64,000 bases of DNA from Klebsormidium nitens (Eukaryota; Plantae; Klebsormidiophyceae): the NCBI GenBank assembly GCA_000708835.1, contig DF237278.1, forward strand, positions 1 through 64,000, in the 5' to 3' direction. Position 1 is the stretch's first letter, and the number at the start of each line of letters is the position of its first letter. The notes under the pieces were generated by a model that was not told where the DNA came from, searched no databases, and saw only the letters and a program-made list of their open reading frames with translations. Of this stretch, positions 1-64,000 are shown one piece after another. Both the position numbers and the translations under genes were made by a program.

Positions 1-1467
1 ATATTGTTTAGCGTAAGTTGGGGGCAGAGGGCGATTCCTGAAACTCGTCCTTGTGACAGTCTGAGTGACGTCATTGTAATTGATATTATCATACTTTAAC
101 TGATATGGGGTTACCAAATTAAGCCCACAGGGAGAAACTTGCGATCACGACCTAGCCTGTTGATTGCACTCGTTGCAAACACAGACGCGGATGGTAACTT
201 CTCGATCATTAACGCCCTAGCTTAGCCACATTAGAGCCATGGAGAAAGGTCTCCCGCGGACCCGGGATAGTTTGTTGACTCTACAGCTTGCTACGGCTGT
301 AAGTCATGTTCGGACTCGATCGGATCTGACCCTACGAGGAACCTAAAGCTAGATTCCTTCAATGAACTAATTCCCGAAACTGGCGGACGGGCACGTATAT
401 CATATAATGGATTGTGTTTCAATCGGAGGTGACATTCATGGAGTGGCCGGCCTCTTCAAGTTACTACCAGCCTCTCGCATGAGGGCATCGTTAAGGGTTG
501 AAACCTGCCGCCCTCCCAAGCTTTCCTCTTTAATTCGCCGTTTGACTATAAATCAGGACCCCGTTTAAGTACCTTCTTAGAACGACTTTAATTAAGAACG
601 TTGCCCACTGAAAAGTCCCCTTTTCAAGAATATACCTCTGCGCTCGTCAAATCCACACCAAATCATACTAGATCAATATCGTCTGAAAGGTCTCCTTGTT
701 CAGATCAAAACTGGAATCAATCCCCCTGCCCATACTGAAAAGCGTACTTAGACCGGGTCTCGATTCATTGAAATCGCATTTCATTGCATATGCTCGGTAT
801 CGATAAACCATGCGTTATATATACGTCCATGTTGATCGAAGGTCATTTGCACCTGAGAAATGGGTCTCAGCAGTCTTCGGAGGACCGATATTCCGTTCAT
901 GCCTAAATCTGCTGGAAGCAAAAGCGCATCGCATCTAGCTCATCAGCTGGATCTAGTGCTGATATTCTTGCCTGGTTAGCGTACGTATTGCATCGCACCA
1001 GACTGAAAGGATATCCCCTCAAGTTGGTTCGGCAGCGTTGACCGGTACCTCTTGCCACATGACGGCTTTCGACTTCCGTTCCATGACATGTTGCATCTTG
1101 TTACGTCATCGTTCCACGTGGAGGCTGACGTCAGATCTTAGAGGATGATGGAATGCACAGTCTGCAGTGCCGTGAAGAAAGGTGGTGACGCGTCTAACGC
1201 AGATGCTCAGCTCGAGCAAGTCGTGAGCTGCAAATGCTCATGCAGGCAGAATTTCCTTGATGGGGACGAGTATATTCAGTGCTTACAAGATTCAATCTTC
1301 TGTACAAGAACCGCACAATTTCGAAAGGTCTCCCATTACCAGTCGGTTTCCGACCATCTACTTCTCTTGCAGATTCTGCGTCAGGGAAATTCGGTGTGTG
1401 ACGCTAGATTCAGCCCCGCCCAGGATTCAAAACTAAAACCTTGCAGGGGGTAGACTTCCGCCCGTAG

Positions 1468-4400
1468 TCACAGCCCCCCCCAGGAGTTAGCCACGTCCGA
1501 CCGGGCGGTCGGGTGCCACGGCACGCACATCTTTTGCATCACCTCCCGGTTGGCCATAAAGTCCCGGGGCATCACATACGAGCTCAGCGGCCGGAGGCCG
1601 TATGCGGACGCCGTGACGGACAGCCCGGACGTTTCGAAGACGTACATGTTGCACCGGGAGTACAGATCCCACTCGGCGACGGTCGACGCCATCGCGGCCG
1701 CGGCCGCGCCGGGGTGGTCGATGTGCGCGGGCTTGATCGCGGTCGTCAGGACCTGCGGAGGGTGAGGGCCGGGTTAACGTGCGTTTCAGGGTTTGGGAGA
1801 CGTTTGGCGGTTCCGATCTGGGGTCGAGATTCAGCGAAAGTGCGGTTCCTGAACTCGCAGAATCATGTCAGGACCTCCCATGCGGAAGGTGTGGGATATC
1901 GGTGAAGGTCTGGAGGTCTGGAGCGGCGCTTATTGACTCGGGGATTGAGAGACCGGGTAAAGGAAACGAGGTGTCTCACTCAGAGATGCACACGCTACGA
2001 TGACACGTCAGGACGCGCTGACCGCTACCAGAAGCAGCCCCCAATCTGAAATGAGTGGGAAGAGAAGTCGCAGCCCAATGCATTTAAAAGCAGGTTAAGA
2101 GAGTGGGTTAGTGAACCCACCTGGGTGGTGTTGGCCAGAGCCAGCTGTTTAAGCTCGTACGAGGAGCTGATGAGGAAGATGCGCGACCGCTTGCATGCTG
2201 GCGTCATCCAGTACGACATCAGGGACTGCGCCAGGGGGCGACACGTGTCAGCTTATACGTTAGCACCTGGAAGCCTCACCGTTTACACATGACGAGCGAG
2301 GGAGCCCTCGAGAGGCGGGCTGACGTCGATCCAACGGTAATGATGCCGACGAAAGACGAAGCGAGTGGTAGGTCCAAAACGAAGCAAATGGAGTGAGGCT
2401 TTCTTCTAAGTCTGGCGCGCTTTGTAGGCGCTTATGGACGGCCGCACGTTGCGACACGATGTCAGAAGCCTTGTCAGCGATAAGCAGAGGAGACGTGTCG
2501 GAAAGCGGACAATTGTCTATACTCCCTTCAGAAGATGTCCAAAGCGGAGTCTCGCAAACCCACATGAAACCTGATACAAAGCACCGTCCGAGACCAGTCC
2601 AGCTCCCATCCTAGCTCTGCTTGTCTCTCGTCCAAACCAGTCCAAAATCCGTCCGCAGCTTTGCCTCGGGTGTATTCAGTCCCCGTAGAGCTCGAACTGT
2701 TAATCCAGAACCCTTCTCAACAGAAAAACGAAACGCCCACACCTCCTGCCAAGACCGTCCGTGACTTGCTCAAAACCCGTACGTCCGGATTCAGACCGAT
2801 AGCGCGCCTTGCCTGCACGCACTCCGCGTGGCTGCTGTTCCAGGTCACTTCAAAAGCATCGTCCAAATCTGTCCCCCAAGCGATGTGAACAATGTTGTAA
2901 CGTGTTTGGAAAAGGCGTCCGAATCGTGTCCGAAAAGCCGTCCAAATCCTGTCCGGAGACAGCGCCCCACCAGTACGCACTTCATGTACAGCTGCAGCTG
3001 CGAAAAGCAAAGGCCAATAACTTTCCATATATTGCCAAACCCCCCGTGACGTGTTCCGAAAGTCGTCCGAGTCGTGTCCAAATCACCGTCCGAAAAGTGT
3101 CCGGATAAAGCGCCTCACCTGTACGCACTCCATGTACAGCTGCAGCTGCTTTTCCAGGTTACCTCCAATTCACGAGCAAAAGCAACGTTCAGAATCCCTG
3201 CCAAGATCGCCCAGGATGTCTCCAAACCCGTCCGAATCGTGTCCGAAACAGGTCCGATTTCCGTCCGAAAAGTGCGTCTCACCTGTACGCACTCCATGTA
3301 TAGCTGCAGCTGCTTTTCCAGGTCGCCTCTCCGCTGGCCCATCATGGCTTCGTCGTTCAGCCGGATGTGGACGCACACGCTGAACGTCTCCGGATCTTCC
3401 AGCTGGCGCGCGATGGCATTGTAAGGTCGGGAGACCTCATCTTTCACCCTGCGTAAGGCGTTTGAGAAAGGGTCAATCACAGGGTTTGCGGAGGGTTTGG
3501 CTGAGGTTGGCCATCCGAGCAGTGGTTCAGAGTGAAGAGGGCAGGAATACACTGATGGTCCCAGATAGTCTTTGTGTTGGGAGTTGCTGAAACTCAGTCT
3601 TGGTCCCTTATGATGGGGCCGGTCTGTGGCGTACTACGGGTAGAATGAGCTTTTCAGCACGACTTTGCAGGTGGCGTGCTCCTCCTATGCTGGGCGGCAG
3701 GCTTTCTCTGAGTACTAGCGGCATTGGGTTGGAGAATTTTGCCCCTGCAAAGCGAACGGATTGCAAGGTCTTCAATGTACGAGATGGAATGAGATAAGAA
3801 ACTACAGAAACGCACCGCATGAGGAACCGGTTCAAGCAGCCCCAGGCATAAGGCGGCGTCAGCCCCACTTGCTCGTGTATAGCCGGGTGGTCATGCAGCC
3901 AGGTTATGACCCGCCCCTTATTAAACCGCACAATCGCGATCCGCGTGTCGCCTATGAGCTCGTGCATCTCCGGGAAGGTTAGCATCTCGCGGTTGATCAG
4001 GTTAAGGATAACCACGTCCCTGCAAGCAGGGCAAGCAGGCGGGTTGAGTCATTAGGGATACCATAACCTTCGTTCACTGGACTAAACCGGCGCCGCAATC
4101 TCGTTCGCCTTAGCCAGGCCAAGGGATGACGTCTTCTGGGAGATCAAGTGTCGCCTCTGGCAAGCCCGTAAACCAATGTATGGTCGGCTTAAAAGGCGTA
4201 TTGAAAAGCTTTTAAACGTGGCTCCTCACTCTTCGCTCGACATCTCTGAAACGATCGACCGTCGACTTGATCCACGGACTCAGGATCCTGCCTGATCTTT
4301 GACACGAGGTTGAAGAACGCGAAGACGTGTACACAGAGCCTGCAGAAAGCACTCCTTTTTGGAACTAGAGGCGCCTCTCCGAAGCGCTCTTATTGAACCT

Positions 4401-6282
4401 TTCCCGGCTCAAAATTTCTCTCCAAAAGCGGTACCGCAGCAAGTGCAACAACTCACTCTCCACGCTTCTCCACGTCCCCCCACGTCTTGCTGTTGTTTCC
4501 CGGCAAAACGTATCCATCCGGCAGCGTCCAGTCGACCTCGACTGGCTCGAAAGCGGAGAGCGCGGCTGGCCAGTGCAAGAAGACCGCGCGGTCCGCTATA
4601 ACCGAGTACAGCAGCGAAGTGGTAAAGCCCTTCAAAGAGTCGCCCAGGCCGCCGCATGGGATGCCATCTCTGAGGAGAGAAAGGGGGCGACGCTTTCGTT
4701 AGACTCAGGTAGTTCCTGGGACAAGGACTGGAGAAGAAACTACGCGCGCAGGTGATATATAATGGAGCTGCGGATGTGGAGCAGCAAGGAAGTTAAGGCA
4801 ACTCGTCGTCCTGGTGTTATAGAAAAACCCTCACGATTGCGCCATCGACCTATTGAAAAGAGAAAATTTATGAAAAAGATTCTATGGCCAGCTTAGGTCT
4901 TATGGGTGTTGAGAAAGTCAGAAGACTTTCAGCGCTGTGGCAGCCAGCACCTTAAAGTCGTATGGCCCGATTTTTGCAGCAGGACCTTTCTCAGAACCAT
5001 TAGAGCTCTCGCTTTTCGAGAACTTAGATCATTGCCCAGGTCGCGCTCATGAGTTGCCCGTCACCCATTATAGGATATCCCGCTAACCCGCCTGAACCAA
5101 GCGTAACCCGTGTATTTCCAACGGTAACCCGCCTGGAAACCAAGCGGAACCCAGCTCACTCTTGGCTGCTGCACACGAAGATCAGGATCTTCGGCAGCGC
5201 ATCCGGTTGCCCCTCTTCCCACACCAGAACGGGCAGCCCTGTCTTCTGATCGAGCAATCCCCGCCGCACAAACTCCGCCAGCTGTCGGCGCCAGAGGGCG
5301 TGTTTCTGCTTGTACTCTTCCTGCCACGTGCCACAGAGGGGCCACATGTGTATCCCGCTATGGTCTTCGAGGTCGCCCCCGCAGACGCTCGAGGGGGGGG
5401 AGCCATGGGTGGAAAACAAATGCTGGGAGCTAGGCCGCCTGTAAGGGGAGAACCTACTAGCAAAGCGTTAGGACTGCTTCGGAGTGGTTTGCTATCAATG
5501 GTTAGTAAAGAAAGGTCGAATTTGAATGGGTTAACAATTTGAATTAGGGTGGGTTTGGATTTGGGCAGAACCAATAAACGAGAAGTGGTTAGGTCAGGGT
5601 CAAGTTGGTTTAGGGTTTTGTTTGTAGTGGCACAGATTTGCACGTGCAGCTCTGGCTTCTATTTTACCTGCTTCTGCAGTCATGGAATTGTAAACCCTAG
5701 TTTTCTGGGATGCTAAAAACGTGAGGCATTCCTTTCTCAAGCTGAAAGCAGAGACTTTGATCCGAGGCCGGGTCCCCAAACCCTAATTACCAACCAGCGC
5801 CAGCCAATCGTATCATACAGTAAGCAACTCCAGCACGATCAAGCTGACGCTTTGATACACAACTTTCTCTGCTCTGCGCAAACTCCAGGCACCTCTTAGA
5901 GCCTCTCTGTGTGTGATTCTTCACTCACCAAGATAAACAACTGCTACCACCCATGCAGCGACGTCAGCGCAAATTGCAGACTGAAATTACACACCACAAC
6001 ACACTTGCAGGGTAAAGTCTCCTGGTCCCAAGCATCCTGAGCTCACCAAGCGTTTTCCTTCTCCAGGTTGTGCTGTACCAGTGTGTACACGTGGTAACAA
6101 GACAGGAAAATGATAACACTCCAGTACAGGTAGCGATGCTGGAATGCGGCCAACGGACCCCACCGCCCGCCGGAGGCAGTCCCCTTAGGCGCATACTTGT
6201 CGTTATCCTTTTCTTCGGAAATGCTCCAGAGAGAATACTCCTGTAAGTCCCGCTCTAGGTCCTCTGCTTTAGCGTTCATCAT
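1468..6282 (-). CDS. Fucosyltransferase-superfamily (GT-B; GT37/GT23-like) type II membrane protein, 7 exons, ~495 aa
   Basis: Exons (5'->3'): 6282-6047, 5438-5160, 4669-4457, 4019-3816, 3448-3283, 2225-2121, 1752-1468. All junctions are GT-AG and phase-compatible (1488 nt). N-terminal TM segment is YLYWSVIIFLSCYHVYTLV. Motifs: CGGLGDSLKGFTTSLLYSVIADRAVFLHW, WGCLNRFLMR, VCVHIRLND (motif I), IFLISSS (motif II), and HID...TVAEWDLYSRCNMYVFETSGLSVTASAYG (motif III-like). Confidence 0.85.
2620..3282. repeat. Degenerate tandem repeat in intron 5 of gene 1: GTCCGA-rich spacer plus copies of the exon-5 3' end
   Basis: The segment ctcacctgtacgcactccatgtacagctgcagctgcttttccagg near 3114-3158 copies the exon-5 end and its donor. 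More degraded copies lie near 2969-3000 and 2811-2850. gtccga/tccgaa motifs are frequent between them. Confidence 0.85.
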
Positions 6283-7995
6283 GAAACAGCCCGGAAAGAC
6301 GGCTACAGAGGATGTCTTGAACTGAGCAAAGCGTGACTCTAGGTGGTGGTAAAAGTTGAGCTGCTGGTTGTTTGTTAACCACTCCAGCAAAGTTTGCCGA
6401 TAGAAGAGTGAGTAATCAGCAGCTGCCAGTACTTTCCTTTTAGCAGGGCCGGGACTGTCAAAATCCACTCTGACGGACCAGTAAGTGAGAGTGCGACAAT
6501 TGTTTCTGCTTTCACCAGACGGGGAAGAACAGAAGTGGTTATGTTATGCAGATTTTCGGGCCGTCTGGACCAAAGGGACGGATGCTGATAAGAACGGCCA
6601 GCTGCTAGAAGTATCGCGCTCTCCAATTCCAGGTGCTCGTGGTATCGTGCTTTCCAGTTCCAGCATAAGCAAAGCAGAGAAGATTAGGCAGCGGAGATTA
6701 TCTTGGTAAGGAAGCTTGTGGGCGTTTCCTGACGGGAATGGTTGAGTCTAGTGCGCTAAATGAGCCTGAATCTTCCTGAACGCCACGTCTTCACCACAGC
6801 TGGCAGTTCAATCAGAGCAAGCAGCTAAGCGGGGAGCAACTGCTGCAAGCTGAGTGCCTAGGATTGTCTAGCATGGGACGTGAAGGTGCAGGTTGCAGTG
6901 CTCAAAGCAAACCCTAATCCTGGCCCTCTAAGTTTTAGATAGTACTAACTAGCCCGCCAAACCAGCTCATTGGCCCAACTTCCAAGTGAGTTTTCTTGAA
7001 CGCTGGTAAAGAATCCCATGACACGAGCATGATGGCAGCAGATGTGATGACAAGGCGCACACAGATATGTTGATATATGGATCGGATTGCTCAAGATTGA
7101 CCCATATTACCTTGGATAACGATTTCATCACCAATATATCAGCTCAGAAAGCTGAGTACAGCGAGTGAGCAGCTACCTACAGCTAGACAGACGTGAAACA
7201 AGGTACGCTCCTTGCAGTATGTAATCACCTACGCCTGTTTATGTGTCGAAGTACCTAGTCTAAATGCTTGTACTCAAGGCTATGCCGCGGACTTGGTAAG
7301 TGCAGGGGGGCTGCACGTCGTTAGAGACCAACTACCTAGTAGAGTGTACTAGGTACGGCCGGTACCTTCTTGCCAGCTGGAATCCGTGCGTCACGTGTAT
7401 CATGTTAGCAATGTGTCCACAGAGTTGCAGCCTTTGGACAAGTTACAACACCAGTACTCTGCTAGCTGCTGCTAGCAGCTGCTGCAGCTACCTAGTAGCT
7501 GCCCAGCTGTGCTGCAAGTGACGTTGGCAAGAGCACACACTGCATCGAGTTTTGCGTACAAGAAGCAACACCTACCTACTGGGGATTGCGTCAAACCTGA
7601 TACCGGCCGGTGACGGCGCTGCCAGTCGCACACTGTCGAGCAATATTCCCGATATCGTCAAAAGCAATAAGCCACCGGAGATCAAGGGTTTGGCCAGCTC
7701 TGTTTCGTTCCCAGTCACCGCCCAACCGAACCACAAGGTCGCTTTTGTGGCGCATCGAAACCCTCGTCTCAAGGTTTGACGATAACACATAAGCATACGG
7801 CTTATAAGCAGGGGATTAATGCGAGGTAGTGTGCGACGTGCAACGTCCACCAGAGAACCGACAGGACAACTGAGGCGCAAGCTGCGCGCAACTAGATCTG
7901 TAGTCTGACAACACTCGGAAATTGGTACCTATCCCTTTGTCGCTCTGAAGTCTGGCAGTCTGAGTGAGACAGTCTGATCAAGACTCTGAAAACAC

Positions 7996-8507
7996 GTACT
8001 GGTGAGTCTGGTGAATCGTGATACCTAGGTACATAGTACGGTACATTGGTGAGAGTCCGAGCGGGCACATGTCTATGAGCCGTAGTACGTACGGTCGTAC
8101 GTCATGGATATCCAGGGGCCGGAGTTCAGGTCGCATCTGAATTTTGGAGTCCAAGATTCCTGGGTACGGTATCATTTGGCAATGATGACTCAGTTTGTAC
8201 CAATTATACTGCCATTACTGGTGACGATCGAGCACCCACCTGCAAATTATTGCAATCGCAGTGTTGCAAGATTATTTAAGTAGAAGCATTCGCCATGCAC
8301 TACCCTTCCTCGTAGCTGCTCGGACCACCCGTACATACCGGGGTCCGGACGGTACTACCGTACGGGAGCTGACCAGTTTCCAGTAATTATTTTTGCAGCT
8401 GGTCCTAACTCCCAAGTTCCAACTTCCACGGAATCCACCTGTACTGGCCGGCCGTACTGCACGTCTACCTTGTTGCCAGTACCTGTACGTCTACTGCAGG
8501 TACGTAC
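7996..8507. promoter_or_regulatory. GTAC-dense cluster in the divergent spacer between genes 1 and 2
   Basis: About 18 GTAC counted by eye in ~510 bp, against ~2 expected at equal base frequencies. More are scattered over 7150-9200. Regulatory function is inferred, not shown. Confidence 0.5.
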
Positions 8508-9389
8508 TAGCTGGCAACTCCCTTGTCTCTTATGAATAGGGGCTTGTCTCCTAAAACTCAGAAGCCCCGGGCACACCAACCAAAATCCCTAACCCAAAAC
8601 CTTACGTGCTCCGCACCGTTATCCACCCTAACCACCAAACCAACCCTCAAACCCAACCCGTCCACCGGCCATGAACCTTAGTAGAACAAGCCCCCTAACG
8701 AGACAAGGGAGTTGCCACAATCCGTAGACAGTATCCAATAGGCTAGTGTGCACCGAGGCGGCTTGGCCGTGCGCGGCGTGCGCACTGCGCTGTGCGAGCT
8801 GTGTCTTGCAAGTACTGGAATGTACGCCTGCACCCGACGGTGCGTGCACGGTTCAACCTATAGAATCCGGGCCTAGCTTCAGGCACACAACTCACGGTCA
8901 GCATACTGCCGGTACGTACCGGTTATTCTTTTTGGCCGCACAGGGATTCGGGAAGGGTCAAGACTGGCTACTAGTAGTAGTACCGGCCTGCATATCTAAC
9001 GGCAAACCTGCATGTTGCAACACTTTGCCCTTCTTAAACCGCCAGTGTGGTTTACTTAACCGGCTGATAGGTGCGTCTACGCTGTTCAGCTCAGAGCATT
9101 GGTGGCTCCTGCTGTCAAGAGTTTCTGAACAAGTGGTTGAAGCTCGTGAGGGACCCCGCTAAAAGTCAGATCTCAAGAGACTCAAGCTCAAGTTTTACTA
9201 GGTACTAGAGCTTGCAGCTACCATGCAAGGGCACAGAACACAGTGTTGCTGGAGTGTGCATCCAACGCTGAGCAGGACGTCCACATAATACCTACATTAC
9301 ATTCGCCTACTCTAGAGCCTAATCAAGCGGTCTCAGCTTGAGCAGACGGTGAGCTGGGCTGGTGCAGTAAGAGTCTGCCAGCTGTCACC

Positions 9390-12300
9390 ATGGGGCGGCC
9401 AGCTGGCGTCGGCCTGTGGGGCTCTGTTCCAGCTGACACCCGCCGCACATTGTACATCCAGCTTGCGGGCATCGTGTTTGTGACGCTGCTCTGCGTGCAC
9501 AACCTCTTAGAGCTGCTGAGCAGCGATTACGGCCGGGGAAGTGCGGACGGCGTCGGCAGCTGGGTCTGGAGAGCGGAGACTACGTACTCGTGGACCAACT
9601 TCGGCGGCAGGGTGAGCTGCGCGTTTTTGGCCATGTGGGCAGTCCACTTTACAAAGTGCAATACTAGATAGTATTTTCAGCTTACTTATTTGCACTTGTT
9701 TGCACAGTCAGCAAAGCAAGCAAGAAGTCCCTGCATTGGAAAGAGTTGCTGGTTTACCCGCTTCCAAAAGGAGGCTGACATCAGCAGAGCCTGCTGCTGG
9801 AAAAGGCAGCGAGTGCGTCGCCAGGCAGACTGGGCGGACCGCGTGACGGGAGTGCGGCGGTATCTGGTCCTAGGCTGCTGCCACCTGTTTGTGTGGCAGT
9901 ATTTTTAATCCTGCAAAAACACCAGCTCGAGGACTTCGTTTGAGCATGTTCTCACGCAGTAGGAATGTGAGTAATGGACAGCCACTGCCAACTGCCGTGC
10001 CTGTCGCCAAGAGACTGCTTACATCCAGATATGTGCGCAAAGGTGCGCAACAGCTCACGATTGGAATCAATCATGCACATTTTACCATCAGCCCCTGACG
10101 CATGGCTGCTGTAAAAGCAAGGGATTGCAAATGTGTTCACTTGCACTTCAAAAATTCGTGAGGCAATGCATTCAATCTTTTCATTCAGCTACTATGCTGC
10201 ATCCTCAATTGATTTATCTGCCAGAAAATTGTTTGATATCTACCTTAGAGTGAGGCCAGAGGAAATTTAGGGTTCTGCAAAAAAGTGGTTGTTGAAAAGG
10301 CTGTGTCAAGTCTCCGCCCAGAGTTAGATCAACATTAATGAGCAGGCCCTTCATCTAACAGGTTTCAAAATGGGCCCCAATACGAAGTGCCTACCCGCGG
10401 AACTCTAGGCTTAAAATCGGCCACTGCAAGCGCTGACACAACTGCCCAACTCCGTTCGTGGTATCTATGCCCATCAGGGCTACGAGCAAAGATCTTCTTG
10501 CCTCCAGTCATAGCATTGGGCCTCCACGCAAGCAGAAGCAGGGAGCGCTTGGGTTTGTTGTCGGACTGGGTGCCTGCTGAAGGCGTGTCAGCTGGTACTC
10601 GATCTTTCCCTTCACCAGTACTTGGGAAGAATGAAGGTCTCTCTCCGACCCTGTATACGGCTGGGCACCAAAAGCTCCGGCCCGACTTTCCGCCATATGA
10701 CGGAAAAGCTGAGGTTTACCATTACAAATTGCTCACCGCTGGACAGCAGCTCCAAAACAGACCTTCTCTTAAAGTGGGCGTAGGCCGTCACGCCGACGGC
10801 ATCACCGTAGCGTGACGGCGACAGAAAGCAATCAACATTGACCCTCCGATAGATTCAACTCGGTGGTTTGTACCGTCCGATCGGAAAATGACTTGCGAGC
10901 CCTACGCCCACTTTAAGCAATGAAATTCCAAGCCCTCAAACCCACCCCCTTGCTTTTTCCCAGGTTAAGGAGTCGGGCGTCAAAAAGGAACCCGGCCCAA
11001 ACCCCGAGGCAGCCAGCCTCCCCCCCTTCAATCTGGACTGCACCGCCGCCCAATTTCTCGAGTCGGTCGCGACAGGTTCAAGGAACGGAGTTCGGGACGG
11101 GCCGTTTCACACCGACTGCCAGCTGTACAACTACACCAGTTCGGAGGCGTGCGGGGTGCTCTCGTCCTTCGATTCGATACTGGTATTTGGGGAGTCGCAC
11201 GAGCGACACTTTGTCCAAGGTGAGGCAGAAGCGGGAAAGCTGAGTCTTCACGTATCGAAGGGTTAATTGATCAGGTTTAGGGCTCCAGCTTCTCAGGGTT
11301 CTAATTTTTGGTGTCAGTTCGAGGGTCTTAGGATATTAGAACTGAGTCGATTCTGCTCGTGATGTCTACCGTCGTGGCGTGCCGGTTGCGGCAGATTTAT
11401 GGTTCACAGCTAGTGACGTTGCCGGAGCTGTCCGCAATCCCCTACAGTATCTCCACTGGCCTCGGGCTTATCACAAGCGCTGAGAGTATTGTCTGCCTCT
11501 TACGGTTCGACGGTTTTGGGGCCAAAGCGAGACTATGAAACGCTTCCTTCTCCCAGCAAGGGATTATGCGCGAAAGGACCCCCTGCTCGCAATGGACATT
11601 CGCGGAAGCGTTTTCTCAGTCGAGCAAGTCGGCGGTTGGTCAACAGTTTTTTCTAGATCATTAGTCTCCAAACCGAAAACGATAAAAGGGTGCTTGTCAA
11701 AATTCAAAGTGATTCGCCGACTTTCATTTGAAGGCTACCAAGTCAGTTGCTTCAACAATACAGCTTCTCCAGCGCAATCTTCGATTCAGCGAGAGGACAA
11801 TCGTAATCTTTACAGCGGCTCTCGATATGGCTTCCATTTTTGACACCTCCGTTTCATACTGCTGGTCCCGCATCTTGCCGTCAGGTCCCTAACAGAGTCT
11901 GGCTCATAATTTCCACTGAAAGATGCTCTGCCTTTCGTCTGGCCTCATGTTGAGGCCCTTGCTTCAAAGGGCAAGCTGCGCATGTTCTCACGAAGTGTTG
12001 AGGATCCTGCCGGTTCCTACTTTCCTTCCGTCACAAAACGATCTTTTCCGAGCTCCACTTCCACAGCTTCTCTGCATTGCATATCAGCCAGCTCGAGGAC
12101 TGCTCACGTCAGCACTGGCTGTGCGGTAGAAACCACCGGTCAATCTCCTGATCAAAGTTGGGGGAGTGCCACCCCCTCGAACCCCTCCCTCGCGACTTCT
12201 GTCGTTGCACGACCTGGAGCAATTCAGTCAGTACGCACGTTTTGGGCCTCTTGACACAACGGGTCTTTTGACCGCAGGGCGAATGTGTCAAAGCAGGAGT

Positions 12301-14775
12301 TCGGAAACGCGGCGACACCCTCACTCAAATCTCGTGCAAAAGTCGCCGGAGAAGTTTAGAGGCCGACTTTGCGGTTGGCAGAGAGTAATAAATGCGACCT
12401 CCATCGGATGGTCCGGAACGTCGAAGTTGGGGGCTGCCCCCATCGATCAACGGTTCCGAACTTTCGTTGCTGGCACCACGAGCGTGCGCACTGACTGAAT
12501 TCCTACTGATCAACTTGAGCTCCCTGATCTTTTGTAGATTTTGTCACGCATCTTTGCGCTCCTTCGAACCAGCTTCGTGGGCCGCAAACGAGCTCCAATC
12601 ATTTGGCCTGCTTTCTTGAACCTCTTTTCCGTCCTCTGTAACGCACGAAGATAGGTACCCTCATCTCCCCAAAAGCTCTCACCCCTCTCTCCAAGCCTCT
12701 TCTGGCTGCCTCGGACCAGCTTCGCGAGACGCCAGCGCTCTCCGATCCTCTGTCCAAAGTCGTCACTTCTCAGGCTTCTGCTTTCATTGAAACATCTGGG
12801 ACCTTCAAACTGCTAAAACTTTGCGGTTCTCTCTGCAGGCCTCTTCTCGCTCCTTCGCAACAACACTCGCGGCATGGGGGGGCTCCAGAACTGGCGCGTG
12901 CCCCCCGGGAGCGACGTCGACAAACAGTGCCAGGGAGAAGAGGCGTTCGAGGAGAAGGACTGCCGATGGGTTGTCTTAACCACAACCGACCATATGGGAC
13001 CGGAAACGTTCACCGCCGACGAGCTTGCCCCCCTGAACGTAATGCACGAGTTTTGCCCGGGGTACCTTCCGCCCACCATCAAGTCCATCTACAGGTGCGA
13101 AATTCCGCTCGGGTTTGCCCTCGGGGAAAGGGTTTTACAGCATTACGCTGTTGAGGGTTTCTTTTCCCGAACTTTGAGGTTGACGGCTATGAGGAAAGAT
13201 ATTTACCGCCCACCATCAAGTCCGTCTACAGGTGCGAAACTCTCCCGATCGGTTTTGCCCACGGGCTAAGGGTTTTTACACCCTTATAGCGCGGACGATT
13301 AGCTGCTCAAAGAAAAAGGTTGACGGCTGTGAGGATTAACCCTGGGGGTACCTCCTATTACGCATCATCAAGTCCATCTACGGGTGCGGGACCCTCCCAC
13401 GGTTTTCGTCCCTCGGTCCGAGCCTTTGAGAATTGATAGCCTTACAGACTTTAAAGCTGAGCGTTTTCCATCCACTGAAGCTTTGAGGTTAAGGGTTTTC
13501 TATGACTGAACCTGCGGTAGAGCTTCTGGGATCCCAGGTTAAGTCCCGAATGTCAGCCGGCCCGCGCATCTGCTTTTGACGCCTGGGCTTCCTCTGCGAA
13601 CTCACCAACGATCATGATGATAATCGACTCTTTATTACAACCACTCCATCTGGTCTTGGCCTGGGATAAAAGAAGGTGTTGATTCGTCGCGGATTGATTG
13701 AGCAAACGCTGGACCTCTGATCCTCGTCTATTTGGAGTGGAGTCGTTTTCAAACAGCTACACCCACTCATACCGTGCCAGCTCGTAGAGCGTGCCCTGAA
13801 CGTTATTCGATTAGGATGCGGCTAACCTATCATCTCGCGCAAAATGGAAAGCGCACGGAAGCGCATTTCCTTCTCGAAGTGCTTCTTCAACGGGGCCGTA
13901 AGACGCCTGCCTCGATTGCTCCTAGGCGCAAATCTCAAGGCTGACAGATCTGATGGCAGCGCAGAACAAACAGCGCCTCCCGGTTGCTGGATATGCCCGC
14001 CGGCGTACTTGGCATGCCTCATCGCTTACGCGCGTCTTTTCTAAGCAAGTTCGAACTCGGGCCCTCTCGTTCAGCATAACTGTTAACCGTCGATGCTAAG
14101 ACTTTTTGCTCAGGCCCATAAAGATGCGTCCGATTATCCCGGTCACAAATAACCCTTTTTCCTTTCCTGCAGCTGCAAACCCGAACGGGTCCGATTATCC
14201 GGGTCACAAATAACCCGTTTTCCTTTCCTGCAGCTACAAACTCAAACGGGTCCGATTATCCGGGTCATAAATAACCCTCTTCCCTTTCCCGCAGCTACAA
14301 ACCCGAACGGGTCAACATCCGGTACACAAACTCGATCCTGGCGCACCATCCGCGGAGCGTCCTACTTTACGGGTGGGGCTTTCACGCGGGGCTGGATTCA
14401 GCCCGAGCGCTCCAGTATCTGATCACACCGATGGACCAACTCGCGCAAGAGTACCCGGAGACGACGCAGGTCGTCCTCTCGCGGCATTCCGCGCAGGCGA
14501 ACCGGCCGGAACAGTACGAGGCGACCCAGGGGAACGGAATCATCCGGAAGTATAACGAGGAGATAGGGGGGAACATCACGTGGATGAATGAGCAGCGGCC
14601 TGGGGTTCGGCCGATCTACTACTACGATATGTACAATTTGACGAAGGAAGCGTCGAGTTTTGACGGGTCGCACTACGGGCTGAGAGTAGGGCTTTTGAAG
14701 GCGCAAGTTACGATCAACTTCTTGGATAGGCTGCGACACGAACTGGGCTTCGCGCCTCGCTTCACGAAGTTCTAG
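9390..14775 (+). CDS. SGNH-hydrolase/PC-esterase-like type II membrane protein (putative O-acetyltransferase or esterase), 4 exons, ~404 aa
   Basis: Exons 9390-9611, 10964-11219, 12839-13094, 14295-14775 are phase-compatible (1215 nt). TM segment is LYIQLAGIVFVTLLCVHNLL. CQLYNYTSSEACGVLSSFDSILVFGESHERH carries a GDS-like nucleophile motif. The C-terminal FDGSHYG carries the DxxH motif. Confidence 0.85.
13065..13400 (+). repeat. Triplicated exon-3 end plus donor site of gene 2
   Basis: The unit caccatcaagtcc(a/g)tctac(a/g)g|gtgcg recurs with GT at 13095, 13232 and 13384. Confidence 0.9.
14125..14315 (+). repeat. 61-bp tandem repeat containing three acceptor sites of gene 2 exon 4
   Basis: The unit gtccgattatccgggtcacaaataaccc..ttcctttcctgcag|ct(a/g)caaac.c.aacgg repeats with AG ending at 14172, 14233 and 14294. 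Confidence 0.95.
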
Positions 14776-16627
14776 TTGGTCAGAGAGTCATTGTCTTACT
14801 AGGTGTACATATGCTTTGCCTACTTTCAGACTTAAGTTCGTTGTGCCTTCCCCCGTTGAGGATTCCAAGGTGCTCACTTCTCTTTTTAATGCACTCAATC
14901 CTGCATCATAGTTTCCTATGCGCACAATGATTTCAACAGCTTGAGTCAGTGGGTGGGTGGGTGCCGGCCTAGTCTTATCTAATCTGATCGTGCTTTGTCG
15001 CTCATCACTTCGATGTCGGTCGCGGCACGCATTAAGGTCTCATGCCGCGATTCCGTCTCAAAAGAATCTGTAAGGACTTTCGAACTAGGATCATACCCTA
15101 AGCGCATGAGGGAGCGCACCGGACCGATTGGCCGCGGCGCGGCTGCAAGGGCCGCCCGCGGCCTCGCAGCCAAGAGTTCCCTCGATCCGGGCTCGGTCAC
15201 TCGGCTCGCCGCGCTTGCCGCAACCTATAGACAGTACTCTACTTGTCCATTGCTCCATCTCTGAGGATCAGGCCGGCTTCCCGGCTTCACACTTGCCAGC
15301 GTGTACGATATGACTAAGTTAAGCACACATCCATGCATGTTGAATGGAAAATGCTTCAATCTGCGTTTAAAAAGTTCCTATGCGCCTCACTGCAGACGAG
15401 CCTGGCTGCAGGCCATGCTACATCGATTCGTACGTCCTGGCCTGACAAGACGTTCATGCCAATAACGCCAATTAAGAAAACAAACAAGATCTGGCCGCAT
15501 GTCATATGCACACCGCGTATGCTTCAGTATTTACACAACTGTGCAAAGTTCCGAATACATGATCGCGTATTCATCTAAGAATTGTGATTCCATCACTGGC
15601 AGGACGGCTGGCATGCAAATCTGAGGCTGTCAGCTAGAGACAAGTATGCTGCCACAGGCTGCACAAGCTGAAATTCAAGTTGGTGCACGACCGGTCAGCG
15701 GATGAAGACCAGGCGTCCGGATCCGACTTCCCAAATTAAACATGGATCAGATTACAGTTATTTTTTCTTTTTTTAAGGCCTGAGACTTAATATGTGACAC
15801 CCCTTACTGACTAGCTAGAACTTAAGATGCAATACAGGGCCTACATATTTCTTGTATAGCTTTGTCTCTAGAAACAAAGCTATGCAGCTGCAACGATGGC
15901 TAGTGCATGGGTGTACTTACTTTACAGTCATTTCACCGGGCCCTGCAAAGCTACTGGCGCTGGCCTGGCATTTCGGCCACCAGGCCGGATCTTGTTCCTT
16001 GCTATCCGAGCCTGATCTATATCGAGCTATCCTGTCCTGCTCAAGTCCCTGACTTCAGCGTCATGACTTCGAGTTTCTAAAGTTTCTACCCTTCACAACT
16101 TTAGCGGCTTTTAACTAGCCTGGCTTGATATTGCACGTTCTTTTATTTCGATCTCCTACTAATAACCTACGAGTCGGAGAATCGGATCAATTCAGACGAC
16201 TCACGATCAGTGACAAAAACTACATACAGCTGTTCACCCCTATGCAATCAGACAAACCTTGGTACGTCAATACCCTGGAGATTTTTACTGCACGCTTTCG
16301 TGCTCGAGACACCCCTGCACTTCGCTACTAGACTACACTTGTTCACCTATTTGCTCCCTATAAAACTACCAAGTAAGGTCCGCCAGAGCCCCCAAATTTC
16401 AAACTCGGATCTCGGAGTCTGTGCAACATTATCAGGTTTCTTCTTCCGGTTGAAATCGCAACTCTACCTCACCCCATTCCCTTGGAACTTTCAACCTTCA
16501 AGACTCTTGGTTCGCTCTCGGTTCGAAGTACCGGCGTATACAAGCTCAACAGGGGGATCCCCCGACCCTCCGATTTTCTCCATCGCCGCGTGCGCGCAGC
16601 TCCGGGCACTCTCGGTTTCCGTGACTC

Positions 16628-19600
16628 TCAGACAGGGGGATCCCCCGGTTTGTCCATCACCGCGTGCGCCCGGTGAAACTCCTGGAACTCGACAGCCTCG
16701 GAATTCTGCTGCCGGCGCTTGGACGCGAACACTCCCCCGGCAGCCAAGAGACTCACTAGCGCGACGCTCCCAACCGCGATGCCAAAAATCGCGCCCACCT
16801 GAAGACAGGAGCTGCCAGATGTCAACGTTTTCTAATCAATTGAATGCTTCTCCTGGTACTGACTTTTCAATTTCAATCATAAACCAACGCGCAAGGATTG
16901 AGGCAAGGTAAATAAGTCTTGAACTTCAGAACGGCTCCGAGGCTCATAGAAGTCATCAGCACGCAGGTCTCCTTCAGCAGTACCGGTTTGGCCTTCCTCA
17001 ACGCATTAGGATTGACACAAGCTGATCAAGGCTCAAGTTCTGGAACGCCTGCAGGGCTCGTAGAAGTCATCAGCAGAACCGTCTCCTTCAGCAGGACCGG
17101 GCTTGGAAGCGAGGAGGTAGAGCTCGGGAAACGGCGAGCTATTCGACGGAGCTCGAAAAGCACCCCCCGTCGATTCCTCAACCGGATTGTTCAGTGTCAA
17201 GAAGCCTACGACTCTTCGAAGTACACGTGACGTGAGATGGGGAACTGCGCTAGAATGCTTCCGATTTCAAGACAGCCGAGGCAGGTACCTTCAGGGTCCT
17301 GAGTAACCGGGGCAGAATACGAACTTGGAGTCCAGGTCTCGATGTCCAAATGATTCACCAAATCCGCAGCCGTCCATTTTTAGCGGTGCCCTCAAAGTCA
17401 GAGTAAAGTCGTCTGTGGATTCGAACTGTCCTAGAATAACCTGAAGCGCAACGCCGTTCTCTGTCGCGTGGCTGTTTGTTTTTGCAACCATGCGAATGTG
17501 CCTACAGCAACGGACGTGAAGTTACGACGAAGAGGCGAAACCGACCTCGACTAACAAAAGCATCCTCTCTGCTCAGCGCAATGGTAGACCTGTAAAAACC
17601 AGGCAGAAACATACCAACTGAAAACGGTCCAGAAAGATTATGGAAAACTGACTGAACTCTCACCCCGAGCCCTCCTGATTTGTTATCCACTGGCACCGCC
17701 GGGTTTTCCGCCGGGTTTGTCGCCGTAACTGCTGCCGCCGTCACTGTTCCTGCCATCAAGAGATACGACGAATTATGGTGATGAAGAATTTTGCCATCAG
17801 GAAAGGTTCTCCATTTTTGGGTGGCTATCCCTCCGTCGAGGGAGTACCCTGGAAGTACCCTGGAAGTACGACCGACTTGAAGTGAGACTTCAGTTTGTCA
17901 CTTTGCTGTCTCTCTCGATTATTACTGCGAAGAGCTATCACACTTGAATCGTCGCTCCTCGCACCAGTGTCATATTCAGTGGACTTGTTTAACAATTGAT
18001 ATTATTGGCAGAAGCCGAGAGGGTTGCGTTCGGTGAAGCACGCCCTACGCGCAGTCGCGCAAGGGCGGCGTTCCAGAGGACTCCGTTGCGCGCTGCCTTT
18101 TCGGCTATGCACCTTTGGATCTTGAAGCAAGTTTCTTCACCTTATGGCCCTGAAAGGCCCTTTTTGTCAAGCAAACGTCAGCTGCGAGCTGACAGGAAAA
18201 AGCAGGTTGTCGGTGTTGACCGAACAGGGGTATCTCAAGTCACCAGAAACGGCACACGTGGCTCTCCAGAGCAGTTTGTTCTTCTGCTTCCGAGCACGGT
18301 CAAGCGCTAACCCGATACGAAAAAGATCAGGGTCAACTGCTGCCCTACAACCGGAGAAACCCTGGACCAGAACACTTGGAAAGCTGCAAACAAGCCGCGG
18401 AACCGTGACGAAACGCTCGCGCTTGTACGAGGTTAAGCAGCGCAATGGTCAATCCAAACGGATGAATCTGGTTATCCCCTGATCGAAGAGGCTGCGACAA
18501 CGACGTGAAAACCAACTCAACATTTCTTCAAATCAGCTGTCCTCATCAGATCGGCTTTGCAGCGTAGGCCTTCATCGAAGGCGGGCGCCAACTGAACCCT
18601 CGTTCCAGTATTCTGAATTCAGAAATTGTTCTTCCTATTCCTGTGGGCGTTTGCGCACTTGGCCTCAGTAAGCCTAACGTCACTTGAGACGTCGCCATCG
18701 TTATTAATTTTAACGTGGAATCTCTAGCGAACTGGCAAAGGCAGTCGTGTTTGCAACCCTCACCACTTATGAGTGCAGCGGGGGCGCCTGCCGGGGGGTG
18801 GACGTTTGTGGGCGGGACGGGGGGGGGGTCGCAGTCGGGAGTTGCATACCCGTTTGCGCACGTGCACTGGTATACCAACTCTTCCGCCCCGTCAACCTCG
18901 ACCGTGCTGACGTCACACCTGTGGTGAACCGGACACACGTGGCCGTTCTCGCAAAGCTCGCCGGTCGCCGGCGCGGGGGCGGCAGCGGGGGGGCTGTTTG
19001 GGACGAGCGACGAGGGGGGGGTTTGGCAGTCCGGCGTAGCCAACCCGTTGGCGCACACGCACTGGTAGGACGACTCCTCGCCCCCGTCGAAAGTCACGAT
19101 CGTCGTGACGTCACACCGCTGAGGGGCCGCGCACACGAGCCTGTTCGCGCACGTTTCGCCGGTTGCCGGCGCCGCAGCGATTGCAGTGGGGGTTTGGCAT
19201 TTCAAGTCGGCGCAGACGCAGTTGTAAACTTCCTCAACTGGGTCCGCCCCGGCGAAGCTGACGTCACAGGTGTGGTAAGCAGGGCAATGGAGGCCGTTTG
19301 CGCAGACTTCGCCCGCGGGGGCGGGAGCCACAGCTGCACAGGAGTGGTTAAGGGCGGGTCAAGAGCAGGGTTAAGAGCGCTGAAGGGAGCCGATCAAGGG
19401 CAATTCAGGCTTGGCTGCAGACAGAGAGGAGGTCGGTCAAGAAGTGGTTTCGAGGTGGTTAAGCATGATTTGGGATTGGCCTTACTGTAGCTGAAATTGG
19501 GTCAGGATAGGCAAGGAGGGGTCAAAAAAGGTTGTACACTAGTCACGAAGGCGTTGAGTCCCGCGTCAAAAGTAGCTTTAGGCAGGGTCCTGAACCTCAA

Positions 19601-21007
19601 GGGAGGATAAAGGATCGGTCAGGCGTGCTTTAGCACTTGTCCAGAATTTGCTAAACCTATGGAGGTACTTCAGGAGAATGGAGCGACAGCCAGATTTGGT
19701 ATTGTTATATACACGAGTACGTGAATCGAGGAGGAATGGCCGATCCACCAAGGTGGGGCCAATCGGAGTGAGGCCAGACTAGACTAAAAGCTCAAAGCTT
19801 TCTGCACTTCAGCTTTGAGGGACACAGCGCTGAAAGGTGGGGTGATGCAGAATGACACTGCCAGAGGGTGCATAAAGTGGAACGGTGACTCTCTCTGATT
19901 CTGGTGCTTACACTTTCATCCTCACTGTGGTTTGGAAGTGACCAGAGCAAGCGGAACAAGCACGTTAGTGAAAGTTGGCTCATTGCAATCAGCCCTGAGT
20001 TGACCAAAGGGAAAAAGGGTGTATGGATCATTGCGTTAGCGGGACGTCAGCTATTGCCTTCTAAACGGAAGCGACAAGCATCACCAACGATAAATTCCAG
20101 GCCAACCCGATTCAAGGCACCTCCAACCTTGTTGTGCAATCGAGCTCCTTGTGCAGGCAAGGTTGCTCGATCAATGTATAGATGTAAAGATCGAGATGTA
20201 CAAACGGTTCAAACTTTTACGTTCCCATCTCTGACGCACCTTTGCTCCTGCGCAACTGGTTCAAACCCCTGTCATGCAAGGAGTATGCTGCCGGTCTAGG
20301 ACAGCTTGGTCATCCAATGTTGATGTCGACACCTTGACTTTATCACATCCAGAATGTTTCTCCAAGCATGCTTTCTATGCAAGCATCTAGCGATGAAACG
20401 CAACCAGTTCGAAACGTCGTCAAGATTAGAGAGGGCCCATACCTGCCGCCTGCCGAAGGCTCCTGCCAGATAACCGCTGCGACAGCGCTCCTTCAGCTTG
20501 GCTGACTGCACCAGAGAAGAAGAGCCCAGAAGGTCATGTCAGCTGCGCAAGTGTGGCAAGTTTGAGCTGACTTCTTGCAGGTCAGAGCTTGAATGGGATC
20601 AATCAGGCGTTCAAAAAGTCAAGCAGACCAAACAGAGTGACGTTCAAAAAGGTAGGCACGTTTCATTTGGAGTGCTTTTGCCAGCTTGACGTGAATCAGC
20701 AAACGAGCTGAGGTCAGGGTGGTGTTGCAGGGTATGGATTCTTAACCTCACAGAGCAAAGCCCAGTTAAGCTGTTACAGGAGAGTCTGTCTGGAACACAC
20801 GAACGCAGCCTGACTTCTCCTGAATCTTTGTTGACGCATCATGCGAGCTCTCTGGTATAAGCAGAAGACATGCTAACTTGGCTGAGAGGCTGAAGCTGCG
20901 CAATTGACAAAAAAAGTACTTTCATCTCTGAGCAAGCGGGGCTTGAAGGGGTCCTCACCTAGAATGCACCACAACAGGAGTCCTGCTATTGCAAAATTGG
21001 GGCCCAT
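16628..21007 (-). CDS. Type I membrane protein: signal peptide, three 6-Cys EGF-like repeats with Ala/Pro linkers, TM and short cytoplasmic tail, 5 exons, ~312 aa
   Basis: Exons 21007-20959, 20505-20443, 19333-18764, 17749-17664, 16798-16628 are phase-compatible (939 nt). Signal peptide is MGPNFAIAGLLLWCILVSQAEG. Cys spacing is C-x5-C-x5-C-x15/17/16-C-x-C-x4/8/8-C. CTCANGYATPDC fits the EGF_2 pattern C-x-C-x2-[GP]-[FYW]-x(4,8)-C. TM segment VGAIFGIAVGSVALVSLLAAGGVFA is followed by SKRR. Confidence 0.85.
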
Positions 21008-23706
21008 CTTTCTGTTGGTGGAGACAAATGCTTGACAAACAAAGTTAAGCCTTCAGCTGGTGTCCTGTCGTGTGATTGACACGCGCCAGCTTTTGCGCTT
21101 CTCCTTGAATGTTGTGTGAACACCTTTGCTTGTGTGTACACGTCATTTTTTCGGATTGCCTTTTTCAGCTCGCATGGCTGGGCATAACGAGCGTCGCAGC
21201 CATGGAGAATTTGCGAAGAGCCGACGCCAAGTCAACAGTGGCTTCTGAAGCTGCCTTCTGCTAGCAGCTGACGATAGAGGGGGGATAGAGGGAATGAGAG
21301 ATTATAGCCAGGAGACGAAAGTGGGACGGCGCTTGCAATTGATCGAGCTGAAAATAAGATTCAGCTCCTTTTGAAGCTCGGATAAACAAACCAGCTGCCT
21401 GCCCCTGAAATCTCTTTCTCCGTTTGGCTTCTCTCTGTCTCTGAAACGAGCTCTACCTCTTTTAAGTTGTAAGCATCAAATTTTCACGGGGAAAGTCTGC
21501 TTTCGTTGAGCTCAATCCAAGTTTTGGCATGGATGCTACCCAGCTGATGATACTAATATGCGCGAGCCCGCAAGGTTGCTTCACATTATGCAGCATAGGA
21601 GGTGTCACCGTACTTCAAGGGCCTTAAAAGTTGCATCTAGACAACGCCATGATGCGCCTTTTCCAAGCACTCACCCGCTTCATCGTTGCCTGCCAAAGCT
21701 AGCGGATGCCATTCACTTCCTCCTGTATTATGCAAGCTTGGGCAGCAATAAATGACCGGCTGAATCCAGCTGAGTCTGCCGGCTTTGTCGGAAACCGTCA
21801 CCTTCTGCTACTAAGCTGCCTGCAGCCTGCTGCGCTTTGCGCGCTTTGCATCTCTTTGTGCGCGCGTGACAACCTCTTTTATCGACGGCTGTCAACTCGG
21901 TTTGATATTGCACAGTAATCGACGGTGCTGAAGCTTCCAATGCTGTCCAATCCTCGCTGCCTCCGTGAGCCGTCAGATACAACATTTATAAAAAAGCATC
22001 GTCCGTCGGATGCAGATTCCGCAGTATCCTATCAAAGTGCACGTTGTGTTGAAGCTGCAGCCTGCATATACGAGTACTGACTGCAGTACAATACGGTACT
22101 GTACATGACTCAGCCGAACGTGCTGCTAGCGACGTTTCAGCAGCTCGACTCCGTGAAAAGCACGACTGCGAGTCTTGCATTGACCCCATCATCACGATAG
22201 CTCTCATGATCACTAGAGCAGCTTCCAGCTAGCTCATGTCAAGGAAGAAAGGCTCTGCAAGAGCGGCATTGTCCTTGATCACTAGAGCGCCCGTCTCCAG
22301 GATTATGATAGTGGACTTGCAGAAAGCGGTCCCTGCCATTCGCAGCAATGCGTAGACGTCTCTTTTGCGCCTGCTAGTAAATGTCTTCTGATCAAACACC
22401 TAGCCTGGCCCGCTGGCCCGCACCTTCAGAGCATGATCAGCAAAGCTCTCTGCCTGGATTCAGCTACCATAGCCATCCGCCGGGGAGCAGTACCGTTCTA
22501 CCCAGTACCTGTTCAACGCTGGGTCTAGACGATCAGTGGTGGGTGAACGCACCACTGAGATATCAGTAGCTGGCCCACTTACTAGACAGAGGCTAGGTAT
22601 TAACAGTCTCTGATAAATGATACTTTCAAGAATCGCAAGTTCCAGATTAAGCCAAGTGGCTGCTTCTGCCCTGAGCTGCTACTAGATGAAGGTTACTTCT
22701 TCCAGTCGCTGCAACCGGATCGGTGGATACTGCAGATTGCTTACAGCATGGCGGGCTGGGGAATAAAGCGCTCGTAGTGGGCAATGCCAGAATCGAAATA
22801 AGAGTTCTGTGGGGATTCAAATTATTGATTGCAAGAGCTGGCCGCTGCGCCAATGTCAAATCGTCTTTAACCAGGAAGCCCACTTTTGCTCAGAAAGTGG
22901 TGCATCCGATTTTAATGTCTGTATATTTTAAAGACTTGTTGCCGCTGATTGGAAGAGGGTCACCTTTTGTTGTGCAAGAAGGGTTGCACGTCTGCCACAA
23001 AGTACTACCATAGTCTCTGGTGTGCTTTCCAAAAACTAATCAGCAAACCAAGATTGAAAGTGAGTGAACTCGATCAGAGTGGATATCTCTCCAGTGAAAG
23101 TCAAAGTAAAAGTCTGCGGCAAGCGGCTGATTGAGGCTAATTGAGGCTGATTGAGGCTGATTGAAGCCTGCTGTGTTTTGGGATGGTATCCTGAATGACA
23201 GGAGCAGGCTAATGGATTCCCGAAAGTCTGGTGTGGCGCATACTGCAACACCCAAATGGAAATGCAAACCTCTGCTGTATTAACAAAGTCGCATCGTCTC
23301 AGCAACCAACAAGTATCGTAATCACACACACCGTTGGTACCATGTACTGATGCAGGTACTACCAGTCACGAGCATTCCGATTCTGCAGTCTGCCATTTTC
23401 CATCTTGGCTTTAAATAGAAACCCTAAAGCCCTTCAAAATATAACATTTCAGAGCCCCGATCAATTGTTGCCTACTTTCCCTGCATTCCTGACCAGTCAA
23501 GTTGAACTGTCGCAATGTACACTTTGAAAAGTTGCACATTTCAAGCGCTGACGTTGCCCCTCCTTTTGATTCTATACAGGTAGCTTGTTGCTCCAGCAGC
23601 CCCCCGCCGAAAAGACATGGCAAGAAGACCCGACTGCCAGAATTGGACCATCCCTTCACGCACGTAAATCAAGAGCTCTTCAAGCTGAAGCCGCCAGCTG
23701 TCACCC

Positions 23707-26700
23707 ATGCAGAGCTCCAGGAAGTTCCGTGTTCCGAGGCCAGCAGTTTCCATCCTCGGCCTTGTAGTAGTGATGCTCATTGCTCTTGTCTCTTTCGAGA
23801 CTTGGTTCCGCCGGTCCCTCGTGAATGGCTCAATGGTTGTGAGCCTCCGTTCTGAGTGGGGGGAGCGCAGCCTGGTTCGAAAGAAGGGGGGGGTAACAGA
23901 AGATCTGGCGCACCTCCGCACTTCCATGGCCGTGATCCATGCTGAACTGCAGAGCATAAAAAACGTGTTGCGAATAAGCTCTGGCGGTCCGCAGCGGGAG
24001 GTGCGATGGGACAGCATCTGGAGGGGGGGTTCGCCGTGCGGGACCCCGAGAAAGGACCCCCCTGAGGGCAGGGAGTGGCACGTGGCCCCGTCCAAGTACC
24101 TCGTTGCCGGGTGCTTCATCGGCGGATTCTCTAACCGGATGGAAACCCTGCTCGCGACGTCAAAGCTCGCGAACGCCCTCCGGCGCACGCTCGTCATTGC
24201 GCCGTTCAAAGCGCTGGAAGAAGGCGCACTCGGCATCACGGGTGACTTTGACCCTTTGGGCGTGTTGGACCTCGAACTGGCGCAGGCGTGCGTGGGGGAG
24301 GGGCGGGTTATGTCTTGGGACCAGTTTACCACGTTTAACCAGGGGTTAAGCACCTTTGGTTTGTGCATTCACTTCCCTGGGGGAGAGGAGCGGTGCGAGC
24401 GGGGGCACAAGGTTGGGCGGGACACACTGGGGGTTCCGTTCGAGACTAAGGATATCAATGGGTACGAAGTCAAGGACCTAGCAGTGGAGTTGAAGTTTCC
24501 GGCGGACGTCCTGTGGGTGAGGCATCTGTCCTGCGGGTCGATTTGAACGGTTAGAAGCTGCCCATCCTTACATGCCTCGTTACGGTTTTTCCCGCAGTAT
24601 CCCGATTGGGATTCAAGAATCTACATGCGCAGTGGTGAAAAGATCTTCGAAGATCAAGCTGCATCTATCTCATATATTTGGCATCAAGCTCCTCAAATCT
24701 GCCTGCGCACCTTGTCAGCTGTTATGGGGACCTTTCGTCTTTGTGTGCGGTGGCCACTTGTACCAGGCCCGTAAACTTTACAAGGGTAGACACTTGCGTT
24801 TTGCTTTCGCTTTTCAAGCTTCTGAAATAGGTTTGAGAGCTCCATGAAGAACCACAAGAGTCAAATTATCTGGTAGAAGAACATGACTCCCAGAATTGGC
24901 CTTCATTCGTGTTCTATAAAGAGCCTGTCTGTGGCGAGCAAACAATCAAGCAGCATCGACCGAGCTGGTAGCTTGAGATCACCTCTAAAGAAATGTCAGA
25001 TACTCGAGGGGGCAAACACGTGCCCTGCAACGACGTTTGTAGGAAACACTCAAAGGATCGGCTGACGTATGACACACGTCAGCCTGCCTGCGATGACGCT
25101 CGTTCCGCTTTGCTTCGATCAAGTATCATGAATCTGAATCAGATCAGCGCCTTCCCCAAGCTTGCCTATGCAGGTCTTTGTCTATCAACCCGTTGCCAGA
25201 AATCAGATCACTAGTACCGTACTGCCATTTTCAATCTGTTTGAGAATTTATTTTGAGCCCCGGCGGAAACTTCCGGAAATTCTTTGATGCCCGGTGCGGA
25301 AAGCCAAAGAAAATGAACAGGACTTTTCAGGCCAAATGCCTTTTTCAGCGGGTAAATTCGTACAAACGTAGTCGAAGATTATTTCATTTGCCTGGGGCGA
25401 TGCAAATGCAAAAAGGGAAAACTGATTCGCGACCACCTTTGGCAGTACGGCACTCGGATCGGTTACCACCGGCAAAGCTTCCCCGCCAATCAACTGGCGG
25501 GTAAAATCTGGTTTGTCTGGTAAAATCGCTCTTCCATGGTCAAACCGGTTTCTTCTTCTTCAGGGTCTTAAAAGGTGTTAGTTTAACCTGGCGGTAACCC
25601 TATTTGCTGCTTACTCAACCAGCTACGCTGACAGAGGTTTGCAGGACAATTCTTTCTTCATCTAAAGCCAATCAACTGGCGGACTCTGCACTCAAACGTG
25701 GACACTTTTTTTCAGGTAGCCGAAGCACCCCACCTGGGCGATATGTGGAACTGGCAGCCAAAGATGAACTGCTCTTTGGAGTGGGACATTTTCCAGCCCT
25801 CGGCGGCGATCCGCTTGGCAGCGCACCGCTTCATTGCCGGAATGCTCGGCGCGGATTACGCGAGCTTCCACCTGCGGCGGGGCGACTTCTTCGACTATAT
25901 TGACATGGAAGCGGATCCCGGCACCTTGTGAGTGTCGTTCTTCACAAGAATATCTAGCCCTTAACCAAGGACGGTTCTGGGCTGGTTAAAACTGATTTCT
26001 ATATCCAGTAACCAGAACTGGGCGTTAAACAGCCTTGGAACCAGGTTCAAGCCCGGTGAAGTGTCTACTAACTCAACGTCAAGTCTGGTAGTCAGCCTCG
26101 TTAGCAGCCAAAACTTCCTGTGCTTGTGACGCTAGCTTTCGTGTGCTGGAAGCTTGTCCAGGTTAAGGGCTGACGGCTGGAAAGAGCGTACGGTAGTGGA
26201 CGCGAGAAGGGAACCTGGGCTGTGCCGCGACCTGTGAGAACCATCTTCGGTCAAGAGACAGTCGTCCCGCAGTCGTCCACGTATACAGACCGCGCTTGTC
26301 TCGTCGCTTTTCCCGTCGGTTGATCGGGTCGAGGGCAGGAAAGTAGGCGTCGGAACTTCTGGGTAGTCAGAGCTTTCCATTCTGAGAGGTCATGTGTTCA
26401 GACTTTTCGCTGCCTAGAGACCAGGACTTACAGGAAGTATGTTCATCCTGAACAGATGATTTGAATCTAAGCTAGGACCACGCAGTGTGAAGCTTGGCAG
26501 CCCGCCGCCGAGCGCCCCCAGGAGAATAAAAGACTGGAATAAAACATGGGAAAAAGAGGAAATAAACGGCCACAACGTGTTGTCCTCATCGAGGACAACA
26601 CTTGCGGCTGTGCTGCCACGACTTGCAGCCGTATCGGGAAGGGTCTGTGGCAATTTTATGAAGAGGATCTCGATGTCGGAACAGGATCTCGGAAGCATAA

Positions 26701-28054
26701 ACTTCGAGTGCTCAAAGAGAAGCAAACGCTGCTCGAAACTTTATGCCACCCACAAGACGAGGCGCTCCTAAACTTCCTTAGATTGACGTCACCGCAGAAC
26801 TGCAGCTGACGCAACGGCCTCTCACGAGACTTTGCTTCCAGGCGAAAACGCTCCCCGCCCCGCGCACTTCCCGGGTGCTCGTCATAGCGCAGCTGCGCTA
26901 CTTGAAAATCGCGCTGCCCAAGCTCGCGCACTACCTCCGCCACGCACACAAACGTAACCTTTAGCCAAACCCCGGCTGACCAGATTTGTGGCTCGCGCAG
27001 CTCGCGCGCCCCCATCTTCACGCAGCTGCGCTACACCGTGACCGCGCTCCCGAAGCTCGCGCACTACCTGCACCGCGCACACATGCGTGTCTTTTCCCCT
27101 CCGACCGATTTTTTTCGCTCGCGCAGCTCGCGCAACCCCGTCTTCACGCAGCTGCGCTACACCGTGACCGCGCTCCCGAAGCTCGCGCACTGCCTGGCCC
27201 GCGCGGTCGACGGCAGCAACTTGACCACGTTCTACGTCGCGTCGGACGCCAGCCAATGGGAGATGGACAACCTCCGGGAGCTGCTCGCGAGCAGGGGCGC
27301 GCATATGGTGACGCTGCCGCCCCATCAGGAGTGGGACAAGCACCGGTGGGCGCGGGGGCTCGCGCAGAATACCAAGGTTAGTACTGGGGTTGAGTGGCCC
27401 TTCCCCCGGGTCGCTTCCGATTTGCGAGGCTGTTTTCGCTCCAAATCAACGAATTTTCTAACGGACCATCAACCGGTTTGACTGGCAAAAGGCAGTAATA
27501 TCCCCAAGCAGAACCAGGGTCTTTGAACAGGATGTTATCTCCGCAACCCTCTCCAAGCCTCTAAACTTCGATCTCGTTTTCCTGATATGGAGGAGTCTTG
27601 GAAGGTGGTGTCTGGCTAATAGAGAGCCAAAACCCGACAAAATCAATTTCCTACGTGTTGCATCCTCAAACCGATCACAGCCTTCGCATCAGTAGCGTCG
27701 CGTAGATGTCTTGGCGCAACTTGGTGGCGCGAAAGAAAATCCTTCTTCACTTGGTGTTTCCTCTCCAGCCTTCGCCCGTGTTAATTCGCTGCGTAAGCTG
27801 GAACGAAACCCTTCTGACACGTGTCAGTCTGTCGTTTGCAGGTCGCTGCGATGCTGGACAAGTTCCTCTGCACGGCCGCGACAATGTTCGTTTCAAGCCG
27901 GGGCTCTATCTTCTCCAATCACGTGACGCGCGCGCGGCGTGCCTGGAGCCTGGACACGTGTCACGACCACGAAGTGTGTACGCTCCCAGGGGACGAGGAC
28001 GATTTTACGTTCAGCACACCTCAGCCGATTCACGAAGGAGTGCTCATGAAATAA
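23707..28054 (+). CDS. GDP-fucose protein O-fucosyltransferase family protein (paralog A), 4 exons, ~494 aa
   Basis: Exons 23707-24516, 25716-25927, 27127-27376, 27842-28054 (1485 nt). An N-terminal TM segment is followed by an amphipathic stem. Motifs: KYLVAGCFIGGFSNRM, YASFHLRRGDF, FYVASD, AAMLDKFLCTAATMFVSSRGSIFS. Confidence 0.9.
26855..27200 (+). repeat. Duplicated exon-3 start plus acceptor of paralog A (126-bp period) with a third degraded copy
   Basis: gctcgcgcag|ctcgcgc...cttcacgcagctgcgctacaccgtgaccgcgctcccgaagctcgcgcact starts at 27001 and 27127. A degraded copy lies at ~26885-26940. Confidence 0.9.
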
Positions 28055-29727
28055 GGGAAGGGTCTCTATTCCACGAAACGGATTATAGAACAGTATACAC
28101 GTTTGAAAGCAATTGACGACGAATTACGTCCAGTGTGAGCCAACCGGAGATGTAAAGGTAGGGATCGAATTGCCTAGCCGCGTATCAGGCCCACCCTCAG
28201 GTCGTATCATAGTATATCGTTACTACGTGATTCGTTGAAAGCTTTCTGGCTATGTAATTTAAACAGAATTGGCGAGCAAAGGGGTCAAGTCATATTGGGC
28301 AGGTGGCTTGAGTCTCTGAACGGCTCAACCTTTGCACTTTCATGTCCTAAAGTTGCATATCAGCTGGTTTTTCAGACGATAAAGATCACCGGAGGCTATA
28401 TGGTTGCATAAAGAAGGACGTTTTTTCGCGGTGGGAAAGCAAGCAGAACAAGAGATATGGCCATTTGGACACGGTTGACTAAATATATACAATTCGAGGA
28501 GCCGTTAAATCATTGACGAACACGAATTTTGCAATATGTCTTCAACGCCCATGCTAGTTGAGGTCAGATGGCCATATTCATGAGTCGATTCAATGCTCTC
28601 ATGTTTTGAACGCGACTAGCATCGTCTCGAGGTATTGACGTGAATGACTTACCTTACTGTGGCTTTTTGTGTTGTTATTCAATTGCACCTACTCAGCATA
28701 AGCCGATCTCACTGTCACAGTTTCCGCCTTGCCGGTTATAGCGGGCGTGCATCTCTAGGGTAATCAGATACAAGCTTTTGCCAGTCTGAACTTTATATAT
28801 GCATGAAGCATTCATGTGTGTATCAATTGATGGCAAATTATTGTCTTCCGGAAACACAGCTAATTGAACTTCTGACGGCTTATGGCCTGATTGCGGATCC
28901 GACACAAGTGCGCGTTCCGTCTGTCACGGTAACGGCGTCAGCCCGGCCGCTGCAGCTCAGACTGAGTCCTGTTCAGCAGGTCCTTTCGTCACGAAGCAAA
29001 TGATCGAGGGTTCATAACAAGTGAAACGACATCCAAAGGCGCCATATTCTCGTACTGTCACGACGCCATGCGAATTGTATAGAAGTTACCAAGGACCAAC
29101 AACTGCACGTCCAGGGATCCAATCGCACCAGATTGATCCATGCGCGTAATTGAGATTCTCAACTCTGTATCCGAGACTTGTTCGGATTGACGTCCACCTT
29201 TGGATCGTCATCGAGCGGGACATTCAAACGCTCGTGGAATGTGCGTGCAGAAAAGACGTTCTGCATTCGGCTTCGAGTTTTCAGAAGCCAGCTTAAACAT
29301 AAACCGAAATGAGAGCGATTGTATGCTTGTCGTAGTGGCAGAAGACGCCATGCAACTGAATGGGCTATCGGAGTTGAGTTGCATAAAAGCTCACAAGACA
29401 ATGATTTTTCGACTGGCGGATGTCAATAGGTTGAGACAAACGGCTCAGTCTGTCTCTCAGGAGAATGTTCCAAACATCACACGAAATGTCTGTCGCGCTG
29501 ATTGCGACTTTTGACTGCTCCATTTCTTAGGTTAGATTCTAACGTTAGCGTTATTCGAAGGTTCTCAGAAACTGCTGCACAACTGGGAAGCACGATTCTT
29601 TATTAGGAGTATCAGTGCATTGCCTACGATCTGACCCAAGATCAGTGTTTAATTGCTGGAGGTTAGACTGTTATCCTGCGGTCTATAAGAGTTCAGCTCG
29701 AGAGGTACTGATATCACAAGTATATCA

Positions 29728-29811
29728 GGCTGCTAAACAGGCTGATTACACAGACTCGAGTCTCAGGTTATTGGACAAGTAACCGGTCTTTAAACTTCTT
29801 TCAAGGCTGGT
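29728..29811. repeat. Short dispersed repeat, copy 1 (homolog at 57912-57993)
   Basis: Both loci share ggctgctaa.caggc.gat.ac....gact...tctc.ggttattggaca...caaggctggt in the same order. Confidence 0.75.
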
Positions 29812-29898
29812 TACCGCCAATGTCTGGTATCTTATTAACCAGTCCATAGCCAGTCCATAACCATCCTTGGTTAATGACCAAGATTCCCTGCGTATACC

Positions 29899-32800
29899 TC
29901 ATGATCTCAAACGCACGGACTGGCTGCTGGGCTCGGCGGCGCCTCTGAAATTGAACGCATCCTCGTCGCCCGGCAACGTGCACACCTCGTGGTCGTGACA
30001 CGTGTCCAGGCTCCAGGAGCGCCGCATCCGGAACACGTGCTCCGAGAAGATGGACCCCCGGCTGTTGATGAACACTGTCGCCGTCGTGCACAGGAACTTG
30101 TCCAGCATGGCAGCGACCTGCGAATCGGAAAGTGCCACGTGTTCAATCAAGGTGGACCCCCGGCTGTTGAATAACACGGTGGCGGTCGTGCACAGGAACT
30201 TGTCCAGCATGGCAGCGACCTGCGAATGTAACAGTGACACGTGTTCATTGCTTAAGCACCAGCTTAAGCTCCGGAGCTCTCGGTGGCGAACTTCCGCACT
30301 CAAACCGCAGCCGCTCGGTCGCCGCGAAATAGACCCCCAGCGCTCTTTCAGGGGTTCGGAGCGGCGGTGAAGAAAGACGTCTTTGCGACTCACCTGAAAG
30401 CTTTCATTTGCATTGAAGACAGATTTTCATTTGACGGCCTCAAACTTTTGCAGTCGGGACAAACGTTCCATTGGCTGACGAAAGAGTTTTGCGGCCAAGA
30501 CAGACGTTCTTCGGCGGACCTTAGACTTTTGCGGTAAAGATAGACGTCTTTCTCACTGACCTGAGATATTTGCGATGAAGACAGACGTCTTTCTAAACTG
30601 ACCCGAGAAATTTGCTGTGAAGACAGACGTTGATTTTTGCATTCAGGACAAAAGTTGATTCGGCTAAGATGAGAGTTTGCAGTCAATGGAGCCCCGAGGC
30701 GTGTCGGAGGCGTGCATTTGGGGGGACCTTAACGTTCTGCGGTGAAGACAGACGTGCATCTGAATGACCAGGAGTTTGCGGTAAAGACAGACGTTCATTT
30801 TGAATGACCTAAGAGTTTTGCAGCCAAGACAAAAGTAGAGTCGGCTGACCGAAGAGAGTTCCGCAGTCAAGACAAACCTTTATTCGGCTGATTTGAGAGT
30901 TTTGCGGTCAAGACAGACGTCTTTTTCCAACTTGAATGACCTGCGAGGTTTGCCGGCAAGATGGACGTTTATCTGACGGGCCTGCGAGTTTCGCGCGAGG
31001 CCCAAGGAAAGGGCCACTAACCCCGCTACTAACCTGCGAGTTTTGCGCGAGGCCCAAGGAAAGGGCCACTAACCCCGCTACTAACCTGCGAGTTTTGCGC
31101 GAGGCCCTGTGCCCAGCGGTGCTTGTCCCACTCCTGGTACGGCGGCAGCGTCACGATCTGCACGCCCCTGCTCGCGAGCAGCTTCTCCAGCGTGTCCATC
31201 TCCCACTTGTTGGCGTCCGACGCGACGTACAGCGTCGTGAAGTTGCTGCCGCGGATCGCGCGATGCAGGCAGTGCGCGAGCTTCGGGAGCGGGGTCACGG
31301 TGTAGCGCAGCTGCGTGAAGACGGGCTCGCGCGAACTGCGCGAGACAGAGAGTAAGTCAGCCGGGGCTTGCAGGCTCGATTCGAATCACATCCCTGTGCG
31401 CGGTGCTATTAGTGCGCGGGGCGGTGCGGTGCTTTGGGGCGGTGCGCAGCTTGATAAAGACGGGCTCGCGCGATTGCGCTAGGCGGAAAGCTAGCCAGCC
31501 AGGGCGTGCGTAAGTGAGCAAGAATGCAACCAAAAAGAGCGACGCGTCAACTGAACAACACGCTTCGTCCGTCGCCAGACAAGCGTTCTCGACAGCGACA
31601 AGTAAGCCCAGCTCCCTTTCATGAAAGTAGCCGTTCCGCCACGGAAGCGAAGCGTCTCCAGCTCTGACCATCGCTGCGAAAAGCTTCTGGCTGAAGTTGG
31701 AGGATACCGTGTCCGTAATTCCAAGAACCGTTCACCAGGTCCGTTCACAAGATCAACTGTCCCAATCAAAAATAGCGTCCATCTTTATCGGGCTCGGAGC
31801 ATTCCCAAAAGAAGTTGTACGCAATCGGTGAGAAAGGTAGCTCGGAATGCAATCTGCCAAGGGAGGAAAGCGTATAAGCGTGCTTCTGGTGGATCGATCA
31901 AGGGTGCTCACAAGGTGCTGGGGTCAGCGTCGAGATCCATGAAGTCGAAGAAGTCGCCCCGCCGCAGGTGGAAGCTCGCGTAATCCGTGCCCAGCATTCC
32001 GGCGATGAAACGGTGCGCTGCCAACCGGATTGCCGCGGAGGGCTGGAACAAGTCCCACTCCAATGAACAGCTCATCTGCGGCTGCCAGTTCCACAGAGCA
32101 CCCAGAAAAGCTGCTTCGGCGGCCTGTAGAAATCGTCCCAAAACAACTGAGATAGATGGCATAAGAGGAGGTTAAAATGTTACGTTTACGAAAAAATGAC
32201 AAACGGTGGTCAAGATCTTGCCCCTCCTGGAACCTGACGATGTAAGGTACGGGGCTCTCCGATTCTTGAAAGCAAAATGTCGAAGACACCTTTTCCAGCT
32301 TTGGAACTAGGATCTGGCTACAGCTGACAGCCCCTCAAATCTCACGCTATTGCTTCAGATATCTCTATAAAACAACATTACGCAACAAGACAACGCAATT
32401 CAGTCAGACGCGATAAGACAAACAACAAAAGACTCGATCCCCAATCATGCTCGGAGATTATTGATTCTGGCACTTGGAACTTTTCGAACCTTGATGTAGG
32501 TGGCACTGTTACACTAGCTCGCCGACCTTTCAATCTTTGTCTGAGGAACTCAATCTCCTGTTTGAGCGCTGGTAGCGTCCAAAGACGAGGATAACTTACC
32601 CAGAGGACGTCCGCGTCAAAATTCAGCTGCGTCGGTATGTGCGTGACCTCAAACCCGTTGATGGCTTCCGTTTCGAACGTCACTCCCAGTGTGTCCCGCC
32701 CCACCTGGTGCCCAGGCTCGCACCGCCCCTCCCCGCCAGGAAAGTAGATGCACAAACCCAAAACGCTTAACCCCTGGTTAACTTTCGTGAACTGCTCCCA

Positions 32801-33517
32801 GGAGATGACCCGCCCCTCACCCACGCACGCCTGCGCTAATTCCAGGTCCAAGACGCTCAGGGGATCGAAATCGCCGGTCACGCCCAGCGCGCTTTCTTCC
32901 AGCGACAAGAACGGCGCGACGACGAGCGTGCGCTGGAGCGCGACCGCGACCTTCACGGACGCCAGCAGGGTTTCCATGCGGTTAGAGAAACCGCCCACGA
33001 AACACCCCGCGACGAGGTACTTGGATTCGGTGACCTTCCATTCTCTCCCGGCGGGGGGGTAGTGTTTTTCGTGCTCGCACGGTGCCCCCTCCCTCCAGAT
33101 GCTGTCCTCCTGATCCCCCGGCTGGCGAATCGGGGCGCCTTTTCCCACCAAACTCGCTAGTGCCTGGAGCTGAGATTGGAGCACGCCCATCGAACTCCGC
33201 AGCAGTGCAAACTCTTTTCCGACCCCCCCCTCATTCCCGCCCAGATTGGCCCCCCCCTCATGCCCACGCAAAGTGCCCGCCCCCTCATCTCCTCGTAAAG
33301 TCCCCCCCTCCTTTATTCCGCCCAGATCGCCCCCCCCGTCATCTCCGCCGACACCGCCACCCCGCAACTCGGAACGAAGGCTCCCTACCACGGGACCACG
33401 TGAAAGAATCGAACGGAGCGCCTTCTCGGAGGTGATGAGCGTACAGAGCACTATACCGGACAAGCCGAGGATGATCAGAATGGGGCGCGGGCCGGGGAGC
33501 TTTCTGGCGCTCTGCAT
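29899..33517 (-). CDS. GDP-fucose protein O-fucosyltransferase family protein (paralog B), 4 exons, ~532 aa
   Basis: Exons 33517-32600, 32123-31912, 31335-31086, 30117-29899 (alternative acceptor at 30219). Start MQSARKLPGPRP matches paralog A MQSSRKFRVPRP. Motifs: GCFVGGFSNRM, FHLRRGDF, LYVASD, MLDKFLC. Internal exons are 212 and 250 nt, as in paralog A. Confidence 0.9.
30370..31085. repeat. Degenerate minisatellite plus 52-bp duplication of the exon-3 donor in intron 3 of paralog B
   Basis: The unit ttttgcgg(t/c)(a/c/g)aagacagacgt recurs over 30370-30930. ctaacctgcgagttttgcgcgaggccc occurs at 31029 and 31081, with a degraded copy at ~30980. Confidence 0.85.
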
Positions 33518-35255
33518 GGGTGACACGTGGCAGCTTTGTGTGATGTTGTCCGTTGTCTTGAGGTGCAAGCCTGCAAAGGTATCCCAACTCACAGAATTGG
33601 CGCCGCTTGTGTCGAGGCTAGAGGGAAGACCCTTCCTGCATGAGAAGACGGGGAAATTTACTGCCGGAGATTTGCTTATTGCACGTCTCAAGCACCGGAC
33701 TCGCAAGAAAGGACAGGGGTATGCGCTTTTTTGCGAATAAAGAGGGTGATTATGAGCACACAGGCACGCACTGACGCTTGTGGGCTGTTTCAAATCTAGG
33801 CCTTCTGCTGAGCTGTGGCCTGTAATCTGATAAGCGCTTCTCAAAAAAAATCTTGGCTTTCCAATTTTTAGGGTTATATTCCAAAACCTGGCACTTTACG
33901 CGTCCAGGAAGCCAGCGCACACGGCTTGATTTGCTGACCCCATCGTCAAACGGCTCCAACGTTTTAGGGGTTCCTCCTTGTTGGTGGTTTCAAGAGGCTT
34001 TCCGCTTGAAGCAAACCAGTGGGCCAGCTCTTGGCGCTTTTCATGAGAAATATCTCTCTGTGATCTTTCAAGGAATGTACGAAATTGAAAAGAGCAATAA
34101 AATGAGTGTTCTCCACAAAATCTTGTCTGACCACTACAGCACATAAACGACCAGCATGAGAGTTGGTCGATCAGAAAACGTGTCTCGTTTTAGCTAGCTA
34201 GCTTCTAACATTGGTCTCTATTCAAGGGCAAATGGTAAGGATATATAATTTCAGTGGATAGCACCTTTTTGCAATGTTCAAGCCTCAGGGGCACAGCTAG
34301 CTTTGTTGATGACAAACACAGCCGGCTTAAATGCTGTTCAAGATTGCATGTTTCGATGGCCATCATCCTGTGCAAATTAAAGGTTCCAGCTAGGCCAGGA
34401 TCTTTTGCTCGACTTTCAGCCCATTGTACTCAGAGAAGCACTCAAATTCCCCAAAAGTGCTGTCATGATCAACGACGCGGGTACTGATCAGCGGTGGGCC
34501 AACACCACCGTTTGAACTGAAGCGCGGCCCATGCAATCACGGATGACATTTCAAGTATAAACAAGTCCAATGCGAGAGGTATTTCCAAGACCAGCTGCAT
34601 TACCCACCTATTTGCGCTCAGCTGGGCGGTTCCTCCTCGTCCTAGTAGCGGCTCGCCACTCACACGAACTTGTGAGCATGCCAAAATGTTGCGAGCTTGT
34701 GGGCAGAGAGAAAACGTGTAGGAACGTTCCACACCAGCTGTTCCTCAAGCTTCCCGCAGACTTAGGCCCTTCGCATCAATAGCTCAGATAGCTTCTTCAA
34801 GCTGGCTTGCTGCTCACACCTTTTCTGAAACGTTTTTAAAGTTGACGTCTTTCTGGGCAACTGATTAGGAAGTTAAGTATGCGAGTTAGTGCTAGAATTT
34901 GACTCTAACCTCCTGCGAGTCAGAATTCGAATGCGGGTATGTCTTTGAAAAGGTATCTACTATCCATGCAGGTTACCAGTTTATGCCACTATACCAGGAC
35001 AACACAGCAAAGTTGGCAATCCAAGTATACAATCTCATAGGTGAAAATGCTTTTGAATTCTGGCAGTCTGGTAGCACAATGACTGACAGTTATCAGAGAA
35101 TATCCCTAAAATATGGAGGGTACTACCTACGTTCATGAAATTGGTTCCCGGCGCTCGCCAGGTGCTGTCTAACCAGCTCCGCTGATCGAGCCAAGGCGGA
35201 ATGACGGAATTCAAAAACTGCCTATAACAAGCTAGGAATCAGGATCAGATTCACA

Positions 35256-35940
35256 GTACTACCTGTAACCTACTACATGTACGGTGCCCCCTCTGCAGGC
35301 AGCAGGATTCATGAACTGCCGAGTTCATTTTTCAGCCTTCGGCTCGCTGGCTTGCTCGGCCAGCTGACACCAACATCTACCAGTGCCCCCATTATATCAT
35401 TCTGACCACTCACAAGGGCACAGTACGGTGTACATTGAATAATATAGGTAGGTACCCGCAATCGTACTCAATCAGAAGGTACAGTACCTAAATGAGACAT
35501 CCGCAGCAGTGGGTACGCCTATTCGGGTACGAACCGGAGAATCCGGTAACGTCACGGGGCGCACTACCGGTATGCGCATCGCGGAGGTCTGTGATGTACG
35601 GAACAAGTCCGAACGACGCTTTTGTCATTGTCCTAGTCCCGGGCGCACACGAAGCTCTCAACAATGGGTATGAGCAGCGACCGGAGGTGCCTGGCAGTAC
35701 AAAATCGGTCACAGAACAGTGCCTCTTCTGTAGCTGGGGGCGGGGTTTTAAGTACCAGGTAGGTACTTAAAACCTCGCCTTGGAGCTGAAGACTACCGTA
35801 CGACGTACGGTACACGTAGGTACTCGAGAACATGACGGGACTCGCGTGCTAGATACCTGCGGCTGGCCCGTCGCTGCATGCCCTGACTGCCGCCAGTGAA
35901 CACAGTGCACACTACTAGGTACCACCGTAGGTAGGTACTG
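35256..35940. promoter_or_regulatory. GTAC-dense cluster in the divergent spacer between paralog B and gene 6
   Basis: About 20 GTAC counted by eye in ~690 bp, against ~3 expected. Confidence 0.5.
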
Positions 35941-36683
35941 CTCTTGACTTCTCAATTCCCCATAGGCTCGGCCGGAACTTGGCGCCAGTGCTCCCAATGT
36001 CCATGTTACCTTATTCAGGTATGCTGACGTGACTCCTGAGCTCACAGCGAGGTGCTTAACATCCTCTGCTGACGAGGACATTAGCGCCTGCATTGCACGA
36101 GTGAGGTGTGCTAGCGCTGACGTCCCGTGACGTCGGCTTGGACTATGTCACCTGAAAGTCTTTGCCGCTCAGTTTGAAATTAGCCTACCTGTTGAATTGT
36201 ATTCAAAACACTGCGTTGAGTACTGATTTGAGCTGCCGACCCCTGCGAGAAGCAGTTGAAGCTGCGACTAGGTAGTGTTGACTCTTCCCCAGCTGATGGT
36301 TGCACGCAGGGCTTATCTCCTCAAAAGCTGGATGAATTCCGGCGGATAGGCATTCTTACGTCACTGGCGCTAAACGTCAGCACGGGGCGAACGAATCCCG
36401 ACGTCATTGAAATTAAAGGGGGCCAGTAGATATATTGGCCTTCTTCTGCAGCCTGCTCTTTGTGCGGCAGCTCTAGCGGAGCTAGCAAGCCGTGACTCTG
36501 AGTTATCTGGATAAGATACCTAAGCACTGGCAGCTCGAAACACGACTGTTTTATCTCCTCGCTGGAGTGTCTGCCTCTTGTTCCATTTACAGCCAGATCC
36601 CAGCTGCCAGAAACTCGTCTTCTCATCGCTCAATCCAATCCTTCTCGCCTCGCAGCAACAGCGCTCTCCTCAAACCTTCCCCA

Positions 36684-38116
36684 ATGGCTTCCCCGCGCGC
36701 CGCGCTCTTCTTAACCGTGGCCCTGGCCCTCGTTCTGAGCTCCCAGGCCCGTCCCTTGGAGGAGGATGTGACTTCACTCTTCGGCTCCCTGGACGAAGAA
36801 CTAGGCGTGCGGCATCTTCTGGCCGCCAACTCGAGCGAGCCGTGCTGCAGCCTGTACAAGAAGACGTCGACCGACTTGGCGGGCTTCTCGGCTCAGGCGC
36901 GGGCCCTGCTGACGCAGCAGAGCAACCTGCTGACGTCACTGCTGCAGCAACCCGCCATCAAGCAGGCATTGGTCGACCTCCTCGCAAAGGTGGGGTGGTT
37001 GGTTATTCTACTCAACCATCACTTACGGGGCGGCATGTTCATCTCTTGGAACACTCATTGATTGCCGTGCTGATTGTTTATTACTATTCATGAGCTGCGT
37101 CCTGCCTTTTGGTCCATGAGTGACTTGCTATACTGCTCTGGGCCTTACTTGATCTGGTACTACCTCCCTCTCAGGTAGGGTTGCACTCCACCAGGGAATG
37201 AAATTATGCCAAGCTCACTATTACCTTGAGAGCCATGTGTTGTTTTCCGGCTTTCACTCAAAATTGGCAGCTTGAATTCCACAGGAGAACCCGCGCCAAT
37301 GGTCAGATAGGAATGGTTGACCCAAAGCTGAGTTGCAGTGTATAATGTGTGCTGTCAAAGGATCGGTATGCGCTTCTTGTTCGGTTTTGAGTGCCTCTGA
37401 CCTTTCTGCTTTAGCTGTCATAGCTTTTGGAGAGTAACAGAACAACCAGACTGACATTTGTCCAGAAGCTGCATATGCATAGTTAGCCCCAGATTCTCCC
37501 AAACGCTTGCATTCTCGGTCCAAACTAGGTTGATGAAAGCAACAGCTGGCAATGCTGTCGTAATCCAAGCAAGCTGCTTTTCAAGACCCGCTACCTGCCT
37601 GTGGGACCACAGCTTCAAGAGCTTTGACCACAACAAGCTGTCCAATGATTCTATCTAAGGATGAGTCCAGAACCAGGGTACTGGTTCTGTGTCTAGAACC
37701 AGTACCCTTGAAAAGGTACCAGGACGCCCACCTTGTTGAAACCAACATGTAATGCCCACTTTCTTCAAACCCACATTTGACACCCACTCTCTTCAAGCCA
37801 ACAAACTTAACCCCAATTCGTAACCCCTGTGCAGGCGGACAGAACCCTGACCGACGACGGCTCCCAGCTCTTCGGCAACAGGTGCCTCACCCAAGCGCAG
37901 TCAAACACATTCGGCAAGAACCTGCTCATGGTGCGCAACATCGCCAAGGCCGTCAACGATCTCAACGCCATCAACGGACTGAACATCAACATTCTGAACA
38001 TCCGGACTCTTGGAAACTCCCTCATCCAAGCGCTCCAAACGTTCGCTTCCCAGTCAGTCGCAATCGGCGCAGACCTCACCAAGACGGCCAAGGCCCTCAG
38101 CGGGTGCTCTGCTTGA
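36684..38116 (+). CDS. Secreted, predicted alpha-helical protein of unknown function, 2 exons, ~195 aa
   Basis: Exons 36684-36989 and 37835-38116, joined by a phase-0 GT-AG intron. Signal peptide is MASPRAALFLTVALALVLSSQA, followed by an acidic pro-region and RHLL. The mature part has 4 Cys and is Leu/Ala/Asn/Gln-rich. Codon usage is GC3-rich. Confidence 0.8.
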
Positions 38117-40074
38117 GGTGAGGCACTTCGTTCTGTTAACCAGGTCCGGTTAAGCTGCCTGTAAAAATCTCCGTCTGGTAAGAGTGAGAAAATTAGGTTT
38201 TCTGATTGGACTACCTTGAACCGAAGTAGCAAGGGATCTCCTATCAATTCAGCACCTGATTCAGCCGTCGAGTCGGTGTCGTCAAGGTCTGACCGATCTA
38301 GCTGCCATCGTTCTTCTCCACTAGTATTGGCTGCGTGCTTCGTGCTTGCAGTTTTGATTGTTCAGCTCCAGCCCCTTTAGAGTTGCTCTTTCTAGGGAGT
38401 CTCGTCAGGAAGTCTGTGCCGCGCCGGAGGTCCCTATGTGTGCATCCGATCAAACCGTCTGCACAGGCTCTCAAAAGGGTTTGTCAGAGGCGCTTTCCAA
38501 TCAAGTTCGACCACGCTTTCGTCAATCATTCGACGGTCAAGGGCTCGTCCCAATCTTGTGCGTGCTCGTATTTGACCAAAATCTTATGCTTTCTGCAGAC
38601 CCACACGGCCGGGCTCCCAGTTCAATCCGCCACAGACGACGTGTGATGTAGTAGGAATCTCCTCGATTCCCGAACAACGTGGCGGCTGCCAGGACAGCCG
38701 GAGACTCTAGCTTTAAGAACGTTTGGAAAAGATGGGAGAAATAATAGCTTAAGTATCGGATTGTTGTATGATAGTAGGTCGTGTTCTGGGGTCAGCTATA
38801 TTCAACTGTCACAATGCATAAGCTGCCCCAATAAAGGCGTGTTTGGTACCAAATGGTCTTCAATACAGCCAAGAGGATTTTGTCCAAACGACACTACCTA
38901 GGATTAGCTTCTGTAAGCAAAGGATGAATGATTGTTGTGAGCTCCCCCTGGCGGCGGAGCGGTTTTGTCGAACTGGTAGGAGTAATAGAACGTCTGAGTT
39001 GTTGACTAGCTGGCCGGTAATCACACCTATAATGATTTCTGGAAGCTTGGACCCCGAAGACGTTTATAACTTCGAACATTTATCGGAATATTGAACCCAT
39101 CTGCAGATTCCGTCGGGAATCAGACTTCACAGCCAATCAAAGATCATCTACTCTTGTCGGCCTTGTCATGTATACTGTTCCACGTACACTTTCCAAGCTG
39201 CATCTTTGCAGGGTGCCCTTTTCCATACGCACGTTGACTTAATTGGCCCACGCTCTGTGTGAAACAAAAGGTACTGTTCGAAAGTCGGCACAAAGTTCGT
39301 GTTGGTCTCCAAGTTGTCTTTATCTCTGCCTGCATGGTCTTTCAATCACTTCGCGAGCATCCGTTTCATGTCGTCCTGGCCGTCGGACTCGTTACACGCT
39401 ACCAAATTCGACTTCGCTGACTTTCAACAAAAGATGCTGCTCAGAATGAAGATATCCCCGAAAGTTGCTTAAAGGAATTGTGAAATTGCGGCCCTCGCGA
39501 CACAGTGTCACGAATATAATGCTACGACGATATGGGCGAGACGGCCGTATGATGCAGTCCTTCCCGTATTCTTCAAATCCAAATTGTCAATAACCGCATC
39601 ATGTTTCCAATGACAAGGCCTTTCCAGCTTCGAACAAAATTGCTCTGATCAGGACAGACATTAAAGTGACAGATACTTTCTGTATGCACACCGCGGGTTG
39701 CTCGAGCGAGCATTGTGACAAATGCAGATTCGGGGCATTGACACCCGTTCATGCAGTCCGACATCCAGAAGGCCAATCGGCGTCGGAAGAACTACTTCCC
39801 GGCTACAAAGAAAGGCAATCAAACAGTGGCAGAAGCACCGAAAGGCGCTGAGAAAATGCAGAAGTGGGCGATCCTTCGAAGATTTGTACACCTTTAGTAG
39901 TGTCACTACAAACGTACTAGGATCGGAAAGGAAAACACTTCAGCTGCGCAACGAAAGGTGCGCGTTTGCTCCACAGTGTGGCTCGTTGCTGCTGAGGCTT
40001 AACCGGTTGAGAAACGAACATATTCGATTCGTACATTCATATTCACCTGAAAGCACTTAATGAACGACCACGGT

Positions 40075-40375
40075 CGCGCGCGGCCCGGCCCGGCCCACTG
40101 CGAGAAACCTTCTGTCCGAACCAGGTCCGAACCGGATCCGAACTGAATTTGCGGTCCGGATCAGGTTTGGACAGGTTCGGATCCAGTTCAGACACGTTTC
40201 AGACTGGTGCTACAAGACGGACATGAGAGTTCGGATCCGATTCGGACCAGGTGTTTGAATTAGGTTTGGACTCCTTTGGACCAGGATTTCTGTCCGGATT
40301 AGACACTTTCAGACGTAATCCGGACACCTCCAAAATGTTACATTCTGTCCGAAACGCAATCCGAGAGGGTTTCCA
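40075..40375. repeat. TCCGAA/TTCGGA-rich low-complexity repeat, possibly a non-autonomous DNA transposon remnant
   Basis: The GC-rich start cgcgcgcggcccggcccggccc is followed by dense tccgaa, ttcgga and tccgga motifs. A similar tract lies at 60560-60700. Confidence 0.5.
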
Positions 40376-43300
40376 AGCGCGTCCGGTGCTGATCTGAATC
40401 CAATCAAAGTCTACGACACTTGCTGAGGATGAAGTCCAGCGTTCGTTCTTTGCAAAGCTAGTCCGACACTGCAACGGATCTACCTTCGTCTGAGTAGTGC
40501 TTGCTAGAGCTATGTCCCAGACGTTCTGTCAAATAACTTGATCCGTTGCTCATTTGCGTTCCCGCCCCTTTCGTTTTCCAATCCGACTCTTCTTGTCACT
40601 GTTCCCTACAGCATTGGCCTCCGCTTCAGAGCCCCCATCGCCCTTAAGACCAACTTGAGGACCCCACTCGCTTTCCTTGCCCGGCGGGCTCATGGCGCGC
40701 GTGGTCGGAAGCGATCTCCTCGTGGAAGACACGTGGCCGCGATATCCATTTGTAAGCAGAGAACTTTGCAATTGCTCGCCTGTGGCTCGCTTTCAGTTTT
40801 CGACTGATCTAACATACTGTTCCCTTGATACACAAACGGTCGTGCTGCGTCTTCAGACGCTTACTGGCAGCAACTGACAGAATCCGTTAGGAGGCATGTG
40901 GGAGGCATGTGGGAGGCATACCGCCTTAGTCACCCAAAAGATCACCCTTCCGATTTCTGGATTCTGTACCCCTGAGCCCAACTAGATCGAGCGCCTTCGC
41001 CGAAACGTGATAGTGGGCAGAAAGGCAGAATCTTGGGGAATTCCCTTACAATGCAAGCGCGCGCAGTCTTGATCTCTGGAACGAGCCAAGCTGAGCCTTA
41101 GCCTGGCGTTTCTACCGGCCGCTTTTCCTAACAGTCTCGTCAGCGTAAAGTCAGCAAATTTTGATCCCAGAACACGCCAAGCTCGATTGAAGGGTGGTGC
41201 GCATCTTCTCAGAGTTACGCCAGAGCTCAATTTGCCGAAACTGTGGCTTTGGAGCACTCGAGCTTCTACTGCGTCCTATTTCAAATTCTGCGAACTCAGC
41301 AGTTGCACTACTTATGGGCACCGCGTCACCCCCGCGTCAATGATACATAAAAGCGCGCCGGCTGATGCACTTATCATTCCGGTCCGCCCAGGAGTCTGCG
41401 ACTCTGCTTCCCGTCAAAAGTATTTCCGAACTAGTGTATCAAAGTCGATCCAATAATCCTGCCAGGTTTATCAGGCTTGACTGGGATTGATGCAATAGTG
41501 CTGAGCTGGCAGACGCCCTGCCGTTAGGCACCCAATCAGGTAATGAGAGATTCTGCTCTAGGGGCCAGCCAGGACTTCCATACATGGATCGGGATGCTGA
41601 ACTTGCTTACAGTGCAAAGTTTAAGCGCTGAGCTTTGTTCCGCACAAGACACGGGGTTTGTTACTGGGGTAAATTTACACTGAGGACAGCTAGGTCGTCC
41701 AAGAGGGTGCTCAGGTGATCTTCAACCTACGGAGCAGAGGGCCAGTAATCCGTGGGCTCTTTTGGGTTCATGTACAAACCCAATCCAGAGGTCACGCTGC
41801 CGCACACGGACCCAATCCAACACCCTAACTGACTCCACCCGTCAAGTTCCTGTTCAGTGCCCGGCTTAGAGTTTCGCTGTGTGATGTAATCTAAGTTGGC
41901 AGGTTTCGGCTGGAAGAACCCAAGAGAAAAGTCCAGAAATCAGATCAATTGAACAGTGGGCGCCGGCGCTTCATCAGTGGTTTCGTGAGACGCAAACCGA
42001 GGGAAACCTGGCCAGCAACTGGGGAACCGCATGCCCGAATAGAGGACAGAACACGAGAACAGAAGCTCGTCGGGTTTGCTAGAGCCTCAGTCTTCTCTTG
42101 AAACATGCTCTTAATTGACGGCGTCAAGCCCACCAACATTAATGGCTGCTCGCATGCGGTGCCCTTCTAGATCGCTGACAACGCTGGATTGATTAATCCC
42201 AGAAAGGGTGCGTTGATCCTTTCAGGACAGACATGAAGGGCGATCGTACGTCACGAACGATCGGCAATCCAAAAACAGTTCTCTGCTTCTTGCGCCAGGC
42301 CTTCCAGCTCCGGGGTAAAAGTTGCCAGATCTCAATTCAAGCTCTTCGACAACGAGTCTCGCACGCGCGCGCACCATTCATACCGCGAAGAACCTTTTTG
42401 CCTCGCAGGTGCCGCTGAAAGTTAATGCCCGTATACGGGTGTCACGATCAGGATGCCAGTCTGCAACTTCCACTCGGTGAGAAGACAAGAGACGGCCACC
42501 GGGCGCCGGGCCGGTTCTTGTATAACAACCGCCCACGTCTTCGACGGAACTACGGAACAGCGGAGCTTCCGCAAGATTACCGCGGGCTTCTGGGACTACA
42601 ATCTGTTGCCGTCGTAAGCTCCAACAGAAACTGTTGAGAATTGTGCGTGGTGGGGGATTGCAAAAAGTCGTCACCAAAACAAGGCTCAAGTAAAGCTTCG
42701 AAGTGTCAGCATAGCGCTCAGTTGAGTTGCGTGGTGCTTCCGGCGCGTCAGGAGATCGAACGGACTGGGGCGGAGCCACGGAGCCACGTGAACCATGGTC
42801 TTGCACCTGTGCAGGTACGATTTTCCGCTGAATGAGCGCCTGGAAAACGGTAGGACGCCAGGGCAAGAAGCGCGAGACCCAGTCTTAGGTACTGGTTGCT
42901 GAGCGCATTCACTATTTCTCTGATCCGGGCGGCCCATTGGCGGCCGCGCGGGCGCGGGCGCACGGCCGGGCCAGCTGAGGCGCGCGCGCTCCTGCCAGTA
43001 TTCTACTCCATGACGGCACGCGAGCGCGCGGAAGGCAATTGATTACAGCCCCCATAAAGCGAGTTTTTCTATGTATTTCGAATCGTGGGCGATTTGCATC
43101 ATCCGGGCCCCATGCGGGCTTGCCCGCAACTAAAACTGTGACGGTGATGATTTAGGCAAAGTTTCAGCTCGGATATGCCTGTGCATGCACGGGGGCCGGG
43201 GGCTTCAACCAATCCAAGGACGTTCAACTCGAGCGCCCATTGTGGCGATGTAGAGATATGGGGCTCGTCTGCAGTGCCTGTGGCTGGAAATTATGCACTG

Positions 43301-44183
43301 GGTTTTACGAGGACTGCATAAGGTGGAATTTCAAACGATTCGTCGCTGTGCCAGCATATTTTCCATGACGTTCACTTTGAGAATCGGTAATCACCACCAT
43401 CTTTATTTTTTGCAGAGAATCTCGGGCTTGCTTAAGTAGATGCTTTCGAAGTGCAATAGCTAGCGAGGTGGCACTCATCATCATTGTAAATTCATGCCCG
43501 ACCGCGTCTGTCCGCATCATCTCGAAGCGAAAGTGAAAGTATCCGGCGAGTCAAAGCTAGTGTAGTGGCACCTTTATGAAGTTCCCAGGCAAACACATTG
43601 AGAATGTTCCTGACAAGTGAATGCGGACTTTGGGGCCGGTATTCTAATGCAAACATCAAGCATGCAATCTCGATGATTGTGGGTAATGAAGAATGGGTCG
43701 ATGTAAGCGTGGTCAGTCTCGAACACGTTCCAGAGATAAAGGTTTGTATATTGTTGTCAATTGCAACAAAACGTTGAACACTGTTGAGTTGAGGCTACAG
43801 CTCGGTAGGAAAGCTGCCCGCTTCCTTCGTAAGGCGCGCACAATTTGGCGCAGGTCCTACTAGTGCTTGTTCCAGTGTTTGGCTAGGATACAGAAACTTT
43901 CTAGGCTTCACATCGACAACTAGGACGACAAAACTCGTAACCAAATATCGGCGTGTGCCGGTTAATCAATACGCGCGAAGCAAAGCGCAGAGCCTTTCCA
44001 TGGCCGCCATCCAGTCCCGGCCGCCCCACCCGAACCCTCCCACCGTTTCTAAATAGGGCACTCGTTATTTGCATGTGCTCGTATACCCGCCGCTCGACCT
44101 CCTACATGAAGCTGATCTCGATATATCTAGTGGAGCTCGAATAGGACTGAACCAGTAATTACCAACCGGTCACTTTTGAGGGG

Positions 44184-47100
44184 TCATTTCCGGGCGATTA
44201 ATGGCGACCGGTTGGTGCACAGTTCGTGGTCGTGGCAGCCCTGCATCTGCCAGGCCCAGCGCATGTTGGCGATATTCTCCGAGAAGATGGACCCGTGGCT
44301 GCTGATGAACACCGTCGATGACGCGCAGATGAACTTCTCGAGCAGCGCTTGCACCTGCGATCACGAGGGGAGCTTTTACTTCACTGAGTTGAGTGCTGCT
44401 TTTTACGCATTGGAAAATTTGGTCTATGAGCTTTCAGAACAACAGAGATTGTCGATGTTTTCTAAGAATTGGGGGAGATTTGTGTGTGGGACTTCAGGAG
44501 AACGAACAGCTTCAAGGAGGCTTTGGCAGCGCTTCATAACTTGCGGCTGAAAAACAGAGTCGAGTCGAAGCCGGGCAAGCTTGTAGGTCTAAAAGATGTC
44601 GTTCAACTCCGATGCAGGAAATTGAGGCAGGCTGAATAAAGATCCAGTATTTGCAACTCCAGAACGGAAAGCAACGAAATCCAGGCGCAAAAACGCAGTC
44701 AATGGAAGCAGGTTAGACGTGAAACTAGAGGCTGAGTTCGTGATCCGCCAACAAACTGCTGCGAATCAAGAAGTGGGCCTCTACTATTACAGATCGCGAA
44801 ACGGCCAGTCCTTGGCCCAACGATACGGTTTGCCCCACGAAACTGGTCAATGAACTGTTCAGCAAATCGTGATGAAGGTGGACCCCCGCTGCAAACCCGC
44901 TCCCAAACCCACCTGGTTAGTGGTCGGTAAGGACTTGGCCCAGCGGTACTGGCCCCAATCGTCCATCCCCGGGAGGCGCACCGTCTGGATGCCAGCCATC
45001 GCCAGGAGTGACGTCAGCTGCTCCATCTCGGAACTGGGCGCGTTGGTCGCCATGAAAAGGGTGCGGATGCCACTACCGCGCAGCCCCGCGATGAGGCACT
45101 CGGCGACCTGGGGGATCGGGATGGTGACGTAGCGCTCGTCGGGGGAGGTGTTGATGCGTGTGCTGGGGGAAAGGAAGAAAACAACTTTGAGAAACTTTCA
45201 TGAGCTGTTTGGAAATCCAGCAAAGGAAAGTGACTTGGCGAGTTGAAGATGCGCGGGGTGCAGGTGTGGAGGAAAAGAAAGCTGAGCGACACTGTGAGAC
45301 GACCATTTAGAGAAAAGAGCAGAGGCGCGGGTCGGAGTGCTTTTGATGGAAACAAAGGGGTTGCTTGATCGTATTCTTGCAGAGTTCTTGATAGAAAGCA
45401 ACCAGGCTCTAGCGCCACGTGCCTTGGGAGAAGTGGGAGGTGGTTATCCGTCTCATCTCGCTTATGCCTGATTTGGACAATGTGAAGAATGTTCGCAAAT
45501 TAGTATAAATTTCCCTGCTGCCAGGCCACTTTCGCTTGGTCTTTCCTTCAAAATTGGGTCCTCGGAGCGTATCAGGGAGCAAAGACTGAAGGCAGGAGAA
45601 CGCAACTAGACTCATGCAGAAACAACAAAAGCTGGCTTCAGGATTGAGGACCTCCAATGAAACTAGAGGCAAGCCGAATTTTAGAATTGAAGTACCAAGG
45701 ACGTTTTGGCTCCTCACAATTTGCTCTGGTCCCCCGTGAGTTTGACGTAGTCCAGGAAATCCCCCCTGCGGAGGTGGACTGCCGCATATTCGCTCCCCAG
45801 CGCTGATAGGATATACTTCTTGGCGGCCAAGCGGATGGTCCCGCTGGGTTGCAGGACCTCGTTCACCAGATTGCACTTGACGCTGGGGTTGTATTGCCAG
45901 AGAGTGCTAAGGTGGGTTGCTTCTGACACCTGTCAAGAAAAGTACGGTCGTTGTGACACCTGTCAAAGAAGTCCATCGGATGTGGAGTGGGGTTGAAGTC
46001 CTCAAAGCTTGCGGCGTACCGCACAGCTTTCTTCATTGTTTAAGGCTTTTGAGAAAAGCCCTCCAGTGAGTGAGCCAACGAGATCCTAGTCAGGTGTATG
46101 GGCTCAGACAGCTGGTTGACACGCGGGAAGAAACGATTTGGTCAAGTTGCCCGGAAAGAGGAGGCAAAGATCAGAACAAGATGCCTGCCGCCAACTGGGG
46201 CAGCTGTTATGGAAGCGCCAGAAGAGATTTCTGTGCATTTGTTGGTGCCGCTTAGGAACCTTGATAGAGAAACTGGCGATATAGTAAACAGCACTGGCAC
46301 AATTGGATCAAAAAACTGACAAGACTCAGCGGATCTTATTTGAAATAACGGGAGTTTCTGGTCAAGTTTGGTTTTTTTTGGCTTGACAAGAAGTTGCTCA
46401 GGTAGGCAGAAGCCAGAGAGGGCTTATAGGACAATCGATGCATGCACCTCTGGAAAGCTATGCTCGGCCGATTTCACATGTAAGGGAGATGGGTAGCATG
46501 GGGTGCGACCGCATTAGAGCATCGCTGGAAACAAGGGTTATCCTTACCAGTGACACTCAAGATCATGGCTGTCGACCAAAATGCTCTACACTTGATAAAG
46601 ATCTTCCAAACCAGTACCACATCACCATACACGATAAATATTTCCAATGCCCAAAGGATGAAAGACCCAACAGCGCAAACTTCTTGCTCCGTAGGAAACT
46701 GCATCCTTAACATGTACCAAAGAGGCAAGCGAGAAAGCTTCATTGTCTGCAGCGTTGCCACGCAGCTCAACAGCTTTATGCAAAGCAGGCTAGCGCATTG
46801 ACACTAGCTTGCAAGAACCAGTCGCAACATGTCTTGGAGAGCATGTGTTCAAACACTTAGGGAGGCTCATCTGCTCAGCGTCAGCTGCTTCTTGCATCAA
46901 AACTGCTTCAAACAGAGATGGAAGCCGTTCAAATGAGCCCTTCTGCACACTCACCCACAGGACGTCCGCAGAGAAGTTGAGCGCAGTCTGGACGTCTGTG
47001 ACGTCACTCCCCAGCACGTCGATCGCACCAAACTCTGCATGCAGCATATCCTTTCCCAGCTGCATTCCCCCCACACACCGCTGCTTCTCGTCAATGTGGT

Positions 47101-47748
47101 ACACACACAAACCCTGGACCGTTAACCCTTGGTTAACCTGCTGGAAGTCTGCCCACGACAAGCTCTGCGCTTCCCCCGTGCAATAGTTGGCCAGCCTCAA
47201 ATCCAACACGTCGGCGGGGTCTAGATCCACCTGCACATTGTCCCCCCCGCTGCTCTCCTCCAGCTGCGTCCACGGCGCAATGACGAGCGTTCTCTTGAGC
47301 GCGACCGCAAGGTTCATGCTCTTTTGAAGACACACCATCCGGTTTGAGAACCCCCCAATGTGGCACCCCGCAATCAGGTACTTGTTCTCCGCAGCTTCCC
47401 AGGGGACGTTCCCCTCCAACATTCCCAGCTTCCTCTGCTGACAGGGGGCCCCCTCCTCCCAACTGATGAGCGATGCAGTCCCGGCTTGGGAAAGCGGGGC
47501 CCCCGCGGGACTCGCCGCCCGTTTCAGGTCCCGCATCTCCTGCCGCAGCGAGACGACCGTCTCGTTCAGCGCATCCTTCAGCTCCTGGACCCCCCCCCCG
47601 GAAGTGGGGGCCCTGCTTGGAAAGCTGTCCTCGGCGCGCTCGANNNNNNNNNNNNNNNNNNNNCGTACCAGCATCGTGAGGACCCAGCACGAAGACCGAT
47701 GGAAAGGTCGCGCACGCTGAACGGCAGGCGGAACCCTGTTGTCTGCAT
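44184..47748 (-). CDS. GDP-fucose protein O-fucosyltransferase family protein (paralog C), 4 exons, N-terminus interrupted by an assembly gap
   Basis: Exons ~47748-46955, 45929-45718, 45162-44913, 44354-44184. Motifs: KYLIAGCHIGGFSNRM, YAAVHLRRGDF, LFMATN, LLEKFICASSTVFISSHGSIFS. Internal exons are 212 and 250 nt, and the exon-1 junction DVLW| is the same as in A and B. The start codon is uncertain. Confidence 0.85.
47644..47663. other. Assembly gap (20 N) inside exon 1 of paralog C
   Basis: Run of N in the sequence. Confidence 1.
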
Positions 47749-48247
47749 GGCCTGGTGTTGGTGCGAGTACGGACTGCCCCCCTGTTTTTGGGCGCTTGCT
47801 CGGGGCGGCGAGTGCATGCCTTTTGAGCTCAGGGACAGCTTTTCTCGCAGCAGACTTTCTGCCCTGCTGCTTTTTGTGGTGACTGTGGGAGAAGTGCAAC
47901 CAGGGGAAAAGAGCTCTGATGCAGGGAGAGAGCTGCGCTGACTTGCGGGCGGCTGTTTGGAGCTCAGCTGAGGCTCTGAGCTGGAGGGAGGGCGACCACT
48001 CTAGTTTCTGGAGCAGGCTTGGTTCTTCCAGAGACGCACTGGAGCTCCAAGATTGCGGGGAAGATAAGGGCTGCTAGCATGTCGCACCTCAAAAACCAAG
48101 GGAGCTGAGTGGAGCTAATACAGACTGAGCTGAGAGACTAGGAAGTGCACGTGCTCAAGTGGCTGTCACTGCAAAGGGCTTTCTCTGCGGGCGAGCTACC
48201 TGGTTCTCTCTGCTTTCTTGTCAAAGTGCTCTAAGGTCGGCGAAGTC

Positions 48248-49373
48248 AGTACCAAACTGGGAAAGACGGAAAGATTCTGCTGGAGGACGGTAAGATTTGT
48301 CCTGTCCGTCCGATGGTCGTCATGGTCACTGACAGCTGTGCGGAGATAGCAGCCGACGCCCTACTTGGTACTGCTCCTCGCTGAGTCTTGTTCGCTTCCA
48401 AAGCTTTAGGGGACGCACCTTTCAGCTGTACTCCACCATTCACACTATGTAGCATCCGTCATTTAGTTGCAGCATGTACAGACTAGGTGTACCGGTAGGT
48501 AGTATACGTACGGATGCTGCTTATTGTTATGTGACATCTTACCGTACATATTACCGCGTTTTTGCAGCTCTGTACACCTGTGCTGGTCGCTGCGCGAGCC
48601 TAGAGAGGTGAGCTAGGTAGTGAGGCTGCAGGCATCTTGACGTCAAGCGAGGAATGTCTGTACCTGTTCATTGTCAGGACTCTGTTCCTGTTTCTGCATA
48701 ATGGCCTCCCAGGCTCTTTCAATGACATAGGTAATCGCTCCAGCAAGGTGGAACGTCGCTCTTGCTGCTGTCAGGTCAGTATGCCGTAGACGTTGCGAGT
48801 GCGGGCACCTTCGAAGTTTGGCGCACTCTTGAGTAGGGTATTGCCAGTTTGCCTGTTCACATTGCACAGTGCGCAGTGCACACCCTATCTAAAGGGTGTA
48901 CTGATGTGTGCTACGGAGACCCGATCGACCTCACAAGCCGAAGGTAGCTCGAGGGTCTTCAGTCGACAAGTGGCGAGCCGCCACGTGTACAAGGGTTCTT
49001 GTTTGCAATAATTGCTTGTCGGTGTCTAGAGTACTGACGTCAAGAGCGCTCAAATCAAGCGAAAGTAAGTGCGCCGGTCTGCAGACGGTGTCGGTCTGTA
49101 CACACAGTCGACAGCCAAAGTACTGAAATTTAGAGCGGAACTGCCTGCTAGGTACACTGAGACAAAGTTGAGTTCAAATGTACCCGATAGAGCGGCACCT
49201 GAAGGCCGACTCCGAGTCCCAGTTGAGAGGACTACGGTACCTAGCTAGGTACCGGCATACCGTAGCTGGTAACAGTCCAAGTGAAGTCATAGCGGTCGGG
49301 TTGCGCAATGTGGAAGCCCTAGACCGATCCCGCTTGTGCAGTATGCTCCTCATGAGGATGGTCTGTACCGGTA
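48248..49373. promoter_or_regulatory. GTAC-dense cluster in the divergent spacer between paralog C and gene 8
   Basis: About 20 GTAC counted by eye in ~1130 bp, against ~4-5 expected. Confidence 0.45.
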
Positions 49374-50179
49374 CTACCTAGATATTACCCACCTAGATTT
49401 CCTGACGGTGTGCACATGCTTCCTGTTGGCTCACTGCTAGCTAGCTGCCAGTCGCAGCCACCTGATACAAAGTATCATACTTAGTATACTTACCTAGTAT
49501 GAGGTGGGAAAGGCACCCTTCCCGTTTTCACCCCCTTGGCACCGCGAGCCACCTGTGCCTGTAAAGTGCCAGTATTAGGGGAAAGAAAGGGGGGGAATTT
49601 AAAGCCTTTTGAACGGTTTGGAACTCTGCGGTATAGGTACCCTAGCAGCCAGCAGAGACTGCCTCCCCACTAGCTACTCAGTAAAGCACGTTGCTTATCA
49701 TCAGCCCTCTTAGCAGCTGTACAATCTAGAGCGACCCGTGCTTGACAAGCTGTGTACGTAAGCTGGCGTCAGCTGCCCATGACGCTACAATATTTTGGCG
49801 CAGCCTCAGCGTATGTCAGCAATGGGGCGCTGTTCCTCGCACCAACGACAGTACCTACGTTCGCTCTCATCCACTTCGTCTTCGCCCACAGCTCAAGAAA
49901 AGAAAAAGATAGACTCCCAGCCACACTCTACAAGAACGCAGAGTCCGCAAGTGGAGGAAGAAGCAGGAAAGGAGGCCGCCCCCTACGTCGGATTGACTCT
50001 CCAGCTTCCCACTCGAGCTCCCCTCTGCGCTTCCTTCTTCTCAGCTAAGAGTACTGAGCTCCCCTTGCCAGCAGCTGGCCCCCTCCTTGTCAGCAACTAC
50101 CCACTCCGTGTTAGCCACCCCCCTCCTTGTCAGCACCCTCGTACTAGACTTGTAGAAGGAAAGTCTGTAGGTAGGGAAG

Positions 50180-53100
50180 ATGGTAGCAGCAATGACTGCA
50201 CGAGTCCCGGTGTCCCTGCTCCTAGTCACCGCGCTGCTTATCTTCTCGCAACCGGTGCAAGGATACCGGCGCGGGCTGAGCACCTCGGGCGGGCTCCTTG
50301 TGCATAGCACGGACCGACAGCTGTTGCAGGAGGGGTCCGACAACCCTTGTGGGCAGTTTCCCGCGGATGATCCGTTTGACGGCGTGCGGATCGGGCAGCA
50401 AACCCCAAACTGGCACGAGCCGTGCCGGGACAGTTCCGGGGTCGTTCAGTTTTGCTGGTGAGGGTTTGGGGCTTTCACTGGTCTGTGGTGAGCTCGGTTT
50501 CATGTTCTGAGGATTGGCACAATCTAGGTTGGAAGTGGGTTCTTCTCGTCTGTGGGTATGGTTATCAACTACTGGTGAGCATGGAACATGAGGGAGTTTA
50601 TTGTGACTTCCTTTGGGACTCCTTGATCGTGAGCTGAGGCCTTTCCGGTTGCGTAACATTATGTGTTGGATCCCTGGAAAGGTCAGTGCAGCTTTAAAAC
50701 CTTTGAGGATAACTTTCGAGGCAACACTGGACCCGCAATAAAGTTCAGCACAAGGAACAATATTCCCCTCTCAACCTGGCTGGTGGGCTTTGAAAGCTTG
50801 GCTCTGCCTATGGACTCATCTGTGTTTGAGAGTTGTCGAGTTGGCAAAGCATAAAGCTTTTGCGGGTGCCATTTTGGATGCAGCACATTTTGGGCTGGGG
50901 AGTTTCTCAACCTTTTGAGATGGTGGCTAGAAAACTTTGCAGAGCTCAATCAGAACGATATACTTATGCTGATCAGGCAAAGTGACCTCAGTGTCGAAGG
51001 CTAGTAAGTCTGGTCACATCTTTGGTAGGAATGTTTTCCAAAGACCAGACAACACGAAACCTCAAGAGAAGTTTGAAAGGGAAAGCCCAGAATGTCTGTG
51101 TCATTTGAATGTGGACATGTGAGTAAGAGTAAGACAAGCCTGAGGGCTCTGAGACGTGTGAAGCTTTTGTAGCAAAATCAAGCTTGGTTGAGAGAAAACC
51201 CACTACTGTTATCAGGAGGAAAGAGAGAGCTGGATAGCGATTGTGGAACCATCAGAATCTGCATTCTGCTTAGAAGCTGCCAATCACCCCTCACACTGAC
51301 CTCAGAGACCAGCTCCTGTTGAATAATGTAGGGCCTTTGAATGGATTCCTTTAATCGAGCTGCTATACTCATTCCTATCCTCAGCATTCATATGGTTTTA
51401 CGGTGAAAAGCAAGCCCAATGTCCTGAAGGCCTTGTGTTTGCATGTGCAGTTCAGCGGGCTCCACGCAATGTGCCTGCCCACCAAACCCTCCCACAGCAG
51501 CAGGGCCTTTTGGGTGCTACAATTACGTGAGTGCCCTCCGTCGTGTCAGCTTTCTACATTTTTGATCAATACTCCCCAGGGCCTTGCTGACAAGATTCTA
51601 GAGCCTTTACTGCAATCTGTGTGCATGTCATCATGAGCACAGATGAGCACAGACGAAGCACTGATGAGTAACTGAACAAGAAACCTTGCTACAGGACAAA
51701 TCCAGGTTAGTGATCACATCGCAAAGGAACGGCACTACCAAAGCAGGTTTTGAGACACGACACGTTTGGTTAAGCGCAATTTTCATCCGATCCAGTATGT
51801 AATATGACAATCCGGACCTCTGGGAGCATGATAGCCAGAGCTATTGAAGTACCAGGCCCGGAGAGAGTGTTAGTAATATACCAATCTGGCAAGCGAAAAC
51901 GGTTCCATCACCAATTTGTTTTCTCCATGGCTTCTTCTCCAGACCGATTATCCTTTGATAACCTCGAAAAGCTCTAGTCGGTACGTTTTGACGCTTCAGA
52001 AAGTGCATGGCACGGTGTGCGAGATGGACGGACTGGTTAACTATCGAGCCTGAATTTGTTATGCGTACACCAAACCATCGGCCTCTTTAATTCGGACGTT
52101 GGACTCAACATGCCGCGACCCTCTATGTTTCAATAGACTTAAGACCATTGCCGCCTGCCAAACATTCCCCTTAACTCTCGTCTTGCTTTTGTCGCCAGGA
52201 TTGTGACCGCAACTTACTAATCCCCTTTATCTCTCCCTCTTGTGGCTTCGCGCGGCGCATTTGTACGCTTCCCACCTTCTCCCAAGTCCCAAGCCGTTTA
52301 TGTCGATTCCCTTGACTTTCTCTCTTCCGAAACCCAAGCCTGACATCTTCCGCCGTTCCTTTCAGGTTGACAGCAACACTCTAAACTTCAACACAGGCCA
52401 GCAGTGCGGGTTCACCCTCCCCAGCTCTCCTGCGACTCCAAGCCCCACCTCTACGACTCCGTCCCCGACCTCTGCAACTCCCTCCCCGACCTCTGCGACC
52501 CCCTCCCCAACTTCGACAACTCCCTCTCCAACTAGCACCCCCTCTGCGACTTCCTCTCCAACTTCCGCTCCAACAAACCCCCCCGGTGGACCGTGCACCA
52601 CGGCCCCGAGGGGATCCCCCGGGTCCGACGGCACGTGCGGGTTTGACCCCGCCGGCCAGGGGTACAACCTGTGTACGACGATGGCTGGGGTGGGTCTCCG
52701 CTAACGACTTTTTTGCGGTTCGTGCTTAGGATTGAGTCCCCCTTTCCACCGGAAGCCTTTTGATGCATCACGTAGGTGAACGCTCTGCACGGTGTTTTAC
52801 TTTTCTGGGGCGTGTGTCGATCGTTCTTCAATTGCTGTGTACGAAAGGATAGCTCTCTGCATGACGAACCGGCGTATGCGCTTCTTCGGTGAGCTTTTCT
52901 TTGGCGAAGACAGACCCCCTACATTCAATTTCCTCTGCTTAGACGTGGTTCCTTTCCAATATAACGTCTGTTTGCATATGTGCAAAAGTTGTCTTGCCCT
53001 TGATCATCATATTCCTCTGTTTTGAAGCTAAAAGGAAGTCCTCGCGCTGGAAGGAGTTCGTGCTGCTGAAATCATTGCGTCCTCTGAAGCTCGCGGCCAC

Positions 53101-54683
53101 CCGATCGTTCGCTGAACCGTAACATGATACTGCCGATTACGACACGAGCGCGTTAGGTCCGGCCGGCTACGTCTCTGAACGAATTCTTTGCCCAAAACTT
53201 TGTGTTTCTTGTGATTGCTTCCATTTCCCGGATGTTCAATTCCTTTCATAGGACGCTTACTTGTGGTCGGATCTCTCTTGGATCGTTTCTCCCTGATACC
53301 TCTTCATCAATTCCACGTCGAAGCTCTCAATCAAGTCGACAATAAAGACCGAAGTCATCAGCCAAGCTTGCTAGCAATTTCGTGGAATTCGTGGGCTTCA
53401 ACTTTGCAACCAAGATCCAAGTCGCTAACCCAAGCCGCGTCTTTCCGCTGTTCCACAGATCCAATTCTGCCGCCAAACTGGCTACGCTGGCCCCACGGCG
53501 GAGGCCTTAACAAGCTTCCAATCTGCTAACCCACAGCGTCAACCCCAGCCGTCTTTCCGCTGTTTCGCAGATCGCGTTCTGCTGCGAAACCGGCTACACC
53601 TGCCCGACGGCGGACCCGGTCACGGCCTCCAACCCGAGCTTCGCTCTCCAGGTCTACTGCCAAGCGCTGGGGCCCTGCGCAGACACCCCGACTTCCTCCC
53701 CCACAAACGCCCCCACAACAAACCCCCCCACAACGAACGCCCCCGCAACGAACGCCCCCACAACCAACGCCCCCACAACCAACGCCCCGACGACTTCCGC
53801 CCCAAATACTCCCGGCCCTACCCCCGTCGCAACCACCCCCTCCCCCGCCCCCACTTCTGGCCCCCCCAGCGGGTGCCAGACGGTGCCCTCTTCCGGATCT
53901 CCCGGCGTGGACGGAACCTGCGGATACGACCCGTCCGGTCAGGCGTTCAACGTGTGCTCAACGGCGGGAGGGGTAAGTGCTTCATCCTGACGGCTCTGAT
54001 CAACTTAAGTCTTTTGCTAAACTCTGGTTGAGTTCTCAGTTCAGTCTAGAGGTATTTGGCGCAAGATAGACGCCCGGGAGACGGACGGAACCAGTGGGTG
54101 CCATTAGGGTAGGGGTCGTCAAGATTTCAGGTCAGTCAAAGAGGTCAAAACGTCTGCAAAACGTCTGCTAAGTGAGATGAGACTATGAGCCTTTCCACCA
54201 TGTACTCCCTTCCTCTACCGAGAGCAGTATATTCGCTCAGGTCATATTTCTGGTGGCTAGTAGCTTTGTAGCAATATGAAGCGCATTTTCAACCCGTGGA
54301 AGTGCTGGACGATCGAGCTTGCGTGCCCGAATGGAGTCGGCGATTGCGACATCAAATGCTTTCACAAGGAGTAACAAAGATTCAACCCTGAGTCAGGTTG
54401 TGACGTTGACTGTGACCGTTCTAAAGACTGCGACCAATCCTGCGCTCTTTTTGAACCCTCGGATTTCAATAATTAGATAGACTACATATCTGGGCACTTT
54501 CTTTTCAGCTCCCGCAGTCTTTCCCTGAACAAGAGTCATCTTAACCCGGTTCCTTGTATTCTTCAGATCCAGTTCTGCTGCCCACAAGGCTACATTTGCC
54601 CGATCGCCGGGTCCGTCGCACCGTCCGGTGGCTCCAACGCTCTGCAAGTATTCTGCCAAGTGGCCGGGCCGTGCGGATACTAA
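50180..54683 (+). CDS. Secreted protein with three 8-Cys modules separated by Ser/Thr/Pro-rich mucin/HRGP-like linkers, 5 exons, ~398 aa
   Basis: Exons 50180-50457, 51451-51526, 52366-52689, 53571-53972, 54567-54683 are phase-compatible (1197 nt). Signal peptide is followed by RQLLQ. Linkers are (TPSPTS[AT])n and (NAPTT)n. Modules 2 and 3 are clear homologs (GSPG.DGTCG.DP.GQ..N.C.T..G|I.FCC..GY.CP...ALQV.CQ..GPC). Confidence 0.85.
52425..52570 (+). repeat. ~21-bp coding repeat encoding TPSPTS(A/T)
   Basis: The translation SPATPSPTSTTPSPTSATPSPTSATPSPTSTTPSPTST lies in gene 8 exon 3. Confidence 0.9.
53695..53800 (+). repeat. 15-bp coding repeat encoding NAPTT
   Basis: Repeated aacgcccccacaacc-type units lie in gene 8 exon 4. 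Confidence 0.9.
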
Positions 54684-57600
54684 GCGGTAGGCTTTTGAAA
54701 CATTACTCATAATTCCCTAGGTTTCTTTGATTGGAAACTAAGGACTCCCCCAACCAAGGATCATCTTCTCCTTGATTGAGAGAGAGAGATTGTCTTCTAT
54801 TGATCAAATGTTTGAAGGCTTGAACCTTTTCTCCAGTTTTTAACCCCCTTGATTTTGGGGGAAGGAGGCGGGGGTGAAAGTTGAGAAAGGGTCTGATGAA
54901 GCAGGTTGTGTGGCCTTGCTAATGCTAACCGGTGATACTCCTCATCTCAAAGTAGACTTCGATTTCACTAAATTAGGCGAACGAGTTTTTGTTGGTCGAA
55001 ACCTACTCAGTATCCATCTGCTCCTCGAAATCTTTGTCTTCATCATTCGTCGTGTCAGCCCACTGGCGTCTGGAGATGGGGAGGAAATGACTGAAAGAAG
55101 ACCTTTCCGTCTTCTCTAATAACAAGTACAATTTCACCCCTGGTTTTCATACACGCCTGATAATCTGTCCGTTGAAAATTTGAAGACGTAAGAAGTACAC
55201 TGACTTAGCCTAAGGACGGAAAACTCAAGCTTCCGTTCTGTCGACGCTTCATCAATATGTCCGTTTAACAATCTTTCCGATTTACAGTCTCCATATCATT
55301 TTCTGGTTGGAAGTTTTCTGATCTACAAACCGGTCCGGGGTTTTCGGTACTAAGTGACGTGCGCCCCGACTGACCGCACCAGTCGACTTATTTTAACACG
55401 TTTTGCGTCCTCCGTTCTGCAGACCAGCTCCGTTCAGATACGAAGCGGGTACGAGTGCAACGTGTGACATTCATTTGCCGCCTTCCGGAGCTCCATTCCC
55501 TGCATTCAATCATCCGAAGCCGATCAACCTCTCCCACCGCGTGACAACTCCTTGTAAAGGCACCTTCGTCTCCACGTGCTCGTCTTTGTTTCAAGGTATT
55601 ATCAGAAACACTAAAAACTTTAGGTCTTAGTAGACGGCTCCTCCCAAACGATTGTAGAAAATGACCTCGCTCGTTTCAGGAAACGTGGTTCGTCCCTCAC
55701 GAATCTTTCTTCCCACCCCGGCGCGGGTTGGCCGAGCCGCACTCTGCACCGAGAGCGGTTTTTTCGATCCTTTTTAATCCGATTGTTTCAAAAACTGAGG
55801 GCCCGGAACGTATATAGTTGGCCGGCCCCCCAAGAACAACGCAGAAATGACTACGTCAGCATAGTTCGTACTGTGGACTAGTGATTATTTACACGGTCGA
55901 TGCCGGTTAGCGGCAGAGGCGGGCTCTTATAAGCTGGACGTTTCCCCCCTCCGCCGCTAATAAGCGGTGCAAGTCCGTCCGAGACTGCACGCGCTAAGAA
56001 CACTCCAGTGATAAAGTCAAATAATAAATCAAACGTAGTGTCGCCGTTGAATCTTGATCGGGCTTCCGGCATGGGGATAGGAATTACTGAGTCCCTGATT
56101 TGCATAACTTGTGCTTCATAGCTGAGTTACCATTTGGAAAAGGACGCTGTTGCGCGATAACAACGTGAATACCATCTGTGAACGGTCGATCCGTCATACA
56201 AAACGTATGTGTCGAACATTGATTGTCCCGCCCGATGCCCCAATTATTACAGTTCCTTCAGTTTATACACACACTCGACTGGCCACATGTGTCATGCCCA
56301 CTCTCTGATCCGCACAAGATGCATCTTCACCATCGTGCAATATCTTGTGCTTTGGGATCTAGCAGTACGTGACGCGAACAATTACTTCGTCAAAACTCAT
56401 CCTACAATACACTGCATGACTGCAATACGTACTGCATGATTTTGATCAAGTACCAATGATACTACCCGCCTCCAACTCATACAGTGTCCGATGACGTCAT
56501 CGTGTGGCCATTCATAACAAGAGCTTCTCTGCAACGACCTGAACTCAAATTGCGCACTGGGATGGTCACATCTAACCTATACGATTGCGGCCCGAAGACC
56601 CCTCTGCACAGCAAACCTTTCAAAAGAAGCGCCTTCAGTCGCAACCTATCATCCTGATGAACGCCGCGATCCGCCTCCTCTGATGTTGCGGCTAAGAGTC
56701 GGCTGCAGCTGCCCATAACTATCTCGATGGATCGACAATTCCCACGCCTGAACAAGTGCTCTCCGGCTGCATGACGGTCTACCGTTCCGCCAGCGTCAGC
56801 GAGGCGGGGTGTATTATGCAGTAAAGTCGAATGTAAAAATGCAGAAAAGCCTCGGCCAAAACTGCCTCGGATCCGGACGACCTTGTTTGTTTGTAATTCT
56901 ATAAAAAGGAACGTGACATTTCCGGTTACTCGCTTCGATCCATCCAGGTCCCATCGATCGAATGAGGAACTTGGCAAGCTATCTTGGCTTGCCAGAGCCG
57001 AACTCATATCCCAAAATCTGCTCGTTTGAAAACCCAATCATGCAGGCTCCGGGGGGACTTTGCAACCGCCTCTGTGTGGGACGAGTAAGCTGCGAAAACG
57101 GCGCGGCCGCCCACGCGCGCGACGACACCTGTCACGCAAAGGAGCGGCCGCGCGGCGGCCGACGAGTCTCCTGCAGTTGAACGAATGCTTCCTGCAAAGC
57201 CGGGCGCGCGCGCATCTTTGAAGGCGCGCGGGGGTTGCCCACTCTCAGTCCATGAAATGCGGCCTTTACTCCCGAAGGCGGGGGTCAAGTGCAACTGTTC
57301 TCCAAAGGATTGGAAGTGATGGGCTCAATCGGAGGACCTCTCTTTGTAAAACGGGTCAGCGGTGAGGTTGTTTGGATTCAACGGCACCTCGTTTTGGTGC
57401 CGATGCACGCACACTCTGCGCAGTTTGTGCGCTCGTTCTATCTGCGCGCGTGTGCGCATTTCTCCGGCACTCGCCCGCTCGTCGAGCGCACTGAACCACG
57501 ACCGCGTGGAGCCGCGCTCGCGGCTGTCCATCCGCCACTAGTTGCGGCAAGTTTTGGAAGAGTGTAGGCCAGGGTTTTGCCAAGCGTTTGGATTCAATAG

Positions 57601-57911
57601 TTCGCTTTTTCAGCATCAGAAAGGGTCCGAGCGACGTCCCTCCTGGGAATACACTCAGGCAGGTCCGGGCAGAGAACCAGATAATAAGTCGGGTTCCGGG
57701 ACCGGTTCCCACCTAGCTGGTGTGAAGTGTTTTCAGGATAAGCTATGGGAGTTAAGTTCCATTCTCGCATCCGTTCATCTCCAGTTTGGGGGGGAGCGCG
57801 AGCTGCACGCAGGCGGCCCCCCAACGCGGGCTTTGAAAATGAAGGTGCCAATCTAACGGCACAGCAACCCGCATCTCAGCACTGCTTCAACACTGAGGCA
57901 CAAGAAGTTCT

Positions 57912-57993
57912 GGCTGCTAACCAGGCAGATCACGGGACCTGACTCTCGGGTTATTGGACATCAACCGTTGTCTAATATTGCTCCAAGGCTGGT
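57912..57993. repeat. Short dispersed repeat, copy 2 (homolog at 29728-29811)
   Basis: Shared blocks ggctgctaa, ggttattggaca and caaggctggt occur in the same order and with similar spacing. Confidence 0.75.
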
Positions 57994-58845
57994 CAACGTC
58001 GGGGTAAGGTTATCGGACACAAGTCTTATTTGACGAACCCACAATCATTATGGTTTACGGCCAATGGTTCCTGTCAGATGTGCCCACTTCCCTTCGCTTC
58101 TAAACTGCCGCAGACATTGAAATGAATTCCAAGCGGAAGTTCGCATCGCTCCGCCCCTTCTGGAACGGTCGACTTTTCGAAAAAAACGCGCTGGCCTATC
58201 ATCCTCGAAGCAACCTTGGCTCGAAGTTGACGGATGTCCAGCCAGCTTTTGGAGCGCATTCACACTGATGACATGAGTGGGTGGGTGCTGCCGCGGCTCA
58301 GCCAACGAGTCCCCTGCCGAGTATTCAGCAATCGTGGCGTCAGTATCGTGTGCGCCCTGGAAACGAGCCATAATCGAGGGCTAATCCCTCGGTTTATCGA
58401 GGTGAATTCGATCGAATAACCGAGGTTACTTCGAGATTATTTCGAGCTAAATTGAGGCTGCTCCCAAGGGTCCACCAATCTTGACCGGCAGTACTGAGTA
58501 GGCCCTGGATTATGGAACGATGAACCGCTGGGTAAGGCCCGGGTCGAGCTTTTGTGATGAAAGTCTCCCATTATCTGGTCATTTACTGTGTTTGACGCGC
58601 TTTGCCGGTGAGCCTTCTCCTGGCTTTAACCGGTCGTTTGAATCTCCATCCTTACTGAATGCTCCCCTCGGCCCTGCCCAGCTCAATATTCCCGCACTCT
58701 CCAACTTGTGCGCTCGCGCGTGTTGCTGACGTGGGCGGCGCTCACTGCGCACCGCTCCTTGCGACCTCAGCCCGGCATGTGGGGTCTTGCTCTACGTTTG
58801 ACCTTTCCAGCAGAAAGCGCAGGAAGAAATTGACAGAGAGAGCTG

Positions 58846-58884
58846 TCTGCTCACGTCTTGACATCGCGTCAAGACGTGAGCAGA
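58846..58884. repeat. Perfect 17-bp inverted repeat with a 5-nt loop
   Basis: tctgctcacgtcttgac-atcgc-gtcaagacgtgagcaga. Confidence 0.95.
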
Positions 58885-60559
58885 GCCCAAAGCTAGTTAG
58901 CTTAATGAATTTCAACTTCGTATCGATATTGGGACCACATGGGGTCGTTAGGGCCTTTGAAGGCGTCCGTTGGATCCTGCATGGGTTCCAGGCCTTCGGG
59001 GCTTCAAGTTGTCGGATTGGACCGACGGGCAGACGGTCAGTGTGTGCCGACACTTTCCTTGGGAACCCCCGTCGCCGAAGTAAAGAAGGATTCAAGCGAA
59101 GAAGGGACGGAGTGGCTGATCTCACTGCCTTCTTTTCACTGTACAACGAGTGGAAATCCAACTTCATCGCTGCTTCTACTGGGCATGTCTCCTTCCATCT
59201 AGCGCACTCGAGCCCTTTTCAGAGAACTAGTGATCGCGGGACTGATTCCCTGACCACTGCCGTCGGCGGGGGCCGGATTACGTGGGTACCAGGACCGCGA
59301 AGCTGGTTTTCATAACAGGATCAAAGTTACTCCCGACCATTAATGTGTCTTTTCCGGGGGCGACTTTGCCGGACGAAAGTTCTCGCGGGGCTGGCATTGA
59401 CGGTCTTAACACTGAAAAATGTGGCATCAATAGAGCAATTTCTGCCGAGCTTTACCTTTTCCACCTACCTGCAAAGTCCTAGCTTCGCTTGCCACAAAAA
59501 CCCTGACCTCAGCCCACCTCAGCCGGTGTCTCTGGCCATTTCAGAGCCTCCACGATCTGACGGATGCATTTTGGCCTTAGATCTCTCCGGCGCGGTCAAA
59601 TTAGCGCTTCAGTTCTGTACCGCTGGACGATCCTTCCGTTCCGCTCTACACCGCGTGATGAAACTTGTAGCAACCTCTGCAGCCGGTTCTATGATGCAGA
59701 CGTGTTCCGTTTTTGGGCTGAGGCTATTCGAAGGAGCATCCAAAAAGAATAGAAGATTTGAACGGCGCTGGTGACGCACCCTGTTTCTGGGATTCTGAAG
59801 TTTGATCATGTTGCTTAGCCCGTCAGGTGTTGGGCTAATTTTTCTTGGTAACGGTCAATCTCGTACAATAGGCGCTGCGCTACGAACTTACTAGAAAGCA
59901 ACTTGAAAGATCAATATCGGATCAAGAAACTATCCAACATCGAGCCCAGTTGAAAAGACGTTTTCAAGCAACATGGTATGGTGTGAATGTGTCTGAGTGG
60001 GATCTGATGCATCAGGGATTTCAAAGTCGTGTCTTAGTTACACAGAGTCAAAGAGCGGTGGAGACCAGATACTGTCCTTTGGTGGGACGGATTATAGCGC
60101 GTTCGCAATCCACTTTAAGCAACTTTGAGGGGCAGAAAGGGAGAGCCTGGATCTTGTCACAAATCAGACTCCCAAGCGACCACAAAGACCCTTTTCTTTA
60201 AGCTTTTTGAAGCCGCACCGCCCTGAGAGAAGGCTCCTAAAGACTTAAAAGCGTCAGCGCACGCAGCTGCTCTGATCAAAAAAGAGCGACGCCTCTCATG
60301 AGCATCTTCCGACAGTGACACGTACCATGTTCACTGCAGTATTTCCGTTCTTGACCGCCCGGTGCTCTTCTACCAGTACGTACCTTGGACAATGAATCTG
60401 TACGGTATCGATCGATATCATGAGATGCTTCAAATCGAATAGCCATGATGAGCACGACGTTATTGCTTGACTACATGATGTGCAATCATCACGTCCTCAG
60501 CAGCATGGACAACGTCTTCTGATCCTATTGATAGCAGATCGACCGGAGTTGCGCAGAAC

Positions 60560-60700
60560 CAGTTCGGATCCAAACCGGATCTGCTTCGGTCCCAATTTGG
60601 ACCGTTTTCAGACATCCGAAATGTCTGAACGGGATCTGAAGCTTCGGACCGGGGTTGGACAGGTGTTTTAGTTTGGACCCACTTCGGACCGGGTTCGCAC
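60560..60700. repeat. TCCGAA/TTCGGA-rich tract similar to 40075-40375
   Basis: Contains cagttcggatccaaaccggatctgcttcggtcc and further ttcggaccgg motifs. Confidence 0.5.
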
Positions 60701-61334
60701 GAAAAGCTTTCTCGCAGTAAACTTAGCGCACAATATAACGGCTCATAAATTACCTCCAATTCGAAGCCTGGATCCGATTATCAAACGCTCTTTGTATAAT
60801 TCATGTTTGTCAAAAGAGGCCGTCTCTTTCTGTTAAGCCCTCTCTACTCCGCTAAATTCCTCATGCGCTTTCTTCAGAAAAAGAAGTAGAATCAATCACT
60901 CTCGATCTTTCGCAAGCTGGCTGTGCTGCTCTTCCGTCGCCGGAACGGTGAAAAAGCCTTCCTCTTTCAGCAGTAGTGGAGCGCTCTCATGTAGGGCTTC
61001 CACCGTAGTCGCTCCCTGAGTCATCTGATGCCAACACCTTAAGCAGCGCAGCCTGAACCCTCATTCAACACTACATATCTTAAACGTCGATGCAGCTAAA
61101 TCCAGTCGTGGCGGCTCTGGATTGCTGGTTTTCGATGCGCCCCTTCCAGTTGGTACGCTAGTCTCGTGCTTTCCCACAGAGTTACTTCGATGAAGGTTGC
61201 TACGCACGTGACGCAGCGTCTTTATTCCTCCAACCCACGGAAACATGCCTCGTCCAAAGCGGCCCAGCTTCAAAGGCAGACAGAGTCGGCGGCGAACGTC
61301 TTCTGAGGGGCGGCCGCGGCTCGCGCTCCGAACG

Positions 61335-61455
61335 CGCTGCGCGCGAGCTTCGCAAACTTCGAGCGCGCGCACTGCCCGAGTCTCCTTGCGGAAGGTGCTG
61401 CGCGCGAGCTTCGCGAACTCCGAGCGCGCGCGCTGTCCGAGTCTCCTTGCGGCAC
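61335..61455. repeat. Two-copy 61-bp GC-rich tandem repeat
   Basis: gcgcgagcttcgc.aact.cgagcgcgcgc.ctg.ccgagtctccttgcgg starts at 61341 and 61402. Confidence 0.9.
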
Positions 61456-63486
61456 GCCTTCTTGAGGTCGGATGGAACCACCGGGGCCTCAACCAAAGGC
61501 CCCTGCTCTTGAGACAGCGGAACCCGGCCGGGGGGTGTTATATCTAGTGCGGTTGACCTCCTGAAGTGCGTAAGGAAGTAACTCATATGCCTAATCAACT
61601 ATAAACTAACTTATCAACTAACCCCCTGAGTAACCAACGTGCCTGACCCGCTAACCACATGTTGCCGGAGACCAAAGTGACCCGAAAGCACATGATAAAC
61701 CGGGCCCGCCTGGTCTAGCTGCTGACCGATTTGACTCTAGTTCCGGGTTCCTCTTCCGCCATTCCGTCCTTTTGGAATCCTGGCGTTCCGTAGCCAGCTC
61801 GCAAACGAACGTCCGCGAATCCTATAGCACGGTTATCATTGTACGTTCCGCCGGACGTCCACTTTTGCCCAGTCGGACGTCAGTCAGCTCCTGGTTGCCG
61901 TGCGCACTCCTGCACTCCTGCTTTTTGGACAAGGCGCTACCTTCTACACGTGTATAAGACACCAGTTACAAACAACGGCAGCGTACCGCCCGCCTCTTTG
62001 GCAGTTCGGGACCTTTTTGAGTTGCCTGCTGCAAGCTTCTATCCAGTCGTGAATGGCTTCGTCCTCAGCTTTGCAGCCCGGTGTAGCCTGTAAAAGTACG
62101 TCCGTCCTTGAAAGGACTAGAAACGTTGGTAATCTGCAGTTTGAAGCTTAGTACGAGCGTTGTGCACTATTATCCAGAGGCGCATTAACAGCGGACTCGA
62201 ATCTAGCACCTCCGCACCTCCCTGAGTTTGAAAATGATGCCTGGCCGTTGTGAGTCTTGGTGGCTAAAAAAGGCGTTACATAGGCATCACGGAAACTAGA
62301 CGAGCGGGAAGTTTTCATTTCATTTGTCAGCGCAAGAAAGAGTCGGACCGAGGATTGCAACCAGCAACTCTTGTTTGCAGCAACGAATCTAATCGGATGG
62401 TCATTTATTGAGTGAGCGGGACGAACCTCCCTTCCAAATGTACTAGAAAGTAAGCAGTGGGTCTCTTCGTATCCTACTGGCGCCAACTTTGCTTGCTACT
62501 CCTCGCTTTTGTGCAACATCTAGACGAGCGGACATGATGGCTAAGTTCAAGCCTTTTATCCTAGACGTTCTAGTTCCTTGTATACCAGACCCCGTGGGTC
62601 GGCCCCGACTACTGTGCAAAAGAAAGATTCTCGTATGATACGTTTCAGTGTATGGTATCAGTGCGCATGCCATATCATATGATGGTCGATCAACCATGCC
62701 GATTTAAGGTCGGTGGTCGACGAGAGGGAACATGACTACTTGCAAAGCTGGGCACAAGGTTTCAATGAATCGAGCTTAATTGCCCAAGCGGCATACGCGC
62801 GCCTGACTTATGCGCTAACATATTTCACAGTCTGGTTTCAGCAAGTCACGGGACATCAGGCGCGCACAACATTTGGTATGCGATGGGGGCTGGCAGGAGT
62901 GGTTGCAGATTCGATGCGAGTTTGAAGGTCCCATCAATGATATCTAGAAACATGGAATTTCAAAACGGCCGCTAGCTCCTTTGTGAAACGCAGTCAGCCA
63001 CGAAGAACGGTACGAATGACAGGTTGCTGACGACAGATTCCTATAGTACTATTCAGACTGTACAGCGTCAGTAGGGACGTCGACAAATACTTTCACCCTA
63101 ACAAAGTTGTATCTAGAACCCAATCACTTCAATACTTGCGAGCTGAGTAAGCTCGCGTGCTGCGACCAAGTGAATCGGTCTTTCCTTGCCCCTTTCCTAG
63201 TGCTAAATCTGCTTCAGCGTATCATATATCGTTCGTCAAACACCCCGATCGCAAAGACAGAAATAATCAGAGAAGTCCCGGGCGCACTCTGAGTATAGTA
63301 GCCTCATACTCCTCTGCTTGCCGAGTGCCCATTGCGCCCGGTATGGCGACCAACTGGCCACTATGACACTACTTCGGTCGCCAATTTTGACGCCACGACA
63401 TTTAAAATTCCGCGGCACCAGAGCACTGAGGTCGTCACAACGCGACGTGAATTGAACGCCCGAGTTCAGTGATTGTAACTGAATTT

Positions 63487-63606
63487 TCACTGGGCTCCTG
63501 CAGTCTTGCCGGGTGTTCTGATTGAGTTAAAGTCCTGGTAAAGCTCCATCCGAACCTTGGTTTCCTTGACCTTCTTCCAGTAAATCGCCGATTGGTCGAT
63601 ACGCAC
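63487..63606 (-). CDS. Possible terminal exon of a gene extending beyond the window
   Basis: The acceptor ttgttgtcgccag| is followed by a phase-0 open frame VRIDQSAIYWKKVKETKVRMELYQDFNSIRTPGKTAGAQ*. No partner exon was identified. Confidence 0.3.
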   Translation of the reverse strand: MRIDQSAIYWKKVKETKVRMELYQDFNSIRTPGKTAGAQ

Positions 63607-64000
63607 CTGGCGACAACAACAAATTATGATGTAAGCTTCCAGGGGAGGGAGGTCTGTGGAAAGAAGCGGAAGAGTTTGGTCAAGTCGCCTTCAAGGAGAG
63701 ACTTCGTTTTGGTTCAAGGGCCTTCCGCTGGGCATACTGGAAAGCGGAAGCTTTGCACGTTTCCCTCGTGAGGGACCGCGAGATCTCAGTTAGAAGTCCG
63801 TCAATGCCACTCCGGCAGCAGTCAGGTCACAGAAACGGCTGCCCGAAAAGCGATCCAGGAGAGAGCAGCTGCTGAGAAAGAACGCCTATAGACTGAGATC
63901 TATCTATCATAATGGATCGGGGAACTTGTCTGAGCTGCGAGCTTTGACCAGCGTAAAGCATCGGCCTCGTGTAAACGTTTCAGATATCTCCGGATTAGCA

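Follow-up and report, generated by a model that had tools for sequence, protein, structure and literature searches.

Eight alternating genes on a Klebsormidium nitens scaffold: a probable loose neighbourhood of glycan-tailoring enzyme and extracellular protein genes

The region lies on the K. nitens scaffold DF237278.1, within the 64-kb stretch of DNA that was analysed (the window), and contains eight genes, labelled g1 to g8, on alternating strands (−, +, −, +, −, +, −, +). Spliced models, joined locally, served to check reading frames, to run local BLAST, and to build trees. All eight models are free of stop codons and have GT-AG introns, which bears out the alternating order with 2.4–3.2 kb spacers given in a preliminary description of this DNA. 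No hidden genes that would disrupt the alternation emerged from a codon-usage scan (no extra genes among g1–g8), Pfam searches of 10 intergenic ORFs (0 matches), an Rfam search of the region (no matches), and the NCBI annotation, in which g2 (404 aa) and g3 (312 aa) have identical lengths, g4 and g5 are also annotated, and g6 is missing. The scaffold is intron-rich and ordinary in GC content, and no viral relatives were found. Family assignments of g1, g2, g6, g7, and g8 derive from exon-by-exon searches and are thus weaker; the whole-protein queries were P0002, P0108, and P0109. The earlier claim that all eight products are secretory holds for g2–g6, g8, and the g7 ortholog, with hydropathy peaks of at least 1.6, whereas the putative N-terminal anchor of g1 (approximately residues 51–69) is plausible but weak, its peak being below 1.6.

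The gene g1 (1468..6282, minus strand; 7 exons, 495 aa) appears to encode a fucosyltransferase-superfamily protein that is weakly GT37-like. It carries a GGLGD motif and HIR as motif I, and exon 3, the only searched segment with a match, resembles XG_FTase (PF03254) at E = 0.0024 and 16.9 bits (cut-off 23.4). No similarity of g1 to g4, g5, or g7 was found, and exon 3 gave nothing meaningful against PDB. The gene g2 (9390..14775, plus strand; 4 exons, 404 aa) encodes a type II membrane protein that is SGNH-like. The GES and DGSH motifs would fit the SGNH/TBL-type assignment made previously, but GES replaces GDS, and exon-by-exon Pfam searches returned no family, including no PC-esterase domain. 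Exon 4 of g2 likewise gave nothing meaningful against PDB.

The genes g4 (23707..28054, plus strand; 4 exons, 494 aa), g5 (29899..33517, minus strand; 4 exons, 532 aa), and g7 (44184..47748, minus strand; 4 exons, ~491 aa) form a group of paralogs. The g4 product is a type II enzyme of the PF10250/POFUT fold (40.9 bits against PF10250, above the cut-off of 31.5), and g5 and g7 were assigned by paralogy. While g5 is an inverted paralog 62% identical to g4 with shared intron positions, g7 is remoter (42–46%), and its type II anchor lies beyond an assembly gap. All three genes have in common the sites of three introns and two internal exon lengths, 212 and 250 nt, and RNA joints confirm that g7 is transcribed and spliced (3/3 introns). 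The NCBI model of g4 (P0002) begins at Met43 and so omits the anchor. In a profile comparison, g4 matched POFUT2 with E = 1e-23 and POFUT1 with E between 1e-15 and 1e-17. A structure model of g4 (pLDDT 80.5) had POFUT2 and POFUT1 as top Foldseek matches (E = 1e-13, TM ~0.5–0.55), whereas a fold predicted from the single sequence was unusable (pLDDT 35). Motif I (HLRRGD; HxR with the catalytic Arg) is kept in all three, motif II is ASD in g4 and g5 and ATN in g7 (Asn replacing Asp), and motif III is S-I-F throughout; the motif II Asp and a motif III of S-T-F are known to take part in GDP binding (PMC3522684). In the tree, the three make up a long-branched Klebsormidium clade (support 100/100), and a polytomy leaves its grouping with the plant OFUT36 clade uncertain. 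They are local paralogs in a Klebsormidium PF10250 subfamily with kinship to plant GT68 proteins. We infer from the fold that these transferases may have fucosyl activity. Of the four fucosyltransferase-like genes previously proposed, g4, g5, and g7 keep a POFUT fold and g1 a weak GT37 likeness. Protein O-fucosyltransferases are ER-lumen enzymes acting on folded EGF or TSR repeats; with a type II signal anchor and a C-terminus lacking a KDEL-like tail, the products of g4, g5, and g7 would not be enzymes of this location.

The gap inside g7 (47644..47695) comprises an assembly gap and 32 partly wrong letters. In RNA contigs from two studies, 101 letters stand between 47643 and 47696 where the assembly has 52, and the ATG at 47748 is in frame across it (53 + 101 + 2 = 156 nt = 52 codons); a third RNA study indicates that letters 47685 and 47695 are surplus in the assembly. 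In the g7 ortholog (L010), 52 codons likewise precede the shared stretch, and the membrane anchor of g7 is confirmed. A frameshift or break of g7 was ruled out by this ortholog and by the RNA contigs, and the gap is harmless because these contigs bridge it in frame.

The remaining genes encode extracellular-type proteins. The gene g3 (KFL_003290030; 16628..21007, minus strand; 5 exons, 312 aa) encodes a signal peptide, three 6-Cys EGF-like repeats, and a transmembrane segment (257–275) followed by a short tail; a search with its EGF exon returned only g3 itself. The gene g6 (36684..38116, plus strand; 2 exons, 195 aa) is predicted, with a signal peptide and no known family, and has the highest codon score per codon of the eight genes. 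The gene g8 (50180..54683, plus strand; 5 exons, 398 aa) encodes a signal peptide and three related 8-Cys modules spaced by Pro/Thr/Ser-rich stalks (85% and 68% P+T+S). Its 5′ end is transcribed, RNA of both g7 and g8 is present in three studies, and g8 had no match in Pfam or, with one module as the query, in the Atlas. The g3–g4 and g5–g6 pairs were considered as a single duplicated unit, which was rejected because g3 is unrelated to g6 and no similarity exists between the spacers.

The earlier proposal that each enzyme modifies its divergent neighbour is poorly matched by these proteins. The C-X4-T-C site occurs in repeat 1 of g3 (one of three EGF-like repeats), which is expected by chance with a probability of ~0.38, and in one g8 module; the site is absent from g6, and g2 itself looks enzymatic. 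POFUT2-type C-X2-S/T-C sites were not found, and the thrombospondin-repeat consensus is absent from the neighbour proteins.

Four divergent spacers separate the pairs: g1/g2 (6283..9389, 3.1 kb; 3108 nt from start codon to start codon), g3/g4 (21008..23706, 2.7 kb; 2700 nt), g5/g6 (33518..36683, 3.2 kb; 3167 nt), and g7/g8 (47749..50179, 2.4 kb; 2432 nt). In the last, RNA extends to 48276 on the g7 side and to ~49947 on the g8 side, leaving 48300–49899 free of RNA contigs in three runs (~1.6 kb), with the contigs locating start sites inexactly. Bidirectional promoters are usually defined by start sites at most ~1 kb apart (PMC7817982). Conserved non-coding blocks occur in this spacer at 48328–48428, 49029–49054, and 49091–49127. 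Neither a BLAST match nor a 10-mer is common to the four spacers; TGACGTCA occurs, among the spacers, solely in g7/g8 and 12 times in the 64-kb window. The ~1.6 kb between the g7 and g8 5′ ends and the lack of a motif common to the spacers speak against the shared bidirectional promoters suggested before.

The orientation pattern is no more than expected by chance: assuming 16,000 genes, ~60 alternating eight-gene runs are expected per genome, and the placement of one transferase in each pair gives p = 0.23. For eight secretory genes in a row the result is borderline, with 0.02–4 such runs expected genome-wide (assuming a secretory share of 10–25% and counting the three paralogs once). Three non-homologous enzyme types lie adjacent (g1, g2, and g4/g5/g7, with no mutual similarity), one of the traits by which eukaryotic biosynthetic gene clusters are recognized, and no backbone synthase or nucleotide-sugar enzyme was found in the window.

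A related locus was identified on one metagenome JGI contig, of which 77 of 122 kb were read and 45 kb left unread; no further such loci were found among metagenome and viral contigs. Its genes, assigned to families by motifs and sub-threshold Pfam matches, are in order SGNH-motif (+), SGNH-motif (−), FucT (+), FucT (−), g2 ortholog (−; last exon 79% identical), GT23-like FucT (+), B-lectin-like (−), and GT69-like (−). All eight genes in the 77 kb are glycan-related, and their orientation is not alternating. The FucT at the g5 position faces an SGNH-motif gene where g6 stands in K. nitens, and the g2 ortholog faces the GT23-like enzyme where g1 stands. The FucT at the g4 position is not the closest relative of g4 (p-AU 0.002), which indicates turnover. 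Two FucT/SGNH divergent pairs occur among the eight genes (p ~0.09), giving three together with g1/g2, and the three involve three different FucT families. The genes g1, g3, g6, g7, and g8 were not found in the 77 kb, although fast-evolving g3, g6, and g8 may escape detection; the 3.6 kb that separate the FucT from the g2 ortholog contain no Cys-rich ORF, and g3 is missing there. The exons of this locus gave nothing meaningful against PDB. Conserved linkage, by which the preliminary description proposed to check its cluster, was found in part: g2 again lies beside two O-FucT paralogs, five genes were not found, and of the testable pairs g1/g2, g3/g4, and g5/g6 none of three is retained in this one relative. 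The wall-glycan half of the proposal gains support, as g2 and two O-FucT paralogs are kept among glycan-enzyme genes.

Because the relative keeps a sugar-enzyme neighbourhood with different partners, the locus is better regarded as a loose, reshuffled region than as four fixed pairs. On balance, it is probably part of a neighbourhood with rapid gene turnover that encodes glycan-tailoring enzymes of the Golgi alongside extracellular proteins, a reading that we hold with modest confidence. The products of g1, g4, g5, and g7 would be Golgi-resident and add a deoxyhexose, most likely L-fucose (from GDP-Fuc) and possibly L-rhamnose, to heteroglycans of the wall or mucilage or to the glycans of glycoproteins, on which g2 may add or remove O-acetyl groups. 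The g3, g6, and g8 products would be surface proteins encoded in a common region rather than dedicated partners. The local FucT copies would stem from duplication and inversion, perhaps with gene conversion as well, and the perfect alternation would be incidental to this history. Ordinary local transferase duplication amid unrelated neighbours, with runs due to chance and synteny to short divergence, would account for the paralogy of three of the four transferases, the unremarkable orientation statistics and borderline secretory run, and the five of eight genes not found in the relative, on the premise that Klebsormidium is rich in glycan and secretory genes. We consider it rather unlikely, since chance replacement should bring in housekeeping genes, whereas the replacements are again glycan-enzyme or lectin-like (8/8 in 77 kb).

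A truly co-regulated cluster, in which swappable FucT/SGNH cassettes build one O-acetylated polymer decorated with deoxyhexose and swaps make the surface glycan differ from species to species, would fit the three head-to-head pairs from three FucT families and the transcripts of g7 and g8 in three studies. Given the p of ~0.09 for the relative's pairs and the lack of a backbone synthase, nucleotide-sugar enzyme, or shared promoter motif, it seems improbable. O-fucosylation of each promoter-sharing partner, such as g4 acting on the g3 EGF-like repeats, draws on POFUT1/2 as the nearest solved structures, the C-X4-T-C sites of g3 and g8, and the conserved blocks in mid-spacer of g7/g8. It is very improbable in view of the absence of the three testable pairs from the relative, the chance level of the site, the siteless g6 and enzyme-like g2, the type II anchors without a KDEL-type tail, and a g7/g8 distance exceeding the usual 1 kb (PMC7817982).

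If the favoured loose neighbourhood is functional, gene position could guide pathway membership in an early-diverging land-plant relative and provide candidate acceptors for orphan plant GT68-like enzymes. Wall-glycan genes of land plants are generally thought to be scattered. Literature searches turned up no account of clustered glycan-enzyme genes in Klebsormidium, none of scaffold DF237278.1, and no paper naming kfl00329. It is conceivable, but doubtful, that Klebsormidium surface-glycan genes reside in species-variable loci of exchangeable FucT/SGNH head-to-head cassettes, a eukaryotic analogue of bacterial capsule loci; if so, neighbours would indicate the acceptor of plant GT68-like enzymes. 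The analysis also corrects the annotation: g7 is intact over the gap, g6 is unannotated, and the anchor is missing from the public model of g4.

Among known systems, POFUT1 (GT65) and POFUT2 (GT68) share with these paralogs PF10250 (in g4), the POFUT-type GT-B fold, and the HxR motif I, but identity is ~17%, and g4, g5, and g7 differ in their type II topology, lack of a KDEL-type tail, and S-I-F motif III, with g7 having Asn at the motif II Asp. The best full-length relatives are plant GT68-like ‘O-fucosyltransferase 36’ proteins (At5g50420 group; 25–33% identity) from Chara, Mesotaenium, and angiosperms, although the Klebsormidium copies form their own long-branched, locally multiplied clade. 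Arabidopsis At5g50420 is co-expressed with pectin-synthesis genes, and the function of GT68-like plant proteins is an open question (PMC3522684). The likeness of g1 to GT37 xyloglucan fucosyltransferases (AtFUT1) consists of the weak exon 3 match, GGLG, and HxR, but its score is below the cut-off, and the g1 acceptor probably differs from xyloglucan because a study of Klebsormidium detected no xyloglucan (PMC8211770). Rhamnose and some fucose are present in Klebsormidium walls, which hold an unusual rhamnoxylan and galactoxylan (PMC11688530). TBL/PC-esterase O-acetyltransferases, whose catalytic triad (GDS + DxxH) has been described (PMC11360243), resemble g2 in type II topology, Ser motif, and DxxH, but g2 has GES instead of GDS and its exons lack a Pfam or PDB match. 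Chromosome 19 of the green alga Ostreococcus tauri is a small outlier in which glycosyltransferase and surface-protein genes are concentrated and spatially grouped; it is tied to virus resistance and has many putatively foreign genes (PMC5082852). It is, however, a whole atypical chromosome, unlike the ordinary-GC, intron-rich scaffold described here, for which no viral relatives were found. In bacterial capsule and O-antigen loci and in plant and fungal biosynthetic clusters, non-homologous enzymes are co-located and content varies among relatives. The K. nitens region similarly co-locates non-homologous glycan enzymes with variable content, but it has no operon, polymerase, or exporter.

The eight genes (g1 to g8) were modeled with stop-free reading frames and GT-AG introns, encoding products of 495 (g1, minus strand), 404 (g2, plus), 312 (g3, KFL_003290030, minus), 494 (g4, plus), 532 (g5, minus), 195 (g6, plus; 36684-38116, two exons, signal peptide), about 491 (g7, minus), and 398 aa (g8, plus; 50180-54683). 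A codon-usage scan recovered the exons and found no gene-like sequence between the genes, to which Pfam and Rfam added none. Hydrophobic N-terminal segments stand out in g2-g6, in g8, and in the ortholog of g7, and that of g1 is weak; the preliminary description of eight consecutive secretory-pathway genes is upheld by these models. The gene g6 has no entry in NCBI's annotation; this predicted gene has a GC3 of 0.82 and the top per-codon score in a leave-one-out test of codon usage. With exon 1 of g5 as query, a protein search identified P0002, the NCBI model of g4, which is identical to residues 43-494 of our model; the public model begins at Met43, loses the anchor (affected stretch 23707-23832), and looks wrong. 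The public g5 model (566 aa vs 532 aa here) includes a 102-nt duplicated exon start (30034-30237), a candidate annotation error. No recognizable gene was seen in 54700-64000 (about 9 kb) or 38200-44000 (about 6 kb), and a 61-nt GC-rich tandem repeat is located at 61330-61451.

The O-FucT-like enzymes g4, g5, and g7 are paralogous, with 62% identity between g4 and g5 and 42-46% for g7, and three introns are common to all. The g4 protein passes the PF10250 cut-off, a profile built from 65 sequences hits POFUT2 (1e-23) and POFUT1 (1e-15 to 1e-17), and the predicted structure (pLDDT 80.5) matches first POFUT2 and POFUT1, then NodZ, AtFUT1, and FUT8. All three retain the catalytic HxR, and the motif II Asp is replaced by Asn in g7. 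Unlike POFUT2 and POFUT1, all three carry a type II anchor and lack a KDEL-type tail. Their closest named relatives are plant O-fucosyltransferase 36 and proteins of Chara and Mesotaenium, but the Klebsormidium copies form a separate long-branched clade in the tree. The function of plant GT68 proteins is unknown; co-expression with pectin genes is reported for one of them (PMC3522684). The three enzymes resemble GDP-sugar-using GT-B transferases and are candidate protein O-fucosyltransferases only. Intron 3 of g5 harbors a seven-copy 40-nt repeat array (30442-30977) beside a 52-nt donor-site duplication (30981-31084), and degenerate echoes of an intron's own splice site and exon edge occur at 2911-3313, 13203-13236, 14128-14313, 26852-27204, 30034-30237, and 53438-53614.

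The gene g7 is intact and expressed. At the assembly gap near its 5' end, RNA contigs from two studies replace 52 letters between 47643 and 47696 with 101, and counting from the ATG at 47748, 53+101+2 = 156 nt make up exactly 52 codons that stay in frame with the catalytic domain. RNA from a third study marks window letters 47685 and 47695 as surplus. A g7 ortholog from another sample (83-86% identical) shares these 52 codons, and its anchor is clear. All three introns are present as RNA joints, with intron depth far below exon depth.

No similarity of g1 to g4, g5, or g7 was found; g1 is only weakly GT37-like, and no xyloglucan has been detected in Klebsormidium (PMC8211770). The g2 protein contains GES and DGSH motifs without a Pfam match in an exon-by-exon search. 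The putative surface protein g8 has three 8-Cys modules (2 and 3 close, 1 diverged) that matched no Pfam or Atlas family. An R-x-L-[LKRQ] motif, possibly a pro-peptide cleavage site, lies 20-30 residues past the signal peptide in g3 (20959-21007), g6 (36684-36830), and g8 (50180-50330).

A relative is represented by one 122 kb metagenome contig, reached via P0001 and read from 35.5 to 112 kb, which we assign to another Klebsormidium-like alga because its g2 ortholog is 79% identical and introns are shared. Its genes are, in order, two SGNH-motif genes (+, -), the O-FucT paralogs Y (+) and X (-), the g2 ortholog (-), a GT23/FUT8-like FucT (+), a B-lectin-like gene (-), and a GT69/CAP59-like gene (-), where the SGNH, lectin, and GT69 assignments derive from motifs and sub-threshold matches. 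The second SGNH-motif gene, facing Y, contains a Copia-type retrotransposon (rve, RVT_2; L005 3687-3842 and 8926-10282, L007 15389-17515). The multi-exon GT23/FUT8-like type II fucosyltransferase (L009 10814 to L011 13461) has HVRQGD, a weak FUT8 Pfam match, and Atlas matches to O-FucT and XG_FTase clusters, and is head-to-head with the g2 ortholog at 1.75 kb. The g2 ortholog's intron likewise holds several splice-site echoes. Searches by tblastn and phmmer did not find g1, g3, g6, g7, or g8 in this stretch. The g2 ortholog and X lie only 3.6 kb apart, and this interval has no Cys-rich ORF, so g3 is absent from the corresponding place. A g4+X clade was rejected (p-AU 0.002) though X occupies the position of g4, and the tail-to-tail FucT pair was therefore rebuilt or homogenized.

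Perfect alternation of eight genes with a minus gene first has a probability of 1/256, or about 60 cases if 16,000 genes are assumed, and automatically yields four divergent pairs. As an explanation of the neighborhood's gene content, chance plus duplication seems rather unlikely to us, as the genes in the stretch read from the relative are all glycan-related, counting the motif and sub-threshold calls. The preliminary description proposed that each transferase shares a bidirectional promoter with its partner. The spacers (start-to-start 3108 nt for g1/g2, 2700 for g3/g4, 3167 for g5/g6, and 2432 for g7/g8) have no blast hit or 10-mer in common. Within the g7/g8 spacer, RNA contigs stop at 48276 and resume near 49947, an RNA-free stretch longer than the 1 kb commonly taken to define a bidirectional promoter (PMC7817982), and no testable pair is kept in the one relative; these results argue against the shared promoters. 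Conserved non-coding blocks at 48328-48428, 49029-49054, and 49091-49127 match DNA upstream of the g7 ortholog at 76-92%; two stand mid-way between g7 and g8, and one contains the palindrome TGACGTCA. Enzyme-substrate pairs, also proposed, are very unlikely: besides the missing conserved pair, C-X4-T-C occurs at chance level (one of three g3 repeats, one g8 module), and one transferase per pair, given alternation, has p=0.23. A single co-regulated cluster of FucT/SGNH cassettes is unlikely, although both divergent pairs of the relative (orientation +,-,+,-,-,+,-,-) are FucT/SGNH, as in g1/g2 (p about 0.09).

We consider a loose glycan-tailoring neighborhood, comprising Golgi transferases and acetyl modifiers, passenger surface proteins, and local turnover, somewhat probable. 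The genes, paralogy, fold, anchors, g7 splicing, and reshuffled neighborhood are established here, and we infer the rest of the mechanism. Golgi enzymes may decorate glycans of the wall or mucilage with fucose or another deoxyhexose and with O-acetyl groups, the surface proteins would be co-located passengers, and turnover could proceed through local duplication, inversion, and conversion. The Klebsormidium wall contains xylose, galactose, rhamnose, and some fucose (PMC11688530). Among published cases, the closest analogy to this neighborhood is chromosome 19 of Ostreococcus, which is rich in glycosyltransferases (PMC5082852).
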